In this document: positions 1 to 52,332 of the stretch, one piece after another
Numbering within the stretch: the first letter of the stretch is position 1
How the letters are laid out: every line of letters begins with the position of its first letter
Notes under the pieces: model-generated
The model's database searches: none
The model's input: only the letters and a program-made list of their open reading frames with translations
What the model was told of the DNA's origin: nothing
Origin: a virus
Taxonomy: Duplodnaviria > Caudoviricetes
Length of the DNA stretch: 52,332 bases
Reading direction: 5' to 3' (one strand)
Virus record (IMG/VR): IMGVR_UViG_3300023103_000007
Coordinates: 1-52,332 of that record
Program-made: the position numbers and the translations under genes

Positions 1-167
1 CTGCCCCTGCTGCTGCCCCTGCTGCTTCCCATGCTGCTTCTGCTGCTGCCCCTGCTGCTGTCCCCGCTGCTTCTGCTGCCCCTGCTGCTGCCCCTGCTGC
101 TGCCCCTGCTGCTTCCCATGCTGCTTCTGCTGCTGCTTCTGCTGCCCTTGCTGCTTCCCATGCTGCT
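1..167. repeat. Terminal direct repeat (circular assembly overlap), copy 1
   Basis: 1-167 matches 52166-52332 except at positions 52, 156 and 162; it lies in low-complexity CTG/CCC codon repeats. Confidence 0.9.
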
Positions 168-721
168 GCCCTTGCTGCTTCTGCTACTTCTGCTGCTGCC
201 AATGCTGCCCTTGCTGCTTCCCATGCTGCTTCTGCTGCTGACCGTGCTGCCCTTGCTGCTTCCCAATCGTCAGTGCTCACAGTTCCGCCATTTGCTGACA
301 ATTCGTGAAGATCAATCACTTTTTGCACGACTTCTTTCGACGTTCCTGCGTGTTGATATGCGATCCGTAAGATTGCAATCTGGGTGCGGTGATACGCTTT
401 CTGCCAGTCATAATCTTCGGGCAATAATGCCAATGCATCGGCTGCCTGCTTGTACCAGTATCTGTTTTGCCCGTCCGGCAAGCCTTCAGAAATGGTATCC
501 TGTAGCCTCCACCACCATTCAGGCGGCCCGAAATATTCTTCTAGGTGAGCGTGATAGTCTTCGCGTTCAGGGTCAATGTCGTGAGATAGACAGCCCACAG
601 AGCAACCTTTAAAGCTGCCATCTGTCTCGCCATAAGTGCCTTTAATCAGCATATCTGCGGCAAGATGTTTTGCGGCCAGTTCGACGTGTAATTTCTTGCG
701 TTCTTCGTAATTCATTTTCAT
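1..721 (-). CDS. Hypothetical phage protein with Ala-rich AAW/AAR/AAE repeats, 5' part (continues at 52165-52095)
   Basis: Not in the ORF track. ATG at 721 follows GAGGA; MKMNYEERKKLHVELAAKHLAADMLIKGTYGETDGSFKGCSVGCLSH...DDWEAARAARSAAEAAWEAA stays open to the contig edge. Merged across the overlap it is 264 codons. Confidence 0.8.
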   Translation of the reverse strand, partial: MKMNYEERKKLHVELAAKHLAADMLIKGTYGETDGSFKGCSVGCLSHDIDPEREDYHAHLEEYFGPPEWWWRLQDTISEGLPDGQNRYWYKQAADALALLPEDYDWQKAYHRTQIAILRIAYQHAGTSKEVVQKVIDLHELSANGGTVSTDDWEAARAARSAAEAAWEAARAALAAAEVAEAARAAAWEAARAAEAAAEAAWEAAGAAAGAAAGAAEAAGTAAGAAAEAAWEAAGAAAGA

Positions 722-743
722 TATCCTCTTTATCCTTATGACA

Positions 744-772
744 ACTCTAATCTAGCATATAAAAAGTAACAA
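744..772 (-). promoter_or_regulatory. Candidate sigma70 promoter for the Ala-repeat gene
   Basis: TTGTTA-N17-TAGAGT on the minus strand, upstream of ATG 721. Confidence 0.35.
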
Positions 773-776
773 AACG

Positions 777-1106
777 TTATAATTCGGCTTTCCGTTCAAA
801 GGTCAGTTGATTTAAAGCGTTGTAACGCTTTAAGAAAATGTCAGAACGTGCATTAACATAGTTAGTAACACCAACACCTATAAGACCGCTGTTAGATGCG
901 TGTACCATGACCTTTTCTCTTATTTTAGTAGTGCGTCTGACAATGTTGCATAATGTACCACTTGTGTTGCAATCTGCTATGATTTGTTCACGAGTCTTTC
1001 CATTAATTGCTGCGAGAATTACCAAAGCAAATTTATCCATAATCGTTATCCTACTCAAATCTGGGTTAATCGTGCTCGTATCCTTGGCCTCAGCTATCTT
1101 CCGCAA
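777..1106 (-). CDS. Hypothetical protein (island, possibly 5'-chimeric)
   Basis: 109-aa ORF just downstream of the 1133-1161 promoter; AT-rich island composition; start uncertain. Confidence 0.5.
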   Translation of the reverse strand: MRKIAEAKDTSTINPDLSRITIMDKFALVILAAINGKTREQIIADCNTSGTLCNIVRRTTKIREKVMVHASNSGLIGVGVTNYVNARSDIFLKRYNALNQLTFERKAEL

Positions 1107-1118
1107 TGCTTCCGATCC

Positions 1119-1177
1119 TGGCTGATATAACCACTATATCTCAATCTGTCAGGATTGTAAAGTGGTTATATCAGCCA
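1119..1177. repeat. Perfect 17-bp inverted repeat enclosing a promoter
   Basis: TGGCTGATATAACCACT (1119-1135) / AGTGGTTATATCAGCCA (1161-1177) with a 25-nt spacer. Confidence 0.9.
1133..1161 (-). promoter_or_regulatory. Phage sigma70-type promoter (TTTAC family)
   Basis: TTTACA-N17-TATAGT on the minus strand. Confidence 0.65.
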
Positions 1178-2608
1178 CTCACGATATTTGTCTCCCGTGA
1201 TGGTTGAGGCGATGTCTATCTTGTCCCTCAATGCTCTTATCACTCTCTCATCTATGGTTCCTGGGACATACAGATCTGTGTATGTCACTGACTTCTTCTG
1301 CCCCACACGATGAGCCCTGTCCTCGGACTGTATTCTTGTCTCCAGGTTATATCCATTGCTGTAGTATATGACATGACTGGCGGCAGTCCAGGTGTTTCCT
1401 CTTGCTCCTGTCTCGTTGGACACTATGAACCTGCACTCTGGGTCCTCCTGGAATCTGGTGGTGGCTCTCTCCCTGTCATCCAAGGTCGTTCCACCATGGA
1501 ACTCAACCACAGACTGTGGTCCATACACCTCCCTGATCTTATGTACGATAGTGTCGATGTCTGGACGATATGCAGACCATATTATCACCTTCCCACAGCT
1601 CTCCTCTATGACCTCCATCATCGTCTCCAGTCTGTTGTTCTGGAGATAGTGTAGATTGCCCTCCTCGTCCCTGACGTGACCACACAGTATCTGGTGCATC
1701 CTGGTCATCTGCTGCATCACCTGAGTAGCTGAGACAAAACTCCCCTCCCCGATCTCAGACTGTGCAGATCTCCTCACCTCATCGTACATTCTTCTCTGCT
1801 GTGGACTCAGCTCCACCTCCCTCATCGTGTAGATCTTGGGGGGTAGATCAAGACACTCCTCCTTGGTCACTCTGTATGAGTGTGGCTTTATCCTCCTGGC
1901 AAGATCCTCAGTATCTCTGTATGCAACCGGCACCTTCACTACTCTACCACCAACATACTTCTCCTCTATCACTGCGTATCTTGCCCTGAAAGAGAAGTAG
2001 GACGAGAACCCCAGCATCCTTCTTCCCAGGAACTCAAACTGAGAGTATATGTCCAGAGGTGATCTCGTTGCTGGGGATCCAGTCATTATTCTCCTCACTG
2101 CGCAGTGTCTTGATATCTCCACAGCTCTCTTAGTCCTCGTAGATGTTGGATTCTTAATCGTGGTACTCTCATCCAGGTACACAGCTGCAGGTCCTGATGA
2201 GACATGCCTCAGGGCACACTTAAGTGCCTTGTCTCCTGATGACATAGCCTCGATATTCATTATCAACACATATGGTCTGTCGCTGTTGAGCAACTTATTT
2301 AGTTTCACCTGATGAGCAGAAGACCCCCCTCCTGGTCTCCACTCTACTATCTCACATGAACTCCTGACGCTGTCTGGCATGTGCGTGGGTATCTCCCTGA
2401 GCAGCCAGTTCATGTAAACAGCCTTTGGTGCGAGTATCAATACTCTGGTGACTGAACCTGCTAGAATCAGCTTTGACATCTCATCAATGGCAACCTTGGT
2501 CTTCCCAGCACCCATCTCCATCAGCCAGGCGAATCCCTCTCTGCCCTCTGCCTGACGCAGTGCCTCTCTCTGGTGGTTATATGGTCTAGTCTTGTACTCG
2601 TATATCAT
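1166..2608 (-). CDS. SNF2-family (SF2) helicase
   Basis: MEMGAGKT Walker A, DEST, MTGSP, and QSEDRAHRVGQ motif VI. Confidence 0.93.
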   Translation of the reverse strand: MIYEYKTRPYNHQREALRQAEGREGFAWLMEMGAGKTKVAIDEMSKLILAGSVTRVLILAPKAVYMNWLLREIPTHMPDSVRSSCEIVEWRPGGGSSAHQVKLNKLLNSDRPYVLIMNIEAMSSGDKALKCALRHVSSGPAAVYLDESTTIKNPTSTRTKRAVEISRHCAVRRIMTGSPATRSPLDIYSQFEFLGRRMLGFSSYFSFRARYAVIEEKYVGGRVVKVPVAYRDTEDLARRIKPHSYRVTKEECLDLPPKIYTMREVELSPQQRRMYDEVRRSAQSEIGEGSFVSATQVMQQMTRMHQILCGHVRDEEGNLHYLQNNRLETMMEVIEESCGKVIIWSAYRPDIDTIVHKIREVYGPQSVVEFHGGTTLDDRERATTRFQEDPECRFIVSNETGARGNTWTAASHVIYYSNGYNLETRIQSEDRAHRVGQKKSVTYTDLYVPGTIDERVIRALRDKIDIASTITGDKYREWLI

Positions 2609-2629
2609 CTATGTATCTCCCTTGTCGAC

Positions 2630-2658
2630 AGTATAGCTCGGGGGTTACTGTGGCACAA
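2630..2658 (-). promoter_or_regulatory. Candidate promoter of the SNF2 helicase
   Basis: TTGTGC-N17-TATACT, followed by RBS AAGGGAG before ATG 2608. Confidence 0.45.
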
Positions 2659-2771
2659 TATGCGCGATAGTCGGGGGTTACCGTGAAGGTATTGTTTTAG
2701 AACTCACACTGATCAGGCAATAGGGAAGTAATATGTTGCAAACCCCTACAGTGCTTGTGTATGCATCCTTG

Positions 2772-2848
2772 TGCTATTAGTATATTACTTATAACGTGAG
2801 AATTTTATAAAAGTTAGCCTCGCGGGCGCGCACGTGAGTAAGTAATAG
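2772..2848 (+). repeat. AT-rich plus CG-rich element, copy A (origin-like; inverted copy at 27591-27673)
   Basis: Blocks shared in inverted orientation: TGCTATTAGTATATTACTTATAACG (24/25), TTAGCCTCGCGGGCGCG (17/17) and TAAGTAATAG (10/10). Confidence 0.85.
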
Positions 2849-2871
2849 TTTACTAGGTTCAATTCTTACGC

Positions 2872-2900
2872 TTTACTTCTCTGCAAACCTGGACTATAGC
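2872..2900 (+). promoter_or_regulatory. Phage promoter (TTTAC family) for the replication operon
   Basis: TTTACT-N17-TATAGC. Confidence 0.6.
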
Positions 2901-2920
2901 TTCTATGTGTCGATTATACC

Positions 2921-3550
2921 ATGAGGGAGAATTCGATGAGAACTATTGATGATGACGAGATAGTGGGGTTCACTCATGCCCCGAGCGAGCAGGAGTCCCT
3001 TTCACTCACTGAGCTTGGTGTAAGACTCTACGTGGTTGACTCTGCGATTGCTGATGCTGAGACTCTCATCGAGAGACTGAGGGAGGAGAAGAGGAAGATC
3101 TCTCACGAGGATCTTCCTCGAAAGATGCAGGAGTTGGGTCAGGACAATATTGGTCTTCCTAGTCAGGGTGTAGACCTGCGTCTAGAGCCGTACTATCATG
3201 CGAACATTGCCGCCTCATGGGAGGCTGAGAGGAAGGACGCAGCTTTCCGCTACCTGGAGGACAGTGGTAATGGAGACCTCATAAAGACTAATCTTGTCAT
3301 ATCCTTCCCCCGACGAGCCAAGCACAAGGCGGACTGGCTACTTGGGGTCATAGATAGAGTTAAGCAGCTCATCGAGAGTGAGGGCGGTGAGGTGCATGAT
3401 GTGCCGGTTCCCTCTGTTGAGATGACTGTTCCCTGGAATACCCTGACGGCTTTCGTCAGGGAGCAAGTCGAGAGTGGTGAGCCCATCGATCTCGATGTAC
3501 TTGGTGCAACGGTGGGCAGTGTCGTTAAGATAAAGAAGAGGAAGTCCTGA
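2921..3550 (+). CDS. Phage replication-module protein of unknown function
   Basis: Coiled-coil N-terminus, then AFRYLEDSGNGDLIK and VPWNTLTAFVREQVESG, a pattern typical of the gene preceding the SSB-like gene in such modules; the start may be ATG 2936. Confidence 0.7.
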   Translation: MRENSMRTIDDDEIVGFTHAPSEQESLSLTELGVRLYVVDSAIADAETLIERLREEKRKISHEDLPRKMQELGQDNIGLPSQGVDLRLEPYYHANIAASWEAERKDAAFRYLEDSGNGDLIKTNLVISFPRRAKHKADWLLGVIDRVKQLIESEGGEVHDVPVPSVEMTVPWNTLTAFVREQVESGEPIDLDVLGATVGSVVKIKKRKS

Positions 3551-4377
3551 TGTCTAAGAGTGAAGTAGTTGCTGCAGAGAAGAGCAGCCAGGTGGTTGCA
3601 GTTGCTGGTCTGGAGCAGATCAGTGATGATGTACTTGGTGAGATAAGTGGTCTGGAGGGTGTCGGTCTCTCTGACTCCGTTGAGGATCGTGGTACTCCTC
3701 TGCTGTATATTGCACAGAAGAACAGCCGACAGGTCAACAAGCGTGCACCTGAGTACATTGATGGTCTTGAGGCTGGTATGGCCTTCAACAACTTGACTGG
3801 CAAGTTCTACGATGCTGAGGGTGACGGTGTAGACGTGTATGTCTGCTTCTTCAAGCCAGTCTGGATTGAGTGGACACCTGTTGATGCTGGTGGTGGGTTC
3901 CATGGCATCTACGATCGTGACCACGAGATTGCTCGTACTGGTCGTCAGCGGGAGGGTCGCTCAGACATCATCGATCTTCCTAATGGTCACGAGCTCGTGC
4001 TGACTCATCAGTACTATGCAGTGCTGGCAGATAGTATGCAGCCAATCGTTATACCAATGTCCTCGTCCAACCTGAAGGCATCTCAGAAGCTGCAGAACCT
4101 CATTGGTGAGCGTAAGGCGCAGACCTCGTCAGGTCGAGTTGTTACTCTTCCTGCCTACTTCACCAAGTTTAAGATCAAGACTGTGTACTCGGAGAACGAG
4201 AAGGGAGACTGGTTCCGCATGGTCGTTCAGGCCGCTGGTCCTGTCGAGGATCCGTCTGTCCGTGAGTTCTGCAAGCAGTTTGCTCTTGCCTGTCAGCGAA
4301 ATGAGGTGGATGTCGCTCAGCCGATCGACAATACACCCCTGGACTCAGTTGTCCCTGATGATGACATCCCTGTGTGA
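3550..4377 (+). CDS. Putative ssDNA-binding/annealing protein
   Basis: PLLYIAQKNSRQV, NEKGDWF and an acidic DDDIPV C-terminal tail; lies before the primase. Confidence 0.6.
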   Translation: MSKSEVVAAEKSSQVVAVAGLEQISDDVLGEISGLEGVGLSDSVEDRGTPLLYIAQKNSRQVNKRAPEYIDGLEAGMAFNNLTGKFYDAEGDGVDVYVCFFKPVWIEWTPVDAGGGFHGIYDRDHEIARTGRQREGRSDIIDLPNGHELVLTHQYYAVLADSMQPIVIPMSSSNLKASQKLQNLIGERKAQTSSGRVVTLPAYFTKFKIKTVYSENEKGDWFRMVVQAAGPVEDPSVREFCKQFALACQRNEVDVAQPIDNTPLDSVVPDDDIPV

Positions 4378-4387
4378 CAGCGACACT

Positions 4388-4407
4388 GGGGAGGGACACC
4401 CCTCCCC
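4388..4407 (+). terminator. Intergenic hairpin (weak terminator or processing site)
   Basis: GGGGAGGG-ACAC-CCCTCCCC with no U-tract; contains the CCCTCCCCG motif. Confidence 0.4.
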
Positions 4408-4434
4408 GATCGCCCTATCTCACAGTGAGGAATC

Positions 4435-5958
4435 ATGGACAGTACAGACAGGATTATGAGGCTCTTTGAGGGCTATGACATGGCTTATGGTACTCATGGT
4501 GCTATGAGTCAGAACGATACCAAGGGTGGGAAGCAGGAGATCAAGAAGACAGCCAGGACTGTGGCAGGGAGAGTAACTCGTGAGATCTGGGAGAGTCATC
4601 TCTCTGGTGATAACCCTCTTGGTGTCATTCCCATAAGATCGGACAATACGTGTCTGTGGGGTTGTATAGATGTTGACAAGTATGACATGCATCTTGGTGA
4701 AGTTGTCAAGAAGATAGAGTCATCTAAGTTTCCTCTTGTGGTGTGCAGGACAAAGTCGGGTGGCGCGCATCTGTTCCTCTTCTTGACTGAGCCAGCTCCT
4801 GCGGAGCAGGTGAGGATAAGACTCAGGGAGATGGCCGCAAGCATGGGATGGGGAGACTGTGAGGTGTTCCCGAAGCAGTCTAGGGTTATGACTGACCGAG
4901 GAGATCTGGGTAACTGGCTCAACATGCCCTATCTTGGTGGCGATGAGACCACCAGGTATGGTGTCAAGGAGAGTGGCAGTGGCATGGTGCTCTCTGAGTT
5001 TCTCTCCTGGGCTGAGTCGAGAAGGGTGAGCCCATCTAGTCTTGGTAGAGTCAGGATACCTCAGCCTGAGGACGAGACCTTAGACGATGGTCCGCCGTGT
5101 CTTCAGCATCTTGCGTCTGTGGGGTTTCCTGAGGGAACGAGGAACAATGGTCTCTTTGGTCTGGGTGTGTTCTGCAAGAGGAAGTTTGGCTCTCGGTGGC
5201 GTGAGATGCTGGAGAAGTACAACAGAGAGTACATGAGACCCCCCCTCTCGTCTGAGGAGGTCATGTCAACTATAAAGAATCTCGACAGACAGGAGTATGG
5301 TTACAAGTGCAGTGATCAGCCCTGTGTCTCATACTGCAACTCTACTCTGTGCAGGACTAGGAAGTTTGGTATTGGCTCGTCATCTGACTATCCTAGCATA
5401 TCAGGTCTGTCGAAGCTGGACAGTGATCCCGCAATATGGTTCATGGACATAGATGATGAGAGAATAGAGCTGACTACTAGGCAGCTCCAGAGCTACAGGG
5501 AGTTTCACACTGTCTGCATGGAGCGCCTTACGATATGCTACAAGATGCTGAAGCAGGACACATGGATGGACATGGTTCGTCTTGCAATGGAGGGAGCCTC
5601 AATAATTGAGCTTCCTCCTGAGGCTAAGAACGAGGGTCACTTCAGGGAGTTGCTTGAGGACTTCTGTGTCAATAGACATGCAGCTCAGGCTAGGGATGAG
5701 ATATTTGATGGGAAGCCTTTTCATGATGAGGAGGATGGGAACATCTACTTCAAGCTCAGCTCCCTCATGGACTTTCTCGACAGGCACAACTTCAAGGTAT
5801 GGGGTCGTAACAAAGTGTCTCATGCTGTTCTAACCATTGGTGGAAAGAAGTTCCTGAACATTAGAGGAAAGGGCGTCAACGTTTTCTGGGTGAGGGCATT
5901 AGAGTTTGTTGCTGTTCCACAGAGATCGGTGCCAGCTACACAGGAGGAGCCAGTATGA
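4435..5958 (+). CDS. AEP-superfamily primase(-polymerase) with PriCT-like domain
   Basis: CIDVD (DxD), TKSGGAHLF, EVFPKQ; then EGTRNNGLF...PPLSSEEV (PriCT-like) and a Cys cluster. Confidence 0.85.
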   Translation: MDSTDRIMRLFEGYDMAYGTHGAMSQNDTKGGKQEIKKTARTVAGRVTREIWESHLSGDNPLGVIPIRSDNTCLWGCIDVDKYDMHLGEVVKKIESSKFPLVVCRTKSGGAHLFLFLTEPAPAEQVRIRLREMAASMGWGDCEVFPKQSRVMTDRGDLGNWLNMPYLGGDETTRYGVKESGSGMVLSEFLSWAESRRVSPSSLGRVRIPQPEDETLDDGPPCLQHLASVGFPEGTRNNGLFGLGVFCKRKFGSRWREMLEKYNREYMRPPLSSEEVMSTIKNLDRQEYGYKCSDQPCVSYCNSTLCRTRKFGIGSSSDYPSISGLSKLDSDPAIWFMDIDDERIELTTRQLQSYREFHTVCMERLTICYKMLKQDTWMDMVRLAMEGASIIELPPEAKNEGHFRELLEDFCVNRHAAQARDEIFDGKPFHDEEDGNIYFKLSSLMDFLDRHNFKVWGRNKVSHAVLTIGGKKFLNIRGKGVNVFWVRALEFVAVPQRSVPATQEEPV

Positions 5959-6263
5959 CACAGCCGACAGAGAGGAAGATCTGGGAGATAGAGATGAGGA
6001 TCAGGAGTATTGAGGATGCTCTTGAGTGCAACCATCTTCGTAGTATCTGTGTTGAGCGGAGGGGTGACTTGGATCATGGATACAGGGATCTTGGTACTCT
6101 GGTGGGATCCTGTGGACTCAACATGGAGTCACTCTCCAGGGAGGTTGTCTCGGTGGTCAGGGGTATACTCAGGTTGAGACTGGAGGAATCGAGAGTGGAG
6201 ATTGGTCACTATCGTGGCATTCTGAGACAGAGACAGAGAGAGGAGCAGGCTAGTGGATCCTGA
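5955..6263 (+). CDS. Hypothetical protein
   Basis: ATGA overlap with the primase; GGAGGAG RBS. Confidence 0.65.
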   Translation: MTQPTERKIWEIEMRIRSIEDALECNHLRSICVERRGDLDHGYRDLGTLVGSCGLNMESLSREVVSVVRGILRLRLEESRVEIGHYRGILRQRQREEQASGS

Positions 6264-7755
6264 GATTATACTTGGTCCTCCGGGAACAGGAAAGACCACT
6301 CGTCTTCTCTCTGAGGTTGAGAGGGAGCTTGCATCTGGTGTTGCTCCTGACAGGATTGGATATGTCTCCTTCACGAAGAGGGCGGCGAGAGAGGCTGTGG
6401 AGAGAGCCTGTAAGAAGTTCTCTCTGTCAGACAGGGACCTGCCTCACTTTCGCACTCTCCACTCCATGTGTTTCAGGTGCTTGGGTCTGTCCAACAGCGA
6501 CATTCTCGAGGGGAAGAAGGTTGTGGAGTTTGGTCGCTGGCTCGGCATAGAGATGAGCGAGATGGTCTCCATGGAGGAGGGTAGCTCGTTTGGTTTCAAG
6601 GATGGTGATCGAGCACTGTTCATGGAGAATCTCTCCAGGGTCAGGAGGATTCCTCTCAGGCAGCAGTATGATGAGGCACACGACTCTCTGCCATGGCATA
6701 TGGTTGAGCGTGTTGGCAGGGGTCTCTCTCAGTATAAGAGGGATCATCATCTAGTGGACTACACTGACATGCTCAGGATGTTCTGCGAGTCAGACACGTA
6801 TGCTCCCAGTCTTGAGGTTCTATTCGTAGACGAGGCACAGGATCTGTCTCCCCTGCAGTGGGATGTAGTGTGGAAGCTAGCTCTGGACGCCAGGAGGGTT
6901 GTCATCGCTGGCGACGATGATCAGGCCATCTACAGGTGGGCGGGTGCAGATGTCGAGAAGTTCGTGGACATGGATGGGGATGTTACAGTTCTTGGTCAGT
7001 CCTGGAGGGTTCCCTCATCTGTACAGGCAGTTAGCGCTGGCATCCTCTCCAGGCTTCACAGGCGGCGAGATAAAGCCTGGTCGCCTAGGGTAGCAGAGGG
7101 GGTTGTTACACGAGTGCCTGACTTCTGGAGCGCTGACCTGTCGGGTCCTGACGTACTGGTACTGGTGCGTAACGCGTTTGTAGCCCGCAGTATAATGCCT
7201 CACCTGTCCAGAGAGGGTGTTGTCTATGAGTGGAGGGGTCACCCATCAATAAGACAGAGCACCGTTGACGCTGTGCGACTCTGGGAGACACTCCGCAGGG
7301 GAGAGGCAGTGACGGTCGATGAGGCCAGGCAGGTCTACAGCTTGATGTCCTCTGGAACTGGTGTCCGGAGAGGGTTCAAGGAGTTGAAGGGTCTCCCCCC
7401 GACTGACCTCATTGGTATAGGTGATCTCAGGGAGAGAGGTGGTCTGGTCAGGGATGACATATGGCATCAGGCTCTTGAGAGGATACCAGCGGACGAGAGG
7501 AGCTATATGATTCGAGCCAGGAGACGTGGTGAGTCTCTCCTGTCCAGACCAAGGGTGAGAGTCTCCACTATACATGGGTCCAAGGGTGGTGAGGCTGATC
7601 ATGTTGTCATACTCACTGACATGGCCGCGAGGACACATGCAGAGATGATGACTAGTCCTGATGATGAGGCTCGTGTGTGGTATGTTGGTGTGACTCGTGC
7701 CAGGGAGAGACTCACAATAGTGGAGCCCTCAAGTAAGACGAATTTCAGGATCTAA
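6253..7755 (+). CDS. UvrD/Rep-like SF1 helicase
   Basis: GPPGTGKTT, DEAQD, GDDDQAIY, STIHGSKGGEAD, YVGVTRA. Confidence 0.95.
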   Translation: MDPEIILGPPGTGKTTRLLSEVERELASGVAPDRIGYVSFTKRAAREAVERACKKFSLSDRDLPHFRTLHSMCFRCLGLSNSDILEGKKVVEFGRWLGIEMSEMVSMEEGSSFGFKDGDRALFMENLSRVRRIPLRQQYDEAHDSLPWHMVERVGRGLSQYKRDHHLVDYTDMLRMFCESDTYAPSLEVLFVDEAQDLSPLQWDVVWKLALDARRVVIAGDDDQAIYRWAGADVEKFVDMDGDVTVLGQSWRVPSSVQAVSAGILSRLHRRRDKAWSPRVAEGVVTRVPDFWSADLSGPDVLVLVRNAFVARSIMPHLSREGVVYEWRGHPSIRQSTVDAVRLWETLRRGEAVTVDEARQVYSLMSSGTGVRRGFKELKGLPPTDLIGIGDLRERGGLVRDDIWHQALERIPADERSYMIRARRRGESLLSRPRVRVSTIHGSKGGEADHVVILTDMAARTHAEMMTSPDDEARVWYVGVTRARERLTIVEPSSKTNFRI

Positions 7756-7763
7756 TCTGGGGC

Positions 7764-7792
7764 TTTACATTCTTGCCCAGATGGGCTATACT
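7764..7792 (+). promoter_or_regulatory. Phage promoter (TTTAC family)
   Basis: TTTACA-N17-TATACT. Confidence 0.7.
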
Positions 7793-7796
7793 CACT

Positions 7797-8504
7797 GTGA
7801 ACTGGGGATGTGTCTTGGTGTGCTTAGCAGTAACACGACAGGGTTTTGGTGACATATGGGCTCTTGAGAGCTTTGAGGAAGCCGACACCCATCCTCTTAT
7901 TCAGTATGGCGATGCCAAGATGTGTGGTCCTCAGGATATCTTGAGGCAGTACAACACTCTTGAGCTACCAAGGCTAGTTGGGATGACCGGAGACTCCGTG
8001 CTCATCCAGGACTATGACCAGTACGTTCCAAGAAGGAGTGATGCTCCAGTAGGAAGAGTAAGGTCAGCGGCTGAGGGCTATGCTGACAGGATATGGCGCG
8101 CTCTACTGAGGGCAGCAAGACCAGTTCCAACTGATCCAGCAGAGATCTGCAGGATAGTGGTCATGGATAGAAAGACAATCAAGGAGGTCAAGATGACTGA
8201 TCAAGACACTGCTGGCCAGGTAGAGGGTCAGGTTAAAGAGAAGAAGGTTCGTGAACCAAAACCTGATACGTTTCCGCTGACTGGTACGATTCATCTGCTC
8301 CAGGATAAGGAGGGTAATCAGTACCACGGCACTGATCGGAACCCTAAACGTCCTGGTACAAAGGCACATGAGGCCTTTGCGAAGTATCAGGATGGCATGA
8401 GTGTTCAGCAGTTTGTTGACGCAGTTGGCAACAAGACTGAGGCCTTTGCTCACCTGAAGAACGATACCAACGAGAAGAAGGCTTTTGTTCGGGTTGATGC
8501 CTGA
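7797..8504 (+). CDS. NPKR-domain protein 1 (strong internal in-frame start at 8193)
   Basis: C-terminal NPKRPGTKAHEAFAKYQDGMSVQQF; AAGGAGG-N5-ATG at 8193; upstream start uncertain. Confidence 0.65.
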   Translation: MNWGCVLVCLAVTRQGFGDIWALESFEEADTHPLIQYGDAKMCGPQDILRQYNTLELPRLVGMTGDSVLIQDYDQYVPRRSDAPVGRVRSAAEGYADRIWRALLRAARPVPTDPAEICRIVVMDRKTIKEVKMTDQDTAGQVEGQVKEKKVREPKPDTFPLTGTIHLLQDKEGNQYHGTDRNPKRPGTKAHEAFAKYQDGMSVQQFVDAVGNKTEAFAHLKNDTNEKKAFVRVDA

Positions 8505-8513
8505 CGGGGTCCA

Positions 8514-8590
8514 GTGCACCTAGCTCAACTGGTCAGAGCCGACCGCTCATAACGGTCTGGTTGGGGGTTCGAGTCCCTCGGTGCACACCA
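8514..8590 (+). tRNA. tRNA-Ile2 (CAT, lysidine type; may be auto-called Met)
   Basis: Cloverleaf: GTGCACC/GGTGCAC acceptor, GACCG-CTCATAA-CGGTC anticodon arm, TTCGAGT T-loop, A73, encoded CCA; paired 1:72 and no GGG/CCC fMet stem. Confidence 0.85.
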
Positions 8591-8675
8591 GTGAATCCGT
8601 CCCTGCAAGCAGTATAATGGCCCAGGTGTGATAAGGTGAGGTGAGATGTCCTCACGGCGGAGTTCTAGAGATTCA

Positions 8676-8752
8676 GGACACCTAGCTCAGCAGGACAGAG
8701 CAGCTGGCTCCTATCCAGCAGGTCGCAGGTTCGAGTCCTGCGGTGTTCGCCA
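8676..8752 (+). tRNA. tRNA-Arg (CCT)
   Basis: GGACACC/GGTGTTC acceptor, GCTGG-CTCCTAT-CCAGC anticodon arm, GCAGG-TTCGAGT-CCTGC T arm, CCA end. Confidence 0.92.
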
Positions 8753-9050
8753 GGTCCCACCAGGCAGGGGCGGATAAGTCTGCACAGAGACTAAATCCGA
8801 AGGTGTCTGGACCACATGCTCCGTGGTACATCAGGTGTCGACTGCTTCTGTGAGCTGTCTGTGACCTGACGGAGTGGTCCTTGGTATGACCATAAACTGC
8901 CCTGAGTTTCACCAGGTTGGCCGAGTGAGTTACGAGAAATGATCTGAAGCCCGCACAGATCACGTATCTCCTGGTTGTAGCCCTGACAGACGGCGAGATA
9001 GTCTGCCATTACAAGCCCCAGCCCAACTCGGAAGAGAAGCTGGGGCTTTA
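8753..9050 (+). ncRNA. Candidate multi-stem structured ncRNA downstream of the tRNAs
   Basis: Several nested helices (see findings); no credible ORF; ends in a terminator-like hairpin. Confidence 0.5.
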
Positions 9051-9056
9051 CTTCTT
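9013..9056 (+). terminator. Rho-independent terminator-like hairpin
   Basis: AAGCCCCAGC-N16-GCTGGGGCTT followed by TACTTCTT. Confidence 0.6.
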
Positions 9057-9074
9057 ATCCATTTGGGGTATACT
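9047..9074 (+). promoter_or_regulatory. Phage promoter (TTTAC family) for a small RNA
   Basis: TTTACT-N16-TATACT. Confidence 0.55.
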
Positions 9075-9080
9075 GTGTGA

Positions 9081-9205
9081 GAGGTCTGGGGCTACTCTGT
9101 CTGTGCGGACCTCGCAAAAATGCAAGTGACAGGGCGCAGATGTAGTCCTGTGAGAAAAATACTACTGAGCCCCTCTCATCCTCGCCGATGTAGAGGGGCT
9201 TGTCA
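9081..9205 (+). ncRNA. Candidate ~120-nt pseudoknotted sRNA or attenuator
   Basis: Lies between a promoter and a terminator, with no ORF; crossing helices 9081-87/9107-13 and 9088-9104/9129-49. Confidence 0.5.
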
Positions 9206-9210
9206 TTTCT
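9168..9210 (+). terminator. Rho-independent terminator-like hairpin
   Basis: AGCCCCTCT-CATC-ctcgcc-GATG-t-AGAGGGGCT followed by TGTCATTTCT. Confidence 0.6.
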
Positions 9211-9228
9211 GTAGATACGAGCTATAAT
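9200..9228 (+). promoter_or_regulatory. Near-consensus sigma70 promoter of the DNA-modification operon
   Basis: TTGTCA-N17-TATAAT, then AGGAGG RBS before ATG 9252. Confidence 0.75.
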
Positions 9229-9251
9229 CCTGATAGATTCAGGAGGACGAT

Positions 9252-10238
9252 ATGGAGATGCACGAGGATGTCTGGCAGAGAGGTGTGGAGAGGTTCTTTG
9301 CCTACGCAAGGGAGAGACATAGTATATACCTGAGAAGACAGCGTGGTGTTCCCAGGAGTGACTGGACCAGTGATCCCATACTCCAGAAGTACAGGTTCAC
9401 CAATGTATTCAGGGAGATAGACGCCACAACTGTGTGGTTCAGGGAGAACGTCAGGAAACACCTGAGCTCCTCCCCCGATGTACTTCTCGCCACTGTTCTT
9501 TTCAGGTGGTTCAATCGCATCAGGACGGGAGAGGCAATATTCTCCCAGACAAGATTAGACACTGAGACACCAGGAGCTACTGCCTGGGATGAGTTAGTAG
9601 GGTCATCCAGCACTGAGGTTGTGAGGTCATCTGTTCTGCAGTACTGCGGGGGAGGACCATACGTCACTGGTGCATACATCATAAAGACTCCTGACGGACT
9701 GGACAAGCTGAGTGGTGTACTCAGGTGTGTTGAGTGGTTCATGACACAGTCCCAGAAGGTCGGGGAGGGTAGGTTTGGTGATGCACTACTGGATCAGGGG
9801 GAGATGAGTCGCATGTTGTCTCGTGAGCCCGGCAGACACTCTCTTGAGTTTGTCTGGGACTGGCTGAGGAGATTCCCATATATGGGTGACTTCATGGCCT
9901 ATGAGGTTGTCACTGACCTGAGGCACACTGACCTGCTGTACGATGCTCCTGACATAATGACCTGGGCCAATCCGGGACCAGGAGCTACGCGAGGGGCAGG
10001 ACGTGTCGTGTCTGGTTATCATGAGGTGTTCAGGAAGTCCAGCAGAGACAGGCAGGAGGTCATGTCTGTAATGAGCAAGCTGCTGAGTCTCAGCAGGAAG
10101 CCTGAGTACTGGCCTCAGGAGGACAGGGAAAGCTGGTCTGTGTGGGAGATGAGGGACGTGGAGCACACACTCTGTGAGTTCGACAAGTATGAGCGTGTAC
10201 GTCTCGGGCAGGGAAGACCAAGAGGGGTGTACAGATGA
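9252..10238 (+). CDS. 5-hmdU DNA kinase (aGPT-Pplase1 / HMUDK family)
   Basis: ERHSIYLRR...WTSDPILQKYRFTNVFRE.D, FRWFN, GDFMAYEVVTDL, NPGPGA.RG, EHTLCEFDKY. Confidence 0.85.
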   Translation: MEMHEDVWQRGVERFFAYARERHSIYLRRQRGVPRSDWTSDPILQKYRFTNVFREIDATTVWFRENVRKHLSSSPDVLLATVLFRWFNRIRTGEAIFSQTRLDTETPGATAWDELVGSSSTEVVRSSVLQYCGGGPYVTGAYIIKTPDGLDKLSGVLRCVEWFMTQSQKVGEGRFGDALLDQGEMSRMLSREPGRHSLEFVWDWLRRFPYMGDFMAYEVVTDLRHTDLLYDAPDIMTWANPGPGATRGAGRVVSGYHEVFRKSSRDRQEVMSVMSKLLSLSRKPEYWPQEDRESWSVWEMRDVEHTLCEFDKYERVRLGQGRPRGVYR

Positions 10239-10744
10239 GTGTACTGTCAGGAACTGAGATATTCAAGTCCAGAGCAGTAGACCCCATGCACGGCAGGTCA
10301 GTGGTGAGTGGGATGAGTTATGGCCTCTCCTACTGTGGGTACGACATCAGGGTCGATCAGGACATAGACCTTGGTCCTGGTGAGTTCAGACTGGCCAGCA
10401 GTGTGGAGAGGTTCACCATGCCAACTGACCTGGTTGGTGTTGTTCATGACAAGAGCACATGGGCGAGAAGGGGTCTCTCAGTTCAGAATACTGTGATTGA
10501 GCCTGGGTGGGTGGGATACCTCACGCTCGAGCTGTCAAACAATCACCCATCATGGATGAGGATGATGCCGGTCTGGATCTCCAGGAGACTGTTCCCCAGC
10601 AGGTGGGTGCACCTGAGGAGGGGAGATCCTATAGCTCAGGTCCTGTTCCACAGGATAGAGAGACCAGTGAAGTGTGGATACACAGGAAAGTACCAGTTCC
10701 AGGAGAGGGGACCAGTTGAGGCCAGACAGGAGATCGCACCTTGA
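10235..10744 (+). CDS. dcd: dCTP deaminase
   Basis: SYGLS..GYDIR, KSTWARRGL, IEPGW.GYLTLE, IAQVLF, YTGKYQ. Confidence 0.88.
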   Translation: MSVLSGTEIFKSRAVDPMHGRSVVSGMSYGLSYCGYDIRVDQDIDLGPGEFRLASSVERFTMPTDLVGVVHDKSTWARRGLSVQNTVIEPGWVGYLTLELSNNHPSWMRMMPVWISRRLFPSRWVHLRRGDPIAQVLFHRIERPVKCGYTGKYQFQERGPVEARQEIAP

Positions 10745-11181
10745 GGACTGTACTTCTCGGTATGAACAACCCACAGGGCAGGGAGGCTCTCCTCCCCGAT
10801 CCCCCAGGATGTACTGGTCACCGCATCTGGAGGATGATTCATGAGAGAACTGGGTGCAGTCAGCAGGAGTACATGGACGCTTTTGACAGGAGGAATGTCC
10901 TTGAGGGCAGCACTGTCTGGGACATATCCAGAGCCTGTGCTGTTGCTCAGTATGTGTGGCTCTCGCTGAGCGGGAGGAGAGTGGTCATTCTGGGTCAGGA
11001 GGTGAGGCGCGTGATGCGTCTGCCTGCTGTTAGGAGTCTCCGCTGGAGTGTGAGTGATGGTGTTGAGTGGTGCGTGATACCTCACCCATCAGGACTGAAC
11101 AGGTGGTACAACAGCAGGGTATGTCGTGGTGCAGTTGCACTCAGGTTGGAGCAACTTTACTTATCTGCAGTATCGAGCTAG
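10741..11181 (+). CDS. Uracil-DNA glycosylase-superfamily protein
   Basis: LLGMNNP motif A-like, VVILG..V and PHPSGLNRWYN motif B-like. Confidence 0.6.
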   Translation: MRTVLLGMNNPQGREALLPDPPGCTGHRIWRMIHERTGCSQQEYMDAFDRRNVLEGSTVWDISRACAVAQYVWLSLSGRRVVILGQEVRRVMRLPAVRSLRWSVSDGVEWCVIPHPSGLNRWYNSRVCRGAVALRLEQLYLSAVSS

Positions 11182-11192
11182 TGTATGTCATG

Positions 11193-11228
11193 CAGGATCT
11201 CCTGCTGCGAGTTACTCAGGAGATCCTG
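11193..11228. repeat. Perfect 12-bp inverted repeat in the intergenic region
   Basis: CAGGATCTCCTG-N12-CAGGAGATCCTG. Confidence 0.8.
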
Positions 11229-11297
11229 AGCACTGTGACTCCCATGGCTGGGCTGAGTCAAGTGATCGTCTAAGTGTCCGGCCACTAGGAGAATACT

Positions 11298-12104
11298 GTG
11301 CACATATACATACCGTCAAGAGGTAGGGCTGACCTCATCAGTCGTAGGATCCTGTCCCAGATGAGCCCATCTGCTCTCACCAGGACTACTGTGGTCACTC
11401 ATCCAAGTGAGCTACAGGAGTACACCGACAAGTTGTCTGATAGAGTCACTGTGAGCTGCGTCACTTATGACAATATTGCACAGAAGAGACACCAGATTGG
11501 CATTCTTGCTCAGAGTAGTGGTCATGACAAGTTCGTCATGGTGGATGATGATGTCCAGATCCTCGTCAGGGAGTCAGAGGTAGACTGGCGCCTGGTTGCT
11601 GCTACTCCTGAGCAGGTTGACACTATGTTGGAGATAGTTGAGTCTCAGCTCGACACCTATGTGTCTGTGGCTCTCTCCGGTCGTGAGGGGAACAACAGAT
11701 GTGGTGAGGGTCGCTGGAGTGCACCTAATATGCAGAATGTCTGTGCTCGAGCCATGCGCTTCACTGCCTACAGGACTGGGGACTTCCTGTCTGTTGAGCA
11801 TAATCGTGTTCCAGTGATGGAGGACATGGACGTAACTCTTCAGCTGCTCCGCTCAGGCAGGAAGAATATTGTCCTCAGCTACTGGGCGACTGGGCAGAGA
11901 CAGACGAATGAGGCAGGTGGTTGCAGCTTGTGGAGGACTCGTGAGCTTCATAATGCAGCAGCTGAGAGGTTGGCAGAGCTTCACCCCCAGTTCGTCAAGA
12001 CTAGACAGAAGGTCAACAAGACAGACACTGCTGGTCTTGGAACCAGGACAGAGGTAACTGTGCGATGGAAGGATGCCTACTTGTCGTCAGGAGGAGATCT
12101 ATGA
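11298..12104 (+). CDS. GT-A glycosyltransferase, TET/JBP-associated (TAGT/GREB1-like) type
   Basis: IYIPSRGR, NIAQKRH.I, MVDDD (DxD), EDMDVTLQLL..G, GGCS. Confidence 0.75.
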   Translation: MHIYIPSRGRADLISRRILSQMSPSALTRTTVVTHPSELQEYTDKLSDRVTVSCVTYDNIAQKRHQIGILAQSSGHDKFVMVDDDVQILVRESEVDWRLVAATPEQVDTMLEIVESQLDTYVSVALSGREGNNRCGEGRWSAPNMQNVCARAMRFTAYRTGDFLSVEHNRVPVMEDMDVTLQLLRSGRKNIVLSYWATGQRQTNEAGGCSLWRTRELHNAAAERLAELHPQFVKTRQKVNKTDTAGLGTRTEVTVRWKDAYLSSGGDL

Positions 12105-12418
12105 GGAATAGTGTGTACAGACACTCATGCTGCGACTGCTCCGTGGAGAGTGGATACGGTGTGCTGGACAAGTCCGTGGGAGACCACACCCTGATGATTG
12201 CTGGTGTAATCACCAAGTCTATATCAGAGTCTGAGAGTATTGAGAAGTTATCCTGTGGGGCAGTGAGAGTCACGGCTGTGATACTGTCTGCATATCAGCT
12301 AGCAATGACTATTGGTATGTCAGCAGAGGAGCTTGATGAGTGTGCTGAGATTGCACTCCGCATCCACAGAGACACATCGGAGGTCTTCAGGAGGAAGAGA
12401 GAGGGTGAGGTTAACTGA
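12101..12418 (+). CDS. Hypothetical protein in the modification cluster
   Basis: ATGA overlap with the GT gene and TGATG overlap with the TS-like gene; GGAGGAG RBS. Confidence 0.6.
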   Translation: MRNSVYRHSCCDCSVESGYGVLDKSVGDHTLMIAGVITKSISESESIEKLSCGAVRVTAVILSAYQLAMTIGMSAEELDECAEIALRIHRDTSEVFRRKREGEVN

Positions 12419-13398
12419 TGATTGTACTTCAGGCAAGAAATGTTCGTGATGCATACTACACCATGAGTGACCTCGTCAGGTATCATGGTATAAGAGAGAC
12501 AGTGAGGGGAGGCAAGACTGTCCTGTCTCTTCCTGAGCCCCTCATCACTGTGTATGAGAGACCACAGGAGAGGGTGCTCATTACTCCTAAGAGACGAGCA
12601 AACCCCTTCTTCCACCTGTTTGAGTCCCTGTGGATGCTGAGCGGATCCAGGGACGCGAGGTGGCTGGACCAGTTTGTTCATGACTTCTCCTCCAGGTTTG
12701 CCGAGGATGACGGTCTGCAGCATGGTGCCTATGGTTACAGGTGGCGCTGTCACTTCGACATGGATGGTGGCGACACCCAGCCTCTTGACCAGCTGGATGA
12801 GGTTGTTCATCTGCTCAGGCAGGACAGAGGTGATCGTAGGATTGTCATCAGTATGTGGGATCCTGTCGCTGACCTTGGTCGCAGCTTCAGGGATGTTCCC
12901 TGCAACACTCACTGCTACCTGAGGATAGTTGATGGTCATCTCTGCCTCACAGTGTGCTGTCGCTCGAACGATATGGTCTGGGGTGCATATGGGGCGAATG
13001 CCGTTCACTTCTCTGTCCTTCAGGAGTATCTTGCTGGGCGCATAGGTGTGTGTGTGGGTAAGATGTATCAGCTGAGTAACAACTTCCACGTCTACGAGGA
13101 TATCCTTGGTCGTCTGGAGACGCAGTATGCTCCCCATGACGGAGGTTACTACGGTGTCTCTCCAACTCCAATGGGTGAGGACTGGAGTAGCTGGGACAGT
13201 GATGTTGCTGCCTTTGTTGCTGGTGCAGGGAGAGAGTATGCTAACTCCTGGTTCCACCGTGTTGCTGACCCCATGATGCGTGTACACAGAGCACTCAAGT
13301 CCGGCGATAGGGTGGGAGCACTGGCTCTCTGTGAGCACATAGATGCTCCGGACTGGAGAATAGCCTGCACAGAGTTCCTGACGAGAGGAGAGAAGTGA
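12418..13398 (+). CDS. Thymidylate synthase-family dUMP hydroxymethylase
   Basis: ANPFFHLFESLWML, GAYGYRWR, DVPCN (catalytic Cys), RSNDMVWGAYGAN (Asn favours dUMP), NNFHVY. Confidence 0.85.
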   Translation: MIVLQARNVRDAYYTMSDLVRYHGIRETVRGGKTVLSLPEPLITVYERPQERVLITPKRRANPFFHLFESLWMLSGSRDARWLDQFVHDFSSRFAEDDGLQHGAYGYRWRCHFDMDGGDTQPLDQLDEVVHLLRQDRGDRRIVISMWDPVADLGRSFRDVPCNTHCYLRIVDGHLCLTVCCRSNDMVWGAYGANAVHFSVLQEYLAGRIGVCVGKMYQLSNNFHVYEDILGRLETQYAPHDGGYYGVSPTPMGEDWSSWDSDVAAFVAGAGREYANSWFHRVADPMMRVHRALKSGDRVGALALCEHIDAPDWRIACTEFLTRGEK

Positions 13399-13949
13399 TG
13401 GGAGTACTGGACAGTGACAGGGAGAGTGTCACCTACTCTCTTCGGGGAGCGGGGGAGGTGCAGAGGTACCACACCTGGCCAACTATCAGGCGGCAGAGTG
13501 TTGGTGAGCACACCTGGCAGGTGATGAGGATATGGCTCCAGGTGTTTGGTCCCATGTCTCCTGAGGTGAGTACTGCCATACTTCTTCATGATGCTGGGGA
13601 GAGGGTGACAGGTGACATGCCATTCCCATTCAAGAGAGAGGTTCCTGGTCTCAAGGAGATCATGGATGCTGCAGAGGTTGCTGCTCTGCAGAGGATGCTC
13701 GGTGACAGGTGGGAGGACATCTCTGTCCTCACCGACTATGAGAGGATGCAGCTCAAGATCTGCGACCTGATAGAGATGGCTGAGTTCGGAAGCACAGAGG
13801 TCATGATGGGTAACAGGTATGCAGAGACTATTGTTGACTGCACCCTACAGTCAGCTCTGGAAATATGCAGCTCCCTCCCCGATCACCTGTCCTCCTCTGT
13901 CATGTCGTATCTTGATAGTGTCTCTGGTATTATTGTGGAGAACATCTAG
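13395..13949 (+). CDS. HD-domain (YfbR-like) deoxynucleotide phosphohydrolase
   Basis: VQRYH, QSVGEH, LLHDAGE..TGD.P, LKICD. Confidence 0.85.
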   Translation: MMGVLDSDRESVTYSLRGAGEVQRYHTWPTIRRQSVGEHTWQVMRIWLQVFGPMSPEVSTAILLHDAGERVTGDMPFPFKREVPGLKEIMDAAEVAALQRMLGDRWEDISVLTDYERMQLKICDLIEMAEFGSTEVMMGNRYAETIVDCTLQSALEICSSLPDHLSSSVMSYLDSVSGIIVENI

Positions 13950-14077
13950 TGTGGGCTATACTCATATCTAACGCGACGGAGTTACTGACTGGTCTCGCAT
14001 GGACGGGGCTTGTTGCATACTTCTCGTACAAGTTTGGCGTGTGGCGCGGTGTCCGCTCCACTCGTCGCATACCGTGA
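13949..14077 (+). CDS. 42-aa membrane peptide
   Basis: Not in the ORF track: MWAILISNATELLTGLAWTGLVAYFSYKFGVWRGVRSTRRIP; GTG start with GGAG upstream. Confidence 0.45.
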   Translation: MWAILISNATELLTGLAWTGLVAYFSYKFGVWRGVRSTRRIP

Positions 14078-14111
14078 CTGGAGGGACCAGTCCTACTAGA
14101 GGAGAGCAGAG

Positions 14112-14561
14112 ATGTTCGGAATGTTCAAGCGCGTCGCAAGTGGTGCAGCACGTGAGGTAAAGGCAGAGTATGGTAGTAGTCGTGAGTTTCTCGAGGGTGC
14201 TGTTGCTGCTGGTGTCCTGATGGGCTACGCAGATGGCTCACTGGATGAGAAAGAGAAGGACAAGATGATCAAGACGATCGTCAACAATCCAACCCTCTCC
14301 AAGGTCTATGACCGCAGTGCTATTGAGGCTCAGCTCGACACGATGCTGAAGAGGGGTCAGGATCGCTCCGGTCGCGCCTCTCTTGCTCGTGAGCTTCAGG
14401 ACCTGAAGAAGTTACCGAACGGTCAGCAGATGTGTGACGATGTCTACCTCATTGCTGAGGATGTCGCTCACGCAGATGGTGATGTCGGGGAGCAGGAGAA
14501 GGTTCTGCTGAAGCGCATCGCTGATGATCTTGGTGTCGATGCCACCAAGTTCGGCTACTGA
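14112..14561 (+). CDS. terB: TerB-family protein
   Basis: Duplicated ADG...EK motifs (YADGSLDEKEK; HADGDVGEQEK...IADDLG). Confidence 0.8.
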   Translation: MFGMFKRVASGAAREVKAEYGSSREFLEGAVAAGVLMGYADGSLDEKEKDKMIKTIVNNPTLSKVYDRSAIEAQLDTMLKRGQDRSGRASLARELQDLKKLPNGQQMCDDVYLIAEDVAHADGDVGEQEKVLLKRIADDLGVDATKFGY

Positions 14562-14578
14562 GCCAGGGGAGGAGTGTC

Positions 14579-14752
14579 ATGAGTAGCTGGCTACCTCAGG
14601 TCATATACCTGATCATAGTAGTCGCTGGTGGGCTGAAGCACTACCAGAGTGACGGAGAGAGGATGAGTAGTGAGTATAACTTCAGGACATTCCTCCTGTT
14701 TCACTGTGTGATAGTCCTGCTCCTCAACTGGGGTGGGTTCTTTGGAGAGTAA
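14579..14752 (+). CDS. 57-aa two-TM phage membrane protein
   Basis: Not in the ORF track: MSSWLPQVIYLIIVV...YNF...LLLNWGGFFGE; GGAGGAG RBS. Confidence 0.65.
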   Translation: MSSWLPQVIYLIIVVAGGLKHYQSDGERMSSEYNFRTFLLFHCVIVLLLNWGGFFGE

Positions 14753-14753
14753 G

Positions 14754-15119
14754 ATGAGCAATAGAGACATAGTTGGGATAAGCAGGGATCGTCTTCGTCA
14801 CCTGCTTGAGGATGAGGCGACACTCGCTGCCCTTGAGGCTGGTGGTGTTGACAACTGGGAGTTCTATGGTGACTCTCTTGAAGATCACCTAAGCACTGAC
14901 GACAGCGGAGACACGATCACTGAGATAGATGACTTCGACAGTGCCGTGACCAGGGACGATGTTCATCTCTTCATGAGGGAGAGGGGTCTCTGCACCCCCT
15001 CCTGTGAGGAGTCAGTCCACCAGATGGACTGCTATCAGGAGGTATCCACTGAGTTCATGGAGTTCGTGATGAGTCGTCTTGGAGCATACGTGAGTAGTGA
15101 GGAGACAGAAGATGAGTGA
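14754..15119 (+). CDS. Hypothetical protein
   Basis: LAALEAGGVDNWEFY motif, common in small phage proteins. Confidence 0.65.
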   Translation: MSNRDIVGISRDRLRHLLEDEATLAALEAGGVDNWEFYGDSLEDHLSTDDSGDTITEIDDFDSAVTRDDVHLFMRERGLCTPSCEESVHQMDCYQEVSTEFMEFVMSRLGAYVSSEETEDE

Positions 15120-15696
15120 TGTTGGGAGAATACTTGACGAGAGGCAGGCAACTCACGGAGACTATGGTGAGCATGCTGACTGCACACAGAGAACATCTAC
15201 TCTGTGGCAGAGCTACAGGAACTGGACTCAACTGTCTGTTGAGCAGCGTGAGACACTTCACATGATTGCTCACAAGGTCGGGAGGATCCTTACTGGTAAT
15301 CCTGACTATCCTGACCACTGGGATGACATATCAGGATACTCAACTCTGGTTAGTCGTCGTCTTCGTGAGACATTCATGGGAACTCACCAGGATGCTCTCA
15401 CCTATGCTCTCAGCCTCAGTGACATCACCCAGATGGCAGAGTTCCTCAGGATCTGGGAGAGTGGTAGTGTTGACATGCAGGAGTGGCCAGGATATGCATC
15501 CTACATCAGGACAGGAAGACTCGGGGAGCATCCAGATCAGCAGTCCTCAGCACAGACTGAGGTCGACCGACTCATCAGTGAGATGCACATCACCAGACCA
15601 GGAACACCAGAGGACGGAGGACACCACGATCCCGAGACCCCAGTCCCAGAGTTCCTACGAGGCTCTCCTGAGGACTCACAACAGAGTCAGGCGTGA
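15112..15696 (+). CDS. DUF6378-like protein (often near nucleotide-metabolism genes)
   Basis: ILDERQATHGDY...LHMIAHKVGRILTGNPDYPDHWDDISGY. Confidence 0.7.
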   Translation: MSDVGRILDERQATHGDYGEHADCTQRTSTLWQSYRNWTQLSVEQRETLHMIAHKVGRILTGNPDYPDHWDDISGYSTLVSRRLRETFMGTHQDALTYALSLSDITQMAEFLRIWESGSVDMQEWPGYASYIRTGRLGEHPDQQSSAQTEVDRLISEMHITRPGTPEDGGHHDPETPVPEFLRGSPEDSQQSQA

Positions 15697-15722
15697 TCCT
15701 GACTGGTCAGACTGAGTAGTAC

Positions 15723-15745
15723 TGAGCCTCCCAGTGGGAGGCTCA
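15723..15745. other. Hairpin upstream of the DNA polymerase RBS
   Basis: TGAGCCTCCC-AGT-GGGAGGCTCA. Confidence 0.55.
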
Positions 15746-15766
15746 TCACACATATGGAGATGACTC

Positions 15767-17755
15767 ATGGCAAGGAAGCCATCATACACAGGACAGATGC
15801 CACTCTTTAAACCAGAGAGTAGCTGGCAGGTTCCCACTGAGCTGCCGGACCTGAGGGGCGCAGAGCTACTGGCTCTCGACACAGAGACCAGGGACGATGG
15901 ACTGAGCTCCGGAAGAGGACCAGGCTGGGCTACCGGCGCGGGGAGGATCGTGGGAGTATCTGTGGCGGTGACAGGCAGGTCATGGTACATACCAGTGGCT
16001 CACCCAGAGACCCAGTGCTTCGACAGGGAGGCCGTGGGTCGGTGGCTCGGCGACCTGATCAGCAGCGCTGGAGCCTGTGTGTTCCAGAATGCACCCTATG
16101 ATCTCGGCTGGCTCAGGAGGGAGTGGGGCATCTCCCCTCCCCGACAGGTGCACGACACTGTGGCTCTTGCCTATATGCTGGATGAGAATCGCCTCACCTA
16201 TCGTCTGGATGATCTCTGCAGGTGGCAGGGAGTCCCAGGAAAGGATGAGACTGGTCTCCGTGAGGCGGCTGCGGCCTATGGTGTGGACCCAAAGGCTGAG
16301 CTCTGGAGGCTTCCTGCTCGGTACGTAGGTTCCTACGCAGAGAGGGATGCTGAGTCCTGTCTTGAGCTGTTCCACAAGTTTCATCCTCAGGTTGTGGAGC
16401 AGGGTCTGACTGATGCCTATCAGCTGGAGATGGACCTCATTCCCATGATTCTGGAGATGAGGTGGCGTGGTGTCTGCATAGACATGTCTGCGGCTGAGCA
16501 GGTGAGGGGTGAGATGCAGTCCCTGGTGGACCAGAAGCTTGCTGAGATTGCGAGGAACCTGGGATCCTCTCGCCCTGTCGACATGAAAGACGTGAGGTCC
16601 CCAGCATGGCTCGAGAGAACCTTTACTCAGGAGGGGGTTCCCTTCAGCAGAACACCCAAGACAGGGAGAGGATCCTTTGAGTCTAAGTGGATGTCGAAGT
16701 TTGATCACTGGCTCCCCCGGCTGGTCTCACAGGCGACTATGCTTCACGATGCTGGTGAGAAGTTCATACGACAGTACATCATGGATTTTACCCACATGGG
16801 TCGTCTACACGCAGAGATACACCAGTTCCGTGGGGAGGAGCGGGGAGGGACGCGCAGCTATCGGTTGGCATACTCCAATCCTCCCCTGCAGCAGATGCCG
16901 GCTCGTGTGCCGGAGATCTCCAGGGCTATTCGTGGTCTGTTCCTGCCGGAGTCTGGAGACCTGTGGGCTGCTCTCGACTATAGTCAGCAGGAGTATAGAC
17001 TCATTGCTCACTTTGCTGCTGTCTGCAGGATGACTGGAGCTGATGAGGCTGTCGCCAGGTACGAGGAGAATCCCAACACTGACTTCCACCAGATGGTTGC
17101 TGACATGGCTCAGATACCGAGGAAGCAGGCAAAGAACATAAACTTCGGCATCGCGTATGGTGAGGGTAAGCACAAGCTCGCAGCTGACCTGGGTGTTCCG
17201 CTGGACGAGGCAGTGAGACTTCTGGAGTCTGTCGACAGCAACGCACCATTCGTGCGCAGACTGTCAGAGTTCTGCTCCAAGCGTGCTGAGCAGCGAGGAT
17301 ACATAAAGCTGCTCGATGGTGCTCGATCCAGGTTCGATGACTGGGAGCCAAGGTGGAGGGATAGGACAGCAGAGAGTGAGAGTAGACTACCATGCAATCC
17401 CTGCTCTCTGGATGAGGCTCGCAGGAGGATCGCAGACCCACAGCACCCCTGGTCAGGCAAACTGAAGAGAGCCTTTACACACAAGTCCATGAACAGACTT
17501 ATACAGGGCTCAGCTGCTCGTCAGACAAAGAGGGCTATGTTGGCCTGCTGGCGCGAGGGTATCATACCTCTCCTGCAGATGCACGACGAGCTTGACTTCT
17601 CAGTTGGTGATGAGACCATGGCTCGTCGTGCACAGCAGATAATGGTGGAGACAGTCCCCCTCATGGTGCCTGTTGTCGTTGACGCAGAGTTCGGTAGGAG
17701 CTGGGGTGAGGCCACTCACTCAGAGTGGTTGTCAGCTCTTGCCAGTGTCTCCTGA
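15767..17755 (+). CDS. polA: DNA polymerase family A with 3'-5' exonuclease
   Basis: ALDTET, QNAPYD, YAERDA exo motifs; DYSQQEYR (A), RKQAKNINFGIAYG (B), MHDEL (C). Confidence 0.95.
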   Translation: MARKPSYTGQMPLFKPESSWQVPTELPDLRGAELLALDTETRDDGLSSGRGPGWATGAGRIVGVSVAVTGRSWYIPVAHPETQCFDREAVGRWLGDLISSAGACVFQNAPYDLGWLRREWGISPPRQVHDTVALAYMLDENRLTYRLDDLCRWQGVPGKDETGLREAAAAYGVDPKAELWRLPARYVGSYAERDAESCLELFHKFHPQVVEQGLTDAYQLEMDLIPMILEMRWRGVCIDMSAAEQVRGEMQSLVDQKLAEIARNLGSSRPVDMKDVRSPAWLERTFTQEGVPFSRTPKTGRGSFESKWMSKFDHWLPRLVSQATMLHDAGEKFIRQYIMDFTHMGRLHAEIHQFRGEERGGTRSYRLAYSNPPLQQMPARVPEISRAIRGLFLPESGDLWAALDYSQQEYRLIAHFAAVCRMTGADEAVARYEENPNTDFHQMVADMAQIPRKQAKNINFGIAYGEGKHKLAADLGVPLDEAVRLLESVDSNAPFVRRLSEFCSKRAEQRGYIKLLDGARSRFDDWEPRWRDRTAESESRLPCNPCSLDEARRRIADPQHPWSGKLKRAFTHKSMNRLIQGSAARQTKRAMLACWREGIIPLLQMHDELDFSVGDETMARRAQQIMVETVPLMVPVVVDAEFGRSWGEATHSEWLSALASVS

Positions 17756-17992
17756 GTCCTCAGACGTGAGTACATCCTCTGGGAGTTTACCGAGAAGCTC
17801 CCAGTTCTCACAGATTGTTCTTATGATGTATTTACTCTTGAACTCTATGTCTGGTCTCACCTGACACACTCTCCCTGATGATGGGTGACTGAGGAACACT
17901 ACTGTTACCAGCTCCTCATCTTGAGTGCCTTGATCTACTATATTTCGAGCTAGACCATGCACTATGTGTGGTGTATGTCTCTCCCTCATCAT
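17732..17992 (-). CDS. Hypothetical protein
   Basis: ATGA-coupled to the upstream gene; last gene of the leftward operon. Confidence 0.45.
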   Translation of the reverse strand: MMRERHTPHIVHGLARNIVDQGTQDEELVTVVFLSHPSSGRVCQVRPDIEFKSKYIIRTICENWELLGKLPEDVLTSEDSGDTGKS

Positions 17993-18642
17993 GATATCTC
18001 TCCGCTAGATAGAGTGACGGAGTATCCTGCCTGGTATCCGTCCATGAAGGAGGGAGTTGCACGAGTTGGGAGTGATCTTCTGGGTTTGATGTCGGGATAC
18101 AGATCTCTCATGAAGTCTCCTGCCTGCTCGAGCTCAGACTTGTAGAGGACAGGAAGTCGGCTGTCCCCAGAGGCTGCTCCTCGTCCCTCCTCAGCCTCCA
18201 CTGAAAGCCTGTAGAGGCGAGCAGCTATGCTGGTGCCGCACCCCCTCTCGAAGTTGAGTCGCTCTCTCCTGACCAGGCTGTATTCTCTTGCCATCCTGAC
18301 CACTGTCCTGTCAAGGTGCATCATCATCTCTACAGCAACTCTTGCTCTGTCAGGACGACCTACTATACCCAACTTCCTTTCTCTGCTATATATGATTGCC
18401 TCGCACATGTACAACTTGGCACAGGCACTGTACAGTGTTATCCTCCACTTGTCCGTATACGTGAAGCTCTGTATGGTCTCCGTGATACTATTACCTGTGT
18501 CGGGACCAACGTCCGACAGGGTCAGACCCTCCCTGAGGAGGATCTCCTGCGCCTTCTGAGCAAGAGCCTCTGCCTCGTGCTCACTACTGGTGCTCTCGGC
18601 CTTGGCCAGCAGTTTCCTGACCTTCTCTAGTGTCTTACTCAC
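17989..18642 (-). CDS. DUF2786-domain protein
   Basis: LEKVRKLLAKAE...EHEAE...KAQEIL N-terminus. Confidence 0.8.
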   Translation of the reverse strand: MSKTLEKVRKLLAKAESTSSEHEAEALAQKAQEILLREGLTLSDVGPDTGNSITETIQSFTYTDKWRITLYSACAKLYMCEAIIYSRERKLGIVGRPDRARVAVEMMMHLDRTVVRMAREYSLVRRERLNFERGCGTSIAARLYRLSVEAEEGRGAASGDSRLPVLYKSELEQAGDFMRDLYPDIKPRRSLPTRATPSFMDGYQAGYSVTLSSGEIS

Positions 18643-18821
18643 AGGTATCCTCCTGTCGCCTCGATGTCCTCAAGAGCACATACCAGACCATCGAAGTCCT
18701 CCTCCGGACCGAGGAGACCAGCCAGCTCAAGGACTGTGTCAATGTCTACACCATAGTCCTCTGCCATACACTCGAGGTATTCCCGTCGGTTCTTGTACCC
18801 ACTCTCTGTGTAAATGCTCAC
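18639..18821 (-). CDS. Small acidic phage protein
   Basis: Likely GTG start: MSIYTESGYKNRREYLECMAEDYGVD...LLGPEEDFDGLV; directly downstream of the 18858-18886 promoter. Confidence 0.7.
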   Translation of the reverse strand: MSIYTESGYKNRREYLECMAEDYGVDIDTVLELAGLLGPEEDFDGLVCALEDIEATGGYL

Positions 18822-18857
18822 TGCTCTCTCCATATGTGTGATCCGCGCTACAGACAC

Positions 18858-18886
18858 ACTATAGCGCGGATCATCAGTCCTGTAAA
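18858..18886 (-). promoter_or_regulatory. Phage promoter (TTTAC family) overlapped by an inverted repeat
   Basis: TTTACA-N17-TATAGT; TGATCCGCGCTA/TAGCGCGGATCA inverted repeat at 18839-18873. Confidence 0.7.
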
Positions 18887-18901
18887 GCCCCATGTAGAGG
18901 T

Positions 18902-19948
18902 CTAGTCGAGAGCCTCTCCAATCTTGTCACTGAGGGACTCAAGAGAGTTCCTGAGGGTGTCCAGCTCATCCTCGCTGAGGACAGACTGCTTCCTAATACT
19001 CTCACGAATCTCGTCTATCTCATCACGGACATCAGAGAGAGTAACTGTACTTCTACTCACCTGGTTGTAATAGTGTGCTGGAGGTTGCAGCTTAGGTATG
19101 ACGTCATCACCCTCATAGTGCATATCCCTAGCCACCCGCTTGACTCTCTCACTGGCATAGTCCCAGTCAATAGTGCTCTCCCAGCTGTCTCGTGCAGCAA
19201 CAGCAGTCCTGATCACCCCCTCCGGACAGTCGTATCGAGACAGCTGGGAGACTACACAGTACGCTGCAGTCCACTGGGATGCCAGTGTTCTGTCCTCAGT
19301 CAGGGTCATATCAGTCAGGAAGTTGTACGTATGTCGTGATGGCTTCTCAAGATCACACACACGAATTCCACGATAGTACAAGTGTTGGCTCTCTCCCTCC
19401 AGTATCTGCAAGTCCCTCTCTCCCTCATATAGCACAGCCCTACTCTCTTGAAGAAAGACTGACTCCTCACCCTCAGCAATCTCGGCGAACCCCTCCCCGA
19501 TCACCCTGATGACTGTCTGTCCTGACACAAGCGGTGAGGGGGTCTGTGTGCTGCTGTGTACAGATGTGCTACCATTCTCGTCTAGAGTATTACTCTGTAG
19601 CTCACGAAATGCCTGCCACAGCTTCCAGTGCTTTCCCAGCTCAGTCGTGAAGGGGAGGGACTCATACTGCCACTTGGAGAGTAGTCCTGAGCGTCTCTTC
19701 ATGCGAACATGACTGAACTCTGCTCCGCGGAAGCTGTCGCTCTTGGTGTACAGCACATACTCCACGCCATCTATGTTCATCTCCACCTGTCCTCCGTGAC
19801 GTAGGATGACGGCGATGGCGTACTTGAGGCCAGTGCCGAACTGACCTATTGGGCTCCTGGTGCATGGCTTGGCACTCATCCCGAAGGTGGTTATGGCGCG
19901 TATGTCCAGCGACCCTGGTGTGGTGAACTCAGTGTATCTCTCAGTCAT
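18902..19948 (-). CDS. GHKL/HATPase-like ATPase with permuted motif order
   Basis: IGQFGTGLK (G2 box) precedes RELQSNTLDE (N box). Confidence 0.7.
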   Translation of the reverse strand: MTERYTEFTTPGSLDIRAITTFGMSAKPCTRSPIGQFGTGLKYAIAVILRHGGQVEMNIDGVEYVLYTKSDSFRGAEFSHVRMKRRSGLLSKWQYESLPFTTELGKHWKLWQAFRELQSNTLDENGSTSVHSSTQTPSPLVSGQTVIRVIGEGFAEIAEGEESVFLQESRAVLYEGERDLQILEGESQHLYYRGIRVCDLEKPSRHTYNFLTDMTLTEDRTLASQWTAAYCVVSQLSRYDCPEGVIRTAVAARDSWESTIDWDYASERVKRVARDMHYEGDDVIPKLQPPAHYYNQVSRSTVTLSDVRDEIDEIRESIRKQSVLSEDELDTLRNSLESLSDKIGEALD

Positions 19949-19959
19949 TGTAGTGTCCT

Positions 19960-20133
19960 CTATGATATGTTGTCTATGTTGATGGCTATCATCAGGTTTA
20001 TCAGTGATGGTAGAGAGAGGATAATCCTCTCTCTTAGTGTAAGTCTGGGGTCTACTACTGCCTGACCCAGCATCTTTCCTCCAATCAAGCCAGCAAGACC
20101 CAGTAGTGACAGAGTGAGGAGGTTATGCTCCAC
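19960..20133 (-). CDS. Small membrane protein
   Basis: GTG start after GGGAGG; two hydrophobic stretches. Confidence 0.45.
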   Translation of the reverse strand: MEHNLLTLSLLGLAGLIGGKMLGQAVVDPRLTLRERIILSLPSLINLMIAINIDNIS

Positions 20134-20659
20134 GCATTGCCTCCCAGACTGCATCCTGCAGCAGCCAGGGACGAAAGTCGTTGCCGTCAACACCAACGTC
20201 CAGACGACCATGTCTCTCTCGTCGGGAGACGACGGGACAGTGACTGTGTCCATGTAGGTGAACAGCACCATGATGCTGTCCGTTCCACCTCTCAATGGGA
20301 AAGTGAAACATCACCACCTTCAGGTCTCGTGACTCCTCCACTGGACTGGGGTGCTTCACCTCACAGTAGGCAGAGACATAGTCCCACTCCGAGGGAGCTG
20401 TGCTACCCTGAACCCTGTCGTGATTCCCCCTGACCAAGAACTTCCTACCCCTCAATTGGCGCAGGTAGGACTTGCATACTGCTGGACTCCCCAGAGAGAA
20501 GTCCCCCAGGACATACACCTGGTCCCTCTCAGTGATGATCTCGTTCCACCTCTCTATGATGACACTGTCCATCTCCTCAATAGTCTTGAATGGTCGTCGG
20601 CAGTGTCGCAGTATGTTCTCATGCCCAAGATGTAGATCAGATGTTACGAATGTCCTCAT
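20123..20659 (-). CDS. Calcineurin-like metallophosphoesterase
   Basis: SDLH.GH, LGDF, GNHD, HFP, HGHSH. Confidence 0.93.
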   Translation of the reverse strand: MRTFVTSDLHLGHENILRHCRRPFKTIEEMDSVIIERWNEIITERDQVYVLGDFSLGSPAVCKSYLRQLRGRKFLVRGNHDRVQGSTAPSEWDYVSAYCEVKHPSPVEESRDLKVVMFHFPIERWNGQHHGAVHLHGHSHCPVVSRRERHGRLDVGVDGNDFRPWLLQDAVWEAMRGA

Positions 20660-20973
20660 GATGACTCCCTGTCGTATGCAGCCAGAACCATAGTGGTGGC
20701 CTGCGCCAGTGTACTCACGCTGTGATGCACCCAGACCCTGATATCCTCACTGAGCCTCACCTCCCTGTACTCCACGTCCGGACAGGGGTGCCGGAGACGA
20801 TCATACTCTCCACCTATGCAGAGAGACCAAGAGTCCCCACTCCTCACCTCCTGCTCTACTCTAGTACTCACTACTCCCCTGCATACATGATCATCCTCAT
20901 CACGGATGTCAGTCCTGCAGTGAGGGCAGACTATCTCATAGTGTCCCATCTCTGTCCTCCTCTGTAGACTCAC
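20656..20973 (-). CDS. Hypothetical protein (CxxC)
   Basis: Coupled ORF in the leftward operon. Confidence 0.55.
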   Translation of the reverse strand: MSLQRRTEMGHYEIVCPHCRTDIRDEDDHVCRGVVSTRVEQEVRSGDSWSLCIGGEYDRLRHPCPDVEYREVRLSEDIRVWVHHSVSTLAQATTMVLAAYDRESS

Positions 20974-20976
20974 TCA

Positions 20977-21531
20977 CTATACACCATTGTCGTCAGGAAG
21001 TAAACCCCTCATCCTGATGTACTCCCTCTGCCGCCTCATCTCCTGCCTGGACAGAGAGTGACACTGCTGCAGAGCCCAGCCACCACGACGATGACCAACA
21101 CTCAGGATCATCCCCCCCGCGCTCCTCAGGATGGCGAGAGCCTCCTTCTCTGTCGGGGAGGGGTCTCTTGTCCCTGGCTCCTGCCACCTCGAGCCGCTGC
21201 TGTGGTTCGTGATGGGTGTGCGAAGCTCACTCCTGATCATCTGCAGAGCCCACATGGACTCACTGTGCAGGACCACCTCCTCCAGAGCTACTGGGATCCC
21301 CAGGGAGACCACCCACTGCAGCCCAAGGACTACCGCCCAGAGCTCCGCCTGGTTGCTACTGGTGAGGACGGCAGGTATCCTGCCACTCGTCCTCTGCCCG
21401 TAGCACAGAGCTGCCCACCCTGCGGCTCCTGTCCGGGGACAGTACGAGGCTCCAGTGACCACACTCAGCACGGCTGCAGTCCCGTGTGAGCTGATATCTC
21501 CTGCAGTGTCCTGGCTGAGCAGAAGTGCCAC
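20977..21531 (-). CDS. RNase HI-fold protein with degenerate catalytic residues
   Basis: VTGASYCP..GAAGWA, SSNQAELWA...GL, LHSES..AL, QQCHSLSR; the start may be GTG 21468. Confidence 0.6.
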   Translation of the reverse strand: MALLLSQDTAGDISSHGTAAVLSVVTGASYCPRTGAAGWAALCYGQRTSGRIPAVLTSSNQAELWAVVLGLQWVVSLGIPVALEEVVLHSESMWALQMIRSELRTPITNHSSGSRWQEPGTRDPSPTEKEALAILRSAGGMILSVGHRRGGWALQQCHSLSRQEMRRQREYIRMRGLLPDDNGV

Positions 21532-21749
21532 ACAGTCTCATCCACTACCACCCTTCCAGTGACACTCTGCAGCAGCTCTCTTGCTCTGCGATAGTTGCTG
21601 ACCACCAGAACAGTGTCTCCGTGACCTGGCCTGATATCAGCTAGTGTCCGACGGAGAGCTGTGGCTCTACTCCGGCTGTGTACTATCACGGTGTGCGGCT
21701 CCTGTCCCATCTCCCTCACCATTTTATCTGTCTCCACAAACACACTCAT
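21465..21749 (-). CDS. Hypothetical protein
   Basis: ATG 21749 after GGAGGG; overlaps both neighbours. Confidence 0.55.
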   Translation of the reverse strand: MSVFVETDKMVREMGQEPHTVIVHSRSRATALRRTLADIRPGHGDTVLVVSNYRRARELLQSVTGRVVVDETVWHFCSARTLQEISAHTGLQPC

Positions 21750-21853
21750 ATCACCCTCCACAGGTATACTGGCTCATGAAGCCACCTCAGCGCAGTCACT
21801 AGAGTCACACCAAGAGCGAGAAGCAGGAGCGCAGTCAGTATCCACCTGATCAC
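21746..21853 (-). CDS. 35-aa membrane peptide
   Basis: Not in the ORF track: MIRWILTALLLLALGVTLVTALRWLHEPVYLWRVI; GTGA/ATGA coupling on both sides. Confidence 0.55.
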   Translation of the reverse strand: MIRWILTALLLLALGVTLVTALRWLHEPVYLWRVI

Positions 21854-22296
21854 AGCTGTCTCTCCACCACACTCACACTGGTCATCATGGTGACCCTGGC
21901 CACCACCTGATCACCAGCCCCATCACGAGTCAGTCTCAAGGCTTCACCTCTCGCTCTCTCCTCCGCCATCATCTCCAGACCAGAGACAGAGAGAACAACC
22001 CAGACACAGTCCCCTCCACTGTCGGTTGGCTCAGCATCGCTCCCTCTCCTTGGTATCTTTCTTCCTGGCTTCCCGCCAGGAGTAGTTCTCCCAGTTGGTA
22101 TGTACGCAGTGACGTCAGTCCTCTCGTACATACCTGACCCAACACGGATAATGTCACCCGACCTCATCAACCTCACCATACATCCACTGGCAGAGCCAGG
22201 GGTCACTCCAGTATCCCTGACCACCTCACTCACGTGAAACCTCTGCCCGCAGCGGAGGGAGTGAACCCACTCAACTATCCTCTGTGTCTGGCTCAT
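21850..22296 (-). CDS. Winged-helix DNA-binding protein
   Basis: FHVSEVVRDTGVTPGSASGCMVRLMRSGDIIRVGSGMY; ATG 22296 after GAGGAG. Confidence 0.65.
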   Translation of the reverse strand: MSQTQRIVEWVHSLRCGQRFHVSEVVRDTGVTPGSASGCMVRLMRSGDIIRVGSGMYERTDVTAYIPTGRTTPGGKPGRKIPRRGSDAEPTDSGGDCVWVVLSVSGLEMMAEERARGEALRLTRDGAGDQVVARVTMMTSVSVVERQL

Positions 22297-22306
22297 CTCT
22301 GTCTCC

Positions 22307-22804
22307 TCACTGCTCTGGGGTGGTCGGGGAGGGATCCTGGGTCGGCTCATCGGTCGGCTGGGCTGGGTTGACCACACGAATGTGACCATGGTCCACGTTC
22401 CAGCAGAGGTCAGCACGCTGACGGAATCGGGGCTTGTCAGGCTGGAGAGCCTGAGCCCTGTCCAGGAACTCACCGACCGTCATCCCTGTTCGGTACAGGG
22501 CGAATATCTGGTGAGCCTTACTGCGAGCACGCTTCGGATTGCATGGTGCCAGCACCTCAATTACCTGATCCTCGGAGAAGTATCCCCTCCCCGCTCCCCG
22601 ACGACGCTCGTCACTCACTGTGTCGTCCAGGTCATGCAGGAACTTGTCCTCCCCAACATAGCACCCCTCTGTGTCCATCAGCTTCTGCAGTCGGCGCTCA
22701 GCTGTGTCACGGTCGCTGAACTTCTTGACTGGCCTGTCGCTCAGGGCGTTGTAGAGCTCGACTATCTTCGCCAGGCTCAGGCTGCTCAGCGGTATCTTCC
22801 TCAT
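22307..22804 (-). CDS. NPKR-domain protein 2
   Basis: N-terminal LVELYN...VKKFSDR..A.RRL-like helix; NPKRARSKAHQIFALYRTGMTVGEF...ADLCWNVDHGHIRV. Confidence 0.8.
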   Translation of the reverse strand: MRKIPLSSLSLAKIVELYNALSDRPVKKFSDRDTAERRLQKLMDTEGCYVGEDKFLHDLDDTVSDERRRGAGRGYFSEDQVIEVLAPCNPKRARSKAHQIFALYRTGMTVGEFLDRAQALQPDKPRFRQRADLCWNVDHGHIRVVNPAQPTDEPTQDPSPTTPEQ

Positions 22805-22836
22805 TGTCTTCTCTCCTTGTGTCTTACCTGAGACAG

Positions 22837-22865
22837 ATCATAGCTCATGATCTCAGGGCTGTAAA
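22837..22865 (-). promoter_or_regulatory. Phage promoter (TTTAC family)
   Basis: TTTACA-N17-TATGAT. Confidence 0.7.
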
Positions 22866-22887
22866 GCGAAATGTTGATGAATCTGTG

Positions 22888-22903
22888 TTATACCTTAGTA
22901 TAA
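22888..22903. promoter_or_regulatory. Palindromic operator-like site
   Basis: TTATAC-CTTA-GTATAA; identical copy at 24108-24123. Confidence 0.65.
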
Positions 22904-22921
22904 TGCCTGAGTGCACTCCTC

Positions 22922-23245
22922 TCAGGCACCATCAGGGCTGAGACCAAGCCTCCGCCTCACGAACTCCAGGCGTGCTGGTGTCAGGTCACACCTTCTGTTA
23001 GACATGTACTCACCATCACTCTCGAATGGTGAGTACCCATCGTATGGTCCAAGGTCGCGCTCAAGCACTCCAGTCACGTCCCATCTGTCATCACTGCTAA
23101 GTTCTCTGTCGCAGCACCAGAACCTGAGGTTGTCACACAGGCCAGCATCACTGACCATGGTACCACCTTCAGGCGCACCACTCTCGGCCCACTCAAGCCA
23201 CTCTCTGTAGAACATGTCCAGCAACTCTCTTGCAGTATATGTCAC
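22922..23245 (-). CDS. Hypothetical early protein
   Basis: FYREWLEWAESGAP...GLCDNL...PARLEFVR; GTGA coupling. Confidence 0.7.
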   Translation of the reverse strand: MTYTARELLDMFYREWLEWAESGAPEGGTMVSDAGLCDNLRFWCCDRELSSDDRWDVTGVLERDLGPYDGYSPFESDGEYMSNRRCDLTPARLEFVRRRLGLSPDGA

Positions 23246-23580
23246 AGCCTCATCTCCATCTGTCTCACATCAACTGATGCACCACCTACACCAACCCTCG
23301 CCCACACACCAGTCCTGTGGTGCGCTGCACTCAGCAGGTCGCATGTCTCACTCAGCATCCTGCTCTCCTCATCACTCAGCCCCCTGGCCACCTCCCTCGC
23401 CCTCAGCAGATGGTGTCGGTAGCACACCCTCATCACCAACCTACTCTCATCGGACATTGGAACCCCTCCACCAAAACTACCCACCACCAGCCAGCCTCGC
23501 ACCTTGGCTGCCTCACTCAGGTGAGATCGTATCCTCACCTGTCTCATCCAGTCATCGGGGAGGGGGTGGTTCATCTCCAT
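23242..23580 (-). CDS. Hypothetical early protein
   Basis: TGATG coupling; start re-assigned to ATG 23580. Confidence 0.55.
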   Translation of the reverse strand: MEMNHPLPDDWMRQVRIRSHLSEAAKVRGWLVVGSFGGGVPMSDESRLVMRVCYRHHLLRAREVARGLSDEESRMLSETCDLLSAAHHRTGVWARVGVGGASVDVRQMEMRL

Positions 23581-23792
23581 CAGTCCACTCTCCTCAGGAT
23601 GCAGCTGTTGCTGCTCTGTGGTACGACAACCATTCGGCATATGCGTCTCTCCCCAGACAAGGAGGGACTCATGTTGACCATGGCGTCTCCCTCATGAGTG
23701 AGGGTCATCATGATACTGGTACCGTCAGGTAGGATCACCCTCACTGACTGATCCCTGTACCTCAGGCTAACTACTGTACTCATGTCTGTCAT
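23580..23792 (-). CDS. Hypothetical early protein
   Basis: Beta-rich 70-aa ORF in the operon. Confidence 0.5.
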   Translation of the reverse strand: MTDMSTVVSLRYRDQSVRVILPDGTSIMMTLTHEGDAMVNMSPSLSGERRICRMVVVPQSSNSCILRRVD

Positions 23793-23797
23793 AGGTA

Positions 23798-23884
23798 TCA
23801 CCCCAGCAGTGTATTTGCAGCAAGGGACCAAAGTGGCATCGTAGCCAGCAGACCCCAGACGATCTTCTCTCTCACGCTCAGCAT
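23798..23884 (-). CDS. 28-aa hydrophobic peptide
   Basis: Not in the ORF track: MLSVREKIVWGLLATMPLWSLAANTLLG; GGGAGG RBS and TGATG coupling. Confidence 0.45.
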   Translation of the reverse strand: MLSVREKIVWGLLATMPLWSLAANTLLG

Positions 23885-24027
23885 CACATCACCTCCCATC
23901 TTGTGTAGAACACCACCCGACCACTGACCATGCAGCGCCCATGTACCTTGTACACCTCAACTACTCGCCCCTGTGCCCTCAGCTCCGCTGCAAGGGCTGT
24001 GGCCTGCCGTCTTGTCATCCTGGTCAT
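23884..24027 (-). CDS. 47-aa first early protein
   Basis: Not in the ORF track: MTRMTRRQATALAAELRAQGRVVEVYKVHG...; GAGGAG RBS downstream of the 24057-24085 promoter. Confidence 0.6.
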   Translation of the reverse strand: MTRMTRRQATALAAELRAQGRVVEVYKVHGRCMVSGRVVFYTRWEVM

Positions 24028-24056
24028 CTGTGGTCTCCTCTGTCTGTCCTGACACT

Positions 24057-24085
24057 ACACTAGCGCAGCTCGAGGAGGAAGTAAA
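24057..24085 (-). promoter_or_regulatory. Phage promoter (TTTAC family)
   Basis: TTTACT-N17-TAGTGT. Confidence 0.55.
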
Positions 24086-24107
24086 GTGACTTGATGATGG
24101 TTGTGTG

Positions 24108-24123
24108 TTATACCTTAGTATAA
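24108..24123. promoter_or_regulatory. Palindromic operator-like site
   Basis: TTATACCTTAGTATAA, at the same distance from the -35 as the copy at 22888. Confidence 0.65.
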
Positions 24124-24165
24124 CATGGCTCGCAGACTGTGGAGTATGGTGAACGAGCGCGTGCG

Positions 24166-24194
24166 CACATACTACATTCTCTGCAGGATGTAAA
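24166..24194 (-). promoter_or_regulatory. Candidate phage promoter (TTTAC family)
   Basis: TTTACA-N17-TATGTG. Confidence 0.4.
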
Positions 24195-24674
24195 CCCCTA
24201 CCATAGTATAATACAAATTCACTCTACATCCCTCATGATCCGGACTAGTGTGGTCCAGGGTCACTGGTCTTAACTTCAGTGCCATGACCCCAGTCGTGGT
24301 CTACAGCGACGACAAGCTGCACCAGATCGAGGTCGCCCACCCAGTGAGCAATATGAGCACTATCACCCTGTACTGGCATCACGGATGACGCCTCATCTCC
24401 ACCAGACCTCGCCACCACGCTCTCTCCTCGAGGCTATCGAGGAGGGTCTGGGGAGGGAGGGGTGAGACTCATGAATCCTCAGAGCATGGTGGATGACTCA
24501 GGAGGTATCCTGATACCTCTGTCTGCCAGTGGGTGTGGATGAGGTGATCGGGATGATGGTCTGTGGTGTGTGGTGTGTGGTGTGCTGTGAGGAGAGGGTG
24601 GACTGCAGGGGGTGGTGTTTGGACCGAGTCCACCGACCAACGGCCACCATCCCCTATCTTCGCCTGTCTCACCA

Positions 24675-24724
24675 TATCATATGATATCATCACCTATCAT
24701 ATGATATCGTATACTTTAGTATAA
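24675..24724. repeat. Tandem palindromes plus an operator variant
   Basis: TATCATATGATA at 24675 and 24695 (20-bp period), then GTATACTTTAGTATAA at 24709-24724. Confidence 0.75.
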
Positions 24725-25529
24725 GACCACAGACCACAACCTCCTGCAGTCAGCACAGGCTCCATGGTCCATCATCAGGACACCCACACTATCGTCATCA
24801 GGCACCATGCCCAGCAACAGCCCCTCCCCCGATCACCGACTCCACACCTGTCATCCCTGACTCAGGACTATGGTCCATCGTCCCCCACAGTACACCTATA
24901 GCACAGAGACAGTAGAGACACAGTACACCTACAGTACAGTACAGTATACAGGACGACGAGAATAGACGATGTAGAGTAGATCTACAGTACAGCGACAGCA
25001 CCGAGAACCACCGAAGTACACTCTCACGACAGTCACCTCACTGGTCCAGAGTCCGTCGTCCCTGTCTGCTGCAGTCAGCACCAGCTGGCTCCTACACCAC
25101 TCAGGACACTGGGGGTATCGTGACGACAGACTACGTGCGCCTGCCCACGTACGACAAGCTGTCATCATACTTGCCAGGAGACCTGGCGTCCTCGTCCACT
25201 GGTGACTCTGGGGTAGCCTCTAGGGGTAGGTCGCTCGTCCGTCGTCACGATCAGGCGAGGACAGCAGCTAATGACCCCTATTATACTAAAATATAATAAG
25301 ATAATTCATCAGGTGACTCTAACAAGGAGATGAAGATGACACAGCTGAACTGAGTGTCACTCAGGGTAAGTTGGCTGTGCTAAGTGACTAGAGACATGGT
25401 GACAGCCCATGGTCTGTGATCAACACATCATGGAGTGATCACAGGCAAGTCAGGTGAGATAAGATCAGATGGGTAATAGGGGTAGGGGGTAGGGGCGCAT
25501 TATAGGCTTGCACATAGCCGGACTCATTT

Positions 25530-25970
25530 TCACTGAGGCTCTTGACGCAGAAGAATCCTCCTCACAGAGTCCCAGTTCCACTTCGATGGTCCACCAGACC
25601 AACACCCCAGAACATAGTCAGCACCGTCCTGGAGACCACCGGACAGACACCTGGATGCATCCCCTCCATCGAGTATCCACAGCTCATCCACAGCCCCTCC
25701 CCGACGTGGCCCACCATCATGTCTCCTCCTCACCCCAATGAGGACATGACCACCAGCACGAGCACGTCTCTCAAGCCATGCAACCTGATGAGGACGAAGA
25801 GTAACCGATCGGGAGGGGGTCTGCTTCAGCTCTATCCACCCCTCCACCCCACAGCCGCAGAAGTTGGCATCAGGAACTCCCATCCCTGTCGCTCCCACCT
25901 CAATCGACTGCCAGTGAAACTCCCTCAGTCTCTGACGCAGTATGCTCCTCAGGTCACCGTCAGTACTCAA
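25530..25970 (-). CDS. VRR-NUC / PD-(D/E)XK Holliday-junction-resolvase-like nuclease
   Basis: IE...GVPD...WIELK...LRPHQVAWL.RR..AGG. Confidence 0.85.
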   Translation of the reverse strand: MSTDGDLRSILRQRLREFHWQSIEVGATGMGVPDANFCGCGVEGWIELKQTPSRSVTLRPHQVAWLERRARAGGHVLIGVRRRHDGGPRRGGAVDELWILDGGDASRCLSGGLQDGADYVLGCWSGGPSKWNWDSVRRILLRQEPQ

Positions 25971-26683
25971 GACCTCCTTCTCCTGTCAAGCTCAGCACGA
26001 GCAGTGTACACATGGTCAGGACACATGCTGTCTCCCTGCCTCACCAACCACTCCAGGTATCCCCAGGGAATCTCACTGAACAGTTCTCCCCTGTGCTTGC
26101 CGAACCTCATCTTAGCCAGCATGGCTGGCTCAGTCGTCATTCTCAGCAGCTCGTCAGCAGTCCTCTCCTGCAGCATCCTCATCAGCAGCTTGGACGTGAC
26201 CCATGCATCATACAGAGCGCGATGAGGTGTCATGCCAGCATCACCAGGCATGTCACTGACGTCCAGCTTCAGCCAGTACCTCAGTGCCTGATTCCCGTGC
26301 GATGGTGCATCTGGCCACAGGTGACATGCACACCTGTATGTGCAGATCCAGCCATTCTCGGCAAACCCATCTGGCATCATGGCTGAGTCGAACTTGGCGT
26401 TGTGAGCCACAGCAACAGCAACATCCTGAAGCTCCTTGTACTCCTCCACCACCTCGCTCATGGTCATCTCCCCCGACACCATCTCCTCAGTGATGTGGTG
26501 CACAGCCATTGCCTCCACCTCAATCGGTGTAGATGGTCTCACCAGCGAGCTCATCCATCCAGCTGTGTCCCAGATGCCAGCATCATCATCCCCCTCATCA
26601 CCACTCTCCAGCACAACTGCTGCAACCTCAATAACCTCACCCTCGAGACCTGTGGTCTCTGTGTCTATCACTGTCAGCCTCAA
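25967..26683 (-). CDS. DEDDh 3'-5' exonuclease, ExoX-like
   Basis: IDTETTG, AHNAKFD, HRALYD; C-terminal MRFGKHRG..FSEIP.GYLEWL. Confidence 0.9.
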   Translation of the reverse strand: MRLTVIDTETTGLEGEVIEVAAVVLESGDEGDDDAGIWDTAGWMSSLVRPSTPIEVEAMAVHHITEEMVSGEMTMSEVVEEYKELQDVAVAVAHNAKFDSAMMPDGFAENGWICTYRCACHLWPDAPSHGNQALRYWLKLDVSDMPGDAGMTPHRALYDAWVTSKLLMRMLQERTADELLRMTTEPAMLAKMRFGKHRGELFSEIPWGYLEWLVRQGDSMCPDHVYTARAELDRRRRS

Positions 26684-26834
26684 GTAACTTCTCCATTATC
26701 TCACTGCACTCCCTCACCTCAGTAGTCAAATTCCTCAGGCGAGAGCCACCTACTCTTCTCCTGACGAGAGCAGTCGATATCTGACCACAGACAGCAGCCA
26801 GCCTCCTGTGTATCTCCTCAAGATCATGAAGCAA
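26637..26834 (-). CDS. Hypothetical helical protein
   Basis: Fills the gap in the leftward operon; TTG start. Confidence 0.4.
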   Translation of the reverse strand: MLHDLEEIHRRLAAVCGQISTALVRRRVGGSRLRNLTTEVRECSEIMEKLLEADSDRHRDHRSRG

Positions 26835-27459
26835 CTTCTATGTACCCACGAGACAGATCATGCTTCACGTCATCCCGAGTCACCCCATCAGGACCACTCA
26901 TTGCCTCACCAACAGTCCTCCCCACCACGTACCTCTTGAACCTCTCATGTGCTGCTGTTCCTGCTCTCTTTGGGTTGTCAGCTACTCGAGTCACCACACT
27001 GTCCTCACACCAGCTGTGCTTGTGCACAGGTACTATCTTCAGTCTCTTCCTACTCCCTCCACTCCTCTCACTCTCACTCTCACTCTCACTGCCACCAGTC
27101 CCCTCACTCCCTCTCCCGTCATCACTATCGGCCACACCATCACTCGCAGCTATGAATCCCCCAGTAGCATCCAGACAGAGTTCAGCTATCCTCACCCCAT
27201 CAGTGGTTCCGTCAGACTCCAGAGCAACAAGTAGATCACTTATGTCCAGACCATGAGACACCAGCTGACTCCCGAGATCCTCAGCAGACAAAGGTTGATC
27301 GGGGGAGGGGTCTGGTCTTGCCTGATGTAGTCTCGTCTGTATGTGCATGAGGTCAGCAGTACTGAGTGACAGGAGACACCTCACGAGTCTTCCGTCATCC
27401 CTCACTGTGTACCCATCACTGACTATTCCTGATGACATCTCTCTCTCCGCATATGACAC
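26824..27459 (-). CDS. NPKR-domain protein 3
   Basis: C-terminal NPKRAGTAAHERFKRYVVGRTVGEA...DDVKHDLSRGYIEV after a Ser/Glu-rich linker. Confidence 0.75.
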   Translation of the reverse strand: MSYAEREMSSGIVSDGYTVRDDGRLVRCLLSLSTADLMHIQTRLHQARPDPSPDQPLSAEDLGSQLVSHGLDISDLLVALESDGTTDGVRIAELCLDATGGFIAASDGVADSDDGRGSEGTGGSESESESERSGGSRKRLKIVPVHKHSWCEDSVVTRVADNPKRAGTAAHERFKRYVVGRTVGEAMSGPDGVTRDDVKHDLSRGYIEVAS

Positions 27460-27466
27460 TGCCTGA

Positions 27467-27495
27467 AGTATATCTCATGTACTCCTCACAGTAAA
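27467..27495 (-). promoter_or_regulatory. Phage promoter (TTTAC family)
   Basis: TTTACT-N17-TATACT. Confidence 0.7.
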
Positions 27496-27590
27496 GTGCT
27501 CGGAAGCCCATACTCACATCATGGAGTCACCTGCAGCCTACGACGACGAGAATAGACGAGTTAAACCTACTTCGGGGAAAACGCTATTGC

Positions 27591-27673
27591 CTATTACTTA
27601 GCCCTTTACGCGTACGCGCCCGCGAGGCTAATTTTTTAAAAATTTCACCGTTATAAGCAATATACTAATAGCA
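27591..27673 (-). repeat. AT-rich plus CG-rich element, copy B (inverted relative to 2772-2848)
   Basis: See copy A. Confidence 0.85.
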
Positions 27674-27817
27674 TGTTTAATAATAACTATACGAAACAGG
27701 TACTTAACACTATTACACTCGTATTACTTTCAGGTCATATCGCAAGATGTAATAGCTCATCAGTGTGTGCAACATCGGGCAATTAACTTCACACATCGCA
27801 CGTCACACATTAGGCTA

Positions 27818-27846
27818 TTTACCCCCCGACAGCCCTGCGCTATAAT
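27818..27846 (+). promoter_or_regulatory. Promoter of the packaging operon
   Basis: TTTACC-N17-TATAAT; ATG 27853 starts 7 nt after the end of the -10 box. Confidence 0.75.
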
Positions 27847-27852
27847 CTCTCT

Positions 27853-28380
27853 ATGTCCGATGCACCGTCCCCCCAGCCCCCTCCTGAACCGTCCCAGCCC
27901 CCCCGAGTTCCTGAGGGACAGAGACCACTCGCGGTGAGGACACCCAGGCGTCAGTCCGACCGTCATGACATGCGTGCTCAGGTGCAGGATGCTGTGCACG
28001 AGTACACCCTGTCCCGCTATCACGAGGACCTGGCTGACGGTGTACCTGAGGAGGAGTGTCAGCGAGTCATAGAGGAGTACAACCCTGTTGTTGAGCTCGC
28101 TCTTGTGGCAGTTGACCGGAGAACAGACACCAAGACTAAGCTGTGGGCTAATGCCGAGATTGCACAGTACATAATGCCCAAGCTCAAGGCTGTGGAGGTC
28201 ACTGAGGATCCTGAGGCCATGCGTCTCCAGGAGGAGAGGAATAGGATAGCCCAGGACTTCATGTCCATGCTTGATGGCATGGCTCGTGAGAAGAGTGCCT
28301 CTGCACGTGTAATTGAGGCAGAGATCTCTAGTGATGATGACGAGGTACATGTCCTACCACCACCGGAGTCAGCAGAGTGA
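27853..28380 (+). CDS. terS: Putative terminase small subunit
   Basis: Directly before TerL; YNPVVELA...AEIAQYIMPKLKAVE pattern. Confidence 0.65.
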   Translation: MSDAPSPQPPPEPSQPPRVPEGQRPLAVRTPRRQSDRHDMRAQVQDAVHEYTLSRYHEDLADGVPEEECQRVIEEYNPVVELALVAVDRRTDTKTKLWANAEIAQYIMPKLKAVEVTEDPEAMRLQEERNRIAQDFMSMLDGMAREKSASARVIEAEISSDDDEVHVLPPPESAE

Positions 28381-29654
28381 GCTCACCAGCCCTTGACGTC
28401 AGCCAGCTCACCACCGACCAGCTTCAGGCCATGACTGCGAGGCGTAGGTGGCTGGAGACTGCTCGTCCGGATCAGCTTCCACCTGCTGACAGGGACTTCC
28501 TGAACTGGATGCTGCTGGCTGGTCGCGGCTCTGGTAAGACTCGTGCAGGTGCAGAGGACGTGTGGTGGGACTGCTTCCGCTCCCCTCTGCGTGTTGCCGT
28601 CATCGGACCGACGAACAGTGACGTGAGGAAGACCTGCTTCGAGGGTGAGTCTGGCCTCCTCTCTGTGATGCCTGGCTCACTCATAAAGTCATACAACAGG
28701 ACATCCCTCGAGATGTGGCTGACGAATGGGAGCTATCTTGTGGGGTACTCCAGTGAGGAGCCTGAGCGTCTGCGTGGTCCTCAGCACCATCTTGCATGGT
28801 GTGAGGAGCTGGGAGCATGGTCCAAGCCCCAGGATACCTGGGACATGATGAAGTTCGGTCTCCGTCTTGGCTCTCGACCTCGTACGATCATAACCACCAC
28901 CCCCCGCCCCACCCCGCTCATGCGGACTCTGGTTGATGATCCTGAGACGATAGTCGCTCGCGCCTCAACGTACGACAACTCGTCCAATCTTCCTGAGTCG
29001 TTCATTGCTGACCTGAGGAAGAAGTACGAGGGGACTCGTCTGGGTGAGCAGGAGCTTCATGCCAAACTTCTGCTGGATACTCCTGGTGCCCTGTGGACTA
29101 CTGAGATGATCCAGGCAGCTAGACAGGGAACTCCTGTTCCGCCGATGACCAGGATAGTTGTTGCTGTTGACCCCTCTGGTACCAGGGGTGACTCGGGAGA
29201 TGAGGTGGGGATAGTGGCAGCAGGTGTGGATGATCTTGGGGGCTATCATGTTCTGTGTGATGCCTCCGTGCGCGGCTCGCCTGATGTATGGGCGAGGGCT
29301 GCTGTTCGTACCTACAACTCACTCAGGGCAGACAGGATTGTGGCAGAGAGGAACTTTGGTGGTGCCATGGTGGAGTCTGTGCTGAGGAGTGTGGATAATT
29401 CTATCCCATACACTGAGGTCTCCGCGAGTCGTGGCAAGGCTGTCCGCGCTGAGCCAGTTGCTGCTCTGTATGAGCAGGGTCGCGTGAGGCACCATGGTGA
29501 CCTGGCAAAGCTGGAGGAGCAGATGTGCGCGATGGCTCCATCAGGATACAGTGGTGACGGGAGTCCGGACAGGATGGACGCTCTTGTGTGGGCACTGAGC
29601 TTCCTGATGGGGAGACCTGGATACTCGATGAGTGACTTGAGGAGAGCACTGTGA
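28377..29654 (+). CDS. terL: Terminase large subunit
   Basis: AGRGSGKT, LRGPQ..AWCEE, TTTP, nuclease AVDPS...SPDRMDALVWA. Confidence 0.95.
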   Translation: MSSPALDVSQLTTDQLQAMTARRRWLETARPDQLPPADRDFLNWMLLAGRGSGKTRAGAEDVWWDCFRSPLRVAVIGPTNSDVRKTCFEGESGLLSVMPGSLIKSYNRTSLEMWLTNGSYLVGYSSEEPERLRGPQHHLAWCEELGAWSKPQDTWDMMKFGLRLGSRPRTIITTTPRPTPLMRTLVDDPETIVARASTYDNSSNLPESFIADLRKKYEGTRLGEQELHAKLLLDTPGALWTTEMIQAARQGTPVPPMTRIVVAVDPSGTRGDSGDEVGIVAAGVDDLGGYHVLCDASVRGSPDVWARAAVRTYNSLRADRIVAERNFGGAMVESVLRSVDNSIPYTEVSASRGKAVRAEPVAALYEQGRVRHHGDLAKLEEQMCAMAPSGYSGDGSPDRMDALVWALSFLMGRPGYSMSDLRRAL

Positions 29655-31501
29655 CGAATACAACAGCGACTGAGCAGCTCACTCGTGAGATGGAGAGTCA
29701 GCAGAGACTTGACTCACTGCTGATTGGGGACAGTCTGACCAACGTGATATCAGCCATAGGTCAGGCAAGCAGTAAGGTGTCGGCAACAACCTACACCATG
29801 CCCACGGATGACTACACAGAGGCGATGGCTGCATACCTCAGCTCTCCGTGGTTTGGTAAGATAGTGGAGATCCCTGCTGATGATGCAGTCAGGGAGTGGA
29901 GGTCTTGGAAGGCGACTCGGCAGCAGATCGAGAGGCTTGAGGCTGAGGAGTCTCGTATTCAGCTCAGGTCTAGGGTCCGGCAGCTGATGATCGAGTCTCG
30001 TGTCAAGGGTGGTGCCATTGCCATTATGGTGGGTCTACCTGGCTCCCCGCAGTCACCTGTCGACCTCAGCAGGATGACCAGGGGCTCCCTGAGGCACATA
30101 GCTGTCGTTGGACGTGACTGCCTCTCCTGTGGTCCTGTGGTACGTGATCCCATGGCGTCAGGGTATGGTATGCCTGAGTACTACACTGTCAGCACTGACT
30201 CTGGTCAGCAGCAGGTGCACCACAGCCGCACTGTCCGGCTGGATGGTCGCAGGCTTCTCTCTGCTCACGGACACCAGGAGTGGGGCACAACAGTCTGGAC
30301 TCACCTTAGGGATGCTGTCAGGTCTGCGGACCTCTCCTCCCCGATCGTCCATCAGCTCATGCTGGAGTCGAAGATTGACATTGTTAAGATCCAGGATCTG
30401 ATTCAGTACCTGGGGACTGAAGAGGGAAGTGAGCTCATCCAGAAGAGGTTCATGCTCGCCAATATGATGAAGTCTGTCGGCAATGCTCTCGTTCTGGACA
30501 AGGATGATGAGTGGCAGCAGCGACAGGTTAGCTGGGCTGGTATTCCTGACGTTGTGTATATGCTTCTCTCCTTCCTGTCAGGTGCTGCTGACATTCCAGT
30601 GACTCGTCTTGTTGGGCTCAGTGCACGTGGTCTCAATGCCACTGGTGAGGGTGACCTGAGGAACTATTATGACAGTGTCAGGTGCTATCAGCAGATAACA
30701 CTTGATCCGGCAATGTCGTCTCTCTCGGAGTGCCTCATACGCTCTGCTCTGGGGTCTCGTCCTGATGATATCTGGTATGAGTGGAGACCACTCTATCAGA
30801 TGACTCGGAAGGAGCAGGCTGAGGTTGACAAGATTGAGTCTGAGACAGTGACTAACTACGTGAATACTGGTCTGGTTCCTGCCGATGCTCTCGCGGAGGC
30901 TGCCCACGTTAGGATGGTGGAGAGCGGAAGCTGGCCAGGGCTGGAGAGGGCACTGGAGTCCTCATCATCCCTCGCCGACCCACCCCTAGAGCCACCTGTG
31001 TCTACTGTAACTGGTGATCCTCCTGGGCGCTCTGGAGTAGCTGATGCAGCCCCTGCACCCCTATACGTGCGCAGACAGGTTCTCAACGCTGCCGAGGTGC
31101 TGAGGTGGGCGAGGTCTCAGGGCTACACAGACACACTCTCAGATGATGATCTTCATGTCACTGTTCTCTACAGTCGCACACCTGTGGACTGGATGAGTAT
31201 ACCTGAGTCTCACTCCTCTCGTGTTGAGGTTACTCCTGGTGGTCCTCGGGTGGTGGAGAGGTTCTCTGGTGGTGCCTCTGTCCTGAGGTTCAGGTCGTAC
31301 GATCTTGAGTGGAGGCACTCTCACATGGTGGAGCTGGGTGCAAGTCACGACTTCGACAGCTATCAGCCACATATAACAATCAGCTACTCCCCCGATGCAC
31401 CTGATCCTGAGAGTGTAGAGCCATATCGTGGCAGGATACTCCTGGGTCCGGAGGTGTTTGAGTCCATAGACGAGAACTGGAGGGAGAGAGTTGGAGGTTG
31501 A
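29651..31501 (+). CDS. Portal protein (DUF1073-type) fused to a C-terminal Acb1-like 2H phosphoesterase
   Basis: IVEIPADDAVREWR, GAADIPVTRLVG..GLNATGEGD..NYYD; C-terminal LHVTVLYS and PHITISY (two HxT motifs). Confidence 0.88.
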   Translation: MTNTTATEQLTREMESQQRLDSLLIGDSLTNVISAIGQASSKVSATTYTMPTDDYTEAMAAYLSSPWFGKIVEIPADDAVREWRSWKATRQQIERLEAEESRIQLRSRVRQLMIESRVKGGAIAIMVGLPGSPQSPVDLSRMTRGSLRHIAVVGRDCLSCGPVVRDPMASGYGMPEYYTVSTDSGQQQVHHSRTVRLDGRRLLSAHGHQEWGTTVWTHLRDAVRSADLSSPIVHQLMLESKIDIVKIQDLIQYLGTEEGSELIQKRFMLANMMKSVGNALVLDKDDEWQQRQVSWAGIPDVVYMLLSFLSGAADIPVTRLVGLSARGLNATGEGDLRNYYDSVRCYQQITLDPAMSSLSECLIRSALGSRPDDIWYEWRPLYQMTRKEQAEVDKIESETVTNYVNTGLVPADALAEAAHVRMVESGSWPGLERALESSSSLADPPLEPPVSTVTGDPPGRSGVADAAPAPLYVRRQVLNAAEVLRWARSQGYTDTLSDDDLHVTVLYSRTPVDWMSIPESHSSRVEVTPGGPRVVERFSGGASVLRFRSYDLEWRHSHMVELGASHDFDSYQPHITISYSPDAPDPESVEPYRGRILLGPEVFESIDENWRERVGG

Positions 31502-32288
31502 TCTTCTGTCTCTTGCTCGTGATGCTGGTTCTAGGAGGGGTGAGTATCTCATTCAGCCGACAGAGCCCACTCGGTCTCAGTCTCAGGATCTACAGCGGAT
31601 ACTGATACTTGCTGCTCTACTGTGGAGGGATGGGTACAGATCATCTGTGATTCCGGCATACAGGGCTGCTCTTATCTCTGGGTCACTGAGGAGTGTTGTG
31701 TCTGCTGTGGATCTTGTGTACTCAGGATCATCCTCTGTTCTGGGTAGTATATCCTCTGGTGTGAGGGAGTGGGCGTCCTCTCTTCAGTCCAGACACATGA
31801 GGATGTTCATCTCTAGGGTCAGGTCACTGACTCGAGTGGACCTCACCAGTAGGATTAGCTCTGCTGATGTTGAGTCTGTCATTGATGACTTCACTCTGTA
31901 CGTGACCTCTCTGGCTGATGATGTGTCTGGTGACACTAGGTCTGCGATTATTGGTGTAGTCTCCAGAGGGCTGCAGTCTGGTGCCTCTACTGATGATGTT
32001 GCTGCGGAGATAGCCGCGATCATTGGTGTCTCACTCTCTAGAGCAAGGAGAATAGCTGTCGACCAGACAGCAAAGCTCACTGCTGCCCTGGACAGGGCGA
32101 GACAGACCCAGGTCGGGGCTGACAGCTTCATATGGGTTCACTCTAGGAAGGAGAGGTTTCGTCCCCACCACAAGGCTAGAGATGGTCAGGAGTTCAGGTG
32201 GGACAGCCAGGTGGCTAGGACTGATCCTCCTGGTCACGCACCATTCTGTGGGTGCAGCGCTAGGGGGGTACTCAGGGATGGCGAGTAG
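31491..32288 (+). CDS. Head morphogenesis protein (SPP1 gp7 / Mu gpF-like)
   Basis: RARRIAVDQTAKL, W...RPHHKARDG..F.W, PG...CGC. Confidence 0.85.
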   Translation: MEVDLLSLARDAGSRRGEYLIQPTEPTRSQSQDLQRILILAALLWRDGYRSSVIPAYRAALISGSLRSVVSAVDLVYSGSSSVLGSISSGVREWASSLQSRHMRMFISRVRSLTRVDLTSRISSADVESVIDDFTLYVTSLADDVSGDTRSAIIGVVSRGLQSGASTDDVAAEIAAIIGVSLSRARRIAVDQTAKLTAALDRARQTQVGADSFIWVHSRKERFRPHHKARDGQEFRWDSQVARTDPPGHAPFCGCSARGVLRDGE

Positions 32289-32688
32289 GATGACTGGGCA
32301 GGACGCAGTGGCCAGGAGGTTCCGCAGGATGTCCTCTGGTGTCACTGATGCTGTTGAGGATGCTCTGGTTGAGCTTGGTGGTCAGGTGAGGGACGAGGCT
32401 CGTCTCTCCATTATCGAGGGGTCAGTGTCTGGTCCTGGGCATGTTCCCTCTGCACCAGGAGAGCCGCCGAATGCTGACACTGGTCACCTGGACGAGAGTA
32501 TACATGTCACATCATACGTGCGAGGAGGTACGGTGACTGTTGAGGTGTCTGCGGACGCAGAGTATGCAGCTGACCTGGAGTATGGTAACTCCAGGATAGC
32601 AGAGAGACCATTCATGCGTCCTGCAACAGCTAAGGTGCGTCCTCGTGTTCCTGCTGGGGTCAGGGTTGCCGTCAGGAGGCTTCGCTGA
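32278..32688 (+). CDS. HK97 gp10-like neck protein
   Basis: PSAPGEPPNADTGHLDESI, YAADLEYG...ERPFMRPA. Confidence 0.85.
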   Translation: MASRMTGQDAVARRFRRMSSGVTDAVEDALVELGGQVRDEARLSIIEGSVSGPGHVPSAPGEPPNADTGHLDESIHVTSYVRGGTVTVEVSADAEYAADLEYGNSRIAERPFMRPATAKVRPRVPAGVRVAVRRLR

Positions 32689-33332
32689 TGGTGTCCATGG
32701 TCGGTGATACTCTGGTTCGTGATGGCTTCTGGTCAGCTCCTCGTGAGTTTGATGGACAGAGAGTCTATATTCTTGGTGGTGGCTACACACTTCATGGGTT
32801 TGATCCCTCACCACTCAGGCAAAGCGGGGGTGTCATAGCCTGCAACAGTGCCGGTCTGACGATTGCTCCATGGGCAGATGTCCTGATCTATGGTGACGAG
32901 AGGTGGCTTGAGTGGAACGTGGACAAAATTCATCTGTTCAGTGGTCGTCACGTAGTCTCTAGGAGTCGTGTGCCTCGTTCTTCTCCACACCCAAGAGTCA
33001 GGGTGATGCATCACACCAGCCCCTCCCCCGCCCTCTCCGTGTCTCCCTCATCCCTCTCAGGTCACTGCACGGGAGGGAGTGCTATAAACCTGGCATTCTT
33101 GATGGGTGCTGTGGAGATTGTTCTTCTGGGATATGATATGAGACCTGGTAACTTTCATGACATGCACAGGGTTCCTCCTGAGGAGGAGCAGCATGCTCTC
33201 AGGTTTATCCCTGCTATTGAGGCTATGGCGCCTGTACTGGTGTCTCATGGGGTCAGGGTTATCAACTCCACTCCTCACAGTGAGCTCAGGTGCTTTGAGT
33301 ACATGCCGCTGAGTGAGCTGGCAGTACACTAG
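32688..33332 (+). CDS. DUF115/sialyltransferase-like Rossmann-fold transferase
   Basis: VYILGGG, IACN, ADVL..GD..W, TGGSAINLAFLMGA.EIVLLGYDM, VINST..S.L.CF. Confidence 0.6.
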   Translation: MVSMVGDTLVRDGFWSAPREFDGQRVYILGGGYTLHGFDPSPLRQSGGVIACNSAGLTIAPWADVLIYGDERWLEWNVDKIHLFSGRHVVSRSRVPRSSPHPRVRVMHHTSPSPALSVSPSSLSGHCTGGSAINLAFLMGAVEIVLLGYDMRPGNFHDMHRVPPEEEQHALRFIPAIEAMAPVLVSHGVRVINSTPHSELRCFEYMPLSELAVH

Positions 33333-33371
33333 AGACGAAGTAAGCGAAGAGTTTAGACGAAGTACAGGGGC

Positions 33372-33400
33372 TTTCGCATTTCTTCGTTTTCGAGTAGAGT
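33372..33400 (+). promoter_or_regulatory. Candidate promoter of the capsid operon
   Basis: GGGGC-TTTCGC-N17-TAGAGT in the only gap before the protease gene. Confidence 0.35.
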
Positions 33401-33432
33401 AGTTCGTAGTTCCTGAGCCGTTGTGGTTTACT

Positions 33433-34533
33433 ATGAGCAAAGTCTCCCTCACTGATACTGTCCCGCTGTCCTCCGTGAGGCAGACGAGTGATGGCTATCT
33501 CGTGGCTGAGGCTAGGGTTGCTCGCTCAGGTGTGCAGGAGTACTCCGGTGCTGAGGTTGATCCTGACAACATTCATGGTCTTCGGGATCGGGATGTTGTC
33601 AGGGTCTATCGCCCAGAGGATGAGGTGTTCTCCAGGGACACTCTCTCCTCGTATGCACACAGACCAGTGACTATAGGTCACCCCAGGGAGATGGTGAGTG
33701 CTGACAACTGGCGAGATCTGGCTGTTGGTAACACTGGTGGTGACGTTGCTCGTGATGGGCAGTTCGTCAGGGTTCCCCTGGTTCTCATGGACTCCAGTGC
33801 CGTGAGGGTTGTCAGTGGTGGGACTCGTGAGCTCAGTATGGGGTATACAGCTGAGCTGGTGTTTGACTCTGGGACTACTCCTGATGGTCAGGAGTACGAT
33901 GTTGTTCAGAGGTCAATGAGGATGAATCACCTTGCTGTTGTCGCTGCAGCACGTGGTGGCTCTAGTCTTAGAATAGGCGATCAAGAGGAAATTAAAGTGT
34001 CACTTCGGAAGATGCAGGTTGATGGCATCACGATTGAGGCTACTGAGCAGGCAGCAGAGGCTATTCAGCGACTGCAGTCTCAGCTCAGTGATGCTCGGTC
34101 TGATGCCGATCGTCGTCTGACAGAGTCTCAGGCAAAATTGGACAAGTTGCAGGCAGAGCTCGATGATGCTCGTAGCAAGGTGATGACTGACGCTCAGCTC
34201 GAGAAGCGAGTTGCTGAGAGGTCTAAGCTAATTGCAGATGCTCGCAGCATTCGTGCAGATATCCGGACTGATGGTCTCACTGACTCTCAGGTTCGCAGGG
34301 CTGCTGTGGCTGCTGTCCGTGGTGAGTCTGCTGTCGCTGACAAGTCTGACGCTTACGTGGAGGCATCCTTTGACCTCATTCTTGCAGATACAGCATCAGC
34401 AAGGACTCTTGGTCATGCCCTGACTGGTCTGTCTTCTCAGGTCAGTGATCAGGGTTTTGCCGATGCCGCTGCTCAGGAGCAGAAGGCATGGGAGAGTCAG
34501 CTGAAGAGACTTGATCGCGTGAGGGAGAGCTGA
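33433..34533 (+). CDS. DUF2213 prohead protease/scaffold
   Basis: DGYLVA.ARVAR.GVQ.Y, VYRP..EVF, PVT.GHP, ELSMGY, NHLAVV..ARGG; coiled-coil C-terminus. Confidence 0.9.
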   Translation: MSKVSLTDTVPLSSVRQTSDGYLVAEARVARSGVQEYSGAEVDPDNIHGLRDRDVVRVYRPEDEVFSRDTLSSYAHRPVTIGHPREMVSADNWRDLAVGNTGGDVARDGQFVRVPLVLMDSSAVRVVSGGTRELSMGYTAELVFDSGTTPDGQEYDVVQRSMRMNHLAVVAAARGGSSLRIGDQEEIKVSLRKMQVDGITIEATEQAAEAIQRLQSQLSDARSDADRRLTESQAKLDKLQAELDDARSKVMTDAQLEKRVAERSKLIADARSIRADIRTDGLTDSQVRRAAVAAVRGESAVADKSDAYVEASFDLILADTASARTLGHALTGLSSQVSDQGFADAAAQEQKAWESQLKRLDRVRES

Positions 34534-34534
34534 C

Positions 34535-34990
34535 ATGCCAGCAATTCAGTCCACTATCTCGCAGTTTATTGGTATTGGTGCAGTTGGTCGCAGGGCTAAC
34601 ATGGAGGAGTGGAACACTGTTACACTTACCGCACAGACCACTGCTCCTGCAACCATTGGCTTTGCACAGCCAGTGAAGCTTGGTTCTCTTGACAAGACAG
34701 CTGTCATCTACAATGGCTCTGGTGTCTTCAAGGGACTGACAGAGGCTTCCATTGATCGCTCTGCCTACTCTGACACGGATGATATGCCTGTCTGTGAGTC
34801 TGGTGTGATGTTCGGTCTCGCTGGTGGTGCGTGCACTGCTGGTGGTGCTGTTGGCTGGAGCTCCTCCACTGGCAAGTATGCCAATGCAGCCTCTGGCAAT
34901 ATTACAATCCCCAACGCTGAGTTTGACTCCTCTGCAACGGCCGATGGTCAGGTTGTGAGGATTCGTCTCCGCCGCATACCAGGAGGCTGA
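34535..34990 (+). CDS. Head decoration/cement protein
   Basis: Between scaffold and capsid genes; IGFAQPV, F.G, IPNAEF pattern. Confidence 0.7.
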   Translation: MPAIQSTISQFIGIGAVGRRANMEEWNTVTLTAQTTAPATIGFAQPVKLGSLDKTAVIYNGSGVFKGLTEASIDRSAYSDTDDMPVCESGVMFGLAGGACTAGGAVGWSSSTGKYANAASGNITIPNAEFDSSATADGQVVRIRLRRIPGG

Positions 34991-34994
34991 CACA

Positions 34995-36047
34995 ATGGCT
35001 GGTGGTACTCTCATTGCAGCCCCTTCAGGGATGCCTGCTCTTACTCTGCCTGATGGTAGGTTTGTTGATGCTCAGTCGATCAACATAAACTTTGCTCGCA
35101 GCCGCTCCAACGTCATCAATGCTCGCGCCTACATGATCGAGTATGATGATCTCGACTTCGAGTCACTTGTTCCTGTGGACAGGTCTGTTCCTGAGTGGGC
35201 AAATGGCATCGACACCTATGTCGGCGACATTGTTGGCAAGGCTGACTGGTACACTGGTGCGGCAAAGGACATTCCTATTGCTGACACCACTGAGGACATG
35301 ATCACCTCCAAGTTCTCGATGTTCGCTGTTGGTTACCAGTGGAATCTTGAGGAGCTTGGCAAGGCTCAGTTCATGAACTTCCCACTCTCCCCCCGCCGTG
35401 CCATGGCTGCTCGTCGTGCTGCGAGGGAGTTTGAGTTCGTGAACGCGATCTCTGGGTCGGTCAAGAAGAAGTATCCTGGTCTCATCAACCAGACTGGAGT
35501 CACTCCTACCACACTCCCTGCTGATGGTACTGGCAGTGCCACCTTCTGGGTGAACAATTCAGGTGTCGCTGTCAAGACACCAGCCCAGATTGTTCGTGAC
35601 ATGGACAACATGGTTCTGGGTCCAGTGAACCCTGACAGCACTGCTGTCAATGTTCTTGCTGACACTCTCCTTCTTCCTCCTCTTGCTTACCGTCATATTG
35701 CGACAACACCCTATGGTGAGACGTCTCCCAATAAGACGATTCTGCAGTATTACTTGGACAACAACCTGTACCGTGCTCGCACGGGACGTCAGGTGACTAT
35801 TCGTGAGCTTCCTCAGCTCTCTCGTGCAGCCACTCAGGGTACTGTTGGTGGTGGTCGTGCTCTTGCCTACAGGAACACGAGCGATGTGCTGACAATGTAC
35901 TATCCGATGCCGTTCCGCTTCTTGCCTGTGTATCAGGATGGTCCAATACACTGGACTGTACCAGGAATTGGTCGTATTGGTCAGGTCGATGTCATGCTTC
36001 CGTATGCTTTCAGGTACTTCGACGGCGTGACTCCTGTTCCAGCCTGA
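34995..36047 (+). CDS. Major capsid protein (DUF2184-like, HK97 fold)
   Basis: 350 aa; GYQWNLEEL, GLIN, DTLLLPP, PMPFRFLP. Confidence 0.88.
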   Translation: MAGGTLIAAPSGMPALTLPDGRFVDAQSININFARSRSNVINARAYMIEYDDLDFESLVPVDRSVPEWANGIDTYVGDIVGKADWYTGAAKDIPIADTTEDMITSKFSMFAVGYQWNLEELGKAQFMNFPLSPRRAMAARRAAREFEFVNAISGSVKKKYPGLINQTGVTPTTLPADGTGSATFWVNNSGVAVKTPAQIVRDMDNMVLGPVNPDSTAVNVLADTLLLPPLAYRHIATTPYGETSPNKTILQYYLDNNLYRARTGRQVTIRELPQLSRAATQGTVGGGRALAYRNTSDVLTMYYPMPFRFLPVYQDGPIHWTVPGIGRIGQVDVMLPYAFRYFDGVTPVPA

Positions 36048-36059
36048 TTGAGGTGACTC

Positions 36060-36521
36060 TTGGCACTTACTCCTGCCGAGTTCAAGACACTGAAGCCACA
36101 GTTCTCATCTGTTGATGATTCTGTGGTTCAGTCTTATCTGGACATGAGCTCCCTGCTTGTGGATGACTCCTGGGGTGCTCAGCAGGACATTGCCCAGGCG
36201 GCAGCCACCTGTCACCTTATGACCCTTGATGGTCTCGGAGACAGCAGGGAGTCAGGGGGATTCAGGAGTGGTATGAGTGAGTTCCAGAGGATTGAGTCTG
36301 GTAAGCTCAGTCTCACCAGGTTCTCTGGTGATGCGTCCTCTGGCTTGAGCTACTCCTCGTGGCTGTCTAGAACTTTCTGTGGGAAGTTCTACCTCATGCT
36401 CTTGAGGAGGAGGGGTGGTCCTCTAGTTCTGTACGGGGGTGGCTGCTTCTCCTCCTCAAGATATGCAAAGGACACCTGCACTCCCATCAGTTATGGTTGG
36501 CCAGGAGTATTCTTCCCATGA
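36060..36521 (+). CDS. Head-tail connector (DUF4054-like)
   Basis: EFK...PQF..V.D..V..YL, W, CHL, T.CGK.Y..L. Confidence 0.75.
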   Translation: MALTPAEFKTLKPQFSSVDDSVVQSYLDMSSLLVDDSWGAQQDIAQAAATCHLMTLDGLGDSRESGGFRSGMSEFQRIESGKLSLTRFSGDASSGLSYSSWLSRTFCGKFYLMLLRRRGGPLVLYGGGCFSSSRYAKDTCTPISYGWPGVFFP

Positions 36522-36865
36522 GTATTCTGGATGGAGATATCAGGGATCTCTTTGGCTCTGTCTTCAGTGATATCTGGGACACAGCTCATCTCGTCAGGGT
36601 CTCTCAGGTGAGTGACGGGCGAGGAGGAGGAACAGAGACTCCCTCCCCGCCAGTGTCCGTGAGGGTGCAGTTTGATGATGACACTGACAGAGAGTCATCT
36701 GGATCAGTGAAGAGGTTCACTCGTGTTCTGGTTCTTCAGTCTGGTGTAGTGAGTGCTCCAGACACTAGCAGTTATATTATGTCTGGGTCCAGGAGACTGG
36801 CTGTTCGCAGGGTTGATGAGGATCCCGCGAGGAGTTACTGGGAGCTGGATTGTGAGGAGATGTAG
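36518..36865 (+). CDS. Head-tail adaptor/stopper
   Basis: SDGRGG and VDEDPA..YWEL; position in the neck module. Confidence 0.7.
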   Translation: MSILDGDIRDLFGSVFSDIWDTAHLVRVSQVSDGRGGGTETPSPPVSVRVQFDDDTDRESSGSVKRFTRVLVLQSGVVSAPDTSSYIMSGSRRLAVRRVDEDPARSYWELDCEEM

Positions 36866-37030
36866 ATGCCCTGGGTGAGGTTCACTCGTGACTTTGAGTA
36901 TCGTCCTCGCCCAAGGGCGATACAGATATTCCGGAGGGGGCAGGTGCTTCTAGTGACAAGAGCCTGCGCACAGGCTGCAGTTGACTCTGGTGCTGCTGAG
37001 TTATCTTCCAGGGAGGGTAAGATTGGCTGA
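36866..37030 (+). CDS. 54-aa neck-module protein
   Basis: Not in the ORF track: MPWVRFTRDFEYRP...VTRACAQAAVDSGAA; GAGGAG RBS. Confidence 0.7.
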   Translation: MPWVRFTRDFEYRPRPRAIQIFRRGQVLLVTRACAQAAVDSGAAELSSREGKIG

Positions 37031-37430
37031 TCACTCTCTTGCTATGCGTCGAGCTGTCGTTCAACACCTGCTTCAGGGTTCCGTCTCTGGTATGGTTGGG
37101 GGAAGAATATATGGTGAGGAGGCTCCAGAGAACAGTGAGCTTCCCTTCATCAGGTACGGTCTCCCAGTAACGACGCCATATGAGAGCAGCTGTGGTCGTG
37201 GGTCTCAGCACTCTATTGTAGTTCATGTTTTCGCCCAGGGACCATACACTGATCTCGTGGCGTCTATCGCGTCTGCAGTTGTTTCCTCTCTGGATGACTC
37301 CTCTCTTCCGGTGGATCCACTCAGGCTGCTGGGGATCTCGTGGACAGGAACAAGAATTATTCGTGACACGGCTGAGATGTCGTCATATCACGCGATTGTG
37401 TCACTTACTGCACAGACAATAGGAGACTAG
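37023..37430 (+). CDS. Tail terminator (DUF3168, GTA-like)
   Basis: GGRIY...P....LPFIRYG, VHVF; TTG start after GGGAGG. Confidence 0.75.
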   Translation: MADHSLAMRRAVVQHLLQGSVSGMVGGRIYGEEAPENSELPFIRYGLPVTTPYESSCGRGSQHSIVVHVFAQGPYTDLVASIASAVVSSLDDSSLPVDPLRLLGISWTGTRIIRDTAEMSSYHAIVSLTAQTIGD

Positions 37431-37434
37431 AGAC

Positions 37435-37890
37435 ATGGCACAGGCACAGAGTATCAGGTTCGGCAAGGTATTCATGCTCCTCTCGGACATGGCAAGTACA
37501 CCAACCTTCAGGGCACCTTGTGGATTTGAGGAGTTGACTATGACTATTAATATAGAGTCAAACTCCGTGAATATTCCAGACTGTGAGGATCCTGATCTTG
37601 CTGCCTGGCTCGCAACAGATATTGTCTCGAAGCAGATGACTATATCTGGCTCAGGTCTTCTTGACGTGAATGCTATGAAGATCTGGCAGGACTGGTGGCT
37701 TGGTGACATTCCTGCTCCTGAGGTTCCAGTGAGGTGGTATCGTGACTTGACGGTAGGTCAGAATGGCGGGTACTTTCAGGCTCCTGGTGTCCTCACTGCG
37801 TATGAGGAGACAGGTCAGAGAGGGCAGCGCTGGCAGAACAGTGTCACCATTGCCCTCAACGGCAAACCAACATTCACGCCAGTGGTGTGA
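37435..37890 (+). CDS. Tail tube protein
   Basis: APCG...IPDCEDPD..AW...S..ISGSG. Confidence 0.85.
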   Translation: MAQAQSIRFGKVFMLLSDMASTPTFRAPCGFEELTMTINIESNSVNIPDCEDPDLAAWLATDIVSKQMTISGSGLLDVNAMKIWQDWWLGDIPAPEVPVRWYRDLTVGQNGGYFQAPGVLTAYEETGQRGQRWQNSVTIALNGKPTFTPVV

Positions 37891-37893
37891 CGA

Positions 37894-38313
37894 ATGAGTA
37901 CATCAAGAGTCACTCTCACGTTTGGTGATGGAACATACACCTTCTGCCTCAGGATCAGGGAGATCCTTGAGCTCGAGCGTCTCACTGAGAGCAGCATCGG
38001 TGAGATAGCCACTCGCCTTATGACTGGGGTTCCTCGCATGAGGGACATATATGACTCTGTCAGGCTTGGGCTCATTGGTGGTGGTCTCCCCCCGACATCT
38101 GCTCTCCTCCTGGTGGAGAATTATATTGCTGGTGTGCCTCTGGCGGATCCAAGGGACTCCTCCTCTCCTATGGCTACTGCACAAGCTGTGGTGATGGCTG
38201 TCTGGGTCGGCATGGAGGAGGTTCCAGATACACTATCAAAGGAGGAGGTTCCTCCAGCCCAGGAAGACTCAGGGCTGGAGACATTTATGGAGCAGGGCTT
38301 GCCGCAGGGGTGA
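37894..38313 (+). CDS. Tail assembly chaperone (GTA gp10-like)
   Basis: FGDG.Y.F.L....ELE...VRLGLIGGG..P..A..LV..Y. Confidence 0.85.
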   Translation: MSTSRVTLTFGDGTYTFCLRIREILELERLTESSIGEIATRLMTGVPRMRDIYDSVRLGLIGGGLPPTSALLLVENYIAGVPLADPRDSSSPMATAQAVVMAVWVGMEEVPDTLSKEEVPPAQEDSGLETFMEQGLPQG

Positions 38314-38474
38314 GTCCAGGTGATGTTGGTGACATGAGTCTATCTGAGTTCTTTGTCGCTATGCACGGTCTCTCTTCCCTCAGGAGTGGAAGACCTCAGC
38401 CCATGAGTGACTCGGACTTTGATGATGGAATTGCTGCCCTGAGGTCTGTGGCTGGTGATGACGTGAGGATATGA
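38310..38474 (+). CDS. Tail assembly chaperone extension (probably reached by -1 frameshift)
   Basis: The -1 frame reads ...DIYGAGLAAGVSPGDVGDMSLSEFFVAMHG..., open upstream of 38310. Confidence 0.65.
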   Translation: MSPGDVGDMSLSEFFVAMHGLSSLRSGRPQPMSDSDFDDGIAALRSVAGDDVRI

Positions 38475-38475
38475 A

Positions 38476-40665
38476 GTGGCTGGTGGTGCCGTTGGACCAA
38501 GCGCTGATCGTGTTTTGACTATACTGGAGGCAAAGACCGAACAGTATCAGAGGAACATCAACCAGGCTAGACAGACATTCAACAGTTTCACTCAGAATGT
38601 TCAGGTTAACATCAACGTACTGAACACCCAGTTTAATAACCTCAACGCAGCTGCTGCCCGGACACAGCAGTCTTTCTCTCGTCTCAGGTCTTCTGGATCG
38701 TCTCTGTCATCTACTCTTAAGGGTATTGCTGCTGCATATATCACCCTCAACACAGTTAAGAGTGCACAGGGTCTAGTTGATACCAACATAAGAATTGTCA
38801 ACTCACTAAAGACTGCTGGTCTTGAGGGATCAGAGCTCACTCGTGTGTATGATGAGCTGTATGCCTCTGCTCAGAGAAACAGGACAGAGTTCGAGGGTAT
38901 AGCCAAACTCTACAGTAGGGTCTCTCTGGCGCAGGGGGAGCTGAAGGTAAGTACTGCTGACCTCATAACCTTCACTGATAATGTCGCTAAGGCACTGAGA
39001 GTTGCAGGAACAGATACGATCAATGCGCAGGGTGCACTCCTACAGCTAGGACAAGCACTCGGCAGCGGTACTGTGAGGGCGGAGGAGTTCAACTCTATAC
39101 TCGAGGGTTTGCTACCAATTGCTCAGACAGCTGCTAGGGGTATCAAGGAGGCTGGTGGTTCTGTGGCCCAGCTCAGGAAGTTGATGCTTGATGGTGAGGT
39201 ATCTTCTAAAGCTTTCTTCGAGGGAATACAGGCTGGGGCGTCTGGTCTTGATGAGAGACTGCAGGGTGTGGAGACGACCGTATCTGGTGCATTCACTGTA
39301 CTCAACAATGCTCTGCTCAGAGCTGCAGGTGAAATGAACAGTGGGTCTCAGGCAACTGAGGAGTTCTCCATGCAGATACAGAGACTTGCCAGGTACATTG
39401 ATAACACTAACTTCTCTGTCATTATACAGGACATAAATAACTTCATAGTTACTGTCAGTCAGGCAGCCGATAGGGTGCAGTCCCTGGTTAACTGGCTGAG
39501 TAAGCTCCCTGGTGCGGCAGCCGATGCTCTCGACATTCGAGACATTGCTCCCCAGGACAGGATAAACACTGCTTTCGAGAAGTCCGAGGGAAGTATAACA
39601 AAGAGTGTTCAGTCTGCTGCAACAGAGGGTCTCAGAGCCGCCTTCGACAAGGCAGGAGGAGAGAAGTTTGGACCAAATAGTCCGACACCAAACGACAGGA
39701 TTGGTGCGACGTTCGGTGATCTTCAGGGACCTAAGAGAACAATCAGCATAAAGGACTACCCATCAACAGATAGTAAGGGATCAAAGAAGAAAAAAGGTCC
39801 CAGAGACAGAGTTGATTCGTACGAGGACACAACTCTAGACACTGAGTCTCTCGAGCAGGAGTATCAGGCGAGACTTAAGTTGAATCCTCTTCTAGGAAGC
39901 TACCGAGAGAGTCTCATAAAGATACAGCGAGAGCAGCAGCTACTCAATGATCTGCAGAGGGACAATGTCGAGATAACTCCGGAGATCAGGGAGAAGGTGT
40001 CTGGTCTGGCGACAGAGTATGCTCGGGCAGAGGTCGCTCTCAGTGACCTAAGTGACACACAGGATGCCGTCAACAAGCGACTTCTTGAGGTCAGGGAGTT
40101 CAGTAAGGACACCACTCGCGGCATAGTTGATGGTCTTCTAGCTGGCAAGGACGCAGCTGAAGTCTTTGGTGAAGCTTTAAATAAATTGGGTCAAAAATTC
40201 TTAGATCTTGCTTTCGACAGTGCTTTCGATAAAGGTGGTTTATTAGAGAAATTGTTCAAGGGTGGTAGCGGAGGAACAGGTGGTGGACCTCTTGCTTTCA
40301 TTGGTAAATTATTTGGATTTAAGTCTGGGGGATATACTGGGGCAGGTTCACCCAATGCTCCTGCAGGAGTAGTACACAAGGACGAGTACGTATTCGACAA
40401 GAGAGCAGTAGACAGGATTGGTGTTGCCAACCTTGATGCCATGCGTAGGGGCATGAGGGGATATCAGTCTGGCGGCATGGTCACCACACCCTCCCTCCCC
40501 CGATCACCCTCCCCGTCTCAGGGATCAGTCACCTTTGGCGGTATCGTGACCAATATAAACATTGAGGGTAGTGCTGATCGCAGGACACTTGCTCTTACTG
40601 CTGCACAGATAGCAGAGAATAACAGACAGATTCTCTATCAGCAGAAGAATCAGTGGAGGTCCTGA
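38476..40665 (+). CDS. Tape measure protein
   Basis: LYSRV, QLGQALGSG.VRAEEFNSILE; C-terminal GGYTG...PAGVVHKDEYV. Confidence 0.92.
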   Translation: MAGGAVGPSADRVLTILEAKTEQYQRNINQARQTFNSFTQNVQVNINVLNTQFNNLNAAAARTQQSFSRLRSSGSSLSSTLKGIAAAYITLNTVKSAQGLVDTNIRIVNSLKTAGLEGSELTRVYDELYASAQRNRTEFEGIAKLYSRVSLAQGELKVSTADLITFTDNVAKALRVAGTDTINAQGALLQLGQALGSGTVRAEEFNSILEGLLPIAQTAARGIKEAGGSVAQLRKLMLDGEVSSKAFFEGIQAGASGLDERLQGVETTVSGAFTVLNNALLRAAGEMNSGSQATEEFSMQIQRLARYIDNTNFSVIIQDINNFIVTVSQAADRVQSLVNWLSKLPGAAADALDIRDIAPQDRINTAFEKSEGSITKSVQSAATEGLRAAFDKAGGEKFGPNSPTPNDRIGATFGDLQGPKRTISIKDYPSTDSKGSKKKKGPRDRVDSYEDTTLDTESLEQEYQARLKLNPLLGSYRESLIKIQREQQLLNDLQRDNVEITPEIREKVSGLATEYARAEVALSDLSDTQDAVNKRLLEVREFSKDTTRGIVDGLLAGKDAAEVFGEALNKLGQKFLDLAFDSAFDKGGLLEKLFKGGSGGTGGGPLAFIGKLFGFKSGGYTGAGSPNAPAGVVHKDEYVFDKRAVDRIGVANLDAMRRGMRGYQSGGMVTTPSLPRSPSPSQGSVTFGGIVTNINIEGSADRRTLALTAAQIAENNRQILYQQKNQWRS

Positions 40666-41345
40666 TGGTGGAGGTGTGGCCTTCAATCTTGGTACCAAGC
40701 GTTGTGGAGTTTCAGCTTGTCCCCTCTCAGGGATTCGGACCCAGGAGCACATTTGGAGTGCAGCAGGTTATATCTACAGATCGAGGCTACTGGAGAGCAT
40801 CTCTCTCCTCCTTCAACATCAGGACACCAGACCAGATCAGGGAGTGGAGGGCAGTGATTGCCTCTCTGTCCGGGTCTCTTGGCGAAGTTCTGATTGGACC
40901 ATTTGACTGTAAGAACTCTCCCAGGGATATATCTGGACCATCTATTCTATCTGGTATACCATTCAGTGATGACACATATTTCAGTGATGGGGCAGGTTGG
41001 TCTCAGTCTACAGCAGCTGGTATCGTGACCTTTTCCAGGACTCTCAGGTCAACTGAGGCTGTTGTGACTATAACCTCCCCTGGCTCCATACGTCGTGGAA
41101 TGTACTTCTCTATAAGGAAGAGACTCTACATAGTCACTCTTGTTCTGGATACTAGCTCAACACGAGTGTCTATCAGGTTCAGTCCTCCACTCAGGAGTGA
41201 TATTGCAGCAGGGGAGTCAGTGGACTTCTCACGCCCTCAGTGTCTCATGCGCCTTGCCTCCACTGAGACAGGATCCCTCTCACTGAGGATGGGGAGGTTT
41301 TCTGATCCAACAGTAGAGTTAGAGGAGTCTCCCCTTGGACTTTGA
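40665..41345 (+). CDS. Distal tail protein
   Basis: Follows the TMP; FSDDTYFSDGAGW, G.YFSI..RLY, F.PPLR. Confidence 0.7.
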   Translation: MVEVWPSILVPSVVEFQLVPSQGFGPRSTFGVQQVISTDRGYWRASLSSFNIRTPDQIREWRAVIASLSGSLGEVLIGPFDCKNSPRDISGPSILSGIPFSDDTYFSDGAGWSQSTAAGIVTFSRTLRSTEAVVTITSPGSIRRGMYFSIRKRLYIVTLVLDTSSTRVSIRFSPPLRSDIAAGESVDFSRPQCLMRLASTETGSLSLRMGRFSDPTVELEESPLGL

Positions 41346-41919
41346 TCCCCTCATAGAGGCACAGCTCAGTGGTGCCACAGTCTCTGGTGACGTTCTTGTT
41401 GAGCTTGACTTCCTCAGTGGTCCAGTACGTGTGTGGAATGGGTTCGGGAGGTTGAGGACTCTTGACGACAGGGAGTGGATGGGTATTGGTGGGCTTGGCT
41501 CTGTGTCTGATACTGTCCAGATGTTCAATGGGGGAGCACCAGAGCTCACTATGACTGTGTCTGGTGTTGACGAGTCGTTTGCCTCTAAGGTGAGGGATGA
41601 GGCAGAGGAGTACAGAGACAGAGTTGTGAGGGTGTACATTCAGTTCTTCTCTCTGTCTGACTCTGGTCCCCTGCCAATTGTCATGCCATACGCTCGCTCC
41701 TGGGCTAGAATGAAGAGTATAAAGTCCAGCAGACAGGAGACAGATACTGGATATCTGTACTCCCTGACCATCTCTGCAGAGACACCGTTTGAGAGTAGGA
41801 GAAGACCAAAGTTTAGCTACTGGACGGACAGGGATCAGCAGCAGAGATATCCCGGAGACAGGGGATGTGAGAGAGTGGCTGGAATACAGCAGAAACTTGT
41901 TGTGTTTCCGGACTTCTGA
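41335..41919 (+). CDS. Tail tip / hub protein
   Basis: DF.SG..RVW.GFG...W.G.G.LG; TD.DQQ.RYPGDRG. Confidence 0.7.
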   Translation: MDFDPLIEAQLSGATVSGDVLVELDFLSGPVRVWNGFGRLRTLDDREWMGIGGLGSVSDTVQMFNGGAPELTMTVSGVDESFASKVRDEAEEYRDRVVRVYIQFFSLSDSGPLPIVMPYARSWARMKSIKSSRQETDTGYLYSLTISAETPFESRRRPKFSYWTDRDQQQRYPGDRGCERVAGIQQKLVVFPDF

Positions 41920-41926
41920 GGTTTGA

Positions 41927-42331
41927 ATGAGCAGGATAGATGAGTTCACGAGAATACTAGCTAGGCTTCCCTTTGTTTATGGGAGGCACGACTGTGCTCT
42001 CGTTCTTGCTGACTGGTGGATGTATCTTCACTCATCCCAGCATGACCCTGCATACCACCTTCGTGGTACATACTCCACGGAGGAGGAGTGCTGCAGGGTT
42101 TTGGAGGATCATGGAGGTCTCGCGAGGGTCGTCAGGGGTATAGCCCTCTCCGTGGGCGCTACGCGATCCAGTGATCCTGCTCCAGGTGACGTATCTGTTG
42201 TCAGGATACTAGACAGACACTGGTGTGCTATCATGTCATCCTCCGGCAGGTGGGTCATGAAGACAGGAGCGGGCATCTCCTCCCCTGATTCCTCCTCCCT
42301 GAGGGTTGTCTGCTGCTGGAGGATCTGCTGA
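41927..42331 (+). CDS. NlpC/P60-like tail tip assembly protein
   Basis: FVYG.HDC...ADW, PGDV, H..AI. Confidence 0.75.
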   Translation: MSRIDEFTRILARLPFVYGRHDCALVLADWWMYLHSSQHDPAYHLRGTYSTEEECCRVLEDHGGLARVVRGIALSVGATRSSDPAPGDVSVVRILDRHWCAIMSSSGRWVMKTGAGISSPDSSSLRVVCCWRIC

Positions 42332-45141
42332 TGCCTCAGGCTCTTGTTGGTCTCATTGTAGCAGCTGGTGTTCCTGGTCTCGTGACTGCTGCTGGTACAC
42401 TCACTCTTGCTGGTACACTCACATCATTCGCCATAGGTGTTGGTCTGTCTCTTGCTGGGAGTGCTCTTCTTGCTGCTGCTCAGAAGACACCCAAGCCACA
42501 GGATGTGCAGAATACTCTCAGGCAGCCAGTACCCCCTAGAATGAGGTACTATGGAAGACATAGGGTGGGTGGATCACTCATGGCCATAGAGACCTGGCAG
42601 GGGAACCTGTATCAGGTCATCGCCCACTCTCAGGGTCTTCTGGATGGTGTTGAGGGATATATAATCGACAACAGGTCAGTCACCACTGACTCCAGTGGTA
42701 ACGTCACGTCAAGACCATACCCGCGAACAGTCAGCGTTGGGAACCCAGTGCGGGTGAGGTGTGTCACGTATCCGGGAACTGCCTCACAGCTGGCGGATCC
42801 CGACATGATGACTCGGTTTCCTGATCTCTGGACAGAGTATCACAGGCTGCGTGGAGTGTGCTACACTGTGTTTACTGCTGCACGTGTGAAGTCTGAGTAC
42901 TTCATAAATGTCTATCCAACAGGTATACCTAAACTTAATGTTGATGCCAGGTTCAGCAGGGTGTTTGACCCCAGGGATCCCACACAGTCTAGGTCTGACC
43001 AATCAACGTGGAAGTATACCACCAATCTCGCTCTCCAGTTTGCAGACTACCTCACTCACCCTGATGGCATGCAGATAGACTGGTCCATGATAGACGAGGA
43101 CAGGCTCTCCACGGCTGCTGACGTGTGTGACGAAGTTCTCACCACTAAGTCAGGATCGTCTGTCCTCAGGTATCACGGTGGGCTCTCATACTCTCTCACC
43201 TCTGAGCCAAGAGAGGTGGTGGATAGGTTCCTCTTCTCCATGGATGGCAGGTTGTCTCTTCTTCCGTCTGGTAAGATAGCTGTGGATGCTGGCAAGTGGG
43301 TGGAGCCAGTGGTTCATGTTGAGGACAGGCACATCTGCTCCTTCGAACTCACTGACAGCTCTGGTCCACTGTCTGAGGCAAATGAGATAATCATTAAATA
43401 TACGTTTGAGGAGGCTAACTTCTCCGAGACGACCTGTGATCCCTGGAGAGATGATGACCTGATCAGTCAGTACGGTGAGGTGAAGACCAAGGACTTTGAG
43501 GCATTTGAGATAAGAAGCCACAACCATGCAAGACGGATAGCCAAGATCTTGTCAGAGAGACTGAGTCCTCGATGGTCTGGGACTATCGTCACCAACCTGT
43601 TTGGTATGAAGTGCTACGACCAGAGGTGGATCCTACTCAGTATTGACAGTCTGGGCATAGAGGCAGAGACATTCGAGATACTGAGTTTCACTGAGAGCTT
43701 CCTGGACGGAAGAGTTGTCATGGAGGTTGCCTCCTTCCGCGAGGAGATCTACAACTTTGATCCTGCCACTGAGGAGGGAACAGCCCCCACAGCCCCCGAG
43801 CTACTGGAGGAGAGCGATGTCACTCCTCCTGAGGGGATTGAGGCAGAGACTGTGCTGGTTACTGGAGGTTACTCTGTCATAAGAGTCTCATGGGATGCGC
43901 AGAGGAATGACTACAGTGTACAGGTGCAGTATGCCATAGCGAACTCCGGACAGTGGCAGGCTGTCGCAGTATCCGACAACTCTACATCAGTTGACATATA
44001 TAGTCTTATTGATGGTGAGGAGTATGATGTACAGGTCAGGAACATTGCTGCATCAGGTACACCGTCCACCTGGGTCACTCTGGAGGACATACAGTACATC
44101 GGCAACCCCTCCCCGCCTGGGTCTCCGACATCACTTAGTGTCTCATCCTCAGGTGCCGATGTCGTTGTCACCTGGATAACTCCCAACAGCCAGTCCTTCA
44201 GTAGGAGTCGGCTCTACAGGGCACCAGCAGGATCCCCCCTTGGGTCGGCAGCTGATATATCTGGGTCTCTGTTCGGGTCACCTAACCAGTCAGTGACTTA
44301 TATTGACAGTCCGCCATATGGTAGTTATGACTACTGGGTTGTTGCTGAGAATGCGTCTGGAGTGCAGTCTTCTCCTACTGGACCAGTTAGCCTCTCGGGA
44401 GGGGTGCAGCCTGAGACTTCTGCTCTTCTGGCGAGGATGACAGTGCAGCCTTCATCTGCGAGAAGGAACCTGATAGATGAGCTGATCTCCTCACTCAAGA
44501 GCGCAGGTGTGTGGTCCAAGCTCAACACTCTCTATGTCTATGCAGCACACTCTCAGCAGGCCTCTCTCCTTAACTGGAGATCATCCTCCTACGACAGCTC
44601 AGCACTGGGCTCTCCTGTCTTCACTGCCGACAGGGGCTTTGCTCTGTCGAGTGGATCCAGCATAGACACTACTATGAACCCGTCAACTGCTGGAGCACCA
44701 TACACACAGAACTCTGCGCACTTTGGTTTGTGGAGCAGAACATCTGGACAGTTCACTGGCTATGAGCTTGGATCCACAGCCTCTGCAGCATCTAACTACT
44801 CGTACGTGAGGCTGCGCTCCACCTCGGACACACTGGGTGCCAGGATCAATGACCTGACTGCACTTACAGTGACTGGAGTCACTGATGCCTCAGGCCACAC
44901 TGTGGTGAACAGGAGTGGAGCCACCGCGAGGCAGGTCTTTAAGAATGGCGTTCAGGTGTTCAGTGATAGTGTGGCCTCATCTGGTCTCACGAACTCCAGC
45001 ACTCACGTTGGCAGGATGTCGACAACATACACAGACAGACAGATAGCCGCTGCACATACTGGTGGGTCACTCACTGCAGGAGAGGCAGATGCTCTGTATG
45101 ATGCTCTGTACACCTACATGTCTGCAGTTGGTGCTGCCTGA
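42331..45141 (+). CDS. Central tail/host-specificity protein with FN3 repeats and a C-terminal lectin-like domain
   Basis: YG..RVGG, HRLRGVCY, VFDPR, N.AL..ADYL; FN3-like YDVQVR and YDYWVVAEN. Confidence 0.85.
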   Translation: MPQALVGLIVAAGVPGLVTAAGTLTLAGTLTSFAIGVGLSLAGSALLAAAQKTPKPQDVQNTLRQPVPPRMRYYGRHRVGGSLMAIETWQGNLYQVIAHSQGLLDGVEGYIIDNRSVTTDSSGNVTSRPYPRTVSVGNPVRVRCVTYPGTASQLADPDMMTRFPDLWTEYHRLRGVCYTVFTAARVKSEYFINVYPTGIPKLNVDARFSRVFDPRDPTQSRSDQSTWKYTTNLALQFADYLTHPDGMQIDWSMIDEDRLSTAADVCDEVLTTKSGSSVLRYHGGLSYSLTSEPREVVDRFLFSMDGRLSLLPSGKIAVDAGKWVEPVVHVEDRHICSFELTDSSGPLSEANEIIIKYTFEEANFSETTCDPWRDDDLISQYGEVKTKDFEAFEIRSHNHARRIAKILSERLSPRWSGTIVTNLFGMKCYDQRWILLSIDSLGIEAETFEILSFTESFLDGRVVMEVASFREEIYNFDPATEEGTAPTAPELLEESDVTPPEGIEAETVLVTGGYSVIRVSWDAQRNDYSVQVQYAIANSGQWQAVAVSDNSTSVDIYSLIDGEEYDVQVRNIAASGTPSTWVTLEDIQYIGNPSPPGSPTSLSVSSSGADVVVTWITPNSQSFSRSRLYRAPAGSPLGSAADISGSLFGSPNQSVTYIDSPPYGSYDYWVVAENASGVQSSPTGPVSLSGGVQPETSALLARMTVQPSSARRNLIDELISSLKSAGVWSKLNTLYVYAAHSQQASLLNWRSSSYDSSALGSPVFTADRGFALSSGSSIDTTMNPSTAGAPYTQNSAHFGLWSRTSGQFTGYELGSTASAASNYSYVRLRSTSDTLGARINDLTALTVTGVTDASGHTVVNRSGATARQVFKNGVQVFSDSVASSGLTNSSTHVGRMSTTYTDRQIAAAHTGGSLTAGEADALYDALYTYMSAVGAA

Positions 45142-45152
45142 GGGAGGAAGAT

Positions 45153-45674
45153 ATGGTTGTTGGTGACTTCAGGGACTACACTGGGATGGAGAGCAGCAGG
45201 AACTCCAGGATTATGTCTCAGCTTATGAAGTTGTCTGAGAAGATCAGTATTCTCAGTTCATCTCAGCTGAGTGACGAACAGAAGATAGGGGCTATACAGA
45301 CAGCGCTAATTCAGCTAAACTTAAGCGTAGTGTCTCTCGGAGACAGCATCACCTCTCTTCAGGAGCTGGTCAACACTAAGATGACTGCCCTCAGCGGATC
45401 AGCAAGGAGTCTCAAGATTCTTCCTGATGTTGTCAAGAGTTATAGTTCTATTCTCTCGATCGTGTTGGCAGGAGACAGGTCATACGAGCTGGTCTGCACT
45501 GGTGCACTCACTACTGACACTATTCTTCCATACGTAAAGAGTGCACCCTCTGGTTTTCGTCTTGTTCGTGCAGTACCCACAGCCACAGACAGAGTTACAG
45601 TAACGATAGCAGAGCCAGCTCTCGCAGTAGGATTCACAGGTACCATGACCGTTGGTCTGGTTGCACTAAGGTAG
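45153..45674 (+). CDS. Putative short tail fibre/accessory protein
   Basis: Coiled coil followed by a small beta domain; GGAGG RBS. Confidence 0.55.
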   Translation: MVVGDFRDYTGMESSRNSRIMSQLMKLSEKISILSSSQLSDEQKIGAIQTALIQLNLSVVSLGDSITSLQELVNTKMTALSGSARSLKILPDVVKSYSSILSIVLAGDRSYELVCTGALTTDTILPYVKSAPSGFRLVRAVPTATDRVTVTIAEPALAVGFTGTMTVGLVALR

Positions 45675-45678
45675 TACA

Positions 45679-48378
45679 ATGGGACAGATATCAGACATTG
45701 CATCCAGCGTCTTCAGGGACTGGGAGACACAGGGAGTACCATCGAGTGGAGCACATGAGCCTGACAAGGCAGAGACCAGAGATTTATTTTCTCTAATTGA
45801 CGATCAAATATCGCAAATATTATCTGGGTTATCTATAGGTGATATGGTAATATACCCATCAGTTTTGGATATGGAAGACGATTTCGATAACCAAGATCCA
45901 GGACAATATGCTCTTATCGTATCCTCTGATGTTGATAAACTTAAAATATATGTAAGAGGTTCAACAGAATGGGAGTTCGTTACCACATTATCTGCTGCTG
46001 ATGTGGCTAATACTGAACAGGTAATAACTTGGGGTTTCTTTGGTGTAGTTGAATTTGATCAAAATGGTATACTGGGTCAAGTACGTACAATTTATTTACC
46101 AAGAAATTATTATTATAAGAGGGATGGTGTAGAGTATTCTATAACAAACGCTGGTACAGAAAGCACACGTTATCCTGGTAAAACAGAGATACAATATCCA
46201 GCAGGAGCGACACTCTATGCTTTATATATTGACACAGAAGACAACGTTTCTCCATTTAAGTTACAAGCATATGGATCCACCTCCCTCTCCCGATCAGAGA
46301 GATACATACCTGTTTTAACATTTTCTTCTGGTGTAGTACAGTTTTCAAACGTCAGGTATCAGGATCTAGAGGGTGTAGAAAAGACAGTATATTTGAATTA
46401 TCCTATTGTTGTTGATAACGCTACTGTATTCGTTCCTGATGGTTTTGTGGGATCTGATTCTGTTGCTAATTTTACAGATAGAATATTTTATAAAGAAATG
46501 GCATTTACATCAGATGGATCAGGAAAACAATTATGTTGGAATCATGCTAATTTCTTAAATAATTTAGATCCATGGGTAGTTACAGGTTATCCAAGAAACC
46601 CACAATCAGCAGCTGTTACACCAATCTTAAGATCTTTTAATGGTAGCTATATACCATTATCTGGTGTAGATGTTGTCGGGGAGGTTACTGGTGGTACTAT
46701 TAGAAACCAAGCTGTGACTGGTAAATCTAATCCTGAATTGTGTGATATAAAAATACCGACAAATGTTTTGTCTGATATAACAGAATCAAATTTACTTGCA
46801 TTGGGTTTTACTAAGGGTTATGCTAGTCCAACTGGTTCATTTAACCATTATGGTGTGTTATTATCTGATAATGCTCCTGGTAGATGGGCATTTGTACGTA
46901 TTTATGTTCAGACAGATACAGATAATAGTTTTGGTTCTGTGACTGGATTTTTTACAACACCAACACTCTCTGGTAACTCTTCTTTCTCTTTAGTGAGAGA
47001 AAAAACTCTTTCTGCTAGAGCTGCCATTTTTTGTGGTTGGGCTAAAATGCCATCCACAACACTTTATACAGGTATTTGGGTTGGTAGTGTTTCTGGTGGT
47101 TCTGTTAATGTAATAGTCTGTGGGTTACAGATTGGTTATGGTTCATCATCTAGATCTTGGGTAAGAAGAGGTGATTATCCTACAGCAGATCAATCTGTTG
47201 ATAAGAAATTAATGAATGTTATTGGATCAACAGAAGTTTCTCCAGAACCGAGCCTATTGTATCCTGATGACATGTGGATGATTGAGAATAGAAATAGATC
47301 TTTTTATCCAACATGTATTGTAGAACAAAGACAAGAAGGTGATACACTAAGGTTTGCGTTATCTACCAGAAAAGGATCTGATAGGTATCCTTTTGCAGAT
47401 GTAAGAGGAGACAGTTCTGTAGAACTGTCTCCTTCTCGTTTGGGTTCTTCTATCCGTGTGTTGGCTCGTAGAACATTGTCTTCCGCTAAAGCAGACAGAT
47501 ACTATAAAGATATTGGTGTACATATTGCTCCTGCAGCAAGTTTAAGTGGTCAAACTGTAAGACCTCTTTATATCGGAGACAGTATAACAGAAATAAGCGG
47601 TCGTACTGCGGCAATGGTGAGAAAGTTAACATCTTTAAGTATGACTGTTGTTCCTGTTGGTACAGTTGATGTTGTAGAAACTGGGGAATCTGGTACAACT
47701 AAGGCAGAAGGTAGGTCATCTAGAAGATATGATGAGTATACTGGGGAAGATCAAAGTAGAACAGCACCAATAACTCCTGGTAATGAATCAACATATCTTG
47801 CTTTAAGTACAGCATCTAAGAGAGAATATAACCCCTTCCTTAGAGCATCAACTGGAGGAGATCCATCTGAATATATTTTTGGCGGATATATTTTTGATCT
47901 TTCTTTCTATCTAACTAGATTCAGTTTAAATACACCAACACACATCATCATCAATCTTGGTACTAATGATTTTAATCAACTCGGTCCAGTTGATGGTGCT
48001 GCTTCTGTTGATGCAGGTATTCGTTGTCTAGTAGCTAGAATAAGAGCCACACACCCAATACTACCTATTGCGTTCTCTATTAACCAACAACCAAGAACAC
48101 CATCAGGTGATGCTTTTTGGATACAGAGACAAACTATTAACATCAAGACACATTTTGAAACATTAGAAGATATCGCAGACTCTAATTGTTATGTTTTACC
48201 TGGATATGCTCACATATCTCCTGACGATGGTTGGCCATTTCCAACACCAACTACAGACCCAATAACAGGGCAAAAGAAAACGACAATAACAGATGGATTA
48301 CATTATGAGGGTATAGCTACAGAACAAATGGCTGAATTAGAGTCAGCTTGGATAGCCTGTATAACAGCTGGTGTTTAA
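45679..48378 (+). CDS. Tail spike/receptor-binding protein with a C-terminal SGNH/GDSL esterase
   Basis: N-terminal anchor FRD...GVPSSG.HEP.K; IGDSIT, EGRSS, NLGTND, DGLH. Confidence 0.8.
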   Translation: MGQISDIASSVFRDWETQGVPSSGAHEPDKAETRDLFSLIDDQISQILSGLSIGDMVIYPSVLDMEDDFDNQDPGQYALIVSSDVDKLKIYVRGSTEWEFVTTLSAADVANTEQVITWGFFGVVEFDQNGILGQVRTIYLPRNYYYKRDGVEYSITNAGTESTRYPGKTEIQYPAGATLYALYIDTEDNVSPFKLQAYGSTSLSRSERYIPVLTFSSGVVQFSNVRYQDLEGVEKTVYLNYPIVVDNATVFVPDGFVGSDSVANFTDRIFYKEMAFTSDGSGKQLCWNHANFLNNLDPWVVTGYPRNPQSAAVTPILRSFNGSYIPLSGVDVVGEVTGGTIRNQAVTGKSNPELCDIKIPTNVLSDITESNLLALGFTKGYASPTGSFNHYGVLLSDNAPGRWAFVRIYVQTDTDNSFGSVTGFFTTPTLSGNSSFSLVREKTLSARAAIFCGWAKMPSTTLYTGIWVGSVSGGSVNVIVCGLQIGYGSSSRSWVRRGDYPTADQSVDKKLMNVIGSTEVSPEPSLLYPDDMWMIENRNRSFYPTCIVEQRQEGDTLRFALSTRKGSDRYPFADVRGDSSVELSPSRLGSSIRVLARRTLSSAKADRYYKDIGVHIAPAASLSGQTVRPLYIGDSITEISGRTAAMVRKLTSLSMTVVPVGTVDVVETGESGTTKAEGRSSRRYDEYTGEDQSRTAPITPGNESTYLALSTASKREYNPFLRASTGGDPSEYIFGGYIFDLSFYLTRFSLNTPTHIIINLGTNDFNQLGPVDGAASVDAGIRCLVARIRATHPILPIAFSINQQPRTPSGDAFWIQRQTINIKTHFETLEDIADSNCYVLPGYAHISPDDGWPFPTPTTDPITGQKKTTITDGLHYEGIATEQMAELESAWIACITAGV

Positions 48379-48388
48379 GGAAAAACCC

Positions 48389-48601
48389 ATGATACTATCT
48401 AAAGACGAAACACAGGTAGGATTTATAGAATTGTCTAAACTGGAGGGTTTAGACAAACAGATAGAGGTCTACTTAGATGACAAATTGATCGAAGATTGGA
48501 TATCTGTTGACACTAATAAAGAAACAGTTACAACAGATGAAGGAGAGTTTTCAGGTAAAGTTGAAATTAATATAATTGACAACTCATTCCCTATGGATTA
48601 A
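48389..48601 (+). CDS. Small acidic protein
   Basis: AAGGA RBS; AT-rich module. Confidence 0.6.
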   Translation: MILSKDETQVGFIELSKLEGLDKQIEVYLDDKLIEDWISVDTNKETVTTDEGEFSGKVEINIIDNSFPMD

Positions 48602-48612
48602 GGAGAAAAACC

Positions 48613-49470
48613 ATGAAAGAAAATTTCAACAGATTATTAAAATTAGTTTTAGTCCACGAAGGTGGTAAGGTGGACGATCCTAGAGACCCAGGAGGGCGTA
48701 CAAATCAAGGCGTAACCCAGAGAACATTTGATGCTTACTTAAGTGTAAGACACCAACAACATAGGGACGTATTTACTTTAACCGACGCAGAAAGAGACGA
48801 GATATATCAAATACAATACTGGAACAAAACCCAATCCACCTCCCTCCCCGATGGCGTCGATTATGTGGTCTTTGATGCAGCTGTACACTCTGGCCCAGCA
48901 CAAGCAGCTAAGTGGTTACAAAGAGCAGTAGGATCAAATCCTGATGGCGTAATCGGGGAGAGGACTGTTGCTGCCGTGTATGCTAGTCGTAATATAGCTG
49001 ATATTATTAATTCTGTGTGCGATCAAAGACTAACCATGATGAAACGTCTTCCTACTTGGAAAACTTATGGTAAGGGTTGGACACGTAGAGTAGAAGAAGT
49101 TAGGAGATTAGCTCTGGAGCTCGCTGGAGGAAGGGAGATTACGCCATCTAGTAGGGTAGAGGAGGCACACTCGAAGGCAGCCTCGAAGGATGCAGTACCC
49201 TCTCCAGCCCGTGCTCCGGGGGACATAGCGATAGGGGTGGGGACAACTCTCCTCACGGCCTCTCCTCTGGGTCTTGCGATAGCCGAGGCAACTGACACCC
49301 TGAGGCCTCTTGTGAGTGCTCTTCCTTCTGTTGGCTACATAGTTACTGGCCTCACTCTTGTCGGTGTGGCTGCTGCTGCTGCTGGCTCGCTCTACAGAGT
49401 GTGGGCTGCTCGGAGGACTAGAGAGATTGCCAGCGATCTTGGAGTAGAGAACCCAGAGGTGATAGTATGA
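48613..49470 (+). CDS. Endolysin (GH108 lysozyme, PG-binding domain, hydrophobic C-terminus)
   Basis: HEGG..D.P.DPGG.TN.GVT, IY..QYW, FDAAVHSG, YGKGWTRRV. Confidence 0.92.
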   Translation: MKENFNRLLKLVLVHEGGKVDDPRDPGGRTNQGVTQRTFDAYLSVRHQQHRDVFTLTDAERDEIYQIQYWNKTQSTSLPDGVDYVVFDAAVHSGPAQAAKWLQRAVGSNPDGVIGERTVAAVYASRNIADIINSVCDQRLTMMKRLPTWKTYGKGWTRRVEEVRRLALELAGGREITPSSRVEEAHSKAASKDAVPSPARAPGDIAIGVGTTLLTASPLGLAIAEATDTLRPLVSALPSVGYIVTGLTLVGVAAAAAGSLYRVWAARRTREIASDLGVENPEVIV

Positions 49471-49775
49471 CATGGAGGCAGTCGAGACCATACGTGATCG
49501 TTGTCCTGGTGACGGCTGCTGTCCTCACACTCTCTGTCGTTTCTCGTCATCTATACAGGTCGTCCTACATCAGCGGATACAACTCAGCCGTCACCAGGAC
49601 AGCGATCACCCTGGAGAGGCTCAGTGTTCCCTGTGGTGACGGAGTGTCCGTCAGGGTGAGGATAGCCCAGGTGGTCTCCGACATATGCACCAGCTCACCT
49701 GATCCCATGTCCTGTCTGAACTCCTCAGGAGCAGCCTCTCACCACAACCCCCTCCCCGCTGCCCGCGAGGACTGA
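49467..49775 (+). CDS. Membrane-anchored lysis-module protein (spanin-like?)
   Basis: N-terminal TM, Y..GY, Cys-containing tail; directly after the endolysin. Confidence 0.4.
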   Translation: MTWRQSRPYVIVVLVTAAVLTLSVVSRHLYRSSYISGYNSAVTRTAITLERLSVPCGDGVSVRVRIAQVVSDICTSSPDPMSCLNSSGAASHHNPLPAARED

Positions 49776-49776
49776 C

Positions 49777-50208
49777 ATGAGTACCATTCAGCAGACTTTC
49801 TTTGAGTGGATGAAGTCCAATCTTGGTCCAGTCATAACTATAGTGACAATACTCATTGGTGTGGTTGCCTCTGAGATAAACCAGATAAACAGGATAGACG
49901 CCCTGGAGAAGTTTCAGGCATCACACATACTGTTCCACGGAGAGCGTGGCAAGGAGGTGGAGGGTAAGATAGCCACCATAGAGCAGAAGATCACACCGAT
50001 TGACAACATGTCATACAGACTCAGTCGGGTGGAGATCAGTGTGGATCAGTCCTCCCAGAATGTATCCAAGCAGATGGACGCTATTGGCTCCAAGGTCGAC
50101 AAGATGTCCAGTGTGTTCCTCGAGGCTAGTGTGAAGATGGGTGACAGACTCACGAGGATTGAGACTCTCCTCGAGGGTAGTCCTCACCCTGCACCATCCA
50201 GAAGGTAG
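49777..50208 (+). CDS. Single-TM coiled-coil protein (holin or lysis accessory?)
   Basis: NLGPVITIVTILIGVV TM followed by a coiled coil. Confidence 0.55.
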   Translation: MSTIQQTFFEWMKSNLGPVITIVTILIGVVASEINQINRIDALEKFQASHILFHGERGKEVEGKIATIEQKITPIDNMSYRLSRVEISVDQSSQNVSKQMDAIGSKVDKMSSVFLEASVKMGDRLTRIETLLEGSPHPAPSRR

Positions 50209-50699
50209 CCTTGGGCGTAGGCAACGTGGAGTTCATCAGGTGTGGCTGGCAGTTCGCTGGAAGCGGCAATAATGCGGTCAATTCTTGCGTTGTGTGTAAA
50301 ACGTTGTTGGGACTCAAGCATACCTTCATCGCAATGCCCCTCTTTCTTTTGGTATTTTAACCATTCTAAATCCTTTGCTAGTATTTCAGGAGATTTTACC
50401 TCTGACGTTGCTGGAGGGGCAGCGTAAATAGGGACGATTTTAGGAATGTCAGGAGCGCATCCGTTAGCATATTCTTGCGCGTCTTTCTTTTCTTTGAAAG
50501 ATGTGCAATGATTAATACCTATATTTTTGTTAAATATTAAAGACCACCCTACAGGCTCCTGCTTCGACGCTTCCAGATGAGCGCGGGCGGCTTTTATAAC
50601 TAAGTCAATTGATTTTCTCATCTTCTGCTTTTTTGAATAGTAAGCCTGCATTAATCTTATGTCATTTATCGCTTCTTCCAACTGTTCAAGTTCTGTCAT
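50184..50699 (-). CDS. Hypothetical protein (island; 3' end runs into the convergent gene)
   Basis: QEPVGW...VPIYAAPP pattern of temperate-phage early genes; 25-nt convergent overlap. Confidence 0.6.
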   Translation of the reverse strand: MTELEQLEEAINDIRLMQAYYSKKQKMRKSIDLVIKAARAHLEASKQEPVGWSLIFNKNIGINHCTSFKEKKDAQEYANGCAPDIPKIVPIYAAPPATSEVKSPEILAKDLEWLKYQKKEGHCDEGMLESQQRFTHNARIDRIIAASSELPATPDELHVAYAQGYLLDGAG

Positions 50700-51106
50700 T
50701 GGTTAAGTCCTCCCATTATTGTTTCGCATCTTTTCAATGTTCTTTTCATTCTATTACAAGCATTATCAAACTCAAACTTCCAAGCCTGTAAATGTATCAT
50801 CCCGCTATCTTCTAATATCGCCCTGACTTGCTCAAGCTGATGGCGGCGGGCGGTTTCCTTGGCTGCGTCAGGATCATCTATATCTGTTGTAAATTCCTGC
50901 CCAAGCAAATCATTTAGGCTGCATTGGAGTGCTCCGCAAAGTGAAAGAGCTGTAGCTATTGTCGGGTTAGTTGACATTCCTTTTTCAATTTCCCACACAT
51001 GGGACTTTGAGCACTTCATCCTCTTAGCTACCTGATCCAGAGATAGGCCTAATTCGCGCCTTCGCTTGCTAATATATTTCGATATATTCTCTGATATTTT
51101 ACTCAT
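50696..51106 (-). CDS. XRE-family HTH regulator
   Basis: RRELGLSLDQVAKRMKCSKSHVWEIEKG...NPT...L..AL.CSLNDL. Confidence 0.88.
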   Translation of the reverse strand: MSKISENISKYISKRRRELGLSLDQVAKRMKCSKSHVWEIEKGMSTNPTIATALSLCGALQCSLNDLLGQEFTTDIDDPDAAKETARRHQLEQVRAILEDSGMIHLQAWKFEFDNACNRMKRTLKRCETIMGGLNQ

Positions 51107-51555
51107 CCTCCGAACCTCTCTCTGCGCTTGGCAAGGGCTGCGTCTGCGAAGGCCATTGCCCTTTCAGCTGACCATTCCTTTGGCTCACAGCTATGGTTGA
51201 AGTTGGATGAGCTTAGAACTCCCTGCAACGCCGCACAAAACACCTGATCCCAGAAGCGTTGCGCGTCCGGTGTCACGGATGGGGTGGTAGACTTTTCAGT
51301 TGCTTTGCCGCCACCCATTTTGAGCAATTCTTGACCTTCTCGCGCATCTTTTTGAGCGGGAGTTTCGGCTTCGGGTTCTTCCCATGGGCCGATGATCTCA
51401 AAATCGAATTCTCCTGAACGATAGCAGACTTCTGCAATTCCGTCCAAATTGTAAAAAATACCAACGTAATCACGGTCTAAATCTACTCCTACCCATAACA
51501 ACTTATCGCCGCCCGCCGTCTTATAAAACTCTCCGACCTTTAAATTACTTTGCAT
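51103..51555 (-). CDS. Hypothetical protein
   Basis: LKVGEFYKT.GG N-terminus; AALQG.L...A..A..FADA.L..R C-terminus. Confidence 0.7.
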   Translation of the reverse strand: MQSNLKVGEFYKTAGGDKLLWVGVDLDRDYVGIFYNLDGIAEVCYRSGEFDFEIIGPWEEPEAETPAQKDAREGQELLKMGGGKATEKSTTPSVTPDAQRFWDQVFCAALQGVLSSSNFNHSCEPKEWSAERAMAFADAALAKRRERFGG

Positions 51556-52087
51556 CTTTCAGCGCCTTTTCTGCTTGGGTGATGGCGGATTTAACTGCCG
51601 ATCTCGCAGTAATATGTCTCGCCATCGGCTCGTTGTAATGAGCCATCTTTGGCTCTGAACATTCTAAGGCGACACCAGCTACTTCAAGCGCTTCAACAAG
51701 AGCAGCAATTTTAGCTTCACTCTCAGCAAGAGCGTCTTCAGCCAATTCCCTGGCATGAATCTCGGCATTCATTCTTTTGGTAGCAATCTTGACGGCATTA
51801 ATTTGATTGCCCTCGCGGATTAGGGCGCACTCAAGAGCAACCTTTGTGTTGCGCAGGCCATTCAGTGCTTCTTCCAGCGCCTCCACGAGCGCGGCGTGGG
51901 AGTTGACCGCTTTGACGATTAGTTCAGCGTCTGCTTTACTCTTCAGTGCAACATGACCACCTTCACATTCTGGCAAACGGATTATTTTGTTGCCAAATAA
52001 AACTGGGTTGATTATCCATCCTCTTGTCATGGCTGGATGCTGCCCGACGACCCACGGCAATGGGCTGTGCTTAAGTTCTTCTGTCAT
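51545..52087 (-). CDS. Hypothetical protein (KHSPLPW / HTPGPW type)
   Basis: KHSPLPW...ADAELIVKAVNSHAALVEAL; GAGG RBS. Confidence 0.75.
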   Translation of the reverse strand: MTEELKHSPLPWVVGQHPAMTRGWIINPVLFGNKIIRLPECEGGHVALKSKADAELIVKAVNSHAALVEALEEALNGLRNTKVALECALIREGNQINAVKIATKRMNAEIHARELAEDALAESEAKIAALVEALEVAGVALECSEPKMAHYNEPMARHITARSAVKSAITQAEKALKDAK

Positions 52088-52094
52088 AATTACC

Positions 52095-52332
52095 TCACTT
52101 AAAATCTGGGGATATGGCGGCTAGTACACCGTCGCGGATTTCTTCCCATGCTGCTGCCCATGCTGCTGCCCCTGCTGCTGCCCCTGCTGCTTCCCATGCT
52201 GCTTCTGCTGCTGCCCATGCTGCTGTCCCCGCTGCTTCTGCTGCCCCTGCTGCTGCCCCTGCTGCTGCCCCTGCTGCTTCCCATGCTGCTTCTGCTGCTG
52301 CTTCTGCTGCCCTTGCTGCTCCCCATCCTGCT
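52095..52332 (-). CDS. Ala-repeat protein, 3' part (continues from 721-1)
   Basis: ...AAWAAAWEEIRDGVLAAISPDFK, stop at 52095-52097; in frame with ATG 721 after merging the overlap. Confidence 0.8.
   Translation of the reverse strand, partial: AGWGAARAAEAAAEAAWEAAGAAAGAAAGAAEAAGTAAWAAAEAAWEAAGAAAGAAAWAAAWEEIRDGVLAAISPDFK
52166..52332. repeat. Terminal direct repeat, copy 2
   Basis: 164/167 identical to 1-167. Confidence 0.9.

Follow-up and report, generated by a model that had tools for sequence, protein, structure and literature searches.

A dispersed nine-base word, probably selected at the DNA level, in phages that carry a thymidine-hypermodification module

The nine-base word CCCTCCCCG, together with its C5 sister CCTCCCCCG, is very probably a positively selected signal at the level of DNA, which belongs to a phage lineage rather than to its host and is tied to a module for replication and thymidine hypermodification. 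The window analysed here, i.e., the whole 52,332-nucleotide stretch of the viral record IMGVR_UViG_3300023103_000007, holds 17 exact copies of CCCTCCCCG (12 on the plus strand and five on the minus strand), about one per 3 kb, and seven further sites of CCTCCCCCG. At least 17 copies had been reported in the original prediction, and all coordinates and strands were recovered exactly as given.

1743..1751, plus: exact CCCTCCCCG, antisense in the SNF2 gene, variable region
4400..4408, plus: exact CCCTCCCCG, intergenic between the gp34-like and primase genes; 3' arm of the hairpin GGGGAGGG-ACAC-CCCTCCCC
9761..9769, minus: exact CCCTCCCCG, antisense in the 5-hmdU DNA kinase gene, indel-rich region
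13873..13881, plus: exact CCCTCCCCG, HD-domain gene, sense, phase 1
16135..16143, plus: exact CCCTCCCCG, PolA, sense, phase 2, variable region
16841..16849, minus: exact CCCTCCCCG, PolA, antisense, on the conserved peptide RGGT
19491..19499, plus: exact CCCTCCCCG, antisense in ORF 18902-19948 (minus)
21154..21162, minus: exact CCCTCCCCG, RNase H-like ORF, sense, phase 0 (PSP)
22325..22333, minus: exact CCCTCCCCG, sense in the overlapping ORFs 21850-22473 and 22307-22804
22585..22593, plus: exact CCCTCCCCG, antisense in ORF 22307-22804 (minus)
23556..23564, minus: exact CCCTCCCCG, ORF 23242-23640 (minus), sense, phase 1
25695..25703, plus: exact CCCTCCCCG, antisense in the conserved ORF 25530-25970 (minus)
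36641..36649, plus: exact CCCTCCCCG, head-tail ORF, sense, phase 0
40507..40515, plus: exact CCCTCCCCG, tape-measure gene, sense
44107..44115, plus: exact CCCTCCCCG, tail protein 42331-45141, sense
48842..48850, plus: exact CCCTCCCCG, GH108 endolysin gene, sense
49750..49758, plus: exact CCCTCCCCG, ORF 49467-49775, sense
9469..9477, plus: sister word CCTCCCCCG, C5 form
9647..9655, minus: sister word CCTCCCCCG
13450..13458, minus: sister word CCTCCCCCG
24823..24831, plus: sister word CCTCCCCCG, the earlier variant 24822 plus G
27300..27308, minus: sister word CCTCCCCCG, the earlier variant 27300 (minus)
33022..33030, plus: sister word CCTCCCCCG, the earlier variant 33021
40494..40502, plus: sister word CCTCCCCCG, the earlier variant 40493

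An order-3 Markov model gives an expectation of 0.32 copies of CCCTCCCCG against the 17 seen; the enrichment is about 50-fold, and no other 9-mer of the window scores higher. Dinucleotide-preserving shuffles gave 0.27 copies on average and never more than three, and none of the 100 reached 17. Sixteen of the copies are coding, and only 51 peptide positions are able to encode the word. When synonymous codons were shuffled within genes (n = 1000), the mean was 1.87, which counts the one intergenic copy that the shuffling leaves unaffected, and the maximum was seven. The enrichment therefore outlasts a null that preserves both codons and amino acids, the very check by which the original prediction could have been refuted. 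Sites with one mismatch to CCCTCCCCG were also over-represented, with 25 found and about 10.8 expected (2.3-fold). Several smaller remarks of the original prediction were borne out: CG is scarce (CpG observed/expected 0.48), the word is followed by AT or AC in 11 of the 17 copies, both sense and antisense strands of genes are used (10 sense, six antisense, one intergenic), and the island described as free of the word, the stretch at 46–48 kb with 37% G+C, has zero exact copies. Six of its seven one-off variants were located to within one base (10790, 24822, 27301 on the minus strand, 30335, 33021 and 40493), but around 46283 there is no site within one mismatch, the nearest being 46677 on the minus strand.

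The coding copies occupy all three codon phases in both orientations. Six copies in conserved genes were examined, of which four are in variable protein regions and two at conserved peptides. Given this free use of phase and orientation, mostly in variable protein regions, selection appears to act on the DNA and not on the protein. Taken together with the codon null and the presence of the same or a sister word in related phages (see below), this upholds the view that a selected cis-signal occurs roughly every 3 kb. No longer repeat was found around the copies in the window. Hairpin partners (at least seven of nine bases) accompany 7 of the 17 copies, compared with 5.2 at random positions (p = 0.25), so there is no excess; the only clear hairpin is that of the copy at 4400, and the relatives have unrelated GC-rich hairpins at the same intergenic spot. 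It is the density of the word, not its position, that is conserved among relatives. Distant relatives mostly do not have their copies at corresponding positions, the exceptions being residues 377–395 of UvrD and residues 25–28 of the homologue of ORF 25530, where conserved peptides permit a C-run. The spacing was indistinguishable from random in eight of nine genomes, with G017 as the exception (p = 0.004).

The eight copies between 25.7 kb and 4.4 kb, going round through the end of the contig, all lie on the plus strand, which agrees with the one-strand arc noted earlier, but this is within chance, as a two-arc permutation test of strand polarity on the circle gave p = 0.83 for the window. 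The same test over 12 genomes gave p < 0.05 in one of them (G010, p = 0.03; G017 had p = 0.07), and the 12 values, combined by hand with Fisher's method, gave about 0.6. A search for the word was extended to 406 bacterial genomes (401 Pseudomonadota and five others), none of which had a phage-like density of CCCTCCCCG or stood well above a reversed-word control. The density was at most about 82 per Mb, compared with 325 per Mb in the window, and in the two densest genomes the counts of the reversed-word control were of the same order.

Words of the kind "C-run then G" are over-represented in uncultured phages that share the module of the window. Three classes were found, namely CCCTCCCCG (class A), CTCCCCCGC (class B) and C4-6GG (class C). 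All have C4-6 and then a G, and their differences lie on the side to be copied later if the word is a priming site. The top-ranked 9-mer includes CCCCG in 10 of 15 PolA-related records (two of them near-identical) and in 1 of 28 control loci that are related by TerL only and are shorter. The module is syntenic among the relatives (26–61% amino-acid identity), in contrast to the structural genes, which differ. Its members are SNF2, gp33-like and gp34-like proteins, an AEP primase, a UvrD-like helicase, 5-hmdU DNA kinase (HMUDK), TAGT glycosyltransferase, thymidylate-synthase-like and HD proteins, and PolA, with a dCTP-deaminase-like protein also in the hypermodification set. Each module phage keeps roughly 8 to 17 dispersed copies (8–14 in the relatives), with a strand split near 1:1 in the relatives compared with 12:5 in the window. 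Against codon shuffling the enrichment held up clearly in five genomes (G012, G010, G006, G009 and G001) and less strongly in three (G004, G002 and G005); for G003 the highest shuffled count equalled the observed one. CCCTCCCCG is present in genomes with a CpG observed/expected ratio of 0.48 as well as in those with 1.13–1.18, which speaks against derivation from the host.

It was predicted that genomes retrieved via the gp34 of the window's clade should hold CCCTCCCCG. This was the case for G016, G017 (both of the same phage type) and G019, with 8, 10 and 9 copies, respectively. The prediction failed for G018, which has a class-A gp34 yet only one copy and no dispersed word; G020, an 18-kb fragment with one copy, is uninformative. 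Weak support also came from G426 (39 kb, gp34 of class B), in which CCCCCGCC occurs 11 times compared with 1.46 expected. The relatives found were distant: the best PolA match in viral_contigs and metagenome_contigs had 57% identity, TerL matches in IMG/VR reached at most 53%, and an MCP query gave no matches; closer homologues of gp34 had 58% identity. Among 80 TerL-related IMG/VR loci there was no enrichment of CCCTCCCCG, except for four copies in L079 (65% G+C). No strong word of the C-run-G kind was found in the cultured relatives Ab18, PaMx11, Epa5, PhiJL001 and PAE1, Ab18 having only CACCCCGG (17 compared with 2.2 expected). Among the papers listed in a literature search for the words, none was related.

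The proteins of the window that were considered as partners of the word are the following.

3550..4377, plus: gp34-like protein (PF23977), beta-rich fold, acidic C-terminal tip DDDIPV; candidate reader
2921..3550, plus: gp33-like protein (PF23984), long helix and small domain, no known fold
4435..5958, plus: AEP-type primase, candidate enzyme acting at the word
7773-8504: NPKR-domain paralogue, landing-site candidate (besides gp33 and SNF2)
22307-22804, minus: NPKR-domain paralogue, landing-site candidate
26824-27459, minus: NPKR-domain paralogue, landing-site candidate

The gp34-like protein is the candidate reader because its clades, with 100/100 support, coincide with classes A and B. The similarity of the gp33-like protein tracks the classes more weakly, and the primase tree leaves classes A and B unseparated: the primase of the window has 53–61% identity to class-B primases, compared with 50% to that of G012. 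SNF2 and two of the NPKR paralogues are conserved throughout the family, but their similarity is not in step with the word classes, nor is that of HMUDK and TAGT, unlike gp34. With PolA, a tree in which the class-A genomes are monophyletic is rejected (AU p = 0.0006). Two changes of word class are required on the PolA tree and two on the gp34 tree; about two events thus underlie the link with gp34, which could also be due to the swapping of a cassette. The confident structure model of gp34 (pLDDT 88.7) gave no significant match in a fold search of the PDB (best E = 6.4e-3, TM at most 0.26), and the weak best matches were OB-fold single-strand binders (RPA, BRCA2-ssDNA, CST and hSSB). The C-terminal tip, DDDIPV in the window and DxDIPI in the consensus, resembles the tail of bacterial SSB. 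From the model, these matches and the tip, gp34 is probably a phage SSB. No significant PDB match was found for the gp33 fold, sequence searches of the PDB with both proteins gave zero matches, BFVD returned only uncharacterised phage proteins, and Atlas only the same Pfam families. No prior description of Pam3 gp34 was found in the literature. The window also encodes a T7 gp5.9-like RecBCD-inhibitor domain.

The leading guess, a tentative one, is that CCCTCCCCG may serve during replication as a site for priming or replisome loading that is recognised in single-stranded form. Known primase sites are 5'-GTC-3' for T7 gene 4, GTT/GCT for T4, 5'-CTG-3' for DnaG and GTG for pRN1 ORF904. In the 3' to 5' direction the C-rich strand is 3'-G-CCCC-T-CCC-5'. 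The invariant G, 3' to the C-run, would then serve as the "cryptic" base that is left uncopied, and a primer beginning with pppGGGG would be started opposite the last C, an arrangement that would match those primase sites. C4-6 followed by G in all classes would fit this layout, judged on the sequence alone, and the SSB-like gp34 may help to read the word or to recruit the primase. A more specific version, which we consider quite unlikely, is that the OB-fold of gp34, perhaps with gp33, would bind the C-run word on single-stranded DNA and recruit the AEP primase. The genome would then have to carry the word every few kb on both strands, and a change of the reader protein would have the whole genome rewritten to a new word. 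If true, this would be a replication code private to the phage, one that could help the replisome to cope with heavily modified DNA or keep it away from host DNA. Against priming, the phylogeny of the primase does not part classes A and B, and known primases need about three bases, so that a need for nine would be unusual. Also on the negative side are G018, with its class-A gp34 but without a dispersed word, the cultured relatives examined, which are without a strong word, and the random-like spacing in eight of nine genomes. No prior description of over-represented primase sites in phages was found.

Instead of being primed, the word could be cut by a phage nickase, either in the mature DNA or during replication. 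In form it comes closest to the nick sites of phage tf, in which the 9-mer TACTGTGAC and two variants make up 14 sites in 46 kb, all of them nicked, and the relatives of which have 8–9 copies of the nick-site word (PMC3517423). The window, with 17 copies in 52 kb, and its relatives, with 8–14 copies, come close to this in number and density, but the nick sites of tf, T5 and phiKMV-like phages are described there as restricted to a single strand, which conflicts with the 12:5 split and the near 1:1 split in relatives, and their biological role is given as unknown even in those models (PMC3517423). None of the ORFs scanned was recognisable as a nickase, and nicking is judged unlikely. A single public run holds the sequence; it is a leaf litter metagenome stored as contigs, which do not show nicks, and is probably the source. 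A small chance is likewise given to a landmark for thymidine hypermodification, in which the single T of the word (context CTC) would be modified differently or left unmodified, or the word would load the kinase or the glycosyltransferase. The co-occurrence with HMUDK, TAGT and the TS-like, dCTP-deaminase-like and HD genes is in line with this. However, a modification target needs no over-representation, the class-C word of G009 (ACCCCCGGAC) has no T ahead of the C-run, the cultured relatives examined have the kinase without the word, and the word classes are not tracked by HMUDK and TAGT as they are by gp34.

Sites where a DNA-binding protein of the phage lands on the double strand, serving genome organisation, protection or the loading of the SNF2 or UvrD motor, would suit a dispersed word in both orientations of which density rather than position is kept, and SNF2 and two NPKR paralogues are conserved family-wide. 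This, too, seems improbable, since NPKR and SNF2 similarity does not track the word classes and the candidates (NPKR, gp33 and SNF2) are putative DNA binders, gp33 being without a PDB match. The doubts are greater for a polar signal of the Chi or KOPS type, which would be met by an end-entering helicase-nuclease or translocase of host or phage and in which orientation matters. The G-rich strand does contain GGGGAGGG, compatible with the E. coli KOPS consensus GGGNAGGG, two-arc strand patterns occur in G017 and G010, and the window has its run of eight consecutive plus-strand copies. Nevertheless, polarity is non-significant in the window and in the 12 genomes combined, so this reading is unsupported; the class-B and class-C words (GCGGGGGAG, GTCCGGGGG and CCGGGGGGA) are incompatible with GGGNAGGG, no enrichment was seen in the 406 bacterial genomes, and the gp5.9-like domain would make mimicry of a host Chi unnecessary. 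The original interpretation thus stands as to a selected cis-signal in the DNA, whereas its Chi/KOPS flavour is unsupported. Least probable is a functionless by-product of mutation bias, repair bias or composition. The varying length of the C-run, with C4 and C5 forms in the window, and the enriched one-mismatch forms would fit slippage or decay. On the other side, the enrichment is sharply peaked at a single 9-mer (about 50-fold, compared with about 2-fold for its neighbours), persists in a CpG-depleted genome, survives codon-preserving shuffles and is class-specific among relatives with similar polymerases.

To our knowledge, short words selected genome-wide are rare in phages, and Chi, nick sites and primase sites mark basic DNA transactions. 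The three sister forms of the word across uncultured thymidine-hypermodifying phages line up with the clades of PF23977, an uncharacterised and widespread phage protein family, so that the word and its candidate reader make a concrete, testable pair. They offer an entry point to the organisation of replication, or of another DNA transaction, on hypermodified DNA, and the word is a practical metagenome marker for this phage group.

Compared with known systems, CCCTCCCCG resembles Chi and the KOPS/FtsK-orienting sequences as an over-represented G-rich 8–9-mer found about once per 3–5 kb. Unlike these host-genome words with strong strand polarity, it lacks significant polarity and was not enriched in the way of a host word in the 406 genomes searched, and the switch of KOPS strand skew at the terminus was not seen in the two-arc test. 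The abundance expected of DNA uptake sequences or HIP1-type host-wide words was likewise unseen in those genomes. The Mesyanzhinovviridae (Ab18, PaMx11, Epa5, PhiJL001 and PAE1/YuA/M6) have similar 5-hmdU DNA kinases (34–48% identity) and PolA (about 35%), but the top words of the cultured members examined are either AT-rich repeats or GCCCAGG, which has about 140 copies (3-fold). With the nick words of tf (5'-TACT/RTGMC-3'), T5 and phiKMV-like phages, CCCTCCCCG shares the form of a short exact word with about 10–17 copies per 45–60 kb genome, inside genes and common to relatives; those words are on one strand with nicks demonstrated, whereas the word of the window is on both strands. Primase sites, in turn, have about three bases and need no enrichment, unlike a word of nine bases enriched about 50-fold. 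The word would nevertheless share with them a pyrimidine start, an essential uncopied 3' neighbour and a repeated need on both strands, and the primase gene of the window adjoins that of the candidate reader.

All 17 exact copies of the over-represented 9-mer CCCTCCCCG in the original prediction were recovered from the window, 12 on the + strand and five on the - strand, with identical coordinates and strands. Dinucleotide-preserving shuffles of the window gave a mean of 0.27 copies (maximum 3) and an order-3 Markov model an expectation of 0.32, and CCCTCCCCG is the top-scoring 9-mer in the window. The scarcity of CG that had been remarked on was upheld (CpG observed/expected 0.48), and CCGG (0.23) and GGCC (0.27) are depleted as well, which makes the retention of a CG-containing word more striking. 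Another 25 sites lie within one mismatch of CCCTCCCCG, versus ~10.8 expected. Six of the seven one-off variants proposed earlier are among these sites, but none exists at 46283; four of the variants turn out to be copies of CCTCCCCCG, the C5 form and a word in its own right, which occurs seven times versus 0.22 expected. Common flank features of the 17 copies are limited to position -1 (C or T) and positions +1 to +2, where the AT or AC said often to follow the word was found in 11 copies but not in the other six. A comparison of the flanks showed that the copies are not fragments of a longer repeat. Nearby complementary partners are not in excess in the window, and the spacing of the copies is indistinguishable from random.

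When genes were assigned with the help of strand blocks, 10 copies were found in sense orientation, six antisense and one intergenic, in agreement with the predicted occurrence on both strands of genes. All three phases are used, and the peptides encoded at coding copies are PSP, LP, PP, GEG, RGG or GRG. The enrichment persists against 1000 within-gene synonymous-codon shuffles that preserve protein sequence and codon usage, the null under which it had been suggested that it might disappear: the shuffled mean was 1.87 and the maximum 7, versus 17 observed. The word can be encoded at just 51 peptide positions of the proteome, and 16 of its copies are coding. Six copies in conserved genes were inspected. 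Four fall where the protein is variable or rich in indels (SNF2, 5-hmdU kinase, HD protein and PolA residue 124) and two at conserved peptides that happen to permit the word (RGGT of PolA and RRGG of ORF 25530). CCCTCCCCG is a lineage-specific word selected at the DNA level, and it travels with a replication and hypermodification module.

The window is a tailed phage and spans one IMG/VR virus record from end to end; the record is listed as linear, and CheckV estimates it to be 83% complete. The sole public run containing its sequence is a leaf litter metagenome, probably the source. The genes are arranged as follows.

Genes in the two arms of the window
1166-2608, - strand: SNF2 helicase
2921-4377: Pam3 gp33-like and gp34-like proteins
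4435-5958: AEP primase
6253-7755: UvrD-like helicase
9252-10238: 5-hmdU DNA kinase
11298-12104: TET-associated glycosyltransferase
12418-13398: thymidylate-synthase-like enzyme
14733-15119, + strand: T7 gp5.9-like domain
15767-17755: PolA
Same arm as the SNF2-PolA genes: dCTP-deaminase-like protein, HD phosphohydrolase, TerB
Second arm: terminase, portal fused to Acb1, major capsid protein, tape measure, GH108 endolysin

From these gene families and PMC8989533, the genome is predicted to be thymidine-hypermodified. Its dinucleotide signature is atypical for a 52% G+C phage (CG 0.48, TG/CA 1.32, AA/TT 0.66), and the GC-rich palindromes CCCGGG, GGGCCC, CGCGCG and ACCGGT each occur 0 times versus 14-16 expected; in the relatives, unlike the window, CpG is near 1. 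Several other features were observed. The portal ORF (29651-31501, +) combines Phage_portal_3 (residues 57-401) with a C-terminal Acb1 anti-CBASS phosphodiesterase domain (470-612, E = 2e-40), so that a counter-defence enzyme would ride on the portal. The 128-residue ORF at 14733-15119 matches the T7 gp5.9 RecBCD-inhibitor family (residues 13-53, E = 8e-16) and has no homologue among the 14 related records. Three paralogous ORFs, at 7773-8504 (+), 22307-22804 (-) and 26824-27459 (-), have in common a C-terminal segment, NPKRxG(T/S)xAHxxFxxYxxG, with no Pfam match; two of the three are conserved across related records. tRNA-Met(CAT) (8514-8590, +) and tRNA-Arg(CCT) (8676-8752, +) are situated among the replication genes, and a tRNA-like sequence separates the gp34 gene from the primase gene in one relative, G010. 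The ORF of an 899-residue tail protein with a GDSL lipase/esterase domain (45679-48378, +) contains a segment of 37% G+C (46001-48000), probably a receptor-binding part gained recently. This segment holds no exact copy of the word.

The observation is real, and it is stronger than was apparent at first because the trait extends to a phage family, in which the word occurs in classes that co-vary. Searches of viral and metagenome collections revealed no close relative of the window, the best PolA match being 57% identical. Fifteen records, namely the window and 14 found via PolA, were analysed whole. A syntenic module extending from SNF2 through gp33, gp34, AEP, UvrD, HMUDK, TAGT, TS and HD to PolA is common to the window and 10 of 11 longer relatives at 26-61% identity (the mapping excluded G011, nearly identical to G009), and the structural genes of those relatives are mostly unrelated to those of the window. 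CCCCG is contained in the top-ranked 9-mer of 10 of the 15 records, including the near-copies G009 and G011, and in words ranking 15th in G002 and 12th in G007. The same holds for one of 28 control loci that share TerL only, a rough comparison since the controls are shorter (12-21 kb). The k-mer lists of G002 and G007 are topped by AT-rich repeated words (TTATTGGATT, 9 copies; AACTAATA, 10 copies), which are probably regulatory repeats.

Word classes in the related phage records (observed/expected copies)
Class A, CCCTCCCCG: window (G000) 17/0.32; G012 10/0.26
Class B, CTCCCCCGC and CCCCCGCC: G001, G004, G002, G005, G003
Class C, C4-6GG: G010 CTCCCCGG 15/1.42; G006 TCCCCCCGG 12/0.49; G009 CCCCCGGAC 14/0.52; G007 CTCCCCGG 12/2.24

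After a codon-preserving shuffle the excess is clear in G012 (10 vs 1.4), G010 (9 vs 0.8), G006 (12 vs 2.1), G009 (14 vs 1.3) and G001 (8 vs 0.8), and weaker in G004, G002, G005 and G003, the shuffle maximum equalling the observed count in G003. The words of the relatives were picked post hoc as top scorers, which makes individual p-values optimistic, and the argument therefore rests on the recurrence of one kind of word. Their copies are likewise intragenic, in every phase and both orientations, and mostly away from orthologous positions.

The gp34-like protein (PF23977) has no solved relative. Its predicted structure is confident (pLDDT 88.7, pTM 0.82, from a 31-sequence alignment) and beta-rich. 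No significant match was found in the PDB, and the weak best matches are OB-fold single-strand binders: RPA chains (E = 6e-3 to 3e-2), BRCA2-DSS1-ssDNA, CST and hSSB. In BFVD the fold is widespread in phages, all entries being unnamed. The C-terminus is an acidic tip, DDDIPV (family consensus DxDIPI), which we take to resemble the tail of bacterial SSB. Since the scan of window ORFs turned up no other SSB, the gp34-like protein is probably the phage SSB, and PF23977 probably an unrecognised phage SSB family. The neighbouring gp33-like protein was modelled as a long helix joined to a small domain and matches no known fold.

The gp34-like proteins group by word class: those of the window and G012 share 48% identity with each other and no more than 35% with any other. 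In their maximum-likelihood tree, classes B and A each form a clade on a long stem (1.3 and 1.1 changes per site, respectively), both supported at 100/100. The AEP and PolA trees set apart class C only, and a clade of class-A genomes is rejected by the PolA data (AU p = 0.0006). The word classes require two changes on the gp34 tree and on the PolA tree alike, so that the association between word and gp34 is supported by about two events, and an exchange of the gp33-gp34 cassette may be all that lies behind it. IMG/VR was then searched with the class-A gp34 alignment and the new genomes were scored for CCCTCCCCG. Eight and 10 copies were found in G016 and G017, which are one phage type, and nine in G019, the word ranking first or second among 9-mers in all three. 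G018 has a single copy and lacks any dispersed word; ranked highest there is a coding tandem repeat, an array of ~7 copies of the 9-base unit GGGTTCCAC at ~63,490-63,560 of locus L247. The 18-kb fragment G020, whose gp34 is nearly identical to that of G012, also has one copy. Counting independent new genomes that are long enough to be informative, the prediction thus held in two, the G016/G017 type and G019, and failed in one, G018.

Class-A CpG ratios differ strongly (0.48 in the window vs 1.13-1.18 in G012, G016, G017 and G019), and the G+C of class-B genomes ranges over 54-65%, both of which argue against a word set by the host. In 406 bacterial genomes (401 drawn from across the phylum of a TerL-bearing Novosphingobium, and five others), CCCTCCCCG reaches at most ~73-82 per Mb, versus 325 per Mb in the window. 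In the two densest genomes a reversed-word control was equal in one and ~1.6 times lower in the other, and the largest excess over this control was ~5-fold, in a genome with 38 per Mb. The 401 genomes include an unpublished one (G408), on which the density result does not depend. A Chi- or KOPS-like role, as originally suggested, would require polarity. The one-stranded arc that had been noted is correct as a description, but a permutation test for a two-arc strand pattern on the circle, applied to 12 genomes, gave p = 0.83 for the window. The values were 0.29 in G012, 0.07 in G017, 0.39 in G019, 0.03 in G010, 0.15 in G006 and ~0.6 to 1 in the remaining six; Fisher combination by hand gave ~0.6. 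Such a polar role is therefore not supported, although it may apply in some lineages.

The leading model is that the word would be read on single-stranded DNA as a priming or replisome site. The gp34-like protein, being SSB-like, falling into clades that match the word classes and encoded beside the primase, would fit a reader or recruiter. Alternatively, the word may be a landmark for hypermodification or provide sites on double-stranded DNA where another phage protein lands. Known primases begin opposite a pyrimidine, require its 3' neighbour and leave that neighbour uncopied. C4-6 followed by G is common to all word classes and, read 3' to 5', presents G and then the C-run; under the priming model, it is mainly the side due to be copied later that distinguishes the classes. 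Against priming, however, classes A and B are unseparated in the primase tree, a 9-base requirement has no known precedent, and the cultured relatives examined manage without such a word: kinase-bearing cultured phages are Mesyanzhinovviridae, and no strong C-run-G word was found in the five examined. The Pseudomonas phages Ab18 (W01), Epa5 (W03) and PaMx11 (W05) each have GCCCAGG ~140 times versus ~50 expected, which is a shorter and different over-represented word. No prior description of C-run-G words in phages was found in the full-text listings and passages searched. In form, the closest precedent is the 9-mer that marks nick sites in phage tf (PMC3517423), of unknown function, with 14 sites in 46 kb on one strand throughout; CCCTCCCCG, unlike these sites, lies on both strands and so does not fit the tf pattern.

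What the first reader, a model, noticed from the sequence alone, without database searches (positions are those of the whole stretch)
31491..32288. ApA/TpT and CpG avoidance strong enough to reshape proteins
Seen: 31681-31860 (180 nt) has 0 AA, 6 TT and 2 CG. The 265-aa head protein has no Asn and 3 Lys, and reads DQTAKLT and PFCGC where gp7-like proteins commonly have KLN and NCRC. By eye the same GA/AG/CT/TC-rich, Ser/Arg-rich signature covers the core genome but not 45780-49110 or the terminal island. Inference: selection against adjacent thymines, plausibly because neighbouring bulky or charged modified T residues are costly. That would make composition a readout of the modification context.
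Basis: partly seen in the sequence, partly recalled or inferred. Interest (0 to 1): 0.7.

Follow-up and report, generated by a model that had tools for sequence, protein, structure and literature searches.

The report
Extreme ApA/TpT and CpG avoidance in phage
A thymine-modifying bacteriophage has purged neighbouring A-A/T-T and C-G letter pairs from its core genome so thoroughly that its proteins have lost most lysine and asparagine, but relatives with the same modification genes mostly lack the bias, so its cause is still open.

Summary
Core genome (about 1.1-45.7 kb and 49.1-50.2 kb) odds ratios, both strands: AA/TT 0.57, CG 0.47, TA 0.68, GC 0.76. CA/TG, AG/CT and GA/TC are 1.31-1.35. The bias holds at all codon positions: NAA codons are 91 of 1704 NAR codons, and T|T across codon junctions is 0.22. 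It also lowers Lys and Asn and raises Arg (AGR) and Ser relative to homologues.

It is strand-symmetric, so it acts on DNA rather than on translation. It works at the dinucleotide level and is not palindrome avoidance. The main effect is that a free T is avoided when its 3' neighbour is T or A.

CpG loss is a separate component. It persists in the low-GC tail-fibre island (45.7-49.1 kb), where AA/TT is normal. The phage carries tRNA-Arg(CCU), matching its AGG-heavy usage.

The link to thymine modification is only partly supported. Kinase-encoding phages lean the same way as a group: TT median 0.98 against 1.09. But 0 of 30 others reach 0.78, and a close relative with the same module has 1.05. 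Five cultured kinase-encoding phages (Vi01, PhiW-14, SP10, PaMx11, PAE1) have 0.99-1.13. Only the contig G001 shares the bias (0.67).

Best reading, at 0.4: thymines that cannot be hypermodified because of their 3' neighbour are lost.

The parts
1107..45678 (.). Core genome with the full signature: AA/TT 0.57, CG 0.47, TA 0.68, GC 0.76, and CA/TG, AG/CT and GA/TC at 1.31-1.35
   Evidence: Sliding windows, per-gene table, symmetrised odds ratios for 1001-45000
31491..32288 (+). The finding's ORF: a Mu F / SPP1 gp7-like head morphogenesis protein of 265 aa with 3 Lys, 0 Asn, 38 Ser and 31 Arg. It lies inside the window's longest AA-free run (570 nt from 31476).
   Evidence: PF04233 E=1.4e-17 and phrog_324; translation; alignment with 16 homologues; run length
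8514..8590 (+). tRNA with anticodon CAT. It is elongator Met or possibly lysidine-type Ile2 reading ATA; its identity is unresolved.
   Evidence: ARAGORN and Rfam RF00005 at 61.7 bits; cloverleaf fold. ATA is the commonest Ile codon: 239 against 180 ATC and 168 ATT.
8676..8752 (+). tRNA-Arg(CCT), the decoder of AGG, which is the phage's commonest Arg codon
   Evidence: ARAGORN and Rfam at 62.5 bits. AGG is 516 of 1132 Arg codons and AGR 67%. No tRNA was found in the contigs of the three closest relatives.
9252..10238 (+). 5-hmdU DNA kinase homologue
   Evidence: PF18723 E=1.3e-43; phrog_2396
10235..10744 (+). dCTP deaminase / dUTPase-like protein
   Evidence: PF22769 E=7.5e-16; phrog_1663
10741..11181 (+). 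phrog_12275 protein of unknown function, shared with many module relatives but not found in G002
11298..12104 (+). TET-associated-type (TAGT-like) glycosyltransferase inside the thymine-modification cluster
   Evidence: PF20691 E=4.5e-24; phrog_842
12418..13398 (+). Thymidylate-synthase-family enzyme, a putative dUMP hydroxymethylase
   Evidence: PF00303 E=7.2e-24; phrog_5131 E=1.1e-91. Its substrate chemistry is inferred.
13395..13949 (+). HD-domain deoxynucleotide phosphohydrolase
   Evidence: PF12917 and phrog_6047
15767..17755 (+). Family A DNA polymerase with a 3'-5' exonuclease domain
   Evidence: PF00476 and PF01612
45679..49100 (+). Island 1: tail-fibre/GDSL protein, a small ORF and the 5' part of the endolysin gene. 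GC is 0.35-0.42 and AA/TT 0.79-1.03, but CG is still 0.15-0.73.
   Evidence: The fibre protein has only 3 homologues, at 35-57% identity.
49101..50208 (+). Return to the core signature: the 3' part of the endolysin gene plus two small genes. AA/TT is 0.26-0.61 and NAA share 0.00.
50184..52332 (-). Island 2 (terminal): HTH regulator and unknown genes. AA/TT is 1.07-1.36, CG 0.72-1.0 and NAA share 0.54-0.66. Gene 777-1106 at the other contig end has the same composition.

Best explanation
WHAT IT IS (shown). The core genome of this siphovirus carries an extreme, strand-symmetric nearest-neighbour bias with two separable parts. The phage encodes a 5-hmdU-kinase-type thymine-hypermodification module. 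Part 1: T followed by T, and less distinctly T followed by A, is depleted in favour of TG and TC, with AA depleted and CA and GA enriched on the other strand. The effect is strongest on a synonymous T whose 3' neighbour is T. It is also strong enough to lower Lys and Asn while Arg (AGR) and Ser rise. Part 2: CpG is depleted (CGN replaced by AGR, NCG avoided). This extends into a horizontally acquired low-GC tail-fibre module and is therefore independent of part 1. The phage carries its own AGG-reading tRNA, which fits a DNA-level pressure that overrides the host's codon supply. WHY (inferred). The most likely cause of part 1 is the modification context. Thymines that cannot be hypermodified because of their 3' neighbour stay as plain 5-hmdU. 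The block could be an enzyme preference for T followed by G or C, or exclusion by a neighbouring modified T. Such thymines would be lost over time, either by selection (unprotected sites) or because unmodified 5-hmdU is more mutable or more often repaired. Part 2 most likely reflects a pressure shared with the local phage gene pool and not specific to thymine modification. The confidence given applies to the 'why'; the 'what' is firm.
For: Size and extent. Seven of 10 symmetrised classes pass the 0.78/1.23 thresholds (thresholds quoted in PMC11282364, passage). Level of action: trinucleotides and 4-mer palindromes are explained by their sub-words, with Markov ratios mostly 0.8-1.3. DNA-level and directional: rho at positions 2-3 correlates with rho at 3-1 of the reverse complement at r=0.91, or 0.95 for non-palindromic pairs, against 0.57/0.51 for the same-strand mapping. 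AA(2-3) is 0.17 [0.13-0.22] and TT(3-1) 0.22 [0.17-0.27]; AA(3-1) is 0.63 and TT(2-3) 0.79. T3/(T3+C3) is 0.78 before G, 0.67 before C, 0.28 before A and 0.12 before T. A two-term model, {TT,TA,AA} plus {CG}, reproduces all ten odds ratios with rms log error 0.087, against 0.350 for the null. Protein reshaping: in the portal, K is 1.8% against 4.5% and N 1.6% against 3.5%, both below all 48 homologues; R is 8.1% and S 10.6%, both above all 48. Over 11 orthologous module genes K is 3.5% in the window and 3.6% in G001, against 4.2-8.6% in the 27 other sequences. Not host codon adaptation: tRNA-Arg(CCU) is present here and no tRNA was found in G001-G003. Islands 1 and 2 lack part 1. In 34 alphaproteobacterial loci AA(2-3) is 1.09-2.38 and TT(3-1) 0.94-1.83. 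Link to modification: restriction-resistant sites in M6, ViI and PhiW-14 point to T in TG/TC as the modified context (PMC6449724, passages). Adjacent hypermodified residues are not found in SP-15 (PMC5977210, passage). For kinase-positive sequences (n=30, window and G001 excluded) against 13 phage sequences without a kinase hit, the index for T followed by G/C is 1.16 against 1.09 (p=0.003) and TT is 0.98 against 1.09 (p=0.009). G001, whose replication/modification module proteins are 25-57% identical to the window's, shares the bias across its 43.9 kb (0.67) with the same 5'-T asymmetry.
Against: The module is not sufficient. G002 has the same syntenic module at GC 0.54 and shows AA/TT 1.05, AA(2-3) 1.20 and TT(3-1) 0.79. 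G003 shows 0.82. None of 30 other kinase-positive sequences is below 0.78. Of the 31 IMG/VR kinase loci, one (L002, which lies in G001) is at or below 0.70, and none combines that with CG below 0.78. Kinase-encoding cultured phages show no depletion: Vi01 1.12, PhiW-14 0.99, SP10 1.11, PaMx11 1.01, PAE1 1.13. Host-matched differences are small: PaMx11 1.01 against D3 1.10 and D3112 1.07; Vi01 1.12 against P22 1.13 and FelixO1 1.07. The group comparison is not corrected for phylogeny. Its controls are heterogeneous. Three of the 'negative' sequences (L074, L075, L078) are fragments in which the kinase was merely not seen. TA at 0.68 is within the range of comparators of similar GC (0.62-0.83), so 'T followed by A/T' cannot be told apart from 'TT only'. 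Context repair, meaning a free base 3' of a fixed T, is weak (TT 0.79, TA 0.86), which favours loss of the T itself over selection on context. AG/CT enrichment (1.35) is only partly reproduced by the model (1.19). No chemistry was measured, so the modification itself is inferred from genes.
Confidence: 0.4

Rival explanations
1. Two adjacent hypermodified thymines clash sterically or electrostatically, so selection removes TT (and AA on the other strand).
For: TT/AA is the most unusual component. SP-15 is reported to have no adjacent hypermodified residues, which its authors attribute to steric or charge interference (PMC5977210, passage). SP-15 has AA/TT 0.88 against 0.97-1.20 in three other Bacillus phages.
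Against: Removing either T would relieve a clash, yet the free 5' T is avoided at 0.22 and the free 3' T only at 0.79. PhiW-14 and Vi01 carry bulky or charged groups and have TT 0.99 and 1.12. G002 has the same module and shows 1.05. SP-15 shows no 5'/3' asymmetry: 0.67/0.73 and 0.92/0.71. CpG is not explained.
Confidence: 0.15
2. A lineage-specific, neighbour-dependent mutation bias of the phage's own replication and repair machinery, unrelated to which thymines are modified. Examples are transitions at T before A/T and at C before G/C.
For: Proteome-wide amino-acid shifts are typical of mutation pressure (general knowledge). The bias is strand-symmetric and depends on the pyrimidine's 3' neighbour for both T and C. 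It is present in intergenic DNA, with AA/TT 0.68 and CG 0.59 over 5 kb. The recently acquired islands are not yet converted. G001, which has a related polymerase (50% identity), shares part 1.
Against: G002 and G003 have polymerases at 53-55% identity without the bias. No mechanism can be tied to a gene. Synonymous sites are saturated against all relatives, so substitution direction cannot be read.
Confidence: 0.2
3. Adaptation to the host or environment. Candidates are mimicry of a host genome signature, a thermophile-type DNA/codon signature (low CpG, AGR Arg, ATA Ile), or avoidance of AT-rich patches bound by xenogeneic silencers.
For: CpG depletion in bacteria associates with thermophily (PMC11282364, passages). 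AGR is 67% of Arg, and ATA is the top Ile codon; these are thermophile traits as I recall them from Lynn, Singer and Hickey. Island 1 shares the CpG loss, so that part looks environmental. FelixO1 (CG 0.50) and SPO1 (0.43) show that CpG loss occurs in phages without kinase-type modification.
Against: The phage-encoded tRNA-Arg(CCU) implies that host supply does not match. Islands 1 and 2 lack AA/TT depletion. None of 38 bacterial loci has AA/TT below 0.93. TpA, not ApA/TpT, is the most depleted pair across 15,304 bacterial genomes (PMC11282364, passage). The proteome is Lys-poor and Ser-rich, with charged minus polar residues about 3.5%, the opposite of thermophile proteomes as recalled. The host is unknown.
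Confidence: 0.15
4. Classical avoidance of restriction sites, or avoidance of sites that contain no modifiable T (GC-only words).
For: GC-only palindromes CCGG, CGCG, GCGC and GGCC are at 0.23-0.31 of mononucleotide expectation. GGCC is at 0.49 even against its trinucleotides.
Against: Apart from GGCC, the 4-mer palindromes are at 0.71-1.30 of the Markov expectation. TTAA and AATT are as depleted as the GC-only words. The signal is therefore carried by dinucleotides.
Confidence: 0.03

Closest known systems
TG/TC ('TS') context of 5-hmdU-kinase-dependent hypermodification in phages M6, ViI and PhiW-14 (Flodman et al. 2019, PMC6449724; passages read; its supplementary tables not seen)
   Same: The T row of this genome's dinucleotide matrix matches the proposed rule: TG 1.35, TC 1.31, TA 0.68, TT 0.57. 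The phage also encodes a kinase homologue.
   Different: In those phages the rule was inferred from restriction resistance. Their genomes are not reshaped: TT is 0.99-1.13. Here the genome itself appears adapted to the rule, and no chemistry is known.
Neighbour exclusion of the hypermodified base in Bacillus phage SP-15 (Kropinski et al. 2018, PMC5977210; passage read)
   Same: A documented case in which two adjacent thymine positions are never both hypermodified. SP-15 shows a mild form of the same signature: AA/TT 0.88, CG 0.74, AG/CT 1.24, GA/TC 1.22.
   Different: SP-15 gave no hit to the kinase family PF18723. Its depletion is weak and has no 5'-T asymmetry. Exclusion there leaves ordinary T in place instead of removing TT from the sequence.
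Karlin-type genome signatures and CpG depletion in bacteria (Forni et al. 2024, PMC11282364; passages read)
   Same: The same statistic and the same 0.78/1.23 thresholds. CpG loss with TG/CA excess is a known pattern.
   Different: AA/TT at 0.57, together with CG at 0.47, at 53% GC. No bacterial locus and no other phage sequence examined here combines the two.
Phage-encoded tRNAs that compensate for codon usage differing from the host (general knowledge, recalled)
   Same: The tRNA-Arg(CCU) matches the phage's most used Arg codon, AGG.
   Different: Here the codon preference is a by-product of dinucleotide avoidance (CGN avoided), not of overall GC difference.

Membership tests
5-hmdU-kinase-type thymidine hypermodification system (Lee et al. 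2018, 2021) | 5-hmdU DNA kinase | tested here: met
   PF18723 E=1.3e-43 at 9252-10238. It is 33-52% identical to 31 IMG/VR homologues.
5-hmdU-kinase-type thymidine hypermodification system (Lee et al. 2018, 2021) | dUMP hydroxymethylase (thymidylate synthase family) and nucleotide-pool enzymes next to a phage DNA polymerase | tested here: met
   PF00303, PF22769, an HD domain and PF00476 lie at 10235-17755. Family membership only; hydroxymethylase chemistry was not tested.
5-hmdU-kinase-type thymidine hypermodification system (Lee et al. 2018, 2021) | Transferase that replaces the phosphate (aGPT-Pplase / amino-acid:DNA transferase) | tested here: inconclusive
   No separate Pfam or PHROG hit of that kind among the 62 ORFs scanned. 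A TAGT-like glycosyltransferase (PF20691) and two unassigned ORFs sit in the cluster instead.
5-hmdU-kinase-type thymidine hypermodification system (Lee et al. 2018, 2021) | Hypermodified thymidine present in virion DNA | not testable with these tools
   Needs LC-MS of phage DNA; only a metagenomic contig exists.
Extreme genome signature (odds ratio at or below 0.78, or at or above 1.23) | Symmetrised dinucleotide odds ratios beyond the thresholds over tens of kilobases | tested here: met
   Seven of 10 classes in the 44-kb core.
Restriction-site (palindrome) avoidance | Specific palindromes depleted beyond what their sub-words predict | tested here: not met
   Fifteen of 16 4-mer palindromes are at 0.71-1.30 of the Markov expectation; only GGCC is at 0.49.
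Thermophile-type composition | Low CpG with AGR Arg and ATA Ile preference | tested here: met
   CG 0.47, AGR 67%, ATA 239 of 587 Ile codons. The criteria are recalled from the literature, except the CpG link (PMC11282364).
Thermophile-type composition | Proteome enriched in charged residues (Lys, Glu) over polar ones | tested here: not met
   K 2.7%, S 9.1%, Q 3.7%; charged minus polar is about 3.5%. The criterion is recalled.
Mu F / SPP1 gp7 head morphogenesis proteins (for ORF 31491-32288) | Phage_Mu_F domain with its conserved C-terminal motifs | tested here: met
   PF04233 E=1.4e-17. D191, Q192, K195 and PFCGC are invariant with 16 homologues.

The most novel reading that the evidence does not exclude
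The base composition of this phage is an evolutionary imprint of the sequence rule of its thymine hypermodification. Thymines whose 3' neighbour is A or T cannot be modified and have been purged, at a cost in lysine and asparagine in every core protein and in a dedicated AGG tRNA. If so, the modification motif of uncultured phages could be read from sequence alone.
Probability: 0.3. Interest if true: 0.8.

Novelty: new variant of a known kind. Interest (0 to 1): 0.6.

Why it matters
Dinucleotide signatures are usually mild and are attributed to host-like replication and repair. Here a phage departs from every comparator examined by a wide margin. The spread of log odds ratios at synonymous sites is 0.55-0.59, against 0.08-0.29 in 14 comparison genomes, 0.43-0.48 in G001 and 0.33-0.37 in PhiJL001. 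The departure is large enough to change protein composition and to come with a compensating tRNA.

If the bias tracks which thymines can be hypermodified, composition would become a cheap predictor of modification context in metagenomic phages. It would also show that DNA modification can drive proteome evolution. If it is a pure mutation bias, it is an unusually clean natural case of neighbour-dependent mutation in a virus.

Practically, such genomes produce many long spurious antisense ORFs (146 ORFs of 80 aa or more). They also use codons that mislead gene callers and host predictors.

Tried and rejected
- **Palindrome or restriction-site avoidance:** rejected.
- **Translation- or mRNA-level cause:** rejected, because the reverse-complement mapping of context effects (r=0.95) far exceeds the same-strand mapping (0.51). 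Moderate reverse-complement correlation is common in other genomes (0.34-0.85 in 13 of 14 comparators, 0.02 in PaMx11), so the unusual part is the amplitude.
- **A-ending codon avoidance by tRNA supply:** rejected. GCA, GGA, ACA, CCA, TCA, AGA and ATA are used freely, while GAA, AAA and CAA are 33, 34 and 24 against 824, 325 and 464 for the G-ending partners.
- **Generic high-GC alphaproteobacterial codon context:** rejected.
- **CpG decay alone as the source of AA/TT loss:** a CG-only model predicts AA at 0.93.
- **Gene content as the cause:** the phrog_12275 gene is present in G001 and G003 and absent from G002. Its presence tracks low NAA use across loci, but this is confounded with relatedness and GC3, so it was left as a lead.

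Searches that gave nothing:
- Megablast of 7.7 kb against cultured phages.
- Capsid protein in IMG/VR.
- A terminal-island protein in bacterial genomes.
- The tail-fibre protein has only 3 unnamed homologues.
- Endolysin relatives at 25-54% identity point broadly to Hyphomicrobiales, not to a host.

The PAE1 gene calls look poor (K 1.8%), so only its frame-free values are used.

Literature searches (listings) turned up no paper describing ApA/TpT depletion in thymine-hypermodified phages.
Full report
**What the window is**

The 52,332-bp window is one whole IMG/VR virus record. It is linear, with an estimated completeness of 83%. Profile scans of 62 ORFs show a siphovirus.
- Its structural genes include large terminase, a portal fused to an Acb1 domain, a Mu F-like head protein (the finding's ORF), protease, major capsid, tail, tape measure and fibre.
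- Its replication and nucleotide module comprises an SNF2 helicase, Pam3 gp33/gp34-like proteins, an AEP primase, a UvrD helicase and a 5-hmdU DNA kinase (PF18723, E=1.3e-43).
- The same module also holds a dCTP-deaminase-like protein, a TAGT-like glycosyltransferase, a thymidylate-synthase-family enzyme, an HD hydrolase and a family A polymerase.

No cultured phage matches at the DNA level. The best portal relative among 5.8 billion proteins is 49% identical. The phage therefore has no close relative in these collections.

**Checking the observation**

Composition of the window and core:
- Window-wide, AA is 0.64, TT 0.67, CG 0.48 and TA 0.72.
- In the core (1001-45000, both strands), AA/TT is 0.57, CG 0.47, TA 0.68 and GC 0.76. 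CA/TG is 1.35, AG/CT 1.35 and GA/TC 1.31.
- Seven of 10 classes lie beyond the customary 0.78/1.23 limits.

Codon-position control, conditioning on base frequencies at each position:
- AA is 0.68, 0.19 and 0.63 at positions 1-2, 2-3 and 3-1.
- TT is 0.83, 0.79 and 0.23.
- CG is 0.57, 0.35 and 0.49 (gene-bootstrap intervals).

Codon use:
- GAA/GAG is 33/824, AAA/AAG 34/325 and CAA/CAG 24/464.
- Other A-ending codons are used freely.
- Arg is 67% AGR.
- Lys is 2.7%, Asn 2.2%, Ser 9.1% and Arg 8.5%.

The finding's ORF has AA at 0.20 of expectation. It lies in the longest AA-free run of the window: 570 nt, against a maximum of 304 in 100 shuffles.

Proteins are reshaped relative to homologues:
- In the portal, K and N lie below all 48 homologues, and R and S lie above all 48.
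- In the Mu F-like protein, K is 1.1% against 2.5-5.3%, N is 0% against 1.1-3.3%, and S is 14.3% against at most 8.6%.
- Over 11 orthologous module genes, K is 3.5% in the window and 3.6% in G001, against 4.2-8.6% in the 27 other sequences.

PFCGC is invariant in all 17 sequences, and none has N after KL.

**Extent of the bias**

The share of NAA among NAR codons marks the boundaries sharply.
- It is 0.00-0.14 in every core gene from 1166 to 45674 and from 49467 to 50208.
- It is 0.54-0.67 in 45679-48378, 48613-49470, 50184-52087 and 777-1106.

CpG, however, stays depleted through the low-GC island at 45.7-49.1 kb and recovers only in the terminal island. There are three strata:
- the core, with both biases;
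- island 1, with CpG depletion only and GC 0.35-0.42;
- island 2, with neither.

**Anatomy of the bias**

Trinucleotides and 4-mer palindromes are explained by their sub-words, apart from GGCC at 0.49. The signal is therefore carried by dinucleotides and is not restriction-site avoidance.

A log-linear fit with two terms reproduces all ten odds ratios. The terms are {TT, TA, AA} as one class and {CG}. The rms log error is 0.087, against 0.350 for the null. AA/TT alone gives 0.278, CG alone 0.259, and enrichment of T-followed-by-G/C alone 0.235.

Synonymous choices depend mainly on one neighbour:
- T rather than C is chosen at 0.78 before G, 0.67 before C, 0.28 before A and 0.12 before T.
- A rather than G is chosen at 0.72 after C, 0.42 after G, 0.18 after T and 0.05 after A.

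These two sets are reverse complements of each other. Across dinucleotides, rho(2-3) correlates with rho(3-1) of the reverse complement at r=0.91, or 0.95 for non-palindromic pairs. The same-strand mapping gives 0.57 and 0.51. The effect is thus on duplex DNA, and the identity of a pyrimidine depends chiefly on its own 3' neighbour.

When the 5' T of TT is the free base it is avoided at about 0.2. When the 3' T is the free base it is avoided at only about 0.8.

Other genomes show the same kind of symmetry at much lower amplitude. The spread of log rho is 0.08-0.29 in 14 comparators, against 0.55-0.59 here.

**tRNAs**

Two tRNA genes lie between the module's UvrD-side genes and the kinase.
- One is Arg(CCT), which reads AGG, the commonest Arg codon (516 uses).
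- The other has anticodon CAT. It is not an initiator by its stems. It could be Met or a lysidine-type Ile2 reading ATA, the commonest Ile codon. I could not decide between these.
- No tRNA is found in the contigs of the three nearest relatives.

This fits a DNA-level pressure that pushed codon use away from what the host supplies.

**Relatives with and without the cluster**

Thirty-one IMG/VR loci encode kinase homologues.
- AA/TT is at or below 0.70 in 1 of 31 (L002).
- CG is below 0.78 in 5 of 31, four of them at 36-43% GC.
- None has both.
- Many share the whole module, including the glycosyltransferase.

The contig holding L002 is G001 (43.9 kb, GC 0.62).
- Its AA/TT is 0.52-0.71 in 4-kb windows up to about 40 kb, and 0.98 in the last window.
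- It has the same asymmetry and only mild CpG loss, at 0.84.

Two relatives are closer by helicase identity (61%).
- G003 (GC 0.60) has AA/TT 0.82.
- G002 (GC 0.54) has AA/TT 1.05.
- Both carry the syntenic module and are about 75% nt identical to each other over 13 kb.

Cultured kinase-encoding phages are not depleted. The modified bases of M6, ViI, PhiW-14 and PaMx11 are named in PMC6449724 and PMC8989533 (passages and abstract). SP10's modification and PAE1's likeness to M6 are recalled.
- Vi01 is 1.12, PhiW-14 0.99, SP10 1.11, PaMx11 1.01 and PAE1 1.13.
- PhiJL001 is 0.86.

Phages without a kinase hit range from 0.97 to 1.27.

Thirty-eight bacterial loci, mostly Hyphomicrobiales, range from 0.93 to 1.27. 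In the 34 of them with usable ORFs, AA(2-3) is 1.09-2.38 and TT(3-1) 0.94-1.83.

As a group the kinase-positive sequences lean the window's way. This comparison excludes the window and G001. Near-duplicate loci L006, L008, L009, L010, L014, L016 and L028 and the short L020 were dropped, leaving n=30 against 13 phage sequences without a kinase hit.
- TT median is 0.98 against 1.09 (p=0.009).
- The index for T followed by G/C is 1.16 against 1.09 (p=0.003).
- With GC as covariate and the bacterial loci added, the effect is +0.084, t=6.1.

These tests ignore relatedness. Three of the 'negatives' are fragments. Host-matched pairs differ little.

**Literature**

- Flodman et al. 2019 infer from restriction resistance that the modified thymines of M6, ViI and PhiW-14 lie in TG/TC (PMC6449724, passages).
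- Lee et al. 2018 state that the motifs were not known (PMC5889632, passage).
- Kropinski et al. 2018 report that adjacent hypermodified residues are not found in SP-15 and suggest steric or charge interference (PMC5977210, passage). SP-15's first 100 kb show a mild version of the signature (AA/TT 0.88, CG 0.74, AG/CT 1.24, GA/TC 1.22) without the 5'-T asymmetry.
- Forni et al. 2024 link CpG depletion in bacteria to thermophily and find TpA, not ApA/TpT, the most depleted pair in 15,304 genomes (PMC11282364, passages).

**Interpretation**

The descriptive result is firm. The cause is not.

The thymine-centred, 3'-neighbour-dependent, strand-symmetric pattern fits a modification-context explanation. 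So do its restriction to the long-resident core, the group-level lean of kinase-positive phages, and the two published context rules. Under that explanation, thymines that cannot be hypermodified are lost by selection or by higher mutability of plain 5-hmdU. I put this at 0.4.

It is weakened by G002, by the unbiased cultured kinase-encoding phages, and by the absence of any chemistry.

A modification-independent mutation bias (0.2) and host or environment adaptation (0.15, higher for the CpG part alone) remain open.

CpG loss needs its own explanation in any case.

Noticed in passing
window 8514-8752: Two tRNA genes, CAT and Arg-CCT, lie between the gene at 7773-8504 and the kinase gene. No tRNA is found in the contigs of the three closest relatives. 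Whether the CAT tRNA is a lysidine-type Ile2 reading the favoured ATA codon is unresolved.
   Followed up: partly
window 29651-31501: The portal protein carries a C-terminal Acb1 (anti-CBASS) domain (PF23474, E=2e-40). Nearly all of the 120 listed homologues have the same two-domain architecture.
   Followed up: no
window 48613-49470: The composition switches inside the endolysin gene at about 48.8-49.1 kb. The 5' part is island-like and the 3' part core-like, which suggests a recombination joint between its GH108 and peptidoglycan-binding parts.
   Followed up: partly
window 11298-12104: A TET-associated-type glycosyltransferase sits inside a 5-hmdU kinase cluster, and no separate aGPT-Pplase / amino-acid transferase was detected. 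The modification may be a glycosylated 5-hmdU derivative of a kind not described in the papers read.
   Followed up: no
window 14112-14561 and 3550-4377: Two core genes stand out. The TerB-like gene has CG 0.86, Lys 8.8% and AGR only 11% of Arg. The Pam3 gp34-like gene uses no AGR at all. Both still avoid NAA codons (0.02-0.03).
   Followed up: no
window, whole (e.g. 12295-13338 minus strand): There are many long antisense ORFs, with 146 ORFs of 80 aa or more in 52 kb. One of 347 aa lies opposite the thymidylate-synthase-like gene. This is probably a by-product of TA and AA depletion, and a naive longest-ORF caller picks some of them.
   Followed up: partly
window core, word GGCC: GGCC occurs 53 times, 0.49 of the expectation from its trinucleotides. 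It is the only 4-mer palindrome clearly depleted beyond the dinucleotide level.
   Followed up: no
window 7773-8504 and 26824-27459; L074, L075: A domain of about 55 aa is shared by two otherwise unassigned proteins of the window. It is repeated in tandem in unrelated IMG/VR contigs. Its function is unknown.
   Followed up: no
window 14733-15119: An N-terminal match to the T7 gp5.9 RecBCD-inhibitor family (PF25708, E=8e-16) suggests a host with RecBCD.
   Followed up: no
FelixO1 (L135-L138) and SPO1 (L109-L112): Both cultured phages show strong CpG depletion (0.50 and 0.43) without a kinase-type modification module.
   Followed up: no
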